From positions 360,001-392,000 of the forward strand of contig CP012986.1 in NCBI GenBank assembly GCA_001761425.1: a stretch of DNA of 32,000 nucleotides, written 5' to 3'. The notes below the pieces were generated by a model. The model was given only the letters and a program-made list of their open reading frames with translations. It did no database searches and was not told where the DNA came from. A program made the position numbers and the translations under genes. The first letter of the stretch is position 1, and each line of letters opens with the position of its first letter. This DNA comes from Candidatus Saccharimonadota bacterium. GTDB lineage: Archaea; Nanohalarchaeota; Nanosalinia; Nanosalinales; Nanosalinaceae. This document shows positions 1-32,000 of this stretch, one piece after another.

Positions 1-287
1 GTAACGGAAGGTCGAGGGTGGCGATAGTCGATAACAGCAATAATATCGCTTTGGTGAACAATCAGGGAGAGAAGGAGTTACTAACGGAGGATGGGGAAGC
101 CAGCAAGACCAGTATCTCAGTTATAGATCTGGACGATGACGGAGACATGGAAATAGCTTACGTTCCAAAATCAGGTGATAGAGGAATTTACTATGTCGAT
201 GACATCTTAGGTCAAAATCAGATAGCGGAGCTAAGTTCGGGGGCCAAACCGGCGACGGAAGTCGGGCTTACAGGTAGAATCCGGTAA
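1..287 (+). CDS. C-terminal fragment of a DxDxDG / FG-GAP-like repeat surface protein; its 5' end lies upstream of the window
   Basis: Frame 3 is open from the window edge, with no stop before the GTG at 18. The tail contains ISVIDLDDDGDMEIAYVPKSGDRGIYYVDD, the same blade motif repeated in the 930-aa ORF at 680..3472. Confidence 0.6.
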   Translation, partial: NGRSRVAIVDNSNNIALVNNQGEKELLTEDGEASKTSISVIDLDDDGDMEIAYVPKSGDRGIYYVDDILGQNQIAELSSGAKPATEVGLTGRIR

Positions 288-294
288 AAGATTT

Positions 295-714
295 ATGAGA
301 AGGGCAAATAGTTCAGTAAAAGGTCAGACATCTATAGAATTCTTCCTGCTTTTTGGAATGGCTATGGCTATTATGACAGTCCTCTTCGCCGCTATACAAA
401 CCAAAGAATCAGATGTGATGAGTCTTCAGAACCAGAAAACAGCAGCACAAATTGGTGAAAAAGTCGGTAAGCATGTCGAAAAAGCCTTGGCGGAGGGAAA
501 AGGCTATTCACGGAAATTCCGCGTCCCGGACCGGATAGCCGGCAGCAAGTACAATCTGACTGTAACTAACAAGACCGTAGTTGTAAGGTGGGGCGGCGGC
601 ATCGCTACAGCAGATACTATCTATTCAGGAGAGAAACTGAAACTTTCAACAAGGAGTACAAACCTGTACAAAGTGATACATGACGAAAAAGGTGTCAAAT
701 TCGTTGAGAGATAA
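295..714 (+). CDS. Pilin-like protein with archaeal class III (prepilin-type) signal peptide
   Basis: N-terminus is MRRANSSVKG|QTSIEFFLLFGMAMAIMTVLFAAI: a basic leader, a KG|Q cleavage-type motif, then a hydrophobic helix. It is the first gene of an overlapping co-directional operon. Confidence 0.7.
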   Translation: MRRANSSVKGQTSIEFFLLFGMAMAIMTVLFAAIQTKESDVMSLQNQKTAAQIGEKVGKHVEKALAEGKGYSRKFRVPDRIAGSKYNLTVTNKTVVVRWGGGIATADTIYSGEKLKLSTRSTNLYKVIHDEKGVKFVER

Positions 715-3472
715 AGGCCAGGCATTCCTGACTGATTTTGCTCTGAGCATGGCGATATTCGGGATAATCATCTCAGCGTTTTTCGTTCCCTGGAACATGA
801 TGATCGAGACCGAAAACAGGTTCTCCCATTCCGACGATATGAAGGCTAAGGCAGAGAGAACGGTATCAATCATGGTCACCTCGCCAGGATATCCGGAAGA
901 CTGGGAACAAAATCTCTCCGAGCCGGCTATCCTAGGATTATCTACGCAGAAAGAAAATGTAATCTCTATGGAAAAACTGGAGGCCTTTTCAAACCTCAGC
1001 AACGCACAAAAAACCTCCGTACTGAACTCAAGAGGATTTTCTCTCAACTTCAGATATCCTGAAAACTCGGAGGTCATAAAGTACAGTGACTCAGAAGTCC
1101 TGGGCACAGAATTTCTGGGAAAAGAGCCTATCGCATATATCGCACGAGGAGGCTCAACCTTCTCCTCGCTGGAGATGCTGGAAGAGTTAAACTCGTCCAC
1201 GAAGGAATGGTATTTCTACTTCCCTTCGGAGGAGAACCAGGATGATATAGACTCCCTGACAGCGGAGAAAACATATACTAACGAGGGATCTGGGCCCAAA
1301 ATGTTCCAGAGAATGATCAGTGACGCTGCCAACAGAGGATTCCAGAGGTTCAAGACAGGAAGTAAAATAAAGGCCTCTCTCTCGATCTCCGAAGTCTTTG
1401 AGGTTGACAACGATGGAAACAAGGGGATATTTTTCAGGGATCAGGACGGAAAACTGAAACTTCACAACCTTGAAAACAGCATGACAGAAGAGATAGATCC
1501 TGTAAACGAAGTTACCAGGATGGGAGCCGTCGAGAACTTCACCTCAGAGGAAGAAGAACTAGCTTTTATCAACGGAGACAGCAAATTAAATTTCTACAGT
1601 TTAGAAGACAACGAGGTCATAGAAACATCTATCGGGGCTGTAGACATCGGTGATTCTACCACTATTTCCGGTGACAAGGCCTTATTCTTCATAGATGACG
1701 ATAATTCTCTTTCATACTATATCAGAGGGAGAGGAAGTTTTGAGACATCTTTCAGCGGATCCAGGGTAGGAGGTGCTGGGGACATCGATGGAGACGACGT
1801 CTCCGAGATCGCGTTCCGGGATGAGGATGACAAACTCGCATTCTATGATCCCGAGACTGAGACGAAGCAGCCGACAGATCAAGGCGTTAAAGATGTAGGA
1901 TGGATCCATGAAAGATCTGTCGCAGTAGTCTCAGGCAACAACGAAAATCTGGGAGTCTGGAACTCTACGGACTCCTCATTTGAAAACTATCGGACAAAGG
2001 CGGGAGCTGTCACAGATTTCAGGAGGCACAGAGGAGACAGTTCAATTTTCTACATCGACCGGCAGATTGATCAAGATCTAGCCCGGTTCAATCCCGGGAC
2101 AGGGTTGACCGAATATCTGAGAGAAGGATCAGAAGAAAGTATCAAGGCCTTTGGAGGAGGCTGGGAAGTAAAACCAGATCAGACAGAAAGTTTAATCTCT
2201 TATAGGGACGCAAGCGGTTACCTGAGTTTCTACTCGGTTCAGAAAGGTTTTACCATGAGAAGCCAGGTCAAGGCCCAGGATATAGGCGGAGGAGGAGATC
2301 TGGATAGTGATGGAAACAATGAATTGGCCCTGATGGATTCGAACGGTTACCTAGGTTACTATGACTTCCAGGACGCCAGTAAAGTAATGCTAGAGGATTC
2401 AGGGTCACGCATTGCCTCAGGCCTTGTAGGGATGCCTGCTGACCTGGAAGGTGATAACACATCTGAGATACCTTATAGAACAGTTGATGACCTACTGGCA
2501 TATTATGATGTAGAGGAGGAAGAAGTAACAGTGATAAACTCAATAGGATCAATTGAGGATCTGGGGGACTCGAAAGACATAGATAGAGACGGGAACACAG
2601 AGATTCTCTACACCAAGAACGGAGAACTGAGATATTACGACCCTGTATCGGAGGAAAACACCGGAACCAACAGATTAGCCTCCGGTCTTGGAGGAGCAGC
2701 TGACCTGACAGGAAATCCTCAAAAAGAGATAATGTATAAAGATGATAATCAGTACCTCTCACATATCAATCCATCAAACTTTTTGAAAACTCAGGAGGCG
2801 CCCAAGATCACAAACGCTGGGTCTCTCACACAGCTGGGAGGGGACGAAAGCTTCTACGGTATAGTCATCGATGAGAACAATGAATTCGGTTACTTTGATT
2901 TCTCGATGAACCTGACATACAATACTATAATAGCCGAGAATGCGGAGGTGGAGGCCGATGAGGTTCGTAACGATGCAAGGCTGAGAGAAGCGGTGGAGAA
3001 AGGTATGACTTATTTACATACAAGAAACGATCCCAGCATCCTCACAAAAATATTTAATATGGACTCCCAGGATCCTGGCAGCAACAAAGCCAAGGTCCAG
3101 AAAGTCGAACCGCTCTTGAACCCCGAACTCTCCAGAGGAGAGGAAATCAGTTTTGAAAACGTCCAGACAGGATTTGAACGTACCAACACAGTTTTCGCAA
3201 ACTCCACACAGCCTCCGAACTCCTGTCTTGCCTGTAAAAAAACAGTTGGTGAAGGAAAAGTATATTACCTCGCAGACACTGATATCGGAAAGAAGAAGGC
3301 CTCATTAGCCGACCCCGAAACTGAGGTACAAGAGGAAAATGTCTCAAAACTGAAGATTGGGAAAGAAATCCCGGAAGAAGCCGAGAACGTCGTAAAAGCT
3401 GACAGATATGTAACCATCAAACATTCAGATGGCTTTGAAAACGCGGAGATCAATTACCTATTATGGAAATGA
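680..3472 (+). CDS. Large pilin-like-anchored repeat protein (candidate Ca-binding beta-propeller adhesin)
   Basis: The 930-aa ORF has the N-terminus RDKG|QAFLTDFALSMAIFGIIISAFF (class III signal-like). About 12 blades of roughly 42-47 aa follow, with motifs such as GDIDGDDVSEIAFRDEDDKLAFYD, GDLDSDGNNELALMDSNGYLGYYD and KDIDRDGNTEILYTKNGELRYYD. It overlaps the upstream gene by 35 nt and the downstream gene by 10 nt. Confidence 0.85.
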   Translation: MTKKVSNSLRDKGQAFLTDFALSMAIFGIIISAFFVPWNMMIETENRFSHSDDMKAKAERTVSIMVTSPGYPEDWEQNLSEPAILGLSTQKENVISMEKLEAFSNLSNAQKTSVLNSRGFSLNFRYPENSEVIKYSDSEVLGTEFLGKEPIAYIARGGSTFSSLEMLEELNSSTKEWYFYFPSEENQDDIDSLTAEKTYTNEGSGPKMFQRMISDAANRGFQRFKTGSKIKASLSISEVFEVDNDGNKGIFFRDQDGKLKLHNLENSMTEEIDPVNEVTRMGAVENFTSEEEELAFINGDSKLNFYSLEDNEVIETSIGAVDIGDSTTISGDKALFFIDDDNSLSYYIRGRGSFETSFSGSRVGGAGDIDGDDVSEIAFRDEDDKLAFYDPETETKQPTDQGVKDVGWIHERSVAVVSGNNENLGVWNSTDSSFENYRTKAGAVTDFRRHRGDSSIFYIDRQIDQDLARFNPGTGLTEYLREGSEESIKAFGGGWEVKPDQTESLISYRDASGYLSFYSVQKGFTMRSQVKAQDIGGGGDLDSDGNNELALMDSNGYLGYYDFQDASKVMLEDSGSRIASGLVGMPADLEGDNTSEIPYRTVDDLLAYYDVEEEEVTVINSIGSIEDLGDSKDIDRDGNTEILYTKNGELRYYDPVSEENTGTNRLASGLGGAADLTGNPQKEIMYKDDNQYLSHINPSNFLKTQEAPKITNAGSLTQLGGDESFYGIVIDENNEFGYFDFSMNLTYNTIIAENAEVEADEVRNDARLREAVEKGMTYLHTRNDPSILTKIFNMDSQDPGSNKAKVQKVEPLLNPELSRGEEISFENVQTGFERTNTVFANSTQPPNSCLACKKTVGEGKVYYLADTDIGKKKASLADPETEVQEENVSKLKIGKEIPEEAENVVKADRYVTIKHSDGFENAEINYLLWK
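1391..2910 (+). repeat. Tandem protein-level repeats (about 12 FG-GAP/integrin-alpha-like blades with DxDxDG loops) inside the 930-aa ORF
   Basis: A recurring pattern is read directly from the translation: G-(G/D)-x-x-D-(I/L)-D-x-D-G-x-x-E-(I/L)-x-(F/Y)-x-x-x-x-x-x-L-x-(F/Y)-Y-D. The repeats are diverged at nucleotide level. Confidence 0.6.
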
Positions 3473-3987
3473 GAAAGGGCTTTTATTTCTCAATGGATGC
3501 CGTGGTAGCCCTCGTGATAATGTCGGCAGCACTGACCCTGGTGATCCAGCTCTCTAACTCAGCTACAGGGGAGTTCCAGACAGACTCGTCCAGATACGCC
3601 GAGGCCACAGACAGAGGTAAGGATATCATCAAAATTGCCTCGGCAGAAAAGCTGAGCTCTCTTGAACAAAGCCAGACCCCGGAATTAACTCCTACAGTCG
3701 ATCCATCAAAGTTTAACGGCTCCGTACTCGATGCTGTAAACCTTCTCTGGGAGACCAATAATAAAACAAAGGCCTCAGACCTTGTCAAAATGTATTTTAC
3801 ACCGATGGTACCAAAAGATTACGAGTACAAGGTTATACTGGAGGGAAACGAAGTCGTATACAGGAGTTCCACTCTAGAAGACCCTCCACAGATAGTTACA
3901 AGCTCGACGACACTGACATATGTTCCTGAAAGGCCTGAAACCGTAGATCCGAAAAACATAAGACTGGTGATGTGGCGTGAAAAATAA
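3463..3987 (+). CDS. Pilin-like protein with class III signal peptide
   Basis: N-terminus is MEMRKG|FYFSMDAVVALVIMSAALTLVIQ. The start overlaps the upstream stop by 10 nt, consistent with translational coupling. Confidence 0.7.
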   Translation: MEMRKGFYFSMDAVVALVIMSAALTLVIQLSNSATGEFQTDSSRYAEATDRGKDIIKIASAEKLSSLEQSQTPELTPTVDPSKFNGSVLDAVNLLWETNNKTKASDLVKMYFTPMVPKDYEYKVILEGNEVVYRSSTLEDPPQIVTSSTTLTYVPERPETVDPKNIRLVMWREK

Positions 3988-5203
3988 GGGAATGGTCTAT
4001 ACGACCTTTGCTATAGTCGCTACAAATCTGCTTTTACTACTTTTCCTGACCACTTCAGGATCGAATGATTATACATCAAGCGTACAGATCAGAGAAGGAG
4101 AGGCCTCTCATTACCAACAGAGTGTAGAGGACTTTACAGGCAAGACCCATGAAATAGCTTTGAAGACTGCCAGCTCGGCTGTTATCAATCACACCTTGAG
4201 ACAAGGAGAAGGTATACAAGACGGGGAAGAGACCTTAGAGGCCCTTTTGATCAATGGAACCAGCGACGAAATAGATCGTCTCTTCAGGTACGCCTCGCTC
4301 AACAAATGGAGGGAAGACGTCAGCGAATCAGCGGAAGACAGAGGATATACACTATCTATAAAGTTCAATAAAAGGTCCCTGGACGATAGCTTCCTGAGTA
4401 TGACAGGTAATCTGACCTCGAGAATAGAGCTTGAGGCCCCTCAGACATCCTCGAGGTTCAATAAAACAGTAAGATATGAAAACCAGGTAAGCCTAGTAGG
4501 ACTTGAGGATACGATGCTGTTCTCAAGATCTGATGAAACTTACCGAAATAAATACAGACGATGTAGTTTCCGAAAACCGGCAGAAAAAATTACAGACGGC
4601 ACAGTCTCGAATCAAGGGGCAACTTTTGGAAAAGCAACCCGAAATAAAGACTCAGGGAACAAAGAAGAGAAGATCCTAGTGACAGATGGAGAACCGAACT
4701 CATCAAGAGCGAATGCCTATGCCGGAACCGTCGCATCATCGAATGAAGACCCAGAATACAAAAACACAAAATACATATTTGGAGCGGAAACAGCAGATAT
4801 AGAAGAAGGAGAGGATCTCATACTGTACCGAGATCAGGTCTGGAGCTCAAGAATCCGGCAGATAATCAACACAGGATGTTACCTGAAATCGAACGTAACA
4901 GGAGAAACCGGTCCAGGCCTGATGGAAAGAATGGAAAACAAGCTCCAGGCCCAGGAGAACGAAACAGAAGGCCTCCTCACGATTATAGATAAGAAACGTC
5001 TTCCAGAAGAGCTTCAATACCCCGGAAGATCCAGCATAGGTTACAAGTATTTTAGAAGTGATGAAGGTAAGAAAATAGCAGGCCTCACAGGAAACAAATC
5101 ATTCGACAAAAACAGAGACGGATACAGAGAGGACTTCCGACTCGATGAACAACATATTGAGAAATGGAATCTAAACACACCGGACGGAGGCCTAACATAC
5201 TGA
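3977..5203 (+). CDS. Pilin-like N-terminus protein, 408 aa, otherwise unassigned
   Basis: A GTG start gives MKNKG|MVYTTFAIVATNLLLLLFL. It overlaps the upstream gene by 11 nt and is the last gene of the + strand operon. Confidence 0.65.
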   Translation: MKNKGMVYTTFAIVATNLLLLLFLTTSGSNDYTSSVQIREGEASHYQQSVEDFTGKTHEIALKTASSAVINHTLRQGEGIQDGEETLEALLINGTSDEIDRLFRYASLNKWREDVSESAEDRGYTLSIKFNKRSLDDSFLSMTGNLTSRIELEAPQTSSRFNKTVRYENQVSLVGLEDTMLFSRSDETYRNKYRRCSFRKPAEKITDGTVSNQGATFGKATRNKDSGNKEEKILVTDGEPNSSRANAYAGTVASSNEDPEYKNTKYIFGAETADIEEGEDLILYRDQVWSSRIRQIINTGCYLKSNVTGETGPGLMERMENKLQAQENETEGLLTIIDKKRLPEELQYPGRSSIGYKYFRSDEGKKIAGLTGNKSFDKNRDGYREDFRLDEQHIEKWNLNTPDGGLTY

Positions 5204-5248
5204 AGAACTTAATCATCATAACTCCGCAGCTTTAATAGCTCGTCTTAT

Positions 5249-5275
5249 GATAAAGAGAAAAAAGGAGAAAAAGTG
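5249..5275 (-). terminator. Oligo-T tract terminator downstream of the pilin gene
   Basis: The minus strand reads CACTTTTTCTCCTTTTTTCTCTTTATC just after the pilin stop (5290..5292). Archaeal termination at T-runs is established. Confidence 0.35.
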
Positions 5276-5289
5276 TTAGACTCAACTTT

Positions 5290-5763
5290 CTAGCTGAGAG
5301 AGATACTGTCAGTCATTGTACCTGAAACAACTTGGCTCTGAATTCCATCTTCTACGTTGTACTGGATGGAGAGATCGAAGTCGTTACATCCATCTACAGA
5401 AGTTGCTCCAACGTCTGTTGTGAAGGTTGCGCTTGATCCTACTGAAATTGTTTCGTTTCCAGCATCATAGCTGTCTCCTTCAACTGAGATGTTGTCTATC
5501 TCTACAGGACTTGCTGCGGCATTCCTTAGCTCAAAAGCTAAGTTTCCATCAGAGTTTGTAGCAAAGTCTGCTACACGTACATCTGATGTTGAGAATCCTG
5601 ATGTGGATGTGGTACATTGACCCTGGACGGTTGCGAAGATTGCTCCTCCGACAATTGCTACAACAAGTAGCATCCATCCGTAGGTCATTAGGTACTCGAT
5701 TGCTGACTGACCTTTTCGCTTTGCGAATACGTCAAAATTCTGCGTCATAGTTGGTTTGGTCAC
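5290..5763 (-). CDS. Candidate major type IV pilin (class III signal peptide family)
   Basis: N-terminus FAKRKG|QSAIEYLMTYGWMLLVVAIVGGAIF is the classic archaeal class III signal motif (KGQSAIEYL). The product is small (157 aa), S/T/D-rich and has its own promoter and terminator. The start may be the GTG at 5763 or the ATG at 5748. Confidence 0.85.
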   Translation of the reverse strand: MTKPTMTQNFDVFAKRKGQSAIEYLMTYGWMLLVVAIVGGAIFATVQGQCTTSTSGFSTSDVRVADFATNSDGNLAFELRNAAASPVEIDNISVEGDSYDAGNETISVGSSATFTTDVGATSVDGCNDFDLSIQYNVEDGIQSQVVSGTMTDSISLS

Positions 5764-5789
5764 CCAATCAAGAACTAATTTGTTTGAGT

Positions 5790-5802
5790 CCTATAAAAAA
5801 CC
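5790..5802 (-). promoter_or_regulatory. TATA-box-like element for the pilin gene
   Basis: The minus strand reads GGTTTTTTATAGG, centred about 31 nt upstream of the GTG at 5763. Confidence 0.4.
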
Positions 5803-5886
5803 TTTTGAGTTAAGGCCTCTTCGTGTTTGTTTTCGATATATCTGGGTGTCGGTGTTGTTATGAAAAGATTCTAAGTCCTGTGTTTT

Positions 5887-6888
5887 TCATCCCATGGCTC
5901 CTGAAATTGCTCCCTGCACTCCTAGGAATAGTAGTATGGAGATTATAATGAATACTGGTACGTATTTGACTCCCTGTTTGATGTTGCCGTTGCTGATTTC
6001 CGAGATGATGAGGGCTGCGAACAAGTTGATTGATACGATCGCTAGAAGGGCGAATTCCTCGAATAGTGCTACATCAACATTGGGTGATGAGAAGGACATG
6101 TCGAATCCTACCTGGCTTCCTATACCTCCCATTCCTCCGCCTCCAGCGTCCTGCATGCTTCCGATATCTGCCTCGCTCCACATACTGGTGGTCTCCCGTG
6201 CCATATAGACGCTGATTGAGAACAGGACTGGTGCCCCTCCGACCGCTGCCATCATGATGAATATCTGATACATCCTGATAGATGATTTGATCTCATCCCT
6301 GATCTCCAGACTGTTCCTTATATCATCCGCGGAGGAATCCAGAAGCGCAGCTGTGTCTCCACCGGACTCTATACCATCTCTCAGCAGTTTCAGGGTTTCC
6401 TGGAAGAGCTCAGATTTCATCCTGTCCTCCAGGCTCTGCAGCGACTCCTCTACAGGCTCACCGCCATACATCTCCATGGCGGTCGCCCTCATCTCATCTG
6501 CCAGAGGCCCGAACTCATCTCTCGCAGACAGAAGAAAGGCCTTTTCCAGGGTGTGCCCTGACTTAATATTCGCTGATACAAGCCTCATAGCGTCGGGAAG
6601 TATTGATTCGATCTCTTTCTTTCTCCGCTCCGCTACGATCGAAATATACATGTAAGGAGTTACAGGTCCGGCAACAAGAGAAGCTACCAGGGCTACAACA
6701 GCTTTAGCCAAGGGATCGAAAGGTGCAAACATCATTACGATGCCCAGGGTAACTACAAAGCCAAACAGAGAACCGTAGAGAGTATATTTCTCCACTTCAT
6801 CTTCCATCGAAGCGTATAAGGCCTCCTGCTCCATCTTGTTCCTGTAGCGGGCAGGTATCAGCTCGTAGATATTCTTCTGGCTTATCAC
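5887..6888 (-). CDS. T2SSF-domain pilus/archaellum platform membrane protein (TadC/PilC/FlaJ-like)
   Basis: Contains the motif LPDAMRLVSANIKSGHTLEKAFLLSA followed by GDTAALLDSSADDIRN, plus flanking TM segments. The GTG start overlaps the upstream stop as GTGA (6885..6888). Confidence 0.8.
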   Translation of the reverse strand: MISQKNIYELIPARYRNKMEQEALYASMEDEVEKYTLYGSLFGFVVTLGIVMMFAPFDPLAKAVVALVASLVAGPVTPYMYISIVAERRKKEIESILPDAMRLVSANIKSGHTLEKAFLLSARDEFGPLADEMRATAMEMYGGEPVEESLQSLEDRMKSELFQETLKLLRDGIESGGDTAALLDSSADDIRNSLEIRDEIKSSIRMYQIFIMMAAVGGAPVLFSISVYMARETTSMWSEADIGSMQDAGGGGMGGIGSQVGFDMSFSSPNVDVALFEEFALLAIVSINLFAALIISEISNGNIKQGVKYVPVFIIISILLFLGVQGAISGAMG

Positions 6889-7742
6889 GCTGCCTTCACC
6901 TCCGGCCTCTTGGACTTAACCAGATTCAGGAAAAAGGCCTGGAAAAGTGCTAGACCTCCGAGTATACCGTAAAACGTCATCTGGTTGAGAGGAAGTTCAA
7001 CGAATGAAGACATAACTATCATCAGAGTGACTCCAAGGCTCGGAAAGATGACCGCAAGCATCAGGTACATCAGGATGAACGGGTTCAGGTCCTCACCGTA
7101 TTTCTCAACCTCCAGTTTCTGTTCCTCGACCATGGTATCTACTAGGGAATCAAGAGTATCGGTCAGGTCTGCACCCGATTTCAGGGCATTGATCATCTGC
7201 CACATAGCCCTGCGGTACATAATGCTCGGGTTCCGTGCGATAGAATCCTCCAGGGCCTTTATCTGAGACTTACCTCCCTGTATATCCGAGACGATCCTGT
7301 TAAACTCACTGGAGGCCTCACCGTAATCGTACGAAGCATCAACCATCGCCTCGTAAAGCGAAATACCTGAACTTACCTCGATAAGCATGTGGCGCAAGGC
7401 ATAAGGCAGATTCTTCTCCAGCTGGCGTGAGACACGCTTTGCTTTAACCTTGGGCTGGTAGGCAAATGTCAGGAAAAGAAGAGGCGTGAAAAGCGGTAAA
7501 AGGCCTATGCCAAGTTTCATTATGAACACTTGATCAATGATGTATCCGGCGAACCCTATTGAAGCTGCTAGAGAAACTCCTATCTGTAAAGCTCTGGCTA
7601 GAGCATTGGCTATGTACGTATCGGGGTCTTCATCCATCCTCGCTCCTCTCAAGTCCTTCTCAATGGATGGAACTGCCGGTTTCAGCTTCTCCGCTGCCGG
7701 CAGAAAATACTTCAGGTATTTCTCGGATACAGTAGTATCCAT
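6885..7742 (-). CDS. T2SSF-domain platform membrane protein (TadB-like)
   Basis: Contains the motifs LPYALRHMLIEVSSGISLYEAMVDAS and GADLTDTLDSLVDTMVEEQ, with TM segments at both ends. Confidence 0.8.
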   Translation of the reverse strand: MDTTVSEKYLKYFLPAAEKLKPAVPSIEKDLRGARMDEDPDTYIANALARALQIGVSLAASIGFAGYIIDQVFIMKLGIGLLPLFTPLLFLTFAYQPKVKAKRVSRQLEKNLPYALRHMLIEVSSGISLYEAMVDASYDYGEASSEFNRIVSDIQGGKSQIKALEDSIARNPSIMYRRAMWQMINALKSGADLTDTLDSLVDTMVEEQKLEVEKYGEDLNPFILMYLMLAVIFPSLGVTLMIVMSSFVELPLNQMTFYGILGGLALFQAFFLNLVKSKRPEVKAA

Positions 7743-7800
7743 CTATAATTCATAACGGCTTTCCGAAATAAAAAGAGTCAGCAAAGAGAAAAACCAGGAA

Positions 7801-8466
7801 TCATTCCTGCATCAGAGTCCTGTCTATACGGCCGACCTCTGGGCCTGTCGTGTTCTCGCTTGTCAAAATACCTGTGTCGGTAGCTACAAGACCTGAACCG
7901 ATATACGGCGAACCCATGTCAACAGTACCGATATCCGCATCATTAACTCCCAAGGCCTCCATAACTTTTTCTGCATCATCTTCACCGGTCTCCCTGTGAA
8001 GCAATACTCCGTTCGAGTTGGCCTCGGCACATACGCCAATGTTTTTGATACCTGCGATACGTGAAACAGTGACATCTACATCTAAGGCCTCAGCGATTTC
8101 TTCCCTGTGTTCCTCTATCTTCTCGCTGATAACCGCGCCGTGATCGTTCGCAAGAATCAAATTACCGAGAGCATTGTCGTTAGTTTCGATAACCTGAAAA
8201 TCTATACCTGCTTCTTCCAGTTTCTTTTTCTCTCTGGAGGTGGCACCTTTTGGGATAAGAATACAGTTAGAGTTACCTGCTGTGAAAAGGCCTACAAGTC
8301 TTGTCCTGTTGATAAACGTTTCAGCGGATTTTTCTACATCGAAAAGTTCTTTTTTCTCCTCCTTGAACTCTGGAGGATAAACTGCCTGGGTGCTGGTTAA
8401 GGTGGCGTAGAACCCGATGCTGCTGTTTCCCAGGTAATCGTATCTCTGTATCTCCATCTGGATCAC
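7801..8466 (-). CDS. eif6: Translation initiation factor 6 (aIF6)
   Basis: The N-terminus YDYLGNSSIGFYATLTS and the repeated pentein-like segments (GNLILANDHGAVIS, GVCAEANSNGVLL, GSGLVATDTGIL) are typical of eIF6. The start is the GTG at 8466 or the ATG at 8457. Confidence 0.9.
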   Translation of the reverse strand: MIQMEIQRYDYLGNSSIGFYATLTSTQAVYPPEFKEEKKELFDVEKSAETFINRTRLVGLFTAGNSNCILIPKGATSREKKKLEEAGIDFQVIETNDNALGNLILANDHGAVISEKIEEHREEIAEALDVDVTVSRIAGIKNIGVCAEANSNGVLLHRETGEDDAEKVMEALGVNDADIGTVDMGSPYIGSGLVATDTGILTSENTTGPEVGRIDRTLMQE

Positions 8467-8501
8467 TTAAGAAATCAGAAGTAGAGGAATATGGAAGGCC
8501 T

Positions 8502-8675
8502 TTACTCGTCCAGGTCGCTTCTTCTCCAGTGGCGACTGCTTCTGGGCTTGATGGACTTCTTCGTGGCTCTGTCCATACCGAATGCTTTCAGGGAAACCCA
8601 TCTTGGTGCTGATTTAGCTGTGTTAGCGGCCTTGGAAAGCCTTTTTTTCTTGCCTTTCGACTTGTTTGAACTCAT
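8502..8675 (-). CDS. rpl39e: Ribosomal protein L39e (57 aa; below the ORF-track size cut-off)
   Basis: Hand translation of the minus strand gives MSSNKSKGKKKRLSKAANTAKSAPRWVSLKAFGMDRATKKSIKPRSSRHWRRSDLDE. It is very basic and has the L39e signature RHWRR(S/T)xL near the C-terminus. It sits in the conserved position between the PDCD5-like gene and eif6. Confidence 0.85.
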   Translation of the reverse strand: MSSNKSKGKKKRLSKAANTAKSAPRWVSLKAFGMDRATKKSIKPRSSRHWRRSDLDE

Positions 8676-8685
8676 AGTACTTTTT

Positions 8686-9009
8686 TCACCTTCGAAACTT
8701 TATATTAGTCTGGTTTTTGTCCTTCTCATTTTGAAGCGACTTCAGGATATCCTTCAACTGACTGTCGGTCATCTCACTGATCTGTCCGGCCCTGCCCAGC
8801 TTCGTGATCTGTGTCTCCACTGCCGAGGCCTTATCAGGGTCAGCAGCCTTGATGTTTGCCAGTCTTGACTGTGCCTCGTTTGTCAGGTACTTTGAGGCCA
8901 TCTTGGAGATCTGTTCTCTCTGTTTCTTTTCCTCTTCTTCTCTGTCCTGTTCCTGCATTTCCTCTCTTTTCTGCTCCCTGAGATTTTCCAGTTCGTCTTC
9001 ATCAGGCAT
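8686..9009 (-). CDS. PDCD5/TFAR19-family double-stranded DNA-binding protein
   Basis: Has an acidic/K-rich helical N-terminus, then KYLTNEAQSRLANIKAADPDKASAVETQITKLGRAGQI...SQLKDILKSL. Its position beside S19e is the conserved one. Confidence 0.85.
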   Translation of the reverse strand: MPDEDELENLREQKREEMQEQDREEEEKKQREQISKMASKYLTNEAQSRLANIKAADPDKASAVETQITKLGRAGQISEMTDSQLKDILKSLQNEKDKNQTNIKFRR

Positions 9010-9064
9010 TTTTATCTCACCTGAAGAGGTCCAGATCTGAGGCCTTTCGCAGGATTTTTGTTCA

Positions 9065-9472
9065 TTAACTTAGTTCTTCGGACTTCTCGTCTAAGAAGCT
9101 TTTCCCCTGGTCCGTGATCTTACGGCCTTCGCCTTCGACTTCTTCAAGGTAGCCAGCTTCTTCAAGGTTCTGAAGTGCGGTCCTGATAACTTTTCCTGAG
9201 GCCTTTCCATGGTGGTTTGGCCCGTGACCGTTGTTCTTTTTGTCTCCGTAAATGGTTCTTAGTTTGGAGACTCCTAGAGGTCCGTCAACGTAGATTCTTC
9301 TGAGGATCGAAGCAGATCTTATGTAGTACCAGTTATCCTGCTGTGGAGGCTTCTCCTTCGTGACACCGGTCTTAACATATTCAGTCCAGTCAGGTGTTTC
9401 GAAGTCATCCTCCAGCTTCTCTGCAACCTCCATGATAAGAGGCTCAGCTTTTACATCATATACTGTCGTCAT
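9065..9472 (-). CDS. rps19e: Ribosomal protein S19e
   Basis: Matches the S19e family across its length: TVYDVKAEPLI..., PDWTEYVKTGVTKEKPPQQDNWYYIRSASILRRIY, GHGPNHHGKASGKVIRTALQNLEEAGY. Confidence 0.95.
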   Translation of the reverse strand: MTTVYDVKAEPLIMEVAEKLEDDFETPDWTEYVKTGVTKEKPPQQDNWYYIRSASILRRIYVDGPLGVSKLRTIYGDKKNNGHGPNHHGKASGKVIRTALQNLEEAGYLEEVEGEGRKITDQGKSFLDEKSEELS

Positions 9473-9518
9473 ATACCAAAGAAGTGGTCAAAAACTTTTA
9501 AATGAAGTCCACTCGGGT

Positions 9519-9836
9519 CTAGCCCTCAATATCCATCACAAGCTCAAGGCCTCCAACCTTCGACACCATATAATTGTAGAGGTAGCCATAGAAAACCCCC
9601 AGAGCGAAGCCAACACCGGCGTAGACAAAAGCCAGGAAAAAAGTAGCAAGTATGCCGAGCAAAAGGCCTCCCAGAAGCATTATTGTAGGCTCTCCGCCAG
9701 CTCCCAGAGCCATGAAAGCGATGAAAGGCAGATAAATAAACCCTGTTATCAGGCCTCCCAGGGAAGCAAAAGCTGCTGAAATCTTTCCCAGGGAGAAGGG
9801 TTCAACACGTTTTACCTCGTATTCTTGAAGAGTCAT
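9519..9836 (-). CDS. Small glycine-rich membrane protein (3 predicted TM), unassigned
   Basis: 105-aa ORF with hydrophobic segments ISAAFASLGGLITGFIYLPFIAFMAL, IMLLGGLLLGILATFFLAFVYAGVGFALGVFYGYL. A TATA-like element lies about 25 nt upstream. Confidence 0.6.
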   Translation of the reverse strand: MTLQEYEVKRVEPFSLGKISAAFASLGGLITGFIYLPFIAFMALGAGGEPTIMLLGGLLLGILATFFLAFVYAGVGFALGVFYGYLYNYMVSKVGGLELVMDIEG

Positions 9837-9926
9837 ACTGGTTCTTTATCGGCGAGGTTTATGAAAAACCGGGAGATTCTATGTAGGGAAAGGATTTAAG
9901 CACGCCTGTGTGCAATATTATGGTCA

Positions 9927-10940
9927 ATGGCTACAAGGCCTGACTCAGGAAACGTTTCACGTGCAGAAAATCAGGGATTTGACTGGGTAGGTAACTCAAT
10001 CCAGGACTTCTCCATTGCTTCATCTGAACTCGAAGATGCAGTCCAGCTGAGGGATGGGTGGCGTGAAGAGATAGATTATGAAACCTGGGGTACAGAGGAC
10101 TGGACTGCGGTACAGATCGCACCGGATATTTCTGATGCGGAAAATAACTCAGAGGCCTCAGGTGACGCAAACGTTCTGCACTGGAGTGAAGAGGTCGTAG
10201 AGGAGCTTTCGGAATCCGATGACTATGGTTTTGTACGTGAACCGGATCAGGATGAGCCTGTAGTGGTCAGTCAGGGTATGAGCTTCGTAGATGCTCTAGT
10301 GCCGGAACTTGACAGACCTCTCCGCTCACTGGAAGGAGAATGGTCGAAAATGGTCTACGCAGGAGAGAATCCGGACAAAGTTATACTGTCAAATAACAGA
10401 GATGGAGGCTTCCAGGCCTCGCTGTTCCCTGAAGGAAAAACTTCTGAGGCGATGAACGCTGGCGAAATCACGCCGGAATACGTAGAAAATCCGGAAGAAT
10501 ACTCAAAAGATCATAACACTTATATGACCGCACTCGCAGACCAGGCCGTTGGGAGAAGTTTTTCAACTCCTGAAGACGTCAGGAACGGCGAACTCCTCAT
10601 AGATAACCGGATAGAGGCCTACAAACCTGTGGACTGGGAACAGGCAGAGAATTTTGTCTTCGAGATATCAGAAGTCCAGGAGCAAGGCCTCCAGATGGAG
10701 GTCGAATGGGATATACACATCGATTACGGTGAAGGCCTGGAAGAAACCGCTTTAGGCTACTCGGAGACATCTATGTACACTGAAGGGTTTGAAGATCTGC
10801 AATCAGTCAGGAAGGAGTACACAGAAAGTTCAAATCCTTTCACGGCCTACATGCGTGCAGCTACCGAGGCCTCTTTGATACCGGTAAGAATGAGTACTGA
10901 GGCCATGAAAAATATGACAGGGGACCGAAAGACAAGATAA
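9927..10940 (+). CDS. Highly acidic hypothetical protein (337 aa)
   Basis: Long ORF with D/E-rich composition like the recognised genes in the window. A TATA-like ATTTAAG lies about 30 nt upstream. No family recognised. Confidence 0.6.
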   Translation: MATRPDSGNVSRAENQGFDWVGNSIQDFSIASSELEDAVQLRDGWREEIDYETWGTEDWTAVQIAPDISDAENNSEASGDANVLHWSEEVVEELSESDDYGFVREPDQDEPVVVSQGMSFVDALVPELDRPLRSLEGEWSKMVYAGENPDKVILSNNRDGGFQASLFPEGKTSEAMNAGEITPEYVENPEEYSKDHNTYMTALADQAVGRSFSTPEDVRNGELLIDNRIEAYKPVDWEQAENFVFEISEVQEQGLQMEVEWDIHIDYGEGLEETALGYSETSMYTEGFEDLQSVRKEYTESSNPFTAYMRAATEASLIPVRMSTEAMKNMTGDRKTR

Positions 10941-10954
10941 ATGTGAATAATGCC

Positions 10955-12928
10955 TTATGCCAGGAAATCTGGCTCCAGCTTTTTCTCCTCGGTTTCCTTC
11001 TTCAGGGCCTTTCTGAACTCTTCAAGGCCTACACCGTCTTCTTCTCTTTCCTTTCTGTCTCTTACTGAGAGATTCTGTGTCTCTTCTTCGTCGTCTCCGA
11101 GGATCAGCATGTAGGGAACGTTGTCGTCATGTGCGGCCTGGATTTTCTTTCCTACCGTCCAGCTTCTGTCCTCAATCCCGATTCGTAGATCGGAAAGTTC
11201 TTCCCTGATCTTCTCCGCGTACTCCTTGTTCTCGTCTGTGACCGGTAGTATTCTGACCTGTTCAGGTGCTAGCCATGTCGGGAAGTCTCCGGCGAAGTGT
11301 TCTATCATGACTCCCATGAACCGTTCAATCGATCCGAGGATCGCTCTATGGATCATGACAGGGTAATGTTCCTTATTGTCTTCACCCTGGTACTTTAATC
11401 CGTAGTTACGTGGGATGACGAAGTCAAGCTGTACTGTTCCCAGCTGCCACTCTCTCCCGATAGCGTCTTCAACCTCTACTCCGATCTTCGGTCCGTAGAA
11501 GGCTCCTTCCTCAGGTTTCACCTCGTACTCCCCTACTACTTCATCCATCGCATTCTCCAGCGAAGATTCTGCCTCATCCCATAATTCATCAGGTCCCTGA
11601 GCTTTCCCCGGTTTGGTCTCCATGATGAAATTTACATCAAATCCGAACTCATCGTACATCTCGATAATCTTCTCAAGATGAGCCTTTACCTCTTCCTCAA
11701 TCTGATCCTTCCGCAGATACGCGTGTCCATCGTCCTGAGTCATAACGCGGACTCTGAGAAGGCCTGAAAGCTCTCCGCTCTGCTCGTTACGATTTACCGT
11801 TCCGAACTCGGAGAGCTTGATCGGCAACTCTTTGTAGCTTCTTGTATTCGAGTCAAAAATATGCGAATGGTTCGCACAGTTCATAGGCTTTAATCCGTAC
11901 TCCTCGTCGTTTTGCTCCCAGGCAAACATCTCGCCATCTTCCTTGAAGGCCTCGTAGTGACCTGTCTTCTTCCACAGGTTTGCTTTGTTCAGTTCTGGAG
12001 TCCAGACCTCTTCATAGCCCAGCTCTGCGTTCTTCTCCCGGATGTATTCCTCGAGTTCTCTTCTGATTATCATTCCTTTCCGGTGGTAGTGTGGTGCGCC
12101 AGGTGCATGCTCCGGTACTGAGAACAGATCCATCTCCTGCCCGATCCTCCTGTGATCGCGCTTTTCCGCTTCTCTTCTCTTCTCCATGAAATCTTCCAGA
12201 TCCTTTTCCCCAGGGAATGCTGTACCATAGATCCGTGTCAGCATCTCGTTTTCTTCATCGCCTCTCCAGTAGGCTCCTGCAATCTCCAGAAGCTTAAAGG
12301 CCTCTATTTCTCCTGTTGAGGAGACGTGAGGCCCTTTACATAAATCTTTGAACTCTCCTTGTTTATAGAAAGAGACTTTGTCTTCTGATAGCTCGCTCGC
12401 CGAGGAGCCATCTTGAGAAGATCCCTGACCTTCGTTTGAGGCCTCTTCTTCCAGGATCTGTCTCTTGTATTCGTTGTCCTCGAAGAAATCCTCGGCTTTT
12501 TCTCTGGACAGCTTTTCGTGTTTGATTTCCAGGTGTTCCTCGACAATCTTCCTCATTTCTTCCTCTATTTCTTCGAAGTCCTCCTGTTCCAGTTCAAGGC
12601 CTTCGATGTCGTAGTAAAAGCCTTCGTCAGTCCAGGGCCCGATCGTAAGCTTTACTTCGTCCCCGTAGATTCTCTTCAAGGCCTGTGCGAAGACGTGTGC
12701 AGCTGAGTGTCTTAGTACATCTATGTATTCGTCGCTGTCCTCGGTGACTATCTCTATCTCGTCGCCGTCGCTGACTTCTTCCTCTTTCGCGACCAGTTCG
12801 CCGTCGATCTTCCCGGCTACTGTATCGTCTCCAAGGCCTTTACCTATTTCATAAGCCACGTCTTCTACTGTCGAGTTTTCGTCTACTTCTAAAATCGAGC
12901 CGTCCGGTAGTTCTACTTCAATACTCAT
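10955..12928 (-). CDS. thrS: Threonyl-tRNA synthetase (bacterial/eukaryal-type, with N-terminal TGS and editing/SAD domains)
   Basis: TGS-like N-terminus (IEVELPDGSILEV...), the SAD motif HSAAHVFAQAL, class II core motifs (GLLRVRVMTQDDGH, HRAILGSIERF) and a C-terminal anticodon-binding domain. Confidence 0.97.
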   Translation of the reverse strand: MSIEVELPDGSILEVDENSTVEDVAYEIGKGLGDDTVAGKIDGELVAKEEEVSDGDEIEIVTEDSDEYIDVLRHSAAHVFAQALKRIYGDEVKLTIGPWTDEGFYYDIEGLELEQEDFEEIEEEMRKIVEEHLEIKHEKLSREKAEDFFEDNEYKRQILEEEASNEGQGSSQDGSSASELSEDKVSFYKQGEFKDLCKGPHVSSTGEIEAFKLLEIAGAYWRGDEENEMLTRIYGTAFPGEKDLEDFMEKRREAEKRDHRRIGQEMDLFSVPEHAPGAPHYHRKGMIIRRELEEYIREKNAELGYEEVWTPELNKANLWKKTGHYEAFKEDGEMFAWEQNDEEYGLKPMNCANHSHIFDSNTRSYKELPIKLSEFGTVNRNEQSGELSGLLRVRVMTQDDGHAYLRKDQIEEEVKAHLEKIIEMYDEFGFDVNFIMETKPGKAQGPDELWDEAESSLENAMDEVVGEYEVKPEEGAFYGPKIGVEVEDAIGREWQLGTVQLDFVIPRNYGLKYQGEDNKEHYPVMIHRAILGSIERFMGVMIEHFAGDFPTWLAPEQVRILPVTDENKEYAEKIREELSDLRIGIEDRSWTVGKKIQAAHDDNVPYMLILGDDEEETQNLSVRDRKEREEDGVGLEEFRKALKKETEEKKLEPDFLA

Positions 12929-13203
12929 GGAGAATCTCCTGGAAACTTGTCAAGTTGATAACAGATTTTAGAACAGCCAGAGTTAAAGCTGGAATGGTTA
13001 GGAAAATGCACTGCGTAGTAAGGCCTTACTTGACCTCGCGGTAAAGTCGTGAAATCGAAGATTTCTCTCGACATCCGAAAATCTCCGATATTCAGTGGGG
13101 CGTCCACCTTTCATTGTAAAGTCGTTTTCTGTACTGAATTTTTTATCAGCTTTTATTTACCCAGCTGTTTAGAAAAGAAGAGAAAAGGAAGATGAAGATG
13201 TTT

Positions 13204-13806
13204 CTAAGGTGCTGGCGGCATGGATCCCTGTAGACCGGCTATCTGGCCCTGAGCTCCGAGCATGGCTAGCATGCCCGTAAACGCCAGTGCGATGATAAGA
13301 AGTAATAGCACTGTAGCCGGGAGTAGGACTGCTGCAGCAGCTCGGCCTGTACTCATTCCCTGGAAGTACTCTACGCCCTTTATCTCGACGTAGATCAGGA
13401 AAATTCCGAGGACCAGGTTCACTATCCCTCCGACAACCGGTACAAAGAGGAATAGCGATGCTACAGCTGAGATGCAGGATGCGTATGCTAAAGCTGCTAA
13501 TGTCTCCCGGTAGCCGTTTTCGCCGCCGAGAAGCATAACGAACAGATGGATGATAGCTGCTCCCAGGAAAAGCCCGATCAGTCCTCCTACAATTCCGGAT
13601 ACAAGAGATATAGCTGTCGAGGTCAGGCCTCCTGATCCCAGAACTCCAGTTCTCAAACTATTCAAAATACCGACGAGAAGAAATGAGAAAGCTGCGAACT
13701 TCAAGGGATAGCCAAAGCCGTCCCTTCTGTTCTCGTTCTGGAAAAACTCTCCTGCAGAACTAAGGATCTGTCTTGTGGAATCCAGCCAGTCAGAAGCAAA
13801 TCCCAT
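13204..13806 (-). CDS. Yip1-domain-like polytopic membrane protein
   Basis: 200 aa: a soluble N-terminus followed by 5 hydrophobic segments. The overall architecture resembles archaeal Yip1 (PF04893) proteins. Family assignment is from memory only. Confidence 0.55.
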   Translation of the reverse strand: MGFASDWLDSTRQILSSAGEFFQNENRRDGFGYPLKFAAFSFLLVGILNSLRTGVLGSGGLTSTAISLVSGIVGGLIGLFLGAAIIHLFVMLLGGENGYRETLAALAYASCISAVASLFLFVPVVGGIVNLVLGIFLIYVEIKGVEYFQGMSTGRAAAAVLLPATVLLLLIIALAFTGMLAMLGAQGQIAGLQGSMPPAP

Positions 13807-13885
13807 GAATACAGATCCCTCTCTGGAGTTTTATCTCTGTCCCCGAACAAGGCCATTTTAACGTTTCCGCAGCAATTCCTTAATT

Positions 13886-14404
13886 ATGATTAAAATCCTT
13901 CGTCTCGGACATCGTAGAGGAAGAGACGACCGTATATCGACGCATGTAGGCCTTACAGCCCGGCAGTGGGGTGCTGACAGAATAATTTTCTCAGGTGAAA
14001 GCGATGATAGTATGATCGAATCTCAGAGAGATATCGTCGGTCGCTGGGGAGGAAGTACAGAGATCGAGTACAGGGAGGACTGGAAAAAGGTTGTAAAGGA
14101 TTTTGAAGGCCTCAAAGTTCATCTGACAATGTATGGTTTGAGGATCGACGAGGAGATCGGAGGCCTCAAGGAGAGGTTTGAAGAGGATGATCTGCTTGTG
14201 ATTGTCGGTGCTGAGAAGGTTCCTCGCTGGGTTTACACTCATGTTGATTTCAATATTTCTGTCGGCAATCAGCCTCACAGTGAGATCGCTGCGTTGGCTG
14301 TTTTCCTGGATAGGATTCAGGATGATGGTATAAGGCAGGATTTTGAGGGTGCCGAGATTTTTGTGAGGCCTAGTGAGGACAGGAAGTTGACGGAGAAGAA
14401 GTGA
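13886..14404 (+). CDS. trm56: tRNA (cytidine56-2'-O)-methyltransferase aTrm56
   Basis: Near-colinear with known aTrm56 sequences: ILRLGHRRGRDDRISTHVGLTARQWGAD, VHLTMYGL, VIVGAEKVPRWVY, ISVGNQPHSEIAALAVFLDRI. Confidence 0.92.
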   Translation: MIKILRLGHRRGRDDRISTHVGLTARQWGADRIIFSGESDDSMIESQRDIVGRWGGSTEIEYREDWKKVVKDFEGLKVHLTMYGLRIDEEIGGLKERFEEDDLLVIVGAEKVPRWVYTHVDFNISVGNQPHSEIAALAVFLDRIQDDGIRQDFEGAEIFVRPSEDRKLTEKK

Positions 14405-14451
14405 GTTGGTCTAAGGTTACCTTTATCAGTGATTGTTAGAATATTGTATTC

Positions 14452-14859
14452 ATGAGTGTAGAGTCTTATCTTGAGAAAAAAGATTACGGTTTTATCGTTG
14501 CTGGAGGAGTTTTAACTGTTTTAGCTGCCTTAGTTACACCGAGGGTTTTTTCGGATCCGATGCAGATAGAGACTTATTCAAGGCTGATAGTTGCAGCATT
14601 CATACTCTATGGTCTGTTTTCTATCCATAAAGCAATTCAGTCATGGGCTGGCGAGCTGGCAAGATATCTTCAGCTCATAGGTACAGGCCTCGCGATTTTG
14701 ATGATCGCATGGATTCCTCATATCGGATGGCATGTTAGAGGTAATCCGGAGTGGTTTGGAATGTCTCCGATTTCCTGGATAACAGTATTCCATGGACTCA
14801 CCATTTTGGCTTTCGCTGTATCGGCCTACGGGTTCCACCTGTTCTGGAAGAAGGCCTGA
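14452..14859 (+). CDS. Paralog P1 of an unassigned 4-TM membrane protein family
   Basis: Shares IHKAIQSWAGELARYLQLIGTGLAILMIAWIPHIGWH ... VFHGL ... AYGFHLFW with ORFs at 15325, 15763, 16861 and 17259. A TATA-like CTTTATCA lies 27 nt upstream of the ATG. Confidence 0.8.
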   Translation: MSVESYLEKKDYGFIVAGGVLTVLAALVTPRVFSDPMQIETYSRLIVAAFILYGLFSIHKAIQSWAGELARYLQLIGTGLAILMIAWIPHIGWHVRGNPEWFGMSPISWITVFHGLTILAFAVSAYGFHLFWKKA

Positions 14860-14874
14860 GATATACTGGTAACG

Positions 14875-15258
14875 ATGAAAGGTGATGAAACGAAAATGAC
14901 AGAAGGTTTGGACGACAACAATGAGTTTTACCTTGATTTGATGAAGGACCTGGTAGAGGACCAGAAGAAGATGCTTGGAGAACAGGTAGCCCTCCAGAAG
15001 GCAAGAGGAACACCACTGGAGATGGATAAAGACGGAGATATAACAGGTTATTACGGAAAGGGAGAGGATGTACTGGAAACGATTTTGCGGAAATACGGTG
15101 AAGTGTGGGGTGATGCTGTTGCCCGAAGAAAGATGAGAAGGACGGTAAGCAAGAATATTTCTGAGGAGAACTACGAGCAACTGCCTGATTATATGAGGCC
15201 TAAAGATGATCAGAAAGGAGTGATAGGTTCAATAGTCCAGCAGATCAAAGGGGAATAG
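14875..15258 (+). CDS. Paralog S1 of an unassigned acidic soluble protein family (one S domain)
   Basis: NEFYLDLMKDLVEDQKKMLGEQVALQKARGTPLEMDKDGDITGYYGKGEDVLETILRKYGEVWGDAVA aligns with both halves of the ORF at 16253. It starts 15 nt after the P1 stop, with no promoter-like element between them. Confidence 0.8.
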   Translation: MKGDETKMTEGLDDNNEFYLDLMKDLVEDQKKMLGEQVALQKARGTPLEMDKDGDITGYYGKGEDVLETILRKYGEVWGDAVARRKMRRTVSKNISEENYEQLPDYMRPKDDQKGVIGSIVQQIKGE

Positions 15259-15324
15259 CTGTCTCCGGTTCTGAAAAACTTTTTTATGTTCGAACACTGT
15301 ATCATAATTAGGTGGATTTGAAGT

Positions 15325-15762
15325 TTGAATCTCAATAGTCAGGATTATGGAATTATCGGTGGCGGAATCCTTCTTTCATTTCTAGGAGCTTTCGCCACAG
15401 AAGCAGGAATCATAAACGCGTCTCTGGCAGGAACAATCACTACATGGCTTCCAAGGATTACAGTACTAACAATCCTTGTAGGCATTGTGTTTGTCTATCT
15501 GTCAAGGGACCTGCTCGGTGGAGAGATCGTACAGAATCTCGAAGTCGTAGCTACAGGATTCCTGATCTATGCCGTGACCTGGTGGCCTCACAAGATGGGT
15601 TACCACGCAGAGGCCTTAGGAGGAGCAGCATCAAGCATCTTCGGAGTTTTCACAACAGGTGCATGGAACGTGTTCTTCCACACGCTCACGGCAGCAGTAT
15701 TTGGCCTTGTCTCCTTCGGTTTCTACCGGTTCTGGGAGATGAGCCAGGAGGTGAACGCATAA
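15325..15762 (+). CDS. Paralog P2 of the 4-TM family (TTG start)
   Basis: Contains YLSRDLLGGEIVQNLEVVATGFLIYAVTWWPHKMGYH ... FFHTL ... SFGFYRFW. The N-terminus MNLNSQDYGIIGGG aligns with the paralog N-termini only if TTG 15325 is used. An AGGTGG Shine-Dalgarno-like motif lies 9 nt upstream. Confidence 0.7.
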   Translation: MNLNSQDYGIIGGGILLSFLGAFATEAGIINASLAGTITTWLPRITVLTILVGIVFVYLSRDLLGGEIVQNLEVVATGFLIYAVTWWPHKMGYHAEALGGAASSIFGVFTTGAWNVFFHTLTAAVFGLVSFGFYRFWEMSQEVNA

Positions 15763-16152
15763 ATGAGGCATAGCGACAAACTTGTCGTAGCAGGGGTACT
15801 TGCATTCTCAGTACTGGCAGGCCTGTGGGCACAGTTCATGGGTCTGGAACCAGCAGCGGACGCATTCATCGACTTCCTCACATTTGCAGCAGTAGCAGGA
15901 GGCCTTGTCTTCATTTACGAGGCAAGGGATGAACTGGGCGGAGAAACAGCAAGAAACCTGGAGATTCTGGGTATAGGACTACTGGTATTCGTCCTGGCCT
16001 ACTGGCCTTCCTACACATGGAGTACAGTCGGCAGTCCAGAGTGGTTAGGCATGACAACAGGCTTCTGGAGCATGTTGTTCGGCCTGGCCAACTTCGTAGG
16101 CCTTGCAATCGTAACCTACGCGTTCTACACCTTCTGGGAAATGGCTCAGTAA
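15763..16152 (+). CDS. Paralog P3 of the 4-TM family (lacks the conserved histidines)
   Basis: Contains IYEARDELGGETARNLEILGIGLLVFVLAYWPSYTWS ... LFGLA ... TYAFYTFW. Its ATG directly abuts the P2 stop (TAAATG). Confidence 0.8.
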   Translation: MRHSDKLVVAGVLAFSVLAGLWAQFMGLEPAADAFIDFLTFAAVAGGLVFIYEARDELGGETARNLEILGIGLLVFVLAYWPSYTWSTVGSPEWLGMTTGFWSMLFGLANFVGLAIVTYAFYTFWEMAQ

Positions 16153-16170
16153 AGTATAGGCCTTCAATCC

Positions 16171-16194
16171 CTTTTTCTTTCTCTTTTTTCTCTT
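16171..16194 (+). terminator. Oligo-T terminator after P3
   Basis: CTTTTTCTTTCTCTTTTTTCTCTT begins about 20 nt after the P3 stop. Confidence 0.4.
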
Positions 16195-16252
16195 GAATCT
16201 GGTCCCGTCTTATCCGAAGTAAACAAAAAGACTGATACAGAAGTCTAATAGT

Positions 16253-16858
16253 ATGCCGGATGAGGAAGGTGATCCAGAGGATGAGGACAGGCAGGAATAC
16301 TACATTGAATCTATCCAGAATATAATTGATAAACAGAAAGAACAGCTGGGAGAGGAAACAGCTATAAAATGGGCTCGTAGAGCGCCTATAAGGATAGATG
16401 CAGAGGGAGAAGTCCAGGGTTTCTATGGAACGGGAGAAGACGCGCTCGAAACCCTCAGAGACTACACAGAACACGAGGAATTTTACCTTGACGCTATAAG
16501 TTCTGTTATAGACACAATGTGCTCTTTCATGGGAGATGATGTAGGCCTCAAATACGCGAGAAAAGCACCGCTCCAGATAATGCCTGATGGAGAGGTCAAG
16601 GCCTATTACGGTACAGGAAGAAAGGCACTGACTATACTCGTGAAAAACTACGAGGACTACATGGGTAAGGCAGTCGCCGACCAGAAGATAAAAGGCGCCT
16701 TCTCAGATGTTGAGGATGAAGAACTTGATCTCGTACCGGAAGACGTAAGGCCTCAAAGCAGTGAGGAGAAAGGTTCTTCGGAAGGCCTTATCAGCAGGAT
16801 TTTCGGTATCGGAGGCTTTGTTTTATATTCTAGTCAGGATATTCCATTACCTGGATAG
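16253..16858 (+). CDS. Paralog S2 of the acidic soluble family (two tandem S domains)
   Basis: Domain a is QEYYIESIQNIIDKQKEQLGEETAIKWARRAPIRIDAEGEVQGFYGTGEDALETL. Domain b is EEFYLDAISSVIDTMCSFMGDDVGLKYARKAPLQIMPDGEVKAYYGTGRKALTIL. The tail LVPEDVRPQ...GLISRIFGIGGF parallels the S1 tail QLPDYMRPK...GVIGSIVQQI. Confidence 0.8.
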   Translation: MPDEEGDPEDEDRQEYYIESIQNIIDKQKEQLGEETAIKWARRAPIRIDAEGEVQGFYGTGEDALETLRDYTEHEEFYLDAISSVIDTMCSFMGDDVGLKYARKAPLQIMPDGEVKAYYGTGRKALTILVKNYEDYMGKAVADQKIKGAFSDVEDEELDLVPEDVRPQSSEEKGSSEGLISRIFGIGGFVLYSSQDIPLPG

Positions 16859-16860
16859 AC

Positions 16861-17262
16861 ATGGCTAAACATACACAGAGAGATTGGATTATCGGCGCAG
16901 GAGGCCTTGCATTCGTCCTAGTGCTGTCAGTTCTTTCACATCTATTACAGTTCCCAGGGATTATTGAAATCCTGGGAGATATCGTGACAGCGATCTTCGG
17001 CTTTGTAGCGGTTTACTTCATCTACAAAGCTACGGATATGCTAGGCGGAGATGTGGCAAGATATATCTCCATCATGGGTATAGGCCTTGCCTACTACTCC
17101 CTGACACTGGTGCCTCACGTTTACGGGCATCTTTCAGGTATCCACATGATAGGACCTGTCAACACAGCTTCAGTTTACCTCTGGCAGCACATAGCCAGTA
17201 TATGGGTGTTCATCATGATCAGTTACGGACTATACCTGTTCTGGAAAGGTGGTAAACAGTGA
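16861..17262 (+). CDS. Paralog P4 of the 4-TM family
   Basis: Contains IYKATDMLGGDVARYISIMGIGLAYYSLTLVPHVYGH ... WQHIA ... SYGLYLFW. It starts 2 nt after the S2 stop. Confidence 0.8.
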   Translation: MAKHTQRDWIIGAGGLAFVLVLSVLSHLLQFPGIIEILGDIVTAIFGFVAVYFIYKATDMLGGDVARYISIMGIGLAYYSLTLVPHVYGHLSGIHMIGPVNTASVYLWQHIASIWVFIMISYGLYLFWKGGKQ

Positions 17263-17684
17263 GCCTTATAGCCAACCTGGAGAAGAAGGACAAGTACCTC
17301 ATCGGAACAGGAGTAGCTCTAGGCCTGATCGCAGCAGTTATAGGACAGCTAGGAATCCTCGGAATGAAAGCGGAAATGATGCTCACCTATCTGATGGTAG
17401 CACCTATCCTTCCCGGTATCTACTTCCTTTACAAGGCAAGAAGCCTCTGGGGAGGAGATATCGCAAGATACCTGGACTTCATAGGCGCAGGCCTCATCAT
17501 CAACCTGGTTCTATTCCCTGTTCACATGAACTGGCACTTCGCAGCTCAAAGTGCTGAAGCAGCATTCCTTTCATGGGGAATCAGTCCAAGCTTCTGGTAC
17601 ATGTTCTTCCACGGACTGGCAGGATACTCCTTTGCAATGCTTGCATACGGATTCTACCTGTTCTACCAATCAGGCGCCGAATAA
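17259..17684 (+). CDS. Paralog P5 of the 4-TM family
   Basis: Contains LYKARSLWGGDIARYLDFIGAGLIINLVLFPVHMNWH ... FFHGL ... AYGFYLFY. Its GTG start overlaps the P4 stop as GTGA. Confidence 0.8.
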   Translation: MSLIANLEKKDKYLIGTGVALGLIAAVIGQLGILGMKAEMMLTYLMVAPILPGIYFLYKARSLWGGDIARYLDFIGAGLIINLVLFPVHMNWHFAAQSAEAAFLSWGISPSFWYMFFHGLAGYSFAMLAYGFYLFYQSGAE

Positions 17685-17686
17685 AC

Positions 17687-17719
17687 TTTTCCCCTTCTTT
17701 TTTCTTTTCCAACAAAAAA
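17687..17719. terminator. Bidirectional T-rich terminator region between P5 (+) and RNase Z (-)
   Basis: The plus strand reads TTTTCCCCTTCTTTTTTCTTTTCC after the P5 stop. The minus strand reads TTTTTTGTTGG immediately after the RNase Z stop. Confidence 0.4.
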
Positions 17720-18628
17720 TTATTCCTCAGGCCTGTGAGGACTGATCTCCAGACTCTCCCCGTCAACAGCAAGCTCCGAGGCCTCAAAAACTTTCCTGGC
17801 TTCCTCAACAAGTTCATCTTCACGCCCCTGATACCGCCTCGAAATATGAGTTAATACCAGTCTATCAACATCAGCTTCATCGGCGATCTCACCTGCCTGA
17901 AGAGCTGAAGTATGACCTTTCCTGTCTTCAATCATCTCATGCATACACGTAGCCTCGTGAATCAGTAAATCAGCGTCTTCAGCGTTCTCAACAAGGTTAT
18001 CGCACTTCGCAGTATCCCCAGAATAAACAACTTTACGGCCAGGAACTTCTTTAACAACTTCTTCAGGCCTCACAGTTCTACCATCTATCTCTACAGTCTC
18101 ACCGTTCTTCAGGTCGCCGATCTTCGGCGAAGCACCGAGACCTAGTTCTTCCATCCTCTCTTTATCTGCTTTCACCTCTGAATCTTCCTCAAAGACAAAT
18201 CCAAAAGCGTTCACGGAGTGTTCGACCTCGAAAGGCCTTACCTCGTAGCCTTCGCCCACAATAACGTCTCCCTCGACCAGGTCCTCTGTAAAAATATCGT
18301 AGCTCCGGGAGAAGTAACCCGTATCCAGGATTCTCTCCGTAAACTCCCCGGTTCTTGGAGGACCGTAGATGTACAGCGGTTTCTCCCTTCCCTCCATCTC
18401 AAGAGTCTGTATAAGGCCTAGAAGACCTGAAAAATGGTCTGCATGCCAGTGAGTTATGAAGATCCGGTCGATTTTCATCAGGCCCATCTTCTCCTGCATT
18501 ATCTTTCTCTGTGCGCCTTCTCCGCAGTCGAAGAGGATGCGTTCTCCCTTGAAGTTTATCATGTTGGCCGGGAGGCCTCTCTTTCTGCTTGGTACCGCGC
18601 TTGAGGAGCCGATAGTCCATACGTCCAT
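17720..18628 (-). CDS. rnz: Ribonuclease Z (tRNA 3' endonuclease, metallo-beta-lactamase fold)
   Basis: Contains ILFDCGEGAQRKI, the HxHxDH motif ITHWHADHFSGL and C-terminal motifs HEATC and LVLTHISRRY. The length of 302 aa is typical of the short form of RNase Z. Confidence 0.92.
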   Translation of the reverse strand: MDVWTIGSSSAVPSRKRGLPANMINFKGERILFDCGEGAQRKIMQEKMGLMKIDRIFITHWHADHFSGLLGLIQTLEMEGREKPLYIYGPPRTGEFTERILDTGYFSRSYDIFTEDLVEGDVIVGEGYEVRPFEVEHSVNAFGFVFEEDSEVKADKERMEELGLGASPKIGDLKNGETVEIDGRTVRPEEVVKEVPGRKVVYSGDTAKCDNLVENAEDADLLIHEATCMHEMIEDRKGHTSALQAGEIADEADVDRLVLTHISRRYQGREDELVEEARKVFEASELAVDGESLEISPHRPEE

Positions 18629-18712
18629 ATCTGTCTTTTTGCTGTCAAACTGTTTAAAACAAACTTGATATTTACCGAAACAGATATATAGTTTTGATTA
18701 CAAGGTAATAAC

Positions 18713-19243
18713 ATGGGTCTGGAGGATTTTTCCGAGTCAGATATAGAAGATTATGCTCATGAGGCAAGGATCAGAGGCAATCTAGATGATTTTTTTATGC
18801 TGGATCAAAGCCCTGATCTGCATGGTGTTAACAGGAGAGCCGAGGGCATGGAAGCTCCCAAGACTTTTGCCAGGCAGGTTGCCTCAAGAGCCACAGAATT
18901 CGCTGAACAGGAAGATGTATTTATCCTTCTGGGAGAGGAAGACGGAAATCTCAACGTCGTAGCCTACGATGACGGCGAAGTAGGTATGAGAAAGGAATCA
19001 GGCCACTGGGATGTCTACAGAGATATTCTTAGAGCGGACGAATTAAGGCCTGGAATGGAGCCGGAGAAGACTGTTGAGATGCCTGATGTCTTCCAAACTG
19101 ATGTCTACAGTCTGGATCTCGCCCCAACAAGTCAGAGATACGTCAAAACAAGAAATGGAGGAGTCATAGGCCCTTACACAGAAGATTTCCACAACGAATA
19201 CGGAGACTTCGAACAGGAACAGGATCACTGGACAAAAATATAA
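18713..19243 (+). CDS. Acidic hypothetical protein (176 aa)
   Basis: ORF with acidic composition. A TATA-like ATATATA lies about 26 nt upstream of the ATG. The 3' end overlaps the convergent trm11 gene by 19 nt. Confidence 0.55.
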   Translation: MGLEDFSESDIEDYAHEARIRGNLDDFFMLDQSPDLHGVNRRAEGMEAPKTFARQVASRATEFAEQEDVFILLGEEDGNLNVVAYDDGEVGMRKESGHWDVYRDILRADELRPGMEPEKTVEMPDVFQTDVYSLDLAPTSQRYVKTRNGGVIGPYTEDFHNEYGDFEQEQDHWTKI

Positions 19244-20151
19244 CGCGTCAGACTTCCATGCACATAAATCTCAAAATCTGCCTCGAAACCGCCTAACTTC
19301 TCTTCATTATACATAAAAACAGCTTTTCCACCGGTCAGGTCCGGGAAAACTTCCAGGAACTCTTCTAGAGGCCTGCTCTCTTCCTTGGAGGCCTTACCGT
19401 ACGGAAGGTCTGTTATAACTGCATCGAAACTTTTCTCGAAGACTTCAGAGGCCTCTGAAATTTTTTCTTCCCTTATATCATGGGCGATAATCCCGTATTC
19501 CTCCAGGTTCTTCCTCGTACCTCTCACCATCACCTCTTTCACATCGGTTCCGGCCACTGCACAGCCACAGAGACCTGCTTCTATCAAGATGCCTCCTGTA
19601 CCGCAGAAAGGATCCAGAACAGACTCGCCGGCCGAGACCTCCGAAAGATTCACCAGGACCCGGGCGAGAACAGGATCGAGGGAAACAGGAGATGAAAAAG
19701 GCCTGTCCTGGTTCTTCCTCTTGTCGAAAAGCCCTCTGTCGATATCCTGAACCAGACGTCCTACTATCACTTCTTCCTCGAAGATATAGGCCTTGATAAC
19801 TTCTTCAGGCCTTTCAAGATCTACAGAATTATTTTCTGCACCTATTTTTTCCCCTATCTTTTTTTCAACTTCTTCTTTCCTTTCCTTTCCCGTCATGTCT
19901 TTTGCACGGACTGCGTAGCTATTTTCAGGCCTGTAATCTATCTTCAAATCATCCGTATTCGTTCTGTTCAGTACTTCTGTTATCTCATGTGTGAGGGCGA
20001 GGCGTTTCAGCTGTCCTGGCTCGGACTCGGTAAATGCGAGCCTTTCCTTTCTCTCCGTGTTTTTTTCAAGGCCCTGTGATGCCAGGAACCCTTCCAGTTC
20101 TGCTTCAGCAAGCTCCAGGTTCTCTCCCGCGAGCAGATAACTGTATGTCAT
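19225..20151 (-). CDS. trm11: THUMP-domain tRNA (guanine-N2)-methyltransferase, aTrm11/Trm-G10-like
   Basis: N-terminal THUMP-like region, SAM motif I VLDPFCGTGGILIEAG and catalytic motif IV ITDLPYG. Confidence 0.8.
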   Translation of the reverse strand: MTYSYLLAGENLELAEAELEGFLASQGLEKNTERKERLAFTESEPGQLKRLALTHEITEVLNRTNTDDLKIDYRPENSYAVRAKDMTGKERKEEVEKKIGEKIGAENNSVDLERPEEVIKAYIFEEEVIVGRLVQDIDRGLFDKRKNQDRPFSSPVSLDPVLARVLVNLSEVSAGESVLDPFCGTGGILIEAGLCGCAVAGTDVKEVMVRGTRKNLEEYGIIAHDIREEKISEASEVFEKSFDAVITDLPYGKASKEESRPLEEFLEVFPDLTGGKAVFMYNEEKLGGFEADFEIYVHGSLTRYIFVQ

Positions 20152-21173
20152 CTAGTTTTTCTCCCCCGTTTCAGATCCAGCAGAGCCAGGTAACCCAGAA
20201 GAAGGCCTGGCCAGTAAGTTGTCAACCTGAAGAGCACTGATGCTGCTACAGCAGTAGCAGCCGTTATTGTCTCAGGGAAGAAAGCGAGCAGTAGGCCCGA
20301 GAATGCTGCCTCGAACGTGCCTGAACCTCCCGGAGTTGGCGAAAACATTGCGATCGCTGCCAGTACCACGGTAAAGTAAATTCCTACGAAGTGAGGATTC
20401 AATCCAAGGCCTACAAGGATGAAATACAGTGAAAGAAGCTGTACGACCGGAGCGATATGAGTTACTAAAGTTACCTTGAGAAGATGCCGCCTGTCCTCAC
20501 CGGCTTTCTGAAAGGCCTTCCTTGTCTCTGTTATCCTCTCTTTCAAAGGAGGAACGACTTTTTCCGTATATTTTATCTTGTCTCCTACGTAATCAAGTGC
20601 TTCATGGATTTTAGCCTCTACTTTATCGGTTTTGAACCATGCCAGGTATGCTGTAGTTACCAGTAGAATATTCAGCAGTATTACTGCGTAGATACCTGTT
20701 TTGATGGCTTCTGTTATAGTGCTGAACAGTATTATGTAAACTATCCCTGCTGATGCGTATGTTACGAATGGTATGGCGTTTATTATGTCTGCCGACATAA
20801 CTGTGGAAAGGCTTTTCTCATAGGTGGCCTCGGTGTTACTTGAGACCACGTATGCCATGAACGGTTCACCTCCCAGCTGGCCCAGCGGTGTGATCGAGTT
20901 CATGAAGTTACCTGCCATAAACAGCTTCAGCGAGTTCATCCTGCTGGAATTGAAGCCCAGTTGCTGGAAAAAGCTGTGGTAGATATAGCCGAAGACAAGG
21001 AAAAACGACATGCCTGAGATAAACGCCAGGAACATATAGAATGGGTCGATACTCCTTATCGCCTCTACAAAGTCTCCGACATCGGCGAAATAGATCAGAC
21101 CCGCAAATATGACTGTGGTTATCCCGTACCAGAGAAATTTGCTGTCCTTAGCCTTGAAAAGCAATGACTTCAT
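20148..21173 (-). CDS. Flippase-like polytopic membrane protein (LPG_synthase_TM / UPF0104 family)
   Basis: About 8 TM segments and the family-typical loop FMAGNFMNSITPLGQLGGEPFMAYVV. Its stop overlaps the trm11 start as ATGA. Confidence 0.65.
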   Translation of the reverse strand: MKSLLFKAKDSKFLWYGITTVIFAGLIYFADVGDFVEAIRSIDPFYMFLAFISGMSFFLVFGYIYHSFFQQLGFNSSRMNSLKLFMAGNFMNSITPLGQLGGEPFMAYVVSSNTEATYEKSLSTVMSADIINAIPFVTYASAGIVYIILFSTITEAIKTGIYAVILLNILLVTTAYLAWFKTDKVEAKIHEALDYVGDKIKYTEKVVPPLKERITETRKAFQKAGEDRRHLLKVTLVTHIAPVVQLLSLYFILVGLGLNPHFVGIYFTVVLAAIAMFSPTPGGSGTFEAAFSGLLLAFFPETITAATAVAASVLFRLTTYWPGLLLGYLALLDLKRGRKTR

Positions 21174-21346
21174 CTCCTCACCTCGAAATATCTGGAACTA
21201 TGAATAATATAATGTTCCCACATATTTTTCAGATAACGTCCACAGAAACTGGGGAGCGTAAACCTTTTTTCCTCTTAACTGATGCTAAGGCCCCGACTTC
21301 GGGTAGAAGTACCAGATATTTCAAGGTTCACGGTAACTTTTTGGAT

Positions 21347-22303
21347 ATGGCAGAGAAAGTAGGGATAATCTACTGGTGCCAGGGCGCAGGACATGCCGCA
21401 AGGAGCATCCCGATCGCTCAGGAACTGGAATCCAGAGGACACGAAGTAGTTATGGACGGCGGAGGTCCAGGCCAGAGATTTGCAGAGATGAACGGATTCG
21501 GCCACGAAGACTATCACTTTTCGACAATACCTGTAATAAGCAAATCACCTGTATCAATAATCAAAAGAGGCCTCCTGGAGGTAATACCTTCCGCAGTAAA
21601 ACGTTTCAAGACCTCTGTAAGCTTCCTCAGGAACGAAGACCCTGACAAAGTCGTGACGGATGACCACACAGTTATACTCGCAGCAACACTGCTCAACTAC
21701 GATCTCTACACAGTAAACCACCTGAGGCCTCAGTTCTTCTCAGGCGCAGAAAAACTCGCAGCCCAGTTATTTGACAAATTCTCCCTGTTTAGAGGTGAAA
21801 AAATATTTTTCACAACACTCTGGAGCAATGAATCAGGAGCAAAGGACGTAGAACACGTTAATCCTCTCGCACAGGAGGGAGATGGAGAGGTAGAACCTTA
21901 TGACGTACTTCTCATACCCGGATCATTCGGAGAAAGCTTCGGGGAAGTAAGAGAACTGCTGGAGGCCGAAGGCCTTAACGTGAGGACAGTCGGAGACGAC
22001 AGCTGGGAGACAAAGGCCTCGATGACGCCTTACACGGAAGCAGCGGACTGTGTCGTATGCACAGGATTCTCATCGATTGCTGACACGGTTGTCGCTGGTA
22101 CTCCGTGCGTGGTGTTCCCGCATCTACAGATGCAGGAGCTTCTCACGAAGCAGATCGACAGCCGTGATATAAAAGGGGTTTCGACAGCTTACTCTGTAGA
22201 CGAGGCGGTAGAGAAGTCTATAGAGGTTTGTGAAGGAGATAGTGAGAGGCCTGAGTTTGACAATGGAGCTCCTGAGGTTGCAGATGTTCTCCTAGAGAAT
22301 TAG
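21347..22303 (+). CDS. GT-B fold glycosyltransferase, MurG/GT28-like (paralog 1)
   Basis: N-terminus MAEKVGIIYWCQGAGHAARSIPIAQELESRGHEV has the GxGHxxR motif. The C-terminal half reads VCTGFSSIADTVVAGTPCVVFPH. I place the start at ATG 21347 by alignment with the paralogs at 22374 and 25389 and by a TATA-like element about 28 nt upstream. The ORF-track start at 21164 would add 61 unmatched residues. Confidence 0.7.
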   Translation: MAEKVGIIYWCQGAGHAARSIPIAQELESRGHEVVMDGGGPGQRFAEMNGFGHEDYHFSTIPVISKSPVSIIKRGLLEVIPSAVKRFKTSVSFLRNEDPDKVVTDDHTVILAATLLNYDLYTVNHLRPQFFSGAEKLAAQLFDKFSLFRGEKIFFTTLWSNESGAKDVEHVNPLAQEGDGEVEPYDVLLIPGSFGESFGEVRELLEAEGLNVRTVGDDSWETKASMTPYTEAADCVVCTGFSSIADTVVAGTPCVVFPHLQMQELLTKQIDSRDIKGVSTAYSVDEAVEKSIEVCEGDSERPEFDNGAPEVADVLLEN

Positions 22304-22306
22304 GCC

Positions 22307-22340
22307 TTTTTTACAGTGTTTTTCCTGTTTTTCTCCGTTT
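22307..22340 (+). terminator. T-rich terminator after glycosyltransferase paralog 1
   Basis: TTTTTTACAGTGTTTTTCCTGTTTTTCTCCGTTT follows the TAG stop directly. Confidence 0.4.
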
Positions 22341-22373
22341 GGCTTAAAAGGATTTTATGATGTGGTTTGTTGT

Positions 22374-23321
22374 ATGGGTAAGAAGATAGCTCTCGTTTAC
22401 TGGCCTGATACTACGGGTCATGCGGCGAGAAGTATTCCGATAGCCCAGGAGATTGAGGATAGAGGCCACGAGCTTATCATGGCCGGTGGTGGTTTCGGGG
22501 AGAAATTTCTGAATATGAACGGTTTTGAACTTGAGGATATGCCGGAGTTCGAGATTTTCCCTGATTCCGGATCTTTGGTTCTTCATACCTTGACAGATAC
22601 GGTCCCGCAGTGGATCAAGAGGTTCGCAGCCATGTACTCCTGGCTGAAGGAAGAGGAGCCGGATAAAGTCGTTACGGATGATATGCTCTGCCTTCTCGCT
22701 GCTTCCATACAGGGTATAGAATACTACAGGATAGAGAACTGGAAGCCAGAGATGTTCAGCTTCCCATTATCATCGCTCTATAGAATATACGATAGGTTCA
22801 CACTTACGTTCGGAGAGAAAATCATTCTCACATCGCTCTGGCCTGAGGAAGAGGCAGAGAAGGGCTATGAAAGAGTAGGCCCCCTTGCACAGGAGGGAGA
22901 TGGAGAGGTAGAACCTTACGACGTACTTTTTATGCCAGGAACATTCGGAGAGGAGTTCCAGGAGATGAGAGAAAAGCTTGAAGCAGAAGGATACAGCACA
23001 GAGATGGTAGGGGCAGATGACTGGGAGACAGAGGCCTGTATGACACCAAAGACATCCGCAGCAAAATGCACAGTATGTACAGGATTCTCATCGATCGCGG
23101 ACTCTGTAGTCGGAAGCACACACTGCATCATGTATCCACACCTGTTCCTACAGGACGGAATAGCCCGTGGAATAGAACAGAGAGATATCAAAGGCCTTGA
23201 AACAGTCTATTCCTCAGAGGAAGCTCTCGAATCAGTAAGAAACTGTCTGGAGAATTCATGTAACGAACCGAAGTATGAGAACGGGGCAGAGGCCTTCGTG
23301 GACATCGTTGAAGGAGAATAG
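22374..23321 (+). CDS. GT-B fold glycosyltransferase, MurG/GT28-like (paralog 2)
   Basis: Contains MGKKIALVYWPDTTGHAARSIPIAQEIEDRGHEL and VCTGFSSIADSVVGSTHCIMYPH. The ATG at 22374 lies 27 nt downstream of the TATA-like CTTAAAAG. The GTG at 22362 is the alternative start. Confidence 0.7.
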   Translation: MGKKIALVYWPDTTGHAARSIPIAQEIEDRGHELIMAGGGFGEKFLNMNGFELEDMPEFEIFPDSGSLVLHTLTDTVPQWIKRFAAMYSWLKEEEPDKVVTDDMLCLLAASIQGIEYYRIENWKPEMFSFPLSSLYRIYDRFTLTFGEKIILTSLWPEEEAEKGYERVGPLAQEGDGEVEPYDVLFMPGTFGEEFQEMREKLEAEGYSTEMVGADDWETEACMTPKTSAAKCTVCTGFSSIADSVVGSTHCIMYPHLFLQDGIARGIEQRDIKGLETVYSSEEALESVRNCLENSCNEPKYENGAEAFVDIVEGE

Positions 23322-23365
23322 ATTGAAAGGACTATTTTTTAATTCACCAGGTTGGAGATATACTT

Positions 23366-24154
23366 ATGCCAAGTCTAGGAATATGGGATAAAGCAGACAT
23401 CATCGGAGAAAAACTGGCCGACAGTAAAACATTTACCAGAATAGTGGACTTTTTCTCCAGTAACTTCACAGGCATCTTCCTCGAAAAAACAGAGAACGGA
23501 TATATGAAAGAATTAGACGGTGTAGAGGTCGAGATGACACATCAGTTCCACTTCACCGATATAATAATACATAGTCCTATTGAAGGCTACACAAAAGAAT
23601 TAGACCTCGAAAACACGGACAGACTTCTTGATGCAGGAGCATTTCCAGGAGCACTGGCGATAATCGCAGCGAAAAGAGGAGCAGAAGTAATAGCACTGGA
23701 ACCAGACCCTGAAAACGCAGACCAGCTCAGGAAAAACCTGGAACTCAACAACGTACAAGAAAAAGTAGAAGTAGTAGAGGTAGGCCTGTGGAAGGAAAAA
23801 GACCAGAAAAGCTTCGAAAGAGACCAGGCCCTGGGAATGGCCTCCAGGATCAAAGAAGAAGCAGAAATAACGATACAGCTCGATACACTTGACTCAGTAA
23901 CAGAAGAACACGGAAGGCCTGACCTGGTAAAAATGGATATAGAAGGAGCAGAGACAGAAGCTCTCGAAGGCGCAGAAAAAACTTTGGAACAAACAGAACC
24001 GGACTTTGAGATCGCCACATACCACCTCGATGAAGAAGGTAACAAAACATACCATGAAATAGAGGCAAAACTTTCCGAAAAAGGCTACAACGTCAAAACA
24101 GGTTTCTCAAGGCACCTGACAACATATGCATCAAAAAACAGAGAATTCAACTAA
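23366..24154 (+). CDS. FkbM-family SAM-dependent methyltransferase
   Basis: Contains LDAGAFPGALAIIAAKRGAEVIALEPDPENADQLRKNLELNN and the FkbM signature LVKMDIEGAETEAL. Confidence 0.85.
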   Translation: MPSLGIWDKADIIGEKLADSKTFTRIVDFFSSNFTGIFLEKTENGYMKELDGVEVEMTHQFHFTDIIIHSPIEGYTKELDLENTDRLLDAGAFPGALAIIAAKRGAEVIALEPDPENADQLRKNLELNNVQEKVEVVEVGLWKEKDQKSFERDQALGMASRIKEEAEITIQLDTLDSVTEEHGRPDLVKMDIEGAETEALEGAEKTLEQTEPDFEIATYHLDEEGNKTYHEIEAKLSEKGYNVKTGFSRHLTTYASKNREFN

Positions 24155-24185
24155 AAAATAAGACGAAGAAGCGAAAAGGCCTTCT

Positions 24186-25334
24186 TCAGACCTCTCGCTG
24201 TTCCTGAAGCGCTCTGATTGCCTCAAGCCACATCTTCATATGCTTGACCGTGAAGTCGATGAAGTCAGCGTTCGCGTAGTCAGAGAAGTCGAAGTTGTCT
24301 ACGGCTTTGATCATCTCCTCGTAGGCCTCAAAGTAGTCTTCTGCTTGGTCAGGTGCTTCTTCAAGTGCTTCCCAGAAGTGTTCGTTGAGTTCTAGAGCTG
24401 GTACTTCGTTGTTGAGGTCTCCGAAGGTTGATCTTTTGGCTTTGTTGTGTTCACAGAGTGGATAGCCGTTGATCAGGCTTTTATTCAGCATGTCAGCTGC
24501 TTTTTTCAGCGTTAATCCGGACCAGATGTCGTCGAAGCGTCCGATGTCCCATTCGTTGTCGTCCATAGGGAACTGGTAGAATGCCGGGATGACCTCTCTC
24601 TTGAACGCGAGGTTCATCGAGCAGACTGTAAGGTAGTTTCCGTCCTCTGCTGCGAAGTTGTGTGTGAAATCCTCTTTCTTGGTCAGTGTCTCTGCCTGGC
24701 CTTCCAGGTTTCCGTCCATCAAAATTCTCACTGCGTCAAGGTCAGGAATGTTGGTCCAGAGGCCTTGGCTTGCGATTATTTCATTAGTCTCTTTCTCTTC
24801 TGTCTCAACGTTTTCGTCCATCGCGCTGTACGGGTATCCTCGTGGATATAGGTCGTGTCTATCAATGTTCTGGTAGAGTACGTTAACCCATTTTTTGTCG
24901 CTTGAAACGTGTTCAACAGTTTTCTTCGAGTCTAGGTGATCGAGGTGTGCTCCGAAGAAGTCGAAGTCTTCGTGTGGCTGTGTATCGTCGTCTAGGAAGA
25001 TTCCGTACTCGAACTGTGGATGCGCCCACATGAAAAGTAGTCCGAAGCTGGTCTCTGCGTGAGAAGCCGCGGGAACGACATCCGAGTACTCCGAGATATC
25101 GTTTTCCTCGTACCAGGCCTCTCTGTCAGAGCCGTTGAAGACTTCTCCTTCGACTCCGAGATCGTCCAGCATCTCGACCATCGCTTCCCTGTCGTTGAAG
25201 TCCTCTGTTACAAGGACGAGGTAAAGTCTTTCAGTATCAAAATTGTTTTCACGAGCGTTCTCAATATATCCTCTGACAAACTCAGGGTTTCTGATAGTAG
25301 GAGTTATTACACAGATATCTGCTTGATCTACCAT
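24186..25334 (-). CDS. Reversibly glycosylated polypeptide / UDP-arabinopyranose mutase family protein (GT75-like)
   Basis: Colinear with plant RGP motifs (this ORF vs plant):
- ICVITPTIRNPEF vs IVIPTIRNLDF
- IFLDDDT vs FTIDDDC
- YPRGYPYS vs VRGYPFS
- GLWTNIPDLDA vs GLWLNIPDYDA
- CSMNLAFKRE vs CGMNLAFDRD
- IGRFDDIWSG vs IGRYDDMWAG. Confidence 0.85.
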   Translation of the reverse strand: MVDQADICVITPTIRNPEFVRGYIENARENNFDTERLYLVLVTEDFNDREAMVEMLDDLGVEGEVFNGSDREAWYEENDISEYSDVVPAASHAETSFGLLFMWAHPQFEYGIFLDDDTQPHEDFDFFGAHLDHLDSKKTVEHVSSDKKWVNVLYQNIDRHDLYPRGYPYSAMDENVETEEKETNEIIASQGLWTNIPDLDAVRILMDGNLEGQAETLTKKEDFTHNFAAEDGNYLTVCSMNLAFKREVIPAFYQFPMDDNEWDIGRFDDIWSGLTLKKAADMLNKSLINGYPLCEHNKAKRSTFGDLNNEVPALELNEHFWEALEEAPDQAEDYFEAYEEMIKAVDNFDFSDYANADFIDFTVKHMKMWLEAIRALQEQREV

Positions 25335-25354
25335 GGAGATAAACTGGAATGAAG

Positions 25355-25368
25355 TTTTTTTATAATTT
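25355..25368. promoter_or_regulatory. Shared bidirectional TATA element for the divergent RGP-like and GT paralog 3 genes
   Basis: TTTTTTTATAATTT lies in the middle of a 54-nt intergenic spacer. Its centre is about 28 nt from the minus-strand ATG (25334) and about 27 nt from the plus-strand ATG (25389). Confidence 0.45.
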
Positions 25369-25388
25369 CATCAGGAAGGACCTTCTGA

Positions 25389-26315
25389 ATGACCTCTAAA
25401 ATCGGGATAATATACAACTGCGAAGGCTCAGGACACGCAATGAGGATGCTGGCAATTGCACAGCGCCTGGAAGAAAAAAATATACAGTTCAAAATGACAG
25501 GCGGAGGCCCGGGCGAAAAATTCCTTGAAATGAGAGGCCTATCAAGTTACAAACCACGCGTAACCGATATGAGAACAAGGATAGAACAGAACATACTCAA
25601 AGCAGGCCTCTACACATTCACAGATCCGATAAAAAGAATCAAAGACCTCAGAAAATGGATAAGAAAAGAGGAACACGACGCAGTAATCACAGATGATCCT
25701 TCAGGCCTTATAGCGGCCTACCTGGAGGGAAAAAAATTTTATACTGTCAGCCATGTAACTCATCAGGTTCCTGAGGACAGGTTCGAGTCCTGGGCTACAT
25801 GGATAATCAACAGACTGGTGATCCCGAGGAACGAAGAGTTTTTCTATCCTGTTATCTGGGAAGGCCTCAGTCCTGAAGAAGCGACCTGCGTAGGGCCTCT
25901 TGCACCGAAGGGGGAGGAGATGGATCTGGAGTTTGACATTCTTGTAGTGCCGACGGAAGCAGCTGAGATGGAGGAAAGATTCATCAAAGAACTGAAACAG
26001 GACTATGAAGTGAAGGTTGTCGGTTCTGATGAATGGGAGCTACAGCCCTCGCTTCAGCCTTTTATCTCCGAAGCCGATGTCGTGATCTGTGCGGGTTACT
26101 CAACGATGATGGAGGCCTCGGTCGCCGGTACATCTGTAGTAATGATGCCCCAGACCTCGGAACAGAAAGGAGTAGCCAAACTTCTCAAGGATCACGATGG
26201 TTTCAAGATGTATTCTGGAGATATAATGGAAGATGTTGAAGAGGTTGAAAGGCCTGAGCCACGGGAGAACGGAGCAGATCAGATCGCAGAAATGGTCTCA
26301 CAGGACCTCAGGTAA
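25389..26315 (+). CDS. GT-B fold glycosyltransferase, MurG/GT28-like (paralog 3)
   Basis: Contains MTSKIGIIYNCEGSGHAMRMLAIAQRLEEKN and ICAGYSTMMEASVAGTSVVMMPQTSEQKGVAKLL. It retains the MurG-like EQ motif, which has diverged in paralogs 1 and 2. Confidence 0.7.
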   Translation: MTSKIGIIYNCEGSGHAMRMLAIAQRLEEKNIQFKMTGGGPGEKFLEMRGLSSYKPRVTDMRTRIEQNILKAGLYTFTDPIKRIKDLRKWIRKEEHDAVITDDPSGLIAAYLEGKKFYTVSHVTHQVPEDRFESWATWIINRLVIPRNEEFFYPVIWEGLSPEEATCVGPLAPKGEEMDLEFDILVVPTEAAEMEERFIKELKQDYEVKVVGSDEWELQPSLQPFISEADVVICAGYSTMMEASVAGTSVVMMPQTSEQKGVAKLLKDHDGFKMYSGDIMEDVEEVERPEPRENGADQIAEMVSQDLR

Positions 26316-26474
26316 CAATCCTGGCCGAAAAAGATTTTCTGGGTGAGATACGTTTGATTAATAATAGTGTATCGAACAGTTACCTGTACAGGAACACCCG
26401 GGAGAAGGCCTTCATTATAGAAGGGCTGTTTTTCCCGGTGAAAAGCTGGTAAGAACTTTCAGGAAAGTGCTAGG

Positions 26475-28127
26475 ATGGGAACTGACAACGTTGATGTCTT
26501 CAAGAAGGTAATATTCAGGATTCCTGAGCTCAGGAAGATTCTGGCAGCTATAATAGGCCTTGGATCGGTCTATGCTGCTGTTACTCATGTTTCATTTTCA
26601 GCGTTTGCAGGAAGATCTCTCAGCCTTGTGGTTATGCCTTTCCTGGCGTTTTTCGTCTATATTGCCCCGGCAGCGGTTTCTGGAGAGGTGCTTTACCGCA
26701 TCCTGCCTGATTATCCTAGAAAATGGGGTTACTTCCTGGCGACGTGTAATCAGGCAATACTACTGGTATTCAGTCTTTTACTCTCCCTTTCGACAAATAT
26801 AGTCACCACCTGGAATATAATCTGGCTGGGCCTGATGACAGTCTACCTCTCGAACTTCTTCATACTCCTTATCTCCGTAGGATACCAGTATCTCAGAAAA
26901 GTAGGCCTTATCAGCCTGGTACAGCCTGTAATGATACTTGCATCGTTCCACCTCTTCCTCGGAAGATACCTCCAGATACCTTTAAGCCTGTACATCCTCA
27001 ACTTCGGGTTCCTGCTGGTAATGGGCCTTCTACTGGTGATATCGTTCGCAATCTTCGATTACCTTATAGGAAGCAACGTAGCCAACGTCTCCGTCATCCA
27101 ACTAGCATCAGGCCTCCTACAGAAAAGACAGGAAGCACTAGACCTCGGATTCCCCGCAGAACCAGACGTACAAACTCTTTCCATCAAAAACAAGGCCTCA
27201 GACCTGACAGTTTCGATCCCATGGATACATCCAGGCCCCCTGGAAGGTTTCGGAGGAGGAAAAATCACGACACATATCATAGACCTGATAAACAAAGACG
27301 AAGGAGAAGGATTTTTCTTCCACGTCCCATCAACACATCAGTCAGATCCAGCGGATCCAAGAGACACAGGAAAGATTGTCAATGCGATGAAAAGGCCTGA
27401 AAACAGTGGAAAGGCATCGAAGATGATCAAAAAAAGCTTTGGAAGCACAACTTTCTACGGAAGGGCCTTCGGCGACAAAAAAATAGTTTTCCTGGAGATA
27501 GAGAACTTCGATGACTATGAAATCGCGGTATTCCGCGACCTAGTGGATCTTAAAAAAGTTACAGTAGTCGATCTCCACAACGACGACTTCAACGAAGGCG
27601 ATAGAGAAAACATGTACTACGGAACGTCTGTAGCCGAGAAAACCAGAAAACAAATGAGGGAATTCCTCGAGGAACTTGACTCCCTGGAACAGTACAGTTA
27701 CAGCGCTGGCTTCACAATGGAGATTGGAGATCCATCGGTCATGAGCATTGTAGAAGAAGTCGATGGACAGAGAACAGTTCTCTACGGCATAGAAGGTAAC
27801 GGCTCCTCGAAGAACCTGAGAGAACTCAGAGAAGAATTCAGGGAAGGCTTTGATGAAGTACTGCTTTTCAGCACAGATACACACAGCAGCATACACGAGA
27901 TGGCGACAAAAGAACAAGTAGACAAAGACAGGATCAGAGAAACAGTCAAAGAAGCCTCCTCGAATACATCAGAGGCCTCTATAGGCCTTGCACATGGGAA
28001 AGCAGACAGAATGAATCTTCTAAGAGAAGACTATGCCTCACTGATCTTCAGTATTAACATACTGGTAAGACTGATACCTCTAACTCTTGCTTTGTTCTAC
28101 ATACTCCTGGTGGTCTGGACACTGTAG
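26475..28127 (+). CDS. Archaeal polytopic membrane protein with a central soluble domain (DUF2070-like)
   Basis: 550 aa: about 6-7 N-terminal TM segments, a roughly 300-aa soluble domain (WIHPGPLEGFGGGKIT, FFFHVPSTHQSDPADP) and a C-terminal TM. The family name is recalled from architecture only. Confidence 0.55.
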   Translation: MGTDNVDVFKKVIFRIPELRKILAAIIGLGSVYAAVTHVSFSAFAGRSLSLVVMPFLAFFVYIAPAAVSGEVLYRILPDYPRKWGYFLATCNQAILLVFSLLLSLSTNIVTTWNIIWLGLMTVYLSNFFILLISVGYQYLRKVGLISLVQPVMILASFHLFLGRYLQIPLSLYILNFGFLLVMGLLLVISFAIFDYLIGSNVANVSVIQLASGLLQKRQEALDLGFPAEPDVQTLSIKNKASDLTVSIPWIHPGPLEGFGGGKITTHIIDLINKDEGEGFFFHVPSTHQSDPADPRDTGKIVNAMKRPENSGKASKMIKKSFGSTTFYGRAFGDKKIVFLEIENFDDYEIAVFRDLVDLKKVTVVDLHNDDFNEGDRENMYYGTSVAEKTRKQMREFLEELDSLEQYSYSAGFTMEIGDPSVMSIVEEVDGQRTVLYGIEGNGSSKNLRELREEFREGFDEVLLFSTDTHSSIHEMATKEQVDKDRIRETVKEASSNTSEASIGLAHGKADRMNLLREDYASLIFSINILVRLIPLTLALFYILLVVWTL

Positions 28128-28159
28128 AGTTGAAATAACTTGCTATACAAAAAACTGAT

Positions 28160-28480
28160 ATGCCGACAGAGGAAGAAGTCGAGGAACAGCTCAGGGAAGT
28201 AATTGACCCGGAACTCGATATAAACATAGTAGATCTAGGCCTTGTGAGAGAAATAGACATAGAAGACGATAGGGTAGAAATCCTTATGACTCTTACAACT
28301 CCTGGATGCCCGCTCCACAGCGTATTCGACGAGATGGTACGACAGGAAGTCGGAGGCCTTCCGGGCGTCAACGAAGTAGACGTAGAACTTACCTTCGAAC
28401 CGCGCTGGACACCAGAAGAAATGAGCGACGAAGCAAGAAACGAAATAGGACACCTACCAGGAATGGCAGGAGGATTCTAA
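28160..28480 (+). CDS. DUF59 / FeS_assembly_P (MIP18/SufT-like) Fe-S cluster assembly protein
   Basis: Contains EEVEEQLREVIDPELDINIVDLGLVREI...ILMTLTTPGCPL, the hallmark of the family. Confidence 0.85.
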   Translation: MPTEEEVEEQLREVIDPELDINIVDLGLVREIDIEDDRVEILMTLTTPGCPLHSVFDEMVRQEVGGLPGVNEVDVELTFEPRWTPEEMSDEARNEIGHLPGMAGGF

Positions 28481-28538
28481 AGCAATTCCCGTAGCAATTG
28501 GGAGTACTTGATGAGTCTAAGGACTCATCTCTGGTTGA

Positions 28539-29507
28539 TTACTTCTCTTTGATGTTTACGCTGTAACCTGATTTCACGAACTCCTTATGCTCCTTGATCC
28601 TCTTCTTCAGTTCATCTGAGAACTCTGAGGCCTTTCTGACTTCTCCGTCTACAGTTACAGGAGGATCGACGGCACGGGCTTTCGTTGTGACCTCCATATC
28701 AGGATTTTCAGCCTCCAGCTCGATCTCAAAGCCGTTGTCCAGAAGCTCGAGCTTTTCCTGTATCAGCTTGTTATCAGAGTTTCTCAGCTTCTCCATTACC
28801 TGTTCATCGGTGCCGAAAAGCTCTTCCTCTGTCAAGACATCCTGTTCCAAGGCCTCTTTTACAGCTTTCGCAAATATCTCGGTCAAGATGACTTCTTTCG
28901 GGTTCGCCCACCATTCTTCATCGGCCTCTGCATACTTTTTTCCGTACTCGATCGCCAGCTCCCTATCGTCAAGGACGAACATGCCTCCGACAGACGTTAG
29001 TGAATCCGCGAAATGATCTACTTTCCAGTCACCGTATCTCTGCGAGTCACGGAGGAAATAATCAATCCTGTCCGCACATAAATCTGGCGCGTCACGTTCA
29101 AGAAGCCCGAAGTTCTCCTCATCAAGTATATAATCCACGTCAAGGCCATGTTTTTCCAGTATCTCCGGTATCTCAGAGTCCTTCACCACTTTCTCCAGGA
29201 AGCGGTCGTGATAATCATGCTCATCAGTATCATAGACAAAATCAACCATATGCGAGAACGCGGTGTGCGGAACATCGTGTAAAAGGCCTGCGATCTGTTC
29301 CTCCAGAGAAGCACCGTGGTCGCGCAGAAGAAGCATCACACCTAGAGAATGTTCGTAACGAGTCATAGGATACTTATCCATGAAAAACGGTTGAGGCCCT
29401 GCCTGATGGATATTCTTCAACCGCTGGAAAGGCCTTGAATCAATCAACTCTTTCAGAACTTCTTCCTCTATTTCTCTATCGCCGTAGACCGCATCCTCAA
29501 TCAACAT
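28539..29507 (-). CDS. HD-domain metal-dependent phosphohydrolase
   Basis: Contains YEHSLGVMLL and LLHDVPHTAFSH (H...HD motif), followed by CADRIDYFLRD as in COG1078-type HD proteins. Confidence 0.8.
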   Translation of the reverse strand: MLIEDAVYGDREIEEEVLKELIDSRPFQRLKNIHQAGPQPFFMDKYPMTRYEHSLGVMLLLRDHGASLEEQIAGLLHDVPHTAFSHMVDFVYDTDEHDYHDRFLEKVVKDSEIPEILEKHGLDVDYILDEENFGLLERDAPDLCADRIDYFLRDSQRYGDWKVDHFADSLTSVGGMFVLDDRELAIEYGKKYAEADEEWWANPKEVILTEIFAKAVKEALEQDVLTEEELFGTDEQVMEKLRNSDNKLIQEKLELLDNGFEIELEAENPDMEVTTKARAVDPPVTVDGEVRKASEFSDELKKRIKEHKEFVKSGYSVNIKEK

Positions 29508-29560
29508 GAAAAAGGTCTTTAAGCTGGAAAGTTAAATCCTCTTCGTCTTCCCAGTATCTT

Positions 29561-29770
29561 TTATTCTGCTGGTAACTGGTTTACTGTCTCGCTGTATCCA
29601 CATCTTTCCGAGTTAAGGTTAATTCGTTGCACATTCTCTGCGTCTACCTCTTCAAAGGTGAACTCATAGCTTTTACCTTGTCCTATGATTTTATCATCTT
29701 TGAGCTTATCTCCGCCCGTGGTTACGTTGACATAGACCCATCTGGCGGGTTCCCATCGTTGTTCGAAACA
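29561..29770 (-). pseudogene. Start-less open frame that continues the 29722..30291 ORF in another frame (possible frameshift, sequencing error or gene decay)
   Basis: Hand translation gives CFEQRWEPARWVYVNVTTGGDKLKDDKIIGQGKSYEFTFEEVDAENVQRINLNSERCGYSETVNQLPAE*. That is 69 sense codons with no ATG, GTG or TTG. It overlaps the last 49 nt of the upstream ORF and fills an otherwise empty 214-nt gap. Confidence 0.3.
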
Positions 29771-30291
29771 TTAACTGAGAGTTCTTCTCCCTGGACTGAG
29801 GCCTCTTCTACAGTTATCTCTGAAGCCCTGCACGTTTCTCTTCTTTCTTGTTCTACTTCCTTCTGGTTTATTTCGTTCATAAGCTCCAGGCCTGAGACTG
29901 TATTAATTACTTCACCATCTTCCAACTGGTAGATATAGGCACTTCTGCTGTTGTTTGCGAGTACCATAGTGCTTTCGATCTGATCGAAACTTGCGAAGTC
30001 TGCGGCCAATGTGAAAGTAGATCTTCTGTTTCCTATGCTGCTTCCAGTCCAGTTGTAAGGATAATCGTTTTCTCGTGAGAAAGAAACTGTTTCACTGGTT
30101 ATATTGTAGGTTCTGAGCTGTACTTCGCCTTCCTGTTGAAGTCTCTGGAACGATTCTGTGTTTTTTACTGCTTCGAGGCCTTCAGACTCTGAAGCTCCGC
30201 CACCAGCTAAAAGGTAGAATCCAAGGCCTCCGATAAGGATTAGTGCTAGAAGTACAGGTATTACAGGGATGGTTAACTCTCCTTTCTCCAT
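29722..30291 (-). CDS. N-terminally membrane-anchored or secreted hypothetical protein
   Basis: MEKGELTIPVIPVLLALILIGGLGFYLLAGGG is followed by a beta-rich, S/T/N-rich sequence. A TATA-like element lies about 26 nt upstream. Confidence 0.6.
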   Translation of the reverse strand: MEKGELTIPVIPVLLALILIGGLGFYLLAGGGASESEGLEAVKNTESFQRLQQEGEVQLRTYNITSETVSFSRENDYPYNWTGSSIGNRRSTFTLAADFASFDQIESTMVLANNSRSAYIYQLEDGEVINTVSGLELMNEINQKEVEQERRETCRASEITVEEASVQGEELSVNVSNNDGNPPDGSMST

Positions 30292-30439
30292 AGATACAGG
30301 TTCTGTGAACTCGTTAAAAAACCTGGCGGATTTTCCTGCAGAGGCCTTTTTTTGACCTTGAGGAATGCAATATTTTGTTTTACTGGAACTTTGCTTTTAG
30401 TCTGAAATGAGTATTTTTTAGGTAGGAGGTGGAAGAAAG

Positions 30440-30946
30440 ATGACAGAGATAAAAACTGCTCATGACCTGTTTGTCCACAACCTGAAATCTATTTATTACC
30501 TTGAACAGAGGCTTCGGGATGAGCTGGATGGTCTGGCAGGTGAGGTCACTAATGATGATCTGGCGGAGGCTCTCCAGGAACACAGGAGGGAAACTGTGGA
30601 TCAGGTGGAGAGACTTGAAAAAGTGTTTGAGAAACTGGGTGAGGAGATAGAAGGCCACCGTGCTGCCGATTTCCACGGCCATTTCAGGGAGATAAAACAG
30701 CTGAACGAGGATATCTACGAGACAGATATGCTTAACATCGCCTTCCTTGATGCAGCGATAAAAACAGAGCAGATGGAGATAACCACCTACAACAGCCTGA
30801 TCAGGATAGTCGATGACCTGGCAGTAGACGACGATATAGAGAATCTTCTGAAAGACAATCTCCGGGAGGAGAAAGAAGCTCTCGAAAAACTCAGGAAACT
30901 CGCCGGTGAAACATGGTTCAGCAAGATAGTAAAAAGCCTTACCTAG
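30440..30946 (+). CDS. DUF892 (YciE/YciF-like) ferritin-like protein
   Basis: AHDLFVHNLKSIYYLEQRLRDEL...LAEALQEHRRETVDQVERLEKVFEKLG matches the family pattern. Both AGGAGGTG 8 nt upstream and a T-rich TATA-like element about 24 nt upstream are present. Confidence 0.85.
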   Translation: MTEIKTAHDLFVHNLKSIYYLEQRLRDELDGLAGEVTNDDLAEALQEHRRETVDQVERLEKVFEKLGEEIEGHRAADFHGHFREIKQLNEDIYETDMLNIAFLDAAIKTEQMEITTYNSLIRIVDDLAVDDDIENLLKDNLREEKEALEKLRKLAGETWFSKIVKSLT

Positions 30947-31018
30947 CAGAAAAACCTGGAGAATCATATCTTGGACTTAAACTCGAAAAAACTTTTTCCG
31001 TTAACCGAGTTGAAAAGT

Positions 31019-31090
31019 TGCGGCGTCGGGGATTTGAACCCCGGTTACGCGCATGGCAAGCACGTGTCTTAGCCACTGGACCAACGCCGC
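31019..31090 (-). tRNA. tRNA-Gly (anticodon GCC), no intron, no encoded CCA
   Basis: The reverse complement is GCGGCGT-TG-GTCC-AGTGGCTA-AGAC-A-CGTGC-TTGCCAT-GCGCG-TAAC-CGGGG-TTCAAAT-CCCCG-ACGCCGC-A. It has a 7-bp acceptor stem, a 5-bp anticodon stem with one G-U pair, a 5-bp T stem with a TTCAAAT loop and the anticodon loop TT-GCC-AT. Confidence 0.93.
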
Positions 31091-31108
31091 TTAGGATCAC
31101 TCTCTTAC

Positions 31109-31120
31109 TGTATAATAAGT
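31109..31120 (-). promoter_or_regulatory. TATA box for tRNA-Gly
   Basis: The minus strand reads CTTATTATACAG, with its centre about 24-25 nt upstream of the mature tRNA 5' end at 31090. Confidence 0.45.
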
Positions 31121-31247
31121 CAGTCGAAAGTTCCTGGTAACTACATTCACAATGTTTGGTTATTTTCTTAAATAGCTATGATTTCTGTGGAGGCCTTGAA
31201 TTTTTCAGGTTCCACATTTTTGAAGTTTGGAAGATAACGTTTGAGTT

Positions 31248-31709
31248 ATGGAAGATAAAAGTCCGGAGATGGATGATGAGGCACGGAAGGATTTCCTTGT
31301 TGACAGGGCGAAAGAAGCTATCGAACACCAGCTTGAAACCGGAGACGACCCTTTCGAGGAGGAGAGGCCTCAGAGACCTGAATTAAATACAAAGAGGAAC
31401 AGCCTCGATGAGAAAGTCGAGCAGAAGGCCTCAAAGAAGACCTCCGGTGAGTGGAGTATGGAGGAGATCAAGTTTCTGAAGAACAACCGATCCGAGATGA
31501 GCAATGAGGAGATGGAAGAGTTTATGAACAAAGAATCTGAGCTTCACGAGGTTGACTGGGAGCCTTTCTCACGTTCACAGGAGCGTTATCTTATCCAGGC
31601 CTACCAGACCTCTGATCTGGAAGAGCTGGCGGAGCAAATGGATCGCATCGAGAAAGTTCTGGACCTGAAGCTCAGGATGATGGGCCTCGAAGTGCCGGAG
31701 GCAGAATAG
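31248..31709 (+). CDS. Highly charged hypothetical protein (153 aa), upstream partner of nop5
   Basis: ORF with E/K/D-rich composition. A TATA-like ATTTTTGA lies about 28 nt upstream. Its stop is 3 nt before the nop5 ATG. Confidence 0.6.
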   Translation: MEDKSPEMDDEARKDFLVDRAKEAIEHQLETGDDPFEEERPQRPELNTKRNSLDEKVEQKASKKTSGEWSMEEIKFLKNNRSEMSNEEMEEFMNKESELHEVDWEPFSRSQERYLIQAYQTSDLEELAEQMDRIEKVLDLKLRMMGLEVPEAE

Positions 31710-31712
31710 GCC

Positions 31713-32000
31713 ATGGATAAAGAGAAACTGCGTGAAAAAGCTCTTTCGGACACTAAGGAGGAGCTAAGAAGCGAAGTTGACAGGGACAGGATTCTTGTCA
31801 AGGCGGTCAAACAGCTCGATCAGCTAAATGATAATATAAACACTGAAGTTGAGAGGTTGAGGGACTGGTATTCTCTGCATTTTCCTGAACTGGATGAAGA
31901 GATCAGCGACAACGAACATTTTGTCAAGATACTGTCCAGAGGTATCAACAGAAACGAATTAGAGGCCTTTTCCGATATGGCAGCTGCTTCGACAGGGATG
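31713..32000 (+). CDS. nop5: Nop5 (Nop56/58) C/D box sRNP core protein, 5' part; runs off the window
   Basis: The hand-translated frame is open to the window end: MDKEKLREKALSDTKEELRSEVDRDRILVKAVKQLDQLNDNINTEVERLRDWYSLHFPELDEEISDNEHFVKIL... It carries the RLR(E/D)WY..HFPEL signature of the Nop5 coiled-coil/Nop junction. It is absent from the ORF track because there is no stop in the window. Confidence 0.8.
   Translation, partial: MDKEKLREKALSDTKEELRSEVDRDRILVKAVKQLDQLNDNINTEVERLRDWYSLHFPELDEEISDNEHFVKILSRGINRNELEAFSDMAAASTGM

Follow-up and report, generated by a model that had tools for sequence, protein, structure and literature searches.

A genome-wide bias toward the palindromic hexamer AGGCCT was found in a group of nanohaloarchaea. 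The analysis started from a 32,000-nt stretch of DNA (the window, by which we mean the whole of this stretch), in which the over-representation of AGGCCT was confirmed. Comparisons with related genomes showed that the bias favors both the fixation and the later retention of the complete hexamer, that it acts alike in coding and noncoding DNA, in all reading frames and on both strands, and that the trait is on or off between close relatives. We interpret AGGCCT as a HIP-type element of one nanohaloarchaeal group that accumulates by fixation bias, with an orphan StuI-type methyltransferase as the most likely switch; this is our preferred interpretation, held tentatively at a little under an even chance.

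Exact counting over the whole window detected 128 copies of AGGCCT, in keeping with the 125 to 130 tallied by eye in the sequence-only reading, and all 15 coordinates quoted in that reading were real AGGCCT sites. Spacing between sites had a mean of 244 nt and a median of 187 nt (range, 10 to 1,055 nt). Base composition predicted ~6.7 copies, close to the earlier estimate of ~6, and dinucleotide-preserving shuffles (n = 100) contained 8.56 ± 2.94 copies with a maximum of 17. For the coding sequences, which held 118 sites, synonymous-codon shuffling within genes produced 18.4 ± 4.0 copies (maximum of 32 in 500 shuffles) and whole-codon shuffling had an expectation of 9.8, so that the claim that codon or dipeptide bias is insufficient to explain the excess was upheld. 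AGGCCT was the most frequent hexamer in the window, ranks 2 to 5 were all occupied by words overlapping it, and the next independent hexamer, TTCTTC, had 48 copies. Single-end variants were present in 3 to 16 copies (AGGCCC, 16; AGGCCA, 11; AGGCCG, 3; GGGCCT, 8; TGGCCT, 10; CGGCCT, 10), as compared to ~3 to 15 each in the initial tally. Markov models of orders 1, 2, 3 and 4 had expectations of 8.6, 24.6, 58.5 and 119 copies, respectively. A maximal-order Markov check had been proposed; the order-4 value approaches the observed count, but it contains no information for so dominant a word because it is circular, with ~81% of the 158 copies of AGGCC and the 156 copies of GGCCT lying inside AGGCCT, and is thus no refutation.

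The sites were distributed among genes of both strands and in all three codon phases, with 20 sites in the AGG-CCT phase, 44 in the xAG-GCC-Txx phase and 54 in the xxA-GGC-CTx phase. Nine sites were intergenic, at a density of 3.2/kb versus 4.1/kb in coding DNA, and two overlapped stop codons. Occurrence in all three phases, in genes of both strands, in noncoding DNA and across both stop codons had been described from the sequence and was found to be correct. The features concerned are as follows.

1 to 32000, no strand: 128 dispersed AGGCCT copies, from count and spacing.
3931 to 3936, plus strand: AGG CCT (phase 0) encoding Arg-Pro in gene 3463-3987; Arg-Pro is so written in 20 of 23 cases in the window.
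981 to 986, plus strand: xAG-GCC-Txx site within gene 680-3472, read as Glu-Ala-Phe; AGGCCT is present in 44 of the 59 permissive [K/E/Q]-Ala-[F/L/S/Y/C/W] contexts.
17321 to 17326, plus strand: xxA-GGC-CTx site within gene 17259-17684, read as Leu-Gly-Leu; AGGCCT is present in 54 of the 76 permissive x-Gly-Leu contexts.
5813 to 5818, no strand: intergenic AGGCCT.
9040, 13021, 16158, 24177, 26406, 30342, 31191 and 31963: eight further intergenic AGGCCT sites.
14852 to 14857, plus strand: AGGCCT across the TGA stop codon of gene 14452-14859.
22302 to 22307: AGGCCT across the TAG stop codon of gene 21164-22303.
20519 to 21567, no strand: longest AGGCCT-free stretch, 1,055 nt from start to start.

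Sites were evenly spread along genes with Poisson-like counts per gene, and almost all genes of >600 nt had at least one site. Pooled enriched genomes had an intergenic density of 2.93/kb, as opposed to 0.22/kb in nonenriched relatives, and the excess of enriched over nonenriched genomes was equal, at ~13-fold, for coding and intergenic DNA. A preference for a purine at position -1 and a pyrimidine at position +1 varied with codon phase, and beyond these positions the flanks were flat and carried no information. An 8-mer, RAGGCCTY, was rejected as the true motif because the flank preference follows codon phase. GGCC was rejected as the true core, since NGGCCN words without the AGGCC half-site were unchanged (0.9- to 1.2-fold in enriched versus nonenriched relatives), in line with the earlier assignment of the excess to the entire hexamer. 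The motif is the hexamer AGGCCT.

The window is part of a 1.125-Mb nanohaloarchaeal (DPANN) contig, Ga0136257_100001 (JGI 3300010222), and both of its flanks were equally dense (206 sites in 51.4 kb; 12 to 28 per 5 kb; ~4/kb). The excess is a property of the entire genome and not of the window alone. Enrichment, at 2 to 5 sites/kb, was detected in ~20 related nanohaloarchaeal loci, and a metagenome scan with ThrRS contributed 12 independent enriched loci. Relatives with 81 to 88% ThrRS identity had either 2 to 5 sites/kb or 0 to 0.4 sites/kb, enriched and nonenriched genomes were interleaved in a ThrRS tree, and a more distant lineage (L240 and L241; 64% ThrRS identity) was also enriched. The states of the relatives ranged from full (4 to 5 sites/kb and 75 to 80% saturation) through partial (20 to 55% saturation, with L003 at 55% and L014 at 31%) to none. 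Complete genomes with enrichment were CP046106.1, NZ_CP180230.1 and Ga0136257_100001, while JALDAJ010000001.1 (NHA25) was not enriched. JAWOFP01, JALDAN01 and Ga0102942_1000012 were among the enriched metagenome-assembled genomes, and JBEQBC01, JBEQBQ01, JBLGBN01 and CAZSAB01 were nonenriched; at least one enriched lineage, "Ca. Nanosalina sp. VS9-1," appears to be in culture. All of the 50-odd haloarchaeal loci examined had 0.0 to 0.36 sites/kb, versus ~4/kb in the window. Counts were below expectation in some nonenriched relatives (0 versus 5.3 in L017 and 1 versus 4.4 in L001), differences that were not significant after multiple testing, and no replacement iterated word was found in these relatives, whose top words were Glu-codon repeats. 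Between 32% and 73% of the window sites were also AGGCCT in enriched relatives, compared to 12 to 21% for control hexamers; this positional sharing could also come from independent saturation of the same contexts. No near-identical strain was present among the metagenome ThrRS matches, and gains and losses were thus not polarized at the polymorphism level. Relatives of the 930-amino-acid protein of gene 680-3472 were not detected in a scan of genome contigs, and a viral-contig scan for clustered AGGCCT recovered mostly tandem repeats or telomere-like arrays and no nanohaloarchaeal virus. In the paper library searched, no paper mentioned AGGCCT together with nanohaloarchaea, and in the sole published nanohaloarchaeal methylome, that of "Ca. 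Nanohalococcus occultus," the motif is another one, GDGCHC, which is rare.

Saturation of the available positions was examined in orthologous proteins. Permissive protein contexts carried AGGCCT in 75% of cases in the window but in ~10% of cases in nonenriched orthologues. The contexts themselves were also more frequent, with 18.9 permissive peptides per 1,000 amino acids in the window, 16.7 in enriched relatives and 13.3 in nonenriched orthologues, which is an increase of ~40% for the window over the nonenriched orthologues. The bias is strong enough to fix amino acid replacements. At positions orthologous to window sites, nonenriched relatives differed at all six bases and by all substitution types, and enriched relatives had either the full AGGCCT or an unrelated sequence, with few one-off states. 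Outer one-off variants were 1.5- to 3.8-fold more common in enriched than in nonenriched genomes and inner variants were at 0.83- to 1.2-fold; the only raised words were those that keep the AGGCC half-site. Ratios of 0.98 for AGGCTT/AAGCCT and 0.90 for AGGTCT/AGACCT indicated no depletion of these words, and among the one-off words left in permissive contexts AGGTCT/AGACCT was the most frequent, with 16 of 23 leftover one-off contexts differing by a transition. The odds for the complete hexamer were raised ~13-fold in unconstrained DNA and ~28-fold at synonymous contexts.

A second property of the sites was a short-range exclusion. Gaps of <30 nt were 4- to 5-fold depleted, with 12 observed versus 49 expected in the first set and 9 versus 47 in the 12 independent loci. 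Use of permissive contexts was 0.24 to 0.37 at ≤30 nt from a site and 0.68 to 0.81 beyond this distance, the pair correlation was 0.21 at ≤30 nt, and spacing was more even than random in most genomes (CV, 0.73 to 0.86). The median distance to the nearest site was 54 nt for unused contexts in the window and 133 nt for used ones. Examples from the window are as follows.

27973 to 27988, no strand: closest pair of sites, with starts 10 nt apart.
18423 to 18428, minus strand: AGGTCT in place of AGGCCT in a permissive x-Gly-Leu context, with a site 9 nt away at 18414.
31374: unused context AGACCT, 9 nt from the site at 31365.
20401: unused context, 6 nt from the site at 20407.

The bias toward AGGCCT is weakened by another copy within ~30 nt and, mildly, up to ~150 nt. 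Analysis of pair distances detected no periodicity; the strongest Fourier peak was at 10.2 nt and lacked significance once the number of tested periods was considered. The exclusion bears on methyltransferase, binding-protein and self-recognition ideas alike without choosing among them.

With respect to cause, the switch may be a sequence-specific factor prone to gain and loss. A methyltransferase-like factor is suggested because patchiness, seen here as the interleaved ThrRS tree and as on and off states at 81 to 88% identity, is typical of methyltransferase and restriction-modification (RM) genes. The likeliest candidate would be an orphan Type II DNA methyltransferase with StuI (AGGCCT) specificity, probably m4C forming. 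In cyanobacteria, a cognate methyltransferase accompanies each alternate HIP hexamer (PMC4390886). Such an enzyme might act by either of two routes. The first would be methyl-directed strand choice during repair, as in Elhai's HIP model, whereby a new site would be protected and a nearby existing site would make a new one redundant; this model predicts that new sites do not form near existing ones (PMC4390886), as is observed here in the short-range exclusion. The second would be weak selection on the methylated mark. Against the preferred interpretation, the sharp ≤30-nt exclusion resembles a protein footprint more than the length of a repair tract, and for cyanobacterial HIP1 Xu et al. argued that selection and not biased repair maintains the sites (PMC5861425). 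Third-position identity was slightly higher beside shared sites (0.50 versus 0.44), with no clear "repair shadow," in a low-power comparison that is confounded and in which divergence is near saturation. T:G very-short-patch repair is disfavored as a route.

AGGCCT is well known as the 6-bp recognition site of a Type II system (StuI), and a search for the corresponding gene was performed. No DNA methyltransferase was detected among the window ORFs (Pfam), 112 ORFs of enriched loci (PADLOC) or both 10-kb flanks, a coverage of ~5% of the source contig (<5% of the genome) and ~20 kb per relative such that absence there says little. Additional scans comprised PADLOC on the ten ORFs lacking a Pfam domain and motif scans of the relatives' ORFs. 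The methyltransferases that were seen act on RNA or small molecules (a THUMP/UPF0020 tRNA methyltransferase, aTrm56 and an FkbM-type enzyme) and were all also present in nonenriched relatives; weak PADLOC matches to "MTase_II" and "mad2" are probably orthologues of the tRNA methyltransferase, which is encoded in the window as follows.

19225 to 20151: THUMP/UPF0020 tRNA methyltransferase gene.

In a REBASE survey, the enriched complete genome M3_22 (L003) had a single RM-related gene, an orphan Type II methyltransferase with predicted m4C activity, and no restriction enzyme, Vsr (V = 0) or m5C enzyme (m5C = 0). The REBASE entry Moth_2281, for which AGGCCT is predicted, is an m4C enzyme with a measured specificity of GGGCC(m4C)C.

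Comparison with known systems placed AGGCCT closest to the cyanobacterial HIPs, which comprise HIP1 (GCGATCGC) and the alternate hexamers GGCGCC, GCCGGC and GCsGC (Elhai 2015, PMC4390886; Xu, Lawrence & Durand 2018, PMC5861425), and it looks like their archaeal counterpart. Shared features are a short G+C-rich palindrome in at least 15-fold excess, occurrence in all frames, on both strands and in noncoding DNA, a lineage-specific and sporadic presence or absence, orthologous positions common to enriched genomes, and candidate causes in methyltransferase-linked repair or selection. One-off variants are mainly at the outer positions, as was reported for the two end positions of HIP1 (Elhai, PMC4390886). 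Differences are the host, an archaeon (a DPANN symbiont) and not a cyanobacterium; a different, A/T-capped word; a density of ~4 per kb, compared to ~1 per kb for HIP1; an exclusion at ≤30 nt that is not described for HIP1; and a cognate methyltransferase that is only putative for AGGCCT. A periodicity of 10 to 90 kb in site density is reported for HIP1, and the contiguous sequence analyzed here was 51 kb.

Other systems resembled AGGCCT less closely. Active RM systems normally lead to avoidance of their own site. The StuI/Eco147I RM systems have an identical recognition word, and AGGCCT is patchy among relatives as mobile RM and methyltransferase genes are, but the site is in 15-fold excess here instead of being avoided and neither enzyme was found in the scanned ORFs; any tie to a StuI system would run through an orphan methyltransferase. 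The DUS of Neisseria, the USS of Pasteurellaceae and Chi are likewise short words, at ~1 per kb, that spread in coding DNA by fixation bias and mark "self." These, however, are nonpalindromic, orientation-dependent words of 8 to 12 nt with known machinery (ComP and RecBCD), whereas AGGCCT is a 6-nt palindrome for which no machinery was identified and which lacks the 9- to 12-nt nonpalindromic form and extended conserved flanks of a DUS or USS.

Among the alternatives to a HIP-type element switched by a methyltransferase, the best placed, as a real but minority possibility, was that AGGCCT is bound by an abundant dimeric protein (chromatin, condensin-loading or segregation) that occurs in the enriched lineages only, with ~4,500 sites per genome under weak selection and with sites inside one footprint not both being usable. 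A palindrome fits a symmetric dimer, and the replicated, sharp exclusion, the even spacing and the presence of a site in nearly all genes longer than 600 nt are consistent with this proposal, as is the chromosome-structure reading of HIP1 by Xu et al. (PMC5861425). No candidate protein is known, however, and core chromatin proteins are not commonly gained or lost between relatives with 86 to 88% identical ThrRS. Pair distances have no helical or longer periodicity, and intergenic DNA, the cheapest place for sites, is no denser than coding DNA.

It is also conceivable, but unlikely, that AGGCCT, methylated or not, serves as a dense mark of "self" against host or foreign DNA, either by stopping or excluding a nuclease with which imported haloarchaeal DNA is digested, or by biasing uptake or exchange toward kin. 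Nanohaloarchaea are obligate symbionts joined to their hosts by cytoplasmic bridges, and the contrast in density with the presumed haloarchaeal hosts is 20- to 40-fold. A palindrome reads in either orientation, and a second mark within 30 nt would be superfluous, which fits the exclusion. This proposal is nevertheless purely inferential, as no nuclease or uptake system is linked to the motif, and known uptake sequences are 9- to 12-nt nonpalindromes. Sister lineages of the same lifestyle lack the motif, and the Type IV pilus-like genes of the window (T2SSF) are also present in nonenriched relatives. A more elaborate version, which we regard as a long shot, is that AGGCCT acts as a self tag, methylated or bound by protein, set one footprint apart over the 1.1-Mb genome, by which own DNA would be kept and imported host DNA degraded or excluded, and that the system is modular and moves horizontally between nanohaloarchaeal lineages. 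If this were true, each transfer would rewrite thousands of codons and hundreds of amino acids.

An m5C methyltransferase coupled to a Vsr-type endonuclease, as put forward in the sequence-only reading, would turn T:G into C:G and so ratchet AGGTCT and AGGCTT toward AGGCCT. The precedent is Dcm/Vsr of E. coli, in which a palindromic methyltransferase site (CCWGG) is linked to its own excess, and the transitions in 16 of the 23 leftover contexts are compatible with such a process. This proposal did not survive the comparisons and is now very improbable. The T-containing words show no depletion (0.98 and 0.90), one of them is the commonest leftover, and differences extend to all six positions with transversions as much as C/T changes, a pattern that repair at one position cannot build. 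The effect is an order of magnitude larger than that in E. coli (13- to 28-fold, with 75% saturation and amino acid changes), and the REBASE entries for the enriched relative M3_22 include neither a Vsr nor an m5C enzyme. An artifact of codon usage, dipeptides, hidden repeats or chance, for which the order-4 Markov value and the codon-driven ±1 flank preference could be cited, is scarcely credible given the circularity of that value, the 18 versus 118 copies on synonymous shuffling, the 13-fold excess in intergenic DNA, flat flanks indicating that sites are not repeat copies, and orthologous proteins that lack the word in relatives.

The origin and role of highly iterated palindromes have been debated for ~30 years. 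To our knowledge, work on HIPs has been confined to cyanobacteria, in which nearly all lineages carry HIP1 and which therefore offer little contrast for study. A HIP-like phenomenon is now seen in archaea with genomes of only ~1 Mb, and any mechanism now faces a new quantitative constraint, the exclusion of one site by another within 30 nt. AGGCCT is, furthermore, a practical marker for binning and host assignment in hypersaline metagenomes. The full, partial and absent states in close relatives amount to a naturally occurring on/off contrast through which the cause could be traced, and since several of these genomes are complete, a comparison of gene presence should name the responsible gene. 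For the organisms themselves, the effect reaches beyond the DNA to the sequence of their proteins.

AGGCCT was present in exactly 128 copies in the window, in agreement with the 125 to 130 copies tallied in the sequence-only reading, and every coordinate quoted there was a true site. Dinucleotide-preserving shuffles gave an expectation of 8.56 ± 2.94 copies (maximum, 17) and base composition one of ∼6.7. AGGCCT ranked first among the hexamers of the window, and those in ranks 2 to 5 all overlapped it. Single-end variants were as rare as had been reported, with 3 to 16 copies each (AGGCCC, 16; AGGCCA, 11; AGGCCG, 3; GGGCCT, 8; TGGCCT, 10; CGGCCT, 10). The maximal-order Markov comparison that had been proposed as a check gave 119 expected copies, but this value is circular because ∼81% of the AGGCC (n = 158) and GGCCT (n = 156) occurrences sit inside AGGCCT itself; expectations at orders 1, 2 and 3 were far lower, at 8.6, 24.6 and 58.5.

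Site context was analyzed with 38 curated genes, cross-checked against relatives and JGI gene calls. The 118 sites in coding sequences lay in genes of either orientation and in all three codon phases (AGG CCT, 20; xAG GCC Txx, 44; xxA GGC CTx, 54), and nine intergenic sites and two stop codon overlaps were also found, a distribution matching the earlier description. Shuffling of synonymous codons within genes yielded 18.4 ± 4.0 coding sites (maximum, 32 in 500 trials) and whole-codon shuffling yielded 9.8. Sites were evenly distributed along genes with Poisson-like counts per gene, and nearly all genes of >600 nt held at least one. Permissive contexts, in which codon choice alone can produce AGGCCT without altering the protein, numbered 158, and the hexamer was present in 118 of them (75%). 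A preference for a purine at −1 and a pyrimidine at +1 varied with codon phase and the flanks beyond ±1 were flat, so the repeated unit is no longer than the hexamer itself.

Flanking DNA was obtained from Ga0136257_100001 (1,125,078 bp; JGI metagenome 3300010222), in which the window occupies positions 358,963 to 390,962. The window and both 10-kb flanks contained 206 sites in 51.4 kb (4.0/kb; 12 to 28 per 5-kb bin), which extrapolates to ∼4,500 copies on this whole contig if the density holds throughout. The ThrRS gene of the window (10955-12928, minus strand) shares 81 to 88% identity with its counterparts in Candidatus Nanohaloarchaea, Nanohalobium and Nanosalina genomes. Among 80 genome loci fetched around ThrRS, the excess was common to eight nanohaloarchaeal genomes (2.2 to 4.6 sites/kb), including the complete genomes CP046106.1 (strain M3_22) and NZ_CP180230.1 (Ca. 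Nanosalina sp. VS9-1). Relatives that were no more distant had 0 to 0.4 sites/kb (e.g., loci L001, L005, L009, L010, L062 and L072); L001 has 86% ThrRS identity, yet a single copy in 21.9 kb. All haloarchaeal loci had 0 to 0.36 sites/kb. A second set, of metagenome loci, contributed 12 further enriched loci (1.7 to 5.3 sites/kb), two of them from a lineage with just 64% ThrRS identity, and further nonenriched loci. Enriched and nonenriched genomes were interleaved in a ThrRS neighbor-joining tree, a single-gene topology that is indicative only. In orthologous segments, saturation of permissive contexts was 0.72 to 0.82 in most enriched genomes, 0.55 and 0.66 in two, 0.2 to 0.3 in a few intermediates and 0.00 to 0.15 in the remainder. 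No substitute iterated word in the role of AGGCCT was detected in nonenriched relatives, and the metagenome ThrRS scan yielded no near-identical strain for polarizing gains and losses.

Intermediate values (saturation of 0.2 to 0.66 or 1.3 to 2.2 sites/kb) were observed in L003 (M3_22), L023, L014, L018, L019 and L022 and in L217, L218, L222, L223 and L264. In these genomes the trait may be either accumulating or eroding, and they are useful for timing the process. Some nonenriched nanohaloarchaea fell below expectation (L017 [NHA25], 0 versus 5.3; L001, 1 versus 4.4), and L224 and L226 had no copy in 35 kb combined; avoidance may occur within the same clade that elsewhere hyperaccumulates the hexamer, although these deficits were not significant after multiple testing.

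The excess was of equal magnitude in intergenic DNA (2.93 sites/kb in enriched versus 0.22 in nonenriched genomes) and coding DNA (3.68 versus 0.29), which, together with the synonymous shuffling, upheld the earlier claim that codon bias is no explanation. It extended into protein sequence: permissive peptides [Arg-Pro, (K/E/Q)-Ala-(F/L/S/Y/C/W) and x-Gly-Leu] numbered 18.9 per 1,000 amino acids in the window, 16.7 in enriched relatives and 13.3 in nonenriched relatives over the same orthologous segments. At the window sites, nonenriched orthologues differed by a mean of ∼2.5 bases, at all six positions and with all substitution types, and enriched orthologues were bimodal, with 103 identical, only 19 differing by one base and the others seemingly unrelated. 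The only words raised in enriched over nonenriched genomes were those with an AGGCC half-site (1.5-fold), with the transition variant AGGCCC/GGGCCT at 3.8-fold; inner-position variants (0.83- to 1.2-fold) and other NGGCCN words (0.9- to 1.2-fold) were flat, as predicted by the earlier view that enrichment acts on the whole hexamer and not on GGCC. Taken together, the intergenic parity, peptide shift, bimodal orthologues and half-site-only increase indicated that the complete hexamer acts as an attractor, with odds of ∼13 in free DNA and ∼28 at synonymous contexts (usage, 0.75 versus 0.095).

Mutual avoidance of sites, a feature absent from the sequence-only reading, was also detected. In eight enriched sequences, 12 gaps of <30 nt were observed versus 49 expected, and gaps of 150 to 300 nt were overrepresented; the 12 independent metagenome loci replicated this (9 versus 47). 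The all-pairs correlation was 0.21 at 1 to 30 nt, 0.73 to 0.82 at 31 to 150 nt and ∼1 further out, with no significant periodicity in pair distances. Usage of permissive contexts was 0.24 with a neighboring site at <15 nt, 0.37 at 15 to 30 nt and 0.68 to 0.81 beyond (pooled Mann-Whitney P = 8e-7; same direction in 8/8 sequences). Short-range avoidance is not a coding artifact, since permissive contexts near an existing site are used less often.

The reading ranked first, tentatively and at somewhat below even probability, is that the excess stems from a candidate StuI-type orphan methyltransferase, which would mark AGGCCT; biased repair coupled to the enzyme, or selection on the mark, would then favor the hexamer. 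Cyanobacterial alternate hexamer highly iterated palindromes (HIPs) co-occur with cognate methyltransferases, their one-off variants are concentrated at outer positions, and methyl-directed repair has been proposed to preserve new sites and to saturate when a site is already nearby (Elhai, PMC4390886). AGGCCT matches these HIPs in outer-position bias, patchy phyletic pattern and intersite interference and is four times denser than cyanobacterial HIP1. These three features and the m4C chemistry of Moth_2281, a REBASE-predicted AGGCCT enzyme with the measured motif GGGCC(m4C)C, fit a HIP-like model and place the methyltransferase first. Confidence is held down because the gene was not found in the DNA scanned (∼5% of the source contig and ∼20 kb per relative), in which no DNA methyltransferase or restriction enzyme was detected. 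Third-position identity was only slightly higher next to shared sites (0.50 versus 0.44), a small and confounded difference at near-saturated divergence that gave no clear repair shadow. The main rival, judged less likely, is an abundant lineage-specific protein that binds AGGCCT; sites that exclude one another so sharply within 30 nt would suit a protein footprint at least equally well. A more speculative variant, in which AGGCCT is a self-mark against host DNA, draws on a density 20- to 40-fold above that of haloarchaea and is improbable. The three readings are compatible with one another. Very-short-patch T:G repair, as hypothesized earlier, is strongly disfavored, as T-containing words were not depleted (ratios, 0.98 and 0.90) and were the commonest leftovers in permissive contexts, one-position repair is unable to build AGGCCT because orthologues differ at every position, and a REBASE survey of archaeal systems lists for M3_22 a single orphan Type II methyltransferase (predicted m4C), with no restriction enzyme and no Vsr.

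Other word excesses were observed. L139 (IMGVR_UViG_2791354938_000002, 8150-20011), a tailed-phage region with HK97 capsid, portal and TerL genes, a nonhalophilic proteome and a TerL 52% identical to those of Lactobacillus delbrueckii phages, held 26 dispersed AGGCCT copies in 11.9 kb (∼9-fold over expectation), against just 6 in the 31 kb of a related phage, PMBT4, so an unrelated Firmicute host may share the excess. Nonpalindromic hexamers at 4- to 8-fold over first-order expectation in some nonenriched relatives, CAGGTA/TACCTG in L010 and L072 and CCGGTA/TACCGG in L012 and L013 (41 versus 8.7, 25 versus 6.8, and 15 versus 1.8), could be other methyltransferase-linked or codon pair effects. 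Milder palindrome excesses in haloarchaea were GATATC in Halovenus loci L040, L052 and L053 (∼6-fold; 15 to 20 copies per 22 kb) and TAGCTA in one Halorussus litoreus locus, L036 (∼10-fold; 6 copies). ACCGGT was 2- to 7-fold overrepresented in the window and most nanohaloarchaeal loci, enriched and nonenriched alike; this mild excess is lineage-wide and probably codon related.

Among other window genes, positions 1 to 7742 form a probable type IV pilus or surface structure cluster, partly present in nonenriched relatives as well, that includes two further open reading frames (ORFs) without a family. Seven small same-strand genes without a Pfam family (14452-17684) were conserved, among the fetched loci, only in L001 (33 to 84% identity). 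Overlapping ORFs at 8491-8868 (plus strand) and 8686-9009 (minus strand) both had tblastn matches in relatives; JGI calls there are minus-strand genes only. Likewise, a longer antisense ORF (30380-30967, minus strand) was rejected in favor of the DUF892 gene.

Genes of the window
295-714, DUF7266 pilin-like gene (1-7742 cluster)
680-3472, 930-amino-acid protein, no family (1-7742 cluster)
5887-6888 and 6885-7742, two T2SSF/TadC-like membrane genes (1-7742 cluster)
∼8502-8675, minus strand, 57-amino-acid gene (JGI call)
8686-9009, minus strand, PDCD5-like double-stranded-DNA-binding gene (JGI call)
30440-30946, plus strand, DUF892 gene, real
31019-31090, minus strand, tRNA-Gly(GCC), the sole RNA gene found in the window, without AGGCCT

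None of the papers searched joined AGGCCT with nanohaloarchaea, and the HIP reports were solely for cyanobacteria; a published nanohaloarchaeal methylome has a different, rare motif. We class AGGCCT as a HIP-type element of DPANN archaea. Its exclusion zone has been measured, and its presence in some of these 1-Mb genomes and absence from others form a natural series that opens the old question of how HIPs originate to direct testing.

Follow-up and report, generated by a model that had tools for sequence, protein, structure and literature searches.

A probable type IV filament locus with a split platform and a five-gene minor-pilin operon in a Nanohalobium-like nanohaloarchaeon

The first 7,742 nucleotides of the window (the whole analysed stretch of DNA, 32,000 nucleotides long) probably encode the structural half of a type IV filament system from a Nanohalobium-like nanohaloarchaeon, of the two-platform-gene class called "system 1" or Epd-like; we give this reading a probability of about 0.75. 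In positions 1-7742, a plus-strand operon of pilin-like genes converges on a stand-alone pilin gene, which is followed by two half-size T2SSF genes. The assignment is based on the directly observed gene content, homology, conservation of leaders and gene order, purifying selection, and linkage to ATPase and peptidase genes in relatives. The system, with its pilin, minor-pilin, and platform genes, occurs across nanohaloarchaea and other DPANN archaea, and the locus is an unremarkable example of an archaeal pilus class already known, unusual only in the placement of its adhesin domains and in its separation from the motor genes.

Organisation and conservation of the locus

The features of the locus are listed below by position in the window; in leader sequences, the slash marks the predicted cleavage site.

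1-287, plus strand: 3' end of g1, whose full gene (430 aa; L001 8701-9993) begins about 1 kb upstream of the window
295-714, plus strand: g2, minor-pilin-like, 139 aa, leader KG/QTSIEF
680-3472, plus strand: g3, pilin-like, 930 aa, leader KG/QAFLTD
1400-2899, plus strand: run of 10-11 FG-GAP-like repeats in g3 (residues 241-740), found by iterated HMM search (g1, g3) and motif scan
3463-3987, plus strand: g4, pilin-like, 174 aa, core only in this genome, leader KG/FYFSMD
3977-5203, plus strand: g5, conserved pilin-like, 408 aa, GTG start, leader KNKG/MVYTTF
5204-5289: convergent spacer between g5 and the pilin gene, with T-runs CTTTTTCTCCTTTTTTCTCTTTATC on the minus strand after the pilin stop, as read from the sequence
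5290-5763, minus strand: predicted major pilin, 157 aa from GTG or 152 aa from ATG at 5748
5791-5800, minus strand: TATA-like TTTTTTATAG, about 32 nt upstream of the pilin GTG, as read from the sequence
5887-6888, minus strand: platform protein of the C-terminal-half type, 333 aa, one T2SSF domain (E 2.5e-17)
6885-7742, minus strand: platform protein of the N-terminal-half type, 285 aa, one T2SSF domain (E 1.5e-18)
7743-7809, minus strand: eIF6/platform junction, with a hairpin and T-run after the eIF6 stop, then TATA-like CTTTTTATTT

The preliminary description had the ORF coordinates and N-termini of the operon right and counted four genes where there are five; the overlaps that it reported measure 35, 10, and 11 nt between g2/g3, g3/g4, and g4/g5, respectively. 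All eight locus genes (g1-g5, the pilin, and the two platform genes) are intact and under purifying selection, with dN/dS values of about 0.07-0.23 relative to the related locus L003. The gene order, in which PPDK is divergent from g1-g5 and these converge on the pilin, TadC-C, and TadC-N genes, is kept at no fewer than 12 nanohaloarchaeal loci with the leader motifs intact. Beyond these, HMMs of g1, g2, g3, g5, and the pilin match ORFs adjoining ATPase homologues at 43 of 80 metagenome loci, including contigs, some labelled Hainich, whose ATPase is merely 50-56% identical. Homology and conserved order, together with an ATPase gene upstream of the same platform genes at 15 relative loci, bear out the type IV pilus-like reading first proposed from the sequence.

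The pilin gene also has candidates for the TATA element and terminator that had been attributed to it: TTTTTTATAG lies upstream and may act as its promoter, and the T-runs after its stop codon, which resemble an archaeal terminator signal, may end its transcription. A scan for sigma-70 promoters is not informative for an archaeon.

Class III-type leaders

A (K/R)G junction followed by a hydrophobic stretch is kept in all six pilin-like families, where 12-14 orthologues from other genomes share each motif; this orthologue-wide conservation supports the GTG start of g5. A rule requiring a short leader ending in [KR][GA] and then a 19-residue hydrophobic stretch picks 6 of the 71 six-frame ORFs of at least 80 aa in the window, and five of these six belong to the locus. 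This concentration and the cross-genome conservation of the motifs rule out chance clustering of the leaders.

The earlier assignment of class III leaders is supported for part of the set. Scored at the cleavage site with a FlaFind-type core motif that we re-implemented, g1, g2, and the stand-alone pilin match, and g3, g4, and g5 do not; the Pfam Class_IIIsignal profile stays below threshold (E 0.0058-0.064). The same three matching proteins have Q at +1 and E at +5, in nearly all orthologues as well. Glutamate at +5 is absent from g3-g5, with g3 and g4 carrying D at +6 instead. The pattern G/Q(+1)...E(+5) is the signature of EppA-processed Methanococcus pilins (PMC3875500).

The minor-pilin operon

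The class III-type leader of g1, MTREGYSFKG/QSSVEF, opens a core of about 140 aa that is paralogous to g2 (hhalign probability 92.8% over 123 columns) and is followed by a C-terminal extension of about 290 aa made of FG-GAP-like repeats, five of which were found (FG-GAP_3, E 2.2e-7, 31.8 bits vs a cutoff of 26.9); g1 orthologues have just 135-165 aa. The g2 family corresponds to DUF7266, which matches 11 of 12 orthologues (best E 1.9e-8).

In g3, a conserved, DUF7287-like core of about 125 N-terminal and about 40 C-terminal aa is split by an insertion of about 760 aa specific to this genome. Its orthologues have 166-211 aa, with one exception of 381 aa, and DUF7287 matches 6 of 13. The g3 repeats have a period of about 45-48 aa and the core D-[LI]-D-x-D-G-x-x-E-[IL]...[FY]-Y-D, and they probably form a calcium-binding module of the beta-propeller type; this reading was made from sequence alone because a single-sequence AF2 model of g3 was unusable (pLDDT 30.8). 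For g4, it is the orthologues that are long (626-1270 aa): they contain a sizeable module that varies and in some includes VWA (5 of 14, best E 4.1e-13), GEVED (3 of 14), or reelin-like domains, and their ends align with the N-terminal domain and the final 12 or so residues of the g4 protein. Large adhesin-type modules are borne by different minor pilins in different genomes, which is specific to this locus.

The second locus-specific feature is the conserved 408-aa g5, with a confidently predicted fold that has no PDB match. Its first mature positions have no acidic residue, and sequence and profile searches gave no Pfam or PDB match; homologues form 117 representative clusters among 1.84 billion. 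An AF2 model built from a 64-sequence alignment (pLDDT 93.5, pTM 0.84) predicts an N-terminal helix at residues 5-28 and then a helix at 31-76, a long N-terminal helix being typical of pilins. Foldseek returned no match to this model at E <= 1e-3 in PDB or BFVD, and we counted the lack of fold similarity to any solved minor pilin against the filament reading. The literature searched gave nothing on DUF7266, DUF7287, or names related to them.

The stand-alone pilin, the split platform, and the Epd pilus

The stand-alone pilin, with its leader ...KRKG/QSAIEYL, was confirmed where the preliminary description had placed it. Its N-terminus KGQSAIEYLMTYGWMLLVVAIVGG is invariant, with the N-terminal 24 mature-end residues unchanged among orthologues, and its C-terminal domain of about 100 aa is variable with two invariant cysteines. 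The N-terminus is common to g1 (hhalign E 8.9e-10), dN/dS relative to L003 is about 0.2, and the pilin profile weakly matches the archaeal "flagellin" chains 8fk7_A (E 0.025) and 5z1l_A (E 0.27) in PDB.

The two platform genes overlap by 4 nt (GTGA). Both T2SSF matches exceed the Pfam cutoff, and the products correspond to the two halves of FlaJ/UpsF, in line with the split platform proposed earlier: the product of 6885-7742 aligns to ArlJ 5-249 and UpsF 33-226 and is 89% identical to its L003 orthologue (dN/dS about 0.07), and that of 5887-6888 aligns to UpsF 268-437 and ArlJ 249-511 and is 74% identical. The split is kept in the relatives that cover both genes. A search of PDB with the platform sequence gave no match. 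The TATA-like CTTTTTATTT, at 7775-7766, precedes the platform ATG by about 28 nt.

Among known systems, the nearest is the Epd pilus of Methanococcus maripaludis, an archaeal type IV filament of "system 1" or clade 1. This class is defined by a pair of platform genes, five or more minor pilins, and large proteins resembling adhesins (PMC4858521; preprint 10.64898/2026.04.22.720090), and has been reported in methanogens, Thermococcales, and DPANN (Makarova et al. 2016, PMC4858521; Nair et al. 2013, PMC3875500; preprint 10.64898/2026.04.22.720090). We judged the likeness on the split platform, the G/Q(+1)...E(+5) leaders, and the presence of several minor pilins. As in Epd, there are two separate platform genes, several minor pilins share one operon with the pilin gene apart, Gly closes leaders that are followed by Gln at +1 and Glu at +5, and large adhesin-like proteins of class III type are present. 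The differences concern the subunits and the peptidase. A short major pilin of about 60-70 aa without a globular domain (arCOG06620) was not found; the pilin has 152-157 aa, about twice the Epd size, and its predicted mature form has about 140 aa with a globular domain, vs about 60 aa without one in EpdE. The minor-pilin families here are DUF7266, DUF7287, and the g5 family, vs EpdA-D. The Epd peptidase is EppA (9-TM, arCOG02300), whereas the relatives' peptidase was compared with PF01478 alone, as a weak match.

ATPase and peptidase genes in relatives

Searches of the window and of some 10 kb beyond each of its ends (about 51 kb around the locus) revealed neither a T2SSE ATPase nor an A24 peptidase, which extends to the flanks what had been noted for the window. 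In most nanohaloarchaeal relatives, the two platform genes are immediately preceded by genes for an A24-type peptidase, a coiled-coil protein, and a T2SSE ATPase. The ATPase gene was seen upstream of the platform gene at 15 nanohaloarchaeal loci, and L007 and L011, which were mapped in full, also encode the peptidase and the coiled-coil protein beside the ATPase. This peptidase is a membrane protein of 268-314 aa with two Asp motifs (VFDL...VPD and WGGADA), 4-7 segments in a crude hydropathy scan, and a weak PF01478 match (E 4.4e-5, 24.3 bits vs a cutoff of 26.5). The ATPase of a relative matches PF00437 (E 9e-38), and its best PDB matches are 2oap (afGspE, 2e-69) and FlaI (3e-60), with CpaF also matched.

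Hamm et al. (2024, PMC11291902) reported type IV pilus-like loci, in which a CpaF ATPase and a TadC platform protein are encoded together with a coiled-coil protein, as conserved in Nanohaloarchaeota and other DPANN. The relatives resemble the cluster-2 DPANN loci of that study: the phylum is the same, and in L005-L019 a string of coiled-coil/HTH protein, ATPase, and platform genes directly adjoins the pilin locus. For this locus type, the main text of that study gives CpaF and TadC only, without mention of the five-gene minor-pilin operon or the stand-alone pilin (PMC11291902). Unlike in those loci, the ATPase and coiled-coil genes are not adjacent in the present genome.

In the Nanohalobium-like lineage, the ATPase module lies apart from the pilin locus and adjoins L18Ae-FtsY; the ATPase gene next to L18Ae is retained in three other Nanohalobium-type genomes (MAGs), and Ca. 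Nanohalobium constans LC1Nh has kept the peptidase and lost the ATPase and coiled-coil genes at the syntenic site. One inversion would explain the displacement of the module from the platform genes, and the eIF6/platform junction (7743-7809), whose position is taken in more distant relatives by the ATPase and a 105-aa membrane protein, may be its break point in this lineage. In protein searches, an ATPase on the 1,125,078-nt contig of this genome was not among the matches listed, and the FtsY positive control likewise missed the contig; Ga0136257_100001 was not among the matches listed from a metagenome scan with the ATPase alignment.

Proposed mechanism and alternative readings

If the locus works like Epd pili, bacterial type IV pili, and the T2SS, the six pilin-like proteins would enter the membrane through their N-terminal hydrophobic helix, and an A24-family class III peptidase would cut after the conserved glycine. 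The two T2SSF proteins would form the platform where an afGspE/FlaI-like ATPase docks. The proteins g1-g5, from overlapping genes, would probably be made in coupled amounts and would form a priming or tip complex, in which g5, having no acidic residue near its mature N-terminus, could take the very tip, with D at +6 in g3 and g4 and E at +5 in g1 and g2. Beneath this complex, the separately transcribed pilin with its invariant N-terminal helix would polymerise as the filament shaft. The large minor-pilin modules may then be exposed at the tip and serve as adhesins towards a host cell or surface, the candidates being the FG-GAP-like repeats on g1 and g3 here and VWA or GEVED on g4 in relatives. 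The preliminary description had suggested such a tip adhesin; it is still conjecture, and these modules lend it support.

We considered whether the same machinery might instead build a short pseudopilus or a membrane-anchored display platform, bindosome- or T2SS pseudopilus-like, with the operon proteins acting as cell-surface adhesins or in DNA or nutrient uptake. This is improbable, although it is the likeliest of the alternatives. Atypical leaders are present on g3, g4, and g5, anchoring at the cell surface could suit the large FG-GAP and VWA modules equally well, DNA or nutrient uptake via DPANN pili has been proposed (PMC9563170), and class III-anchored binding proteins are described in the literature (preprint 10.64898/2026.04.22.720090). 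However, a small, separately transcribed pilin that combines an invariant N-terminal helix with a variable globular domain is what usually marks a polymerising major subunit, and filaments have been seen on Ca. Nanohalobium cells, their identity being left open (bioRxiv 10.1101/794461). Somewhat less probable again is an orphan remnant, whose ATPase module was split off by inversion and then lost as in LC1Nh, leaving no filament or one assembled by the ATPase of another pilus or archaellum locus. LC1Nh, which retains the peptidase without the ATPase and coiled-coil protein, fits this history, and ATPase/TadC modules and pilin sets can act in trans (Makarova et al., PMC4858521); no ATPase on the 1.125-Mb contig was among the matches listed, but the FtsY control shows that the search could miss proteins of this genome. 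The intact state of all eight genes, their dN/dS of 0.07-0.23 against L003, the 89% identity of the platform protein, and the ATPase beside L18Ae in three other Nanohalobium-type genomes speak against decay.

It is very improbable that the operon encodes five ordinary secreted or Sec-type signal-anchor proteins whose resemblance to class III is coincidental. The sub-threshold Pfam Class_IIIsignal matches and the failure of g3-g5 to match the FlaFind-type core motif speak for such proteins, yet the (K/R)G junction precedes the hydrophobic stretch rather than following it and is kept per family across 12-14 genomes, and five of the six such N-termini in the window cluster here. The operon leaders also have no lipobox Cys, and at nanohaloarchaeal loci as well as more distant metagenome loci the genes occur alongside those for the pilin, the platform, the ATPase, and the A24 peptidase. 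The conserved (K/R)G position and this clustering led us to rule out Sec or lipoprotein signals.

Within the filament reading, a more specific and tentative proposal, which we consider rather doubtful as a whole, is that g1-g5 might be a conserved DPANN tip complex whose pilin cores act as interchangeable scaffolds for host-recognition modules, that the g4 module of most nanohaloarchaea might have been removed here and replaced by the FG-GAP-like insertions in g1 and g3, and that g5, with its confident fold without a solved relative and its lack of an acidic N-terminal residue, might be a new kind of filament cap.

Candidates for host contact

Cultivated DPANN archaea all need physical contact with host cells (Hamm et al., PMC11291902), and the molecules that make this contact are largely unknown. 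Earlier work had already noted nanohaloarchaeal ATPase and platform genes, and pilins could not be annotated in one study of other nanohaloarchaeal genomes (PMC9563170). The locus adds concrete candidates: a predicted major pilin and a set of five minor pilins, which was detected at more distant metagenome loci as well, with variable VWA or FG-GAP-type modules as natural candidates for host-specificity determinants. If the scaffold proposal is true, the haloarchaeal host or surface to which a symbiont can attach would depend on which modules it carries and where they sit. The general picture of archaeal type IV filaments is unchanged, and the value of the locus lies in a defined list of proteins for proteomics, cryo-EM, and comparative host-range work.

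Other filament systems

PilVWX-PilY1 and GspHIJK are bacterial minor-pilin/adhesin tip complexes, and PilB of Streptococcus sanguinis is a modular pilin with a vWA module. Like these complexes, the locus has four or five co-transcribed pilin-like proteins, one without the conserved acidic residue, and large adhesion modules (VWA, beta-propeller-like repeats) attached or associated; the resemblance is one of analogy only. Unlike in PilY1 systems, the modules are fused into pilin cores, with no separate PilY1-like carrier. For homology of the GspK, PilX, or PilY1 type, Pfam gave no matches and the g5 model had no Foldseek match in PDB at E <= 1e-3.

The PilA/PilB3-C3 and PilB4 machinery of Haloferax volcanii ("system 2", euryarchaeal clade 2) shares with the locus a halophilic owner and the matches of g2 and g3 to DUF7266 and DUF7287; the relatives' ATPase also has a weak PilB3_C match, and relatives have a gene for a MinD-like ATPase close by. 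In system 2 there is just one platform gene (preprint 10.64898/2026.04.22.720090). The N-termini of PilA-type pilins are of the Pilin_N (DUF1628) kind and lack both Q at +1 and E at +5. A separate PilA-type gene is present in relatives, outside the g1-g5 operon.

Gene organization of the pilus locus

The type IV pilus-like locus that had been proposed at positions 1-7742 of the window is real, and its interpretation as a pilus locus is correct. The ORFs, their N-termini, and the overlaps of 35, 10 and 11 nt within the operon are as earlier described. The pilin-like operon itself stands, while its count of four genes does not: positions 1-287 of the window belong to the last part of a gene coding for 430 aa, which begins outside it with MTREGYSFKG↓QSSVEF, and the operon therefore comprises five pilin-like genes, g1 to g5. 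A PPDK-type gene is divergent from this operon.

Genes of the pilus locus, with the leader and mature start of each class III-type family (the arrow marks their boundary)
1-287 (+), end of g1; (K/R)G↓QAAIEY, conserved across the family
295-714 (+), g2; KG↓QSS(L/I/M)EF, conserved across the family
680-3472 (+), g3; (K/S)G↓Q(S/T)FMPDF, conserved across the family
3463-3987 (+), g4; (R/K)KG↓FYFSFDA, conserved across the family
3977-5203 (+), g5; (K/R)G↓(L/M/F)(V/A)YT(T/S)FA, conserved across the family
5290-5763 (-), stand-alone predicted major pilin; KG↓QSAIEYLMTYGWMLLVVAIVGG, invariant
5887-6888 (-), TadC-C, platform gene aligning to the C-terminal half of full-length FlaJ/UpsF
6885-7742 (-), TadC-N, platform gene aligning to the N-terminal half of full-length FlaJ/UpsF

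Two platform genes do lie beyond the pilin, with one T2SSF domain in each minus-strand gene, and they overlap by the sequence GTGA. The TATA element and terminator that had been noticed for the pilin correspond to a TATA-like TTTTTTATAG about 32 nt upstream of its GTG and to T-runs after its stop; a similar TATA-like element and a terminator-like hairpin separate eIF6 and the platform genes.

The small-genome halophilic archaeon put forward as the source is also correct. The window, which is part of a JGI metagenome contig of 1,125,078 nt (3300010222 Ga0136257_100001), has a GC content of 42-50%, and its encoded proteins are acidic. Its closest counterparts among public genomes are MAGs that bear the name Candidatus Nanohalobium sp. 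(phylum Nanohalarchaeota, DPANN); the N-half platform protein is 89% and 84% identical to theirs, PPDK 92% and eIF6 77%.

Class III-type leaders

The leader pattern is not fortuitous. When a leader-plus-hydrophobic rule was run on every window ORF of at least 80 aa (n = 71), it selected six, five of them within the pilus locus. The conservation of the leaders across each family favours GTG as the start codon of g5. The proteins g1 and g2 and the pilin share Gln at +1 and Glu at +5, a signature also reported for Methanococcus maripaludis pilins that EppA processes (PMC3875500), and these three genes alone match a re-implemented FlaFind-type core motif. Both g3 and g4 have Asp at +6, and g5 has no acidic residue there. 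Outside the locus, a single ORF of the window has a class III-like N-terminus, MEKG↓ELTIPVIPVLLALILIGG; it lies at 29722-30291 (-), encodes 189 aa and has no Pfam match.

Conservation of the locus

Scanning species-representative genomes with the N-half platform protein recovered 17 nanohaloarchaeal loci. Every sufficiently long locus keeps the same order, in which PPDK is divergent from g1-g5 and the operon converges on the pilin, TadC-C and TadC-N; the overlap or abutment of adjacent operon genes also occurs in the relatives. In several of them, a MinD-like ATPase follows PPDK. The g1 and g2 proteins are paralogous over their entire cores of about 130 aa (hhalign 92.8%), whereas the likeness of the pilin to g1 is confined to the N-terminal 27 columns. 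DUF7266 is present in 11 of 12 g2 orthologues, and a DUF7287-like domain in 6 of 13 g3 orthologues. Against the closest relative, dN/dS is 0.07-0.23 for all locus genes, with synonymous sites near saturation, and these genes are therefore maintained by selection. Two Cys are invariant in the pilin (C50, C126) and two in g5 (C196, C301), pairs that may form disulfides in extracellular domains.

HMMs of g1, g2, g3, g5 and the pilin match ORFs adjoining ATPase homologues in 43 of 80 metagenome loci among the matches listed. Many of these loci are on contigs, some labelled Hainich, whose ATPase is just 50-56% identical; judged by ATPase identity, the gene set seems to reach beyond the nanohaloarchaea.

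Apparent module swapping in the minor pilins

The g1, g3 and g4 proteins have small cores, and the gene that carries large attached modules differs between genomes. In the relatives, g4 encodes 626-1270 aa, with VWA domains in 5 of 14 orthologues, GEVED in three and reelin-like repeats in two; g4 of the window is a 174-aa core whose two ends align to both ends of the long orthologues. Nearly all relatives have a g1 of 135-165 aa and a g3 of 166-211 aa. In the window, g1 is extended at its C-terminus by 290 aa that include five FG-GAP-like repeats (the FG-GAP_3 match, at E 2.2e-7, exceeds the cutoff), and g3 has an insertion of about 760 aa with 10-11 such repeats. These repeats may form beta-propellers.

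The g5 family is small, accounting for 117 of the 50%-identity clusters in a set of 1.84 billion representatives, and cluster look-up found no annotation of its members. Searches of g5 gave no Pfam match and no PDB sequence match. Its AlphaFold2 model is confident (pLDDT 93.5, pTM 0.84; 64-sequence alignment): an N-terminal helix (5-28) runs into a long one (31-76), after which come helical and beta regions. Foldseek searches of PDB and BFVD gave no significant match.

Separation of the motor genes

The preliminary description reported neither an assembly ATPase nor a prepilin peptidase in the window, and we likewise found no Walker-A T2SSE protein or A24 peptidase there, nor in its upstream (L001) and downstream (L103) extensions. 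Two protein searches gave no pilus ATPase of this genome among the matches listed; an FtsY control search likewise missed this genome.

In the two relatives of about 60% identity that were mapped in full (L007 and L011), an A24-type peptidase, a winged-helix/coiled-coil protein, a T2SSE ATPase of about 500 aa and a small membrane protein lie, in this order, directly upstream of the platform genes. The peptidase has the motifs VFDL..VPD and WGGADA and matches PF01478 weakly. For the ATPase, the PF00437 match has an E value of 9e-38, and the top PDB matches are afGspE (2oap), FlaI and CpaF. A T2SSE ATPase is upstream in all 15 nanohaloarchaeal loci L005-L019. This string of motor genes matches the coiled-coil protein, CpaF ATPase and TadC platform loci that PMC11291902 describes in Nanohaloarchaeota and other DPANN of cluster 2.

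The window and its two nearest relatives instead have eIF6 and S19e upstream of the platform genes. In three Nanohalobium-type genomes (L100, L101, L104), L18Ae, a 136-aa protein and FtsY come after the string of peptidase, coiled-coil protein and an ATPase of 690-703 aa. The new junctions are those of eIF6 with TadC-N (window 7743-7809) and of the ATPase with L18Ae (L100 5925-6016; L101 11668-11712; L104 8876-8879), and both divide a run of translation-related genes, with S19e to eIF6 on one side and L18Ae, the 136-aa protein and FtsY on the other. A single inversion in a Nanohalobium-like lineage, with break points between the ATPase and TadC-N and between L18Ae and eIF6, would explain both. 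The cultured Ca. Nanohalobium constans LC1Nh (CP040089; L102 8051-9548) keeps the A24-type peptidase and lacks the coiled-coil and T2SSE ATPase genes found between the peptidase and L18Ae in the three related genomes; a 155-aa ORF alone is left there.

Shortly upstream of the peptidase, L007 (3844-6352) and L011 have an archaeosortase-like gene (Exosortase_EpsH, E 1.5e-7) and a PilA-type Pilin_N gene, both assigned from Pfam runs on the L007 copies, as well as a protein of about 470-570 aa that matches no named family; a second pilin type thus lies beside the same motor. One 1134-aa homologue of the pilus ATPase (P0125) has Pfam domains of the intein/LAGLIDADG and HTH kinds and looks like a T2SSE ATPase with an intein, from an uncultured relative.

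Comparison with known pilus systems

The locus resembles archaeal clade 1 or "system 1" (Epd-like) pili (PMC4858521; preprint 10.64898/2026.04.22.720090) in its two platform genes, its Q(+1)/E(+5) leaders, its at least five predicted co-transcribed minor pilins, its large adhesin-like class III-type proteins, and a pilin gene set apart; the preprint also reports "system 1" pili in DPANN. Unlike in Epd, the predicted major pilin is about twice as large and has a globular domain, the minor-pilin families are apparently unrelated, and the peptidase of the relatives may be of another type. Any likeness to modular pilins and to the bacterial tip complexes PilVWX-Y1 and GspHIJK would be functional only. 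Of greater interest are the adhesin-type modules, which seem movable, the conservation of g5, a protein without a fold match, and the motor genes, whose separation is specific to this lineage and ended in their loss in one relative.

Other features of the window

Five paralogous proteins of about 130-145 aa are encoded at 14452-17684 (+), with starts at 14452, 15325, 15763, 16861 and 17259; they resemble four-TM membrane proteins and are 26-37% identical (E 3e-8 to 1e-22). Interleaved with them are two paralogous acidic soluble proteins, 14875-15258 (127 aa) and 16253-16858 (201 aa), the latter being an internal duplication of the shorter 127-aa unit. The three proteins tested, at 14452, 14875 and 16253, had no Pfam match.

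At 21164-26315, three paralogous proteins of 308-379 aa (48%, 33% and 31% identical), of which the 21164-22303 product had no Pfam match, lie on either side of a Methyltransf_21 gene and an RGP-like glycosyltransferase. Genes for a membrane protein with DUF2070 and for an LPG_synthase_TM protein are nearby, and this region may be a surface-glycan island.

What the first reader, a model, noticed from the sequence alone, without database searches (positions are those of the whole stretch)
14452..17684. Array of five paralogous 4-TM proteins interleaved with two paralogous acidic soluble proteins: an unassigned two-family cassette
**P family.** Five ORFs (P1 14452, P2 15325, P3 15763, P4 16861, P5 17259; 129-145 aa) are clearly homologous. 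All have 4 predicted TM helices and a conserved TM2-TM3 loop/TM3 block:
- IHKAIQSWAGELARYLQLIGTGL
- YLSRDLLGGEIVQNLEVVATGF
- IYEARDELGGETARNLEILGIGL
- IYKATDMLGGDVARYISIMGIGL
- LYKARSLWGGDIARYLDFIGAGL

They also share a (W)PHxxxxH block at the end of TM3, an FH(G/T)L in TM4 and a C-terminal (Y/F)G(F/L)YxFW.

**S family.** Two soluble acidic ORFs (S1 14875, S2 16253) share a domain of about 60 aa: (E/Q)E(F/Y)Y(L/I)...LGE(E/Q)xAxKxAR(K/R)AP(L/I)xIDxxGEVxG(Y/F)YGTGEDALETL. They also share a tail (PEDVRPQ / PDYMRPK) followed by a short amphipathic or hydrophobic end.

**Layout.** Spacing, TATA-like elements and T-tracts suggest three transcription units: P1-S1, P2-P3 and S2-P4-P5.

I do not recognise either family. 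The tight, repeated P/S pairing suggests a membrane protein plus peripheral partner module that has been amplified in tandem. The locus sits between housekeeping tRNA-processing genes (aTrm56, RNase Z).
Basis: partly seen in the sequence, partly recalled or inferred. Interest (0 to 1): 0.8.

Follow-up and report, generated by a model that had tools for sequence, protein, structure and literature searches.

The report
New nanohaloarchaeal membrane protein module
Seven neighbouring genes of a tiny salt-loving symbiotic archaeon encode two protein families never described before, small four-helix membrane proteins and a soluble partner, which travel together and are sometimes fused across the phylum, so they very probably form one membrane complex whose job is still unknown.

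Summary
The window comes from Nanohaloarchaea archaeon SG9, genes AQV86_02075 to 02105, all annotated "hypothetical protein". It holds five paralogous 4-TM proteins (P1-P5) and two soluble acidic proteins (S1, S2).

- S2 contains two S domains, so there are three S domains in all.
- The conserved unit is S plus two different P genes, not P plus S.
- P3 and its orthologues have lost all three conserved histidines.

Neither family matches Pfam, NCBIfam, PADLOC, PHROGs, PDB sequences or PDB/BFVD folds. An exhaustive HMM search of 1.84 billion representative proteins found only 83 P relatives. The ones that carry names are essentially all Nanohaloarchaeota.

S lies next to P genes in nearly every locus I examined. 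S-P-P, P-P and P-S fusion proteins exist, which fixes the P topology as N-in/C-in and supports a physical complex.

My best reading is a Pa-Pb membrane heterodimer. S would dock on a conserved cytoplasmic TM2-TM3 hairpin, and a His3, Trp-rich site at the outer membrane face would bind a metal or other small ligand, for uptake or sensing. The complex is well supported. The biochemical function is inferred and uncertain.

Novelty is high and interest moderate to high.

The parts
14421..14428 (+). TATA-like CTTTATCA, 24-31 nt upstream of the P1 ATG; possible promoter of a leaderless transcript
   Evidence: Read directly from the sequence. Its role is an inference and was not tested.
14452..14859 (+). 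P1, 135 aa, 4-TM protein (AQV86_02075). It is an extra P paralogue, closest to the P5 type.
14623..14670 (+). P1 residues 58-73: the cytoplasmic tip of the TM2-TM3 helical hairpin. It carries the family motif Y-x-A-R-D-x-L-G-G-E-x-A-R, in which G67 is the most conserved residue of the family.
   Evidence: AF2 helices 36-64 and 68-96 with a turn at 65-67.
14719..14793 (+). P1 codons H90, H94 and H114: the His-x3-His plus His triad at the outer ends of TM3 and TM4, set in a Trp-rich loop
   Evidence: The pattern is HHH in 110 of 155 P domains. All three are lost in the P3 clade.
14875..15258 (+). S1, 127 aa, with one S domain plus a helical tail, the LPDYMRP motif and a short hydrophobic end (AQV86_02080)
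   Evidence: Its orthologues in Ca. Nanohalobium have two domains (P0087, 185 aa).
15279..15288 (+). CTTTTTTATG between S1 and P2: an oligo-T tract (terminator-like) that also reads as a TATA-like element. It is followed by an SD-like AGGTGG at 15310-15315.
   Evidence: Read directly from the sequence. Function is inferred only.
15325..15762 (+). P2, 145 aa, 4-TM, His triad present (AQV86_02085)
15763..16152 (+). P3, 129 aa, 4-TM, His triad replaced by S/S/G. Its start codon abuts the P2 stop codon (AQV86_02090).
16170..16195 (+). T-rich tract after P3, a possible archaeal terminator
   Evidence: Read directly from the sequence. Inference only.
16253..16858 (+). S2, 201 aa (AQV86_02095). S domain a is at 16286-16465 and S domain b at 16469-16651. 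These are followed by a helical tail, the invariant L-x-P-x-x-x-R-P motif at 16730-16753, a disordered acidic/Ser linker and a hydrophobic end.
16861..17262 (+). P4, 133 aa, 4-TM, the position-1 (Pa) subunit of module I. It starts 2 nt after the S2 stop codon (AQV86_02100).
17259..17684 (+). P5, 141 aa, 4-TM, the position-2 (Pb) subunit of module I. Its GTG start overlaps the P4 stop codon by 4 nt (AQV86_02105).
17687..17709 (.). T-rich tract between the convergent P5 and RNase Z genes, a possible shared terminator
   Evidence: Read directly from the sequence. Inference only.

Best explanation
The seven genes encode a membrane module restricted to Nanohaloarchaeota. Its unit is one S protein plus two different P subunits (S-Pa-Pb). 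SG9 carries two such old modules side by side (S1-P2-P3 and S2-P4-P5) plus an extra P1.

**The P protein.** Each P is a four-helix membrane protein with both ends in the cytoplasm.
- TM2 and TM3 protrude into the cytoplasm as a conserved hairpin (Y-x-A-R-D-x-L-G-G-E-x-A-R).
- The outer ends of TM3 and TM4 carry a His-x3-His plus His triad. It sits in a Trp-rich loop, often with a Glu or Asp at the outer start of TM2.

**The S protein.** S is cytoplasmic and contains one to three copies of a ~60-residue alpha-alpha-beta-beta-alpha domain. These are followed by a helical tail, an invariant L-x-P-x-x-x-R-P motif, a flexible linker and a short hydrophobic end that lies at the membrane.

**Proposed mechanism.**
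1. Pa and Pb pair into an 8-TM heterodimer.
2. S docks on their cytoplasmic hairpins. It acts as a pseudo-dimer, or as a homodimer when it has a single domain.
3. The outer His3 site binds a metal ion or another small ligand.
4. Binding or passage of that ligand is coupled to S, making the complex a small uptake or sensing device.

**Shown here:** the two families, the N-in/C-in topology, the conserved module and its fusions, and the all-or-none histidine pattern.

**Inferred:** Pa-Pb pairing, the docking surface, the ligand, and whether anything crosses the membrane.

**My sub-probabilities:**
- P-P-S physical complex: about 0.8
- Outer His site binds a metal or small ligand: about 0.4
- Actual transport: about 0.25
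For: **Module conservation.**
- S is adjacent to two P genes in L001-L006, L008, L013-L019 and L021-L024.
- Gene spacing in the window is tight: P2/P3 abut, S2/P4 are 2 nt apart, and P4/P5 overlap by 4 nt.

**Position-specific clades.** The P gene in position 1 and the P gene in position 2 of each module fall in separate ancient clades (NJ tree). This is what is expected for an obligate heterodimer.

**Fusions.**
- S-P-P in one polypeptide: P0184 (392 aa) and P0192 (390 aa). They are 42% identical over their full length, so the fusion is conserved and not an artefact.
- P-P: P0140, P0141, P0142 and P0156. P0140 is SG9's own AQV86_00085 and is seen in four assemblies.
- P-S: P0195, a cluster of four members.
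- An N-terminal S and a C-terminal S both fused to P force an N-in/C-in topology. This agrees with K/R clustering at the N-terminus, the TM2-TM3 loop and the C-terminus.

**Structure models.** P1 has pLDDT 92 with four helices and the TM2-TM3 turn at residues 65-67. S2 has two tandem alpha-alpha-beta-beta-alpha domains, pLDDT 78, and a disordered C-terminus.

**His triad.**
- It reads HHH in 110 of 155 P domains, and 29 domains have none of the three.
- The whole P3 clade and the first P of the S-P-P fusions have lost all three together. Joint loss argues for a single site.
- The three His lie 2-8 residues from the outer helix ends.
- A distant P-like protein, P0216, is even richer in His on the same face.

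**Distribution.** There are only 83 relatives among 1.84 billion representative proteins. Named relatives are Nanohaloarchaeota.
Against: - There is no model or experiment for the complex.
- The TM cores carry no conserved charged or polar residues. This argues against a classical ion or solute pathway within a subunit.
- The association is not obligatory. SG9's second P cluster (a P-P fusion plus two P genes) has no S within 5 kb. The S in L007 has no P within 10 kb upstream or 2 kb downstream.
- The number of S domains per module varies from 1 to 3 for two P subunits, so a strict one-domain-per-subunit picture fails.
- The hydrophobic moment of the S C-terminal end is moderate and not significant against shuffles.
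- One subunit type (P3) works without any of the histidines.
- No metal-handling or transport genes are conserved nearby. Contexts differ between clades.
Confidence: 0.45

Rival explanations
1. Signal relay or sequestration. P-P is a membrane sensor of an external cue, read at the outer His/Trp face. S is a small regulatory protein held at or released from the membrane. It might bind nucleic acid through the conserved basic K-x-A-R-R-A-P helix that follows a helix-turn, with the beta-hairpin acting as a wing. Nothing is transported.
For: - The TM cores have no conserved polar residues.
- S shows a helix-turn-helix-hairpin order and a conserved basic patch in an otherwise acidic protein.
- S can be encoded apart from P (L007).
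- P clusters exist without S.
Against: - Foldseek finds no winged-helix or other DNA-binding fold at E<=0.001. The best hits are H-NOX at E>1, and IdeR and CarH appear only at E of about 4.5-4.8.
- There is no HTH match in Pfam.
- Permanent S-P-P fusions do not fit a release mechanism, although ToxR-like tethered regulators do exist.
- No conserved target genes lie nearby.
Confidence: 0.15
2. Structural or contact scaffold. The expanded family of small 4-TM proteins organises the symbiont's membrane or its contact zone with the haloarchaeal host, in the manner of tetraspanin, claudin or connexin-type 4-TM proteins. S would be the cytoplasmic adaptor.
For: - There are at least 9 P domains in a 1.1-Mb genome.
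- Conservation is concentrated at the two membrane interfaces rather than in the TM cores.
- The family is restricted to an obligately host-attached phylum.
- The host dependence of Nanohaloarchaeota is documented (PMC6642349, title and abstract listed).
Against: This is analogy only. There is no homology to any of those eukaryotic families and no localisation data. The outer loops are short (about 10-18 residues), which leaves little to dock on another cell. The strict His triad looks more like a binding site than a scaffold feature.
Confidence: 0.12
3. Cofactor-binding membrane anchor. The histidines on TM3 and TM4 ligate a haem or similar planar cofactor inside an aromatic pocket, as in small b-type cytochrome anchors or the His-flanked Trp-rich loops of haem-handling proteins. 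S would be the soluble partner anchored by it.
For: - His residues sit on adjacent helices at similar depth, surrounded by Trp and Phe.
- One subunit of a pair can lack them.
- That SdhC/SdhD-type anchors and CcmC-type WWD loops work this way is from my own knowledge, not a test here.
Against: - No Pfam match to cytochrome b, Sdh or Ccm families appears in any of 68 members.
- S has no conserved Cys or His redox motif apart from one linker His.
- I saw no respiratory or haem genes in the window or in related loci.
Confidence: 0.07
4. The ORFs are unrelated neighbours or partly spurious, or the cassette is a mobile, viral or defence element rather than a cellular complex.
For: - All seven genes are annotated only as hypothetical.
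- Their position relative to RNase Z differs between genomes.
Against: - The proteins are conserved across the phylum at 25-95% identity.
- The AF2 models are confident.
- The genes occur as fusions.
- There are no relatives in IMG/VR viral contigs and no PADLOC or significant PHROG hits.
- The flanking genes are housekeeping, and base composition across the window is flat.
Confidence: 0.03

Closest known systems
CREST superfamily of membrane metal-dependent hydrolases (alkaline ceramidase, PAQR/hemolysin III, Per1; PMC3146951)
   Same: Both have an interfacial set of three histidines that includes an HxxxH on one helix, sometimes with a carboxylate, located near one membrane surface of a helical bundle. 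This would suit a metal site acting on or near lipids.
   Different: - CREST proteins have seven core TM helices and the motif order SxxxH / D / HxxxH.
- P has four TM helices, with HxxxH at the outer end of TM3 and one His in TM4. It has no SxxxH and no universally conserved Asp.
- No Pfam match was found.
- The resemblance concerns how the site might work. It is not evidence of membership.
Paired small multidrug resistance proteins (SMR/PSMR, e.g. EbrAB; PF00893)
   Same: Both involve two adjacent, translationally coupled genes for different 4-TM proteins of about 110-145 aa that are expected to form a heterodimer.
   Different: - No member matches PF00893.
- There is no conserved membrane-embedded Glu in TM1.
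- Both P subunits have the same N-in/C-in orientation, shown by the fusions.
- P has a dedicated soluble partner, which SMR proteins lack.
Membrane subunit plus cytoplasmic regulatory partner systems (e.g. KtrB-KtrA, Orai-STIM), by analogy only and from my own knowledge
   Same: A small membrane protein is encoded next to, or fused with, a cytoplasmic protein that is thought to sit on its cytoplasmic face.
   Different: There is no sequence or fold relation. S has no RCK, CBS or nucleotide-binding signature. The P TM cores lack a selectivity-filter-like motif.
KH domain, winged helix and H-NOX/V4R folds, considered as candidates for the S domain
   Same: The order helix - short helix - beta-hairpin - helix, and the pattern G-x-x-x-A-h-K-x-A-R...h-x-I-D...G-x-V...G-x-G-x-x-A-L, recall the alpha2-beta2-beta'-alpha' part of KH or an HTH with a wing. 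The best Foldseek hits are H-NOX domains.
   Different: - S has no GXXG loop (it reads G-E-E-T / G-E-Q-V) and no beta1 strand.
- The single-domain profile finds no KH protein in the PDB.
- FMR1 scores only E=0.29.
- H-NOX hits have E>1 and TM-scores of 0.26-0.29.
DUF2512 (PF10710), a bacterial 4-TM family of unknown function
   Same: It is the only Pfam family hit by several P members (8 of 68), and it is of similar size.
   Different: The best E-value is 0.19, against a gathering threshold of 26.5 bits, with scores of about 10 bits. This is indistinguishable from hydrophobic noise.

Membership tests
SMR / paired SMR (PF00893) | Match to the family HMM | tested here: not met
   No hit at E<=1 for the five window proteins or for any of the 68 aligned members.
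SMR / paired SMR (PF00893) | Conserved membrane-embedded glutamate in TM1 | tested here: not met
   The TM1 columns (residues 12-32) have no conserved acidic residue. The conserved D11 lies at the cytoplasmic boundary, before the hydrophobic stretch.
CREST membrane hydrolases (PMC3146951) | Seven core transmembrane segments | tested here: not met
   The AF2 model has four helices, pLDDT 92. P proteins are 129-145 aa long.
CREST membrane hydrolases (PMC3146951) | Motifs SxxxH, D and HxxxH (three His, one Asp, one Ser) near one membrane face | tested here: inconclusive
   P has HxxxH (H90, H94) plus H114 in 110 of 155 domains. An acidic residue at position 40 is present in only about 62-65% of domains. 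There is no SxxxH.
KH domain | GXXG loop between helix 1 and helix 2, and a beta-alpha-alpha-beta-beta-alpha fold | tested here: not met
   The S loop reads G-E-E-T, G-E-Q-V or G-D-D-V. The AF2 topology is alpha-alpha-beta-beta-alpha without beta1. No KH chain appears in the PDB profile search.
H-NOX / V4R-like fold | Significant structural superposition | tested here: not met
Winged helix-turn-helix DNA-binding domains | Fold or profile match to a wHTH family | tested here: not met
   None of 32 S members matches an HTH family in Pfam at E<=1. The only DNA-binding folds listed by Foldseek are CarH and IdeR at E of about 4.5-4.8.
Anti-phage defence systems (PADLOC) and phage protein families (PHROGs) | Match to any model | tested here: not met
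   PADLOC gives no hit at E<=0.1. PHROGs gives only scattered hits with E>=0.002 to different families. There are no S relatives in IMG/VR contigs.
Any family with a solved structure | Sequence-profile match to a PDB chain | tested here: not met
   The best E-values are 5 for the P profile, 0.29 for the two-domain S profile and 0.11 for the single S-domain profile. All are short or repetitive chance matches.

The most novel reading that the evidence does not exclude
The P-P-S module is a new class of symbiont-specific membrane metalloprotein complex. Two 4-TM subunits build an interfacial His3 (plus Glu) site on the outer leaflet. That site takes a metal, lipid or cofactor from the haloarchaeal host or the environment, possibly by CREST-like chemistry on host lipids that these archaea cannot make themselves. 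A lineage-specific cytoplasmic domain family (S) gates or relays the process. Expansion of the family to at least 9 P domains in a 1.1-Mb genome would then reflect a central role in the host-dependent lifestyle.
Probability: 0.15. Interest if true: 0.85.

Novelty: categorically new. Interest (0 to 1): 0.6.

Why it matters
Nanohaloarchaeota are obligate, host-attached archaea with genomes of about 1 Mb. How they obtain what they cannot make, and how they interact with the host membrane, is largely unknown.

This work defines a compact, phylum-wide, multi-copy membrane module made of two undescribed protein families. SG9 alone carries at least 9 P domains and 3 S domains.

The module has clear, testable features:
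- a defined topology;
- natural fusions that specify the partners;
- an all-or-none outer histidine triad;
- a conserved cytoplasmic hairpin.

These features give experimental groups working with cultivated Nanohaloarchaeota-host pairs concrete targets. They also define two new families for the databases.

If the function proves to be generic housekeeping, the finding is still a useful annotation, though not a surprise. Lineage-specific hypothetical membrane proteins are common in DPANN genomes.

Tried and rejected
**Family and structure libraries.**
- Pfam, NCBIfam, PADLOC and PHROGs scans of the window proteins, and Pfam scans of all aligned members, gave nothing consistent.
- PDB sequence searches with three profiles gave nothing.
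- Foldseek against PDB for both models, and against BFVD for S, gave no hit at E<=0.001.

**Ideas for the S domain.**
- A KH-like reading was prompted by a weak FMR1 hit and the motif pattern. I rejected it because there is no GXXG loop, no beta1 strand, and no KH hit with the single-domain profile.
- The idea of one S domain per P subunit was rejected because modules occur with 1, 2 or 3 S domains for two P genes.
- Treating the S C-terminal end as a significant amphipathic helix was inconclusive: muH is 0.34-0.69 and not better than shuffles.

**Ideas from genomic context.**
- I suspected the 281-aa membrane protein upstream of S in L007 was a P-P fusion. It is not.
- Adjacency to a CPA2 antiporter is seen only in one clade (L006, L014), so it is not a conserved link.
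- I tested whether window 18713-19243 is homologous to the gene that follows P3 in L013 and L023. It is not detectably so.

**Other.**
- The genome-contig scan with the P alignment failed because no stretch was conserved enough. The S alignment was used instead.
- Literature searches found no description of either family.

Full report
**What is in the window.** All seven ORFs lie on the + strand at the reported coordinates. They are P1 14452-14859, S1 14875-15258, P2 15325-15762 (TTG start), P3 15763-16152, S2 16253-16858, P4 16861-17262 and P5 17259-17684 (GTG start). Exact-sequence look-up identifies them as AQV86_02075 to AQV86_02105 of Nanohaloarchaea archaeon SG9, a 1.1-Mb genome. All are annotated "hypothetical protein", with the same start codons. 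The flanking genes are ThrRS, a Yip1-domain membrane protein and aTrm56 upstream. Downstream lie a convergent RNase Z-type metallo-beta-lactamase, a UPF0020 methyltransferase and an LPG-synthase-like protein. Base composition across the window is flat.

- P1-P5 are 28-37% identical to P1. Their pairwise BLASTP E-values run from 5e-6 to 2e-20 at proteome scale.
- The AF2 model of P1, built with a 68-sequence alignment, has pLDDT 92 and four long helices at 9-32, 36-64, 68-96 and 106-134.
- S2 is an internal tandem repeat of the S domain (residues 12-71 and 73-133). S1 aligns with the second repeat plus the tail.
- The AF2 model of S2 (pLDDT 78) shows two alpha-alpha-beta-beta-alpha domains, a helical tail and a disordered last 30 residues.

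**Neither family is known.**
- Pfam and NCBIfam gave no hit for the window proteins.
- Pfam gave no consistent hit when all 68 P and 32 S relatives were scanned one by one. The most frequent match, DUF2512, reaches only E=0.19.
- PADLOC and PHROGs gave nothing meaningful.
- Profile searches of PDB sequences found only chance matches.
- Foldseek against PDB gave no match at E<=0.001 for either model. The best for S were H-NOX domains at E>1 and TM-scores of 0.26-0.29. The best for P were generic helical bundles. BFVD also gave none.
- Three literature searches found no description of these proteins.

**Distribution.**
- Word-indexed profile searches of 5.8 billion proteins found 64 P and 55 S relatives.
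- An exhaustive hmmsearch of the P profile over 1.84 billion cluster representatives found only 83 proteins at E<=1e-3.
- Every named relative is a nanohaloarchaeon: SG9, SW_7_46_7, Ca. Nanohalobium, QJJ-5 and Asbonarchaeaceae.
- At the margin are a single-domain S in Parvarchaeota (P0122, E 1e-12) and a borderline P-like protein whose cluster includes a Parcubacteria sequence.
- No S relative occurs in IMG/VR viral contigs.

**The unit is S plus two different P genes.** I scanned all fetched loci with HMMs of both families.

| Locus | Arrangement |
|---|---|
| L002, L003, L004, L006, L014-L015, L018 | S-P-P |
| L019 (1,990-bp contig) | S followed by one detected P |
| L005, L008 | P'-P'-S, with shorter P' |
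| L021 | Divergently transcribed S next to P-P |
| L001, L017 | The same array as the window: all seven genes in L001; P1-S1-P2-P3-S2 in L017, which is cut at the contig end |

The arrangement in L013 is Trm56-[S-P-P]-RNaseZ(-)-[S(one domain)-P-P]. This shows that S1-P2-P3 is a block of its own. A neighbour-joining tree puts the position-1 and position-2 P genes of each module in separate old clades (the P4, P5, P2 and P3 types). P1 is a lone branch nearest the P5 type. The SG9 array is therefore two ancient modules plus an extra P1 lying side by side, not a recent tandem amplification.

In the window, P2/P3 abut, S2/P4 are 2 nt apart and P4/P5 overlap by 4 nt. S1-P2 are 66 nt apart and P3-S2 are 100 nt apart, with T-tracts and TATA-like elements between them. 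Only RNA data can decide.

**Fusions tie the families together and fix the topology.**
- S-P-P in one chain: P0184 and P0192, 42% identical along their whole length.
- P-P: P0140, P0141, P0142 and P0156. P0140 is SG9's own AQV86_00085 and appears in four assemblies.
- P-S: P0195, four cluster members.

S has no signal peptide or hydrophobic segment. An S fused to the N-terminus of P, and an S fused to its C-terminus, together place both ends of P in the cytoplasm. This agrees with K/R clustering at the N-terminus, the TM2-TM3 loop and the C-terminus. The best-conserved block of P, Y-x-A-R-D-x-L-G-G-E-x-A-R with G67 nearly invariant, is therefore the cytoplasmic tip of the TM2-TM3 hairpin. The W-P-H-x-x-W-H ... 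F-H block lies at the outer face.

**The histidine triad.** Among 155 aligned P domains, H90, H94 and H114 (P1 numbering) are all present in 110 and all absent in 29. Partial patterns are few.
- The entire P3 clade reads S/S/G at these positions.
- The first P of the S-P-P fusions has also lost all three.
- So has one of the two extra P genes in SG9's second cluster.

Typical pairs are thus His-plus/His-plus or His-plus/His-minus. The three His lie 2-8 residues from the outer ends of TM3 and TM4. An acidic residue at the outer start of TM2 is present in about two thirds of domains. Joint conservation and joint loss point to a single site, most simply a metal or small-ligand site at the outer membrane interface. 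The TM cores have no conserved charged residues, which weakens a classical transporter reading.

**Limits of the association.**
- SG9 has a second cluster elsewhere in its genome (L025): a P-P fusion plus two P genes on the opposite strand, with no S domain within 5 kb.
- The S in L007 has no P within the 10 kb upstream or 2 kb downstream that could be read.
- S proteins carry one (13), two (49) or three (4) S domains, so stoichiometry is not fixed.
- S1-type proteins have one domain in SG9, L013 and L022-L024 but two in Ca. Nanohalobium.
- The short hydrophobic C-terminal end of S is not significantly amphipathic by hydrophobic moment. In the S-P-P fusions, however, the same region runs directly into TM1, so it lies at the membrane.

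**Most likely mechanism.**
- Well supported (about 0.8): Pa and Pb pair in the membrane, and S is their cytoplasmic partner.
- Inferred: S docks on the protruding TM2-TM3 hairpins. The outer His3/Trp site binds a metal ion or other small ligand (about 0.4). Binding or passage is coupled to S, for uptake or sensing (transport about 0.25).

Rival readings are a sensor with S as a tethered regulator, a membrane or host-contact scaffold, and a cofactor-binding anchor. Chance adjacency or a mobile or defence origin is effectively excluded.

**Comparison with known systems.** The closest functional analogies are two. One is the interfacial His3 metal sites of CREST membrane hydrolases, which have seven TM helices and a different motif order (PMC3146951). 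The other is paired SMR-type 4-TM heterodimers, for which there is no HMM match, no TM1 Glu, and no soluble partner. The defining features of both were tested and not met, so P belongs to neither. KH, winged-helix and H-NOX readings of S were also tested and not supported.

**Verdict.** This is a real, conserved module restricted to one phylum, built from two undescribed protein families. It has strong evidence for a physical complex and clear structural hooks, but no established function. Novelty is high. Interest is moderate to high (0.6), because lineage-specific hypothetical membrane proteins are common in DPANN. This one, however, is multi-copy in a minimal genome and unusually well defined for experiments.

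Noticed in passing
L025 (SG9 genome, contig positions 8700-19509): 5001-5810 (+), 6202-6615 (-), 6612-7025 (-): SG9 has a second P cluster elsewhere in its genome. It consists of a P-P fusion gene (AQV86_00085, 269 aa) plus two more P genes on the opposite strand, with no S domain within 5 kb. SG9 therefore has at least 9 P domains but only 3 S domains in the regions seen.
   Followed up: partly
L004 (JBLGBK010000004.1): This contig is filed under a 'Colwellia polaris' (bacterial) MAG. It carries archaeal ribosomal and housekeeping genes and an S-P-P module, in the same gene order as the nanohaloarchaeal L002. It is probably a mis-binned contig.
   Followed up: partly
L022, L023 and L024 (e.g. 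L023 2608-3165): Two tandem genes of 91 and 93 aa encode three-helix 'mini-P' proteins. They keep the cytoplasmic knob motif (FIYKA...GEIG...GAGF) but lack the outer His loop. They sit between a full-length P and a single-domain S.
   Followed up: partly
L005 8402-9660 and L008 1175-2459: In Asbonarchaeaceae-like genomes the gene order is reversed (P'-P'-S), with 105-115-aa P' proteins. The module lies directly downstream of SRP54.
   Followed up: no
L006 3652-7668; L014 6549-7771: In this clade S has three S domains (256-268 aa). It is preceded by CPA2-type cation/proton antiporter genes. In L006 the antiporter stop codon overlaps the S start codon. In L014 only a 65-aa Na_H_Exchanger fragment remains.
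   Followed up: partly
L009-L012 (e.g. L009 2365-3748): Parvarchaeota encode a 102-aa single-domain S relative (P0122). It is flanked by two unassigned small membrane proteins. One of them, convergent and about 121-129 aa, has a KKFGGAFK loop reminiscent of the P knob, but it is not detected by the P HMM.
   Followed up: partly
L001 2603-3015: The P1 orthologue in the Ca. Nanohalobium MAG is split over two overlapping reading frames. This is a frameshift, a pseudogene or an assembly error.
   Followed up: no
P0216 / P0219 (not in the window): A borderline P-like protein (E 9e-5) belongs to a cluster that includes a Candidatus Parcubacteria (CPR) protein, MBT3538977.1. It has a signal-peptide-like start and many histidines on the predicted outer face (HGHEHG, HHYDFH, GHDIFHH).
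   Followed up: no
window 5887-7742 (-): Two adjacent paralogous genes each carry a T2SS-F (FlaJ/TadC-like) domain. They are probably the membrane platform of an archaeal type IV pilus or archaellum-like machine.
   Followed up: no
window 13204-13806 (-): A Yip1-domain membrane protein lies next to Trm56. The same neighbour, in one or two copies, is conserved in L022-L024.
   Followed up: no
window 18713-19243 (+): A 176-aa acidic protein has no Pfam or NCBIfam family. It is not detectably related to the gene that occupies the equivalent position after P3 in L013 and L023.
   Followed up: partly
window 14641-15180 (-) and 15911-16474 (-): Long antisense ORFs (179 and 187 aa) overlap P1/S1 and P3/S2. 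Nothing supports them as genes, and they are probably by-products of the coding strand.
   Followed up: no
window 31019-31090 (-): A tRNA-Gly(GCC) gene is the only RNA gene found in the window by ARAGORN and Rfam.
   Followed up: yes
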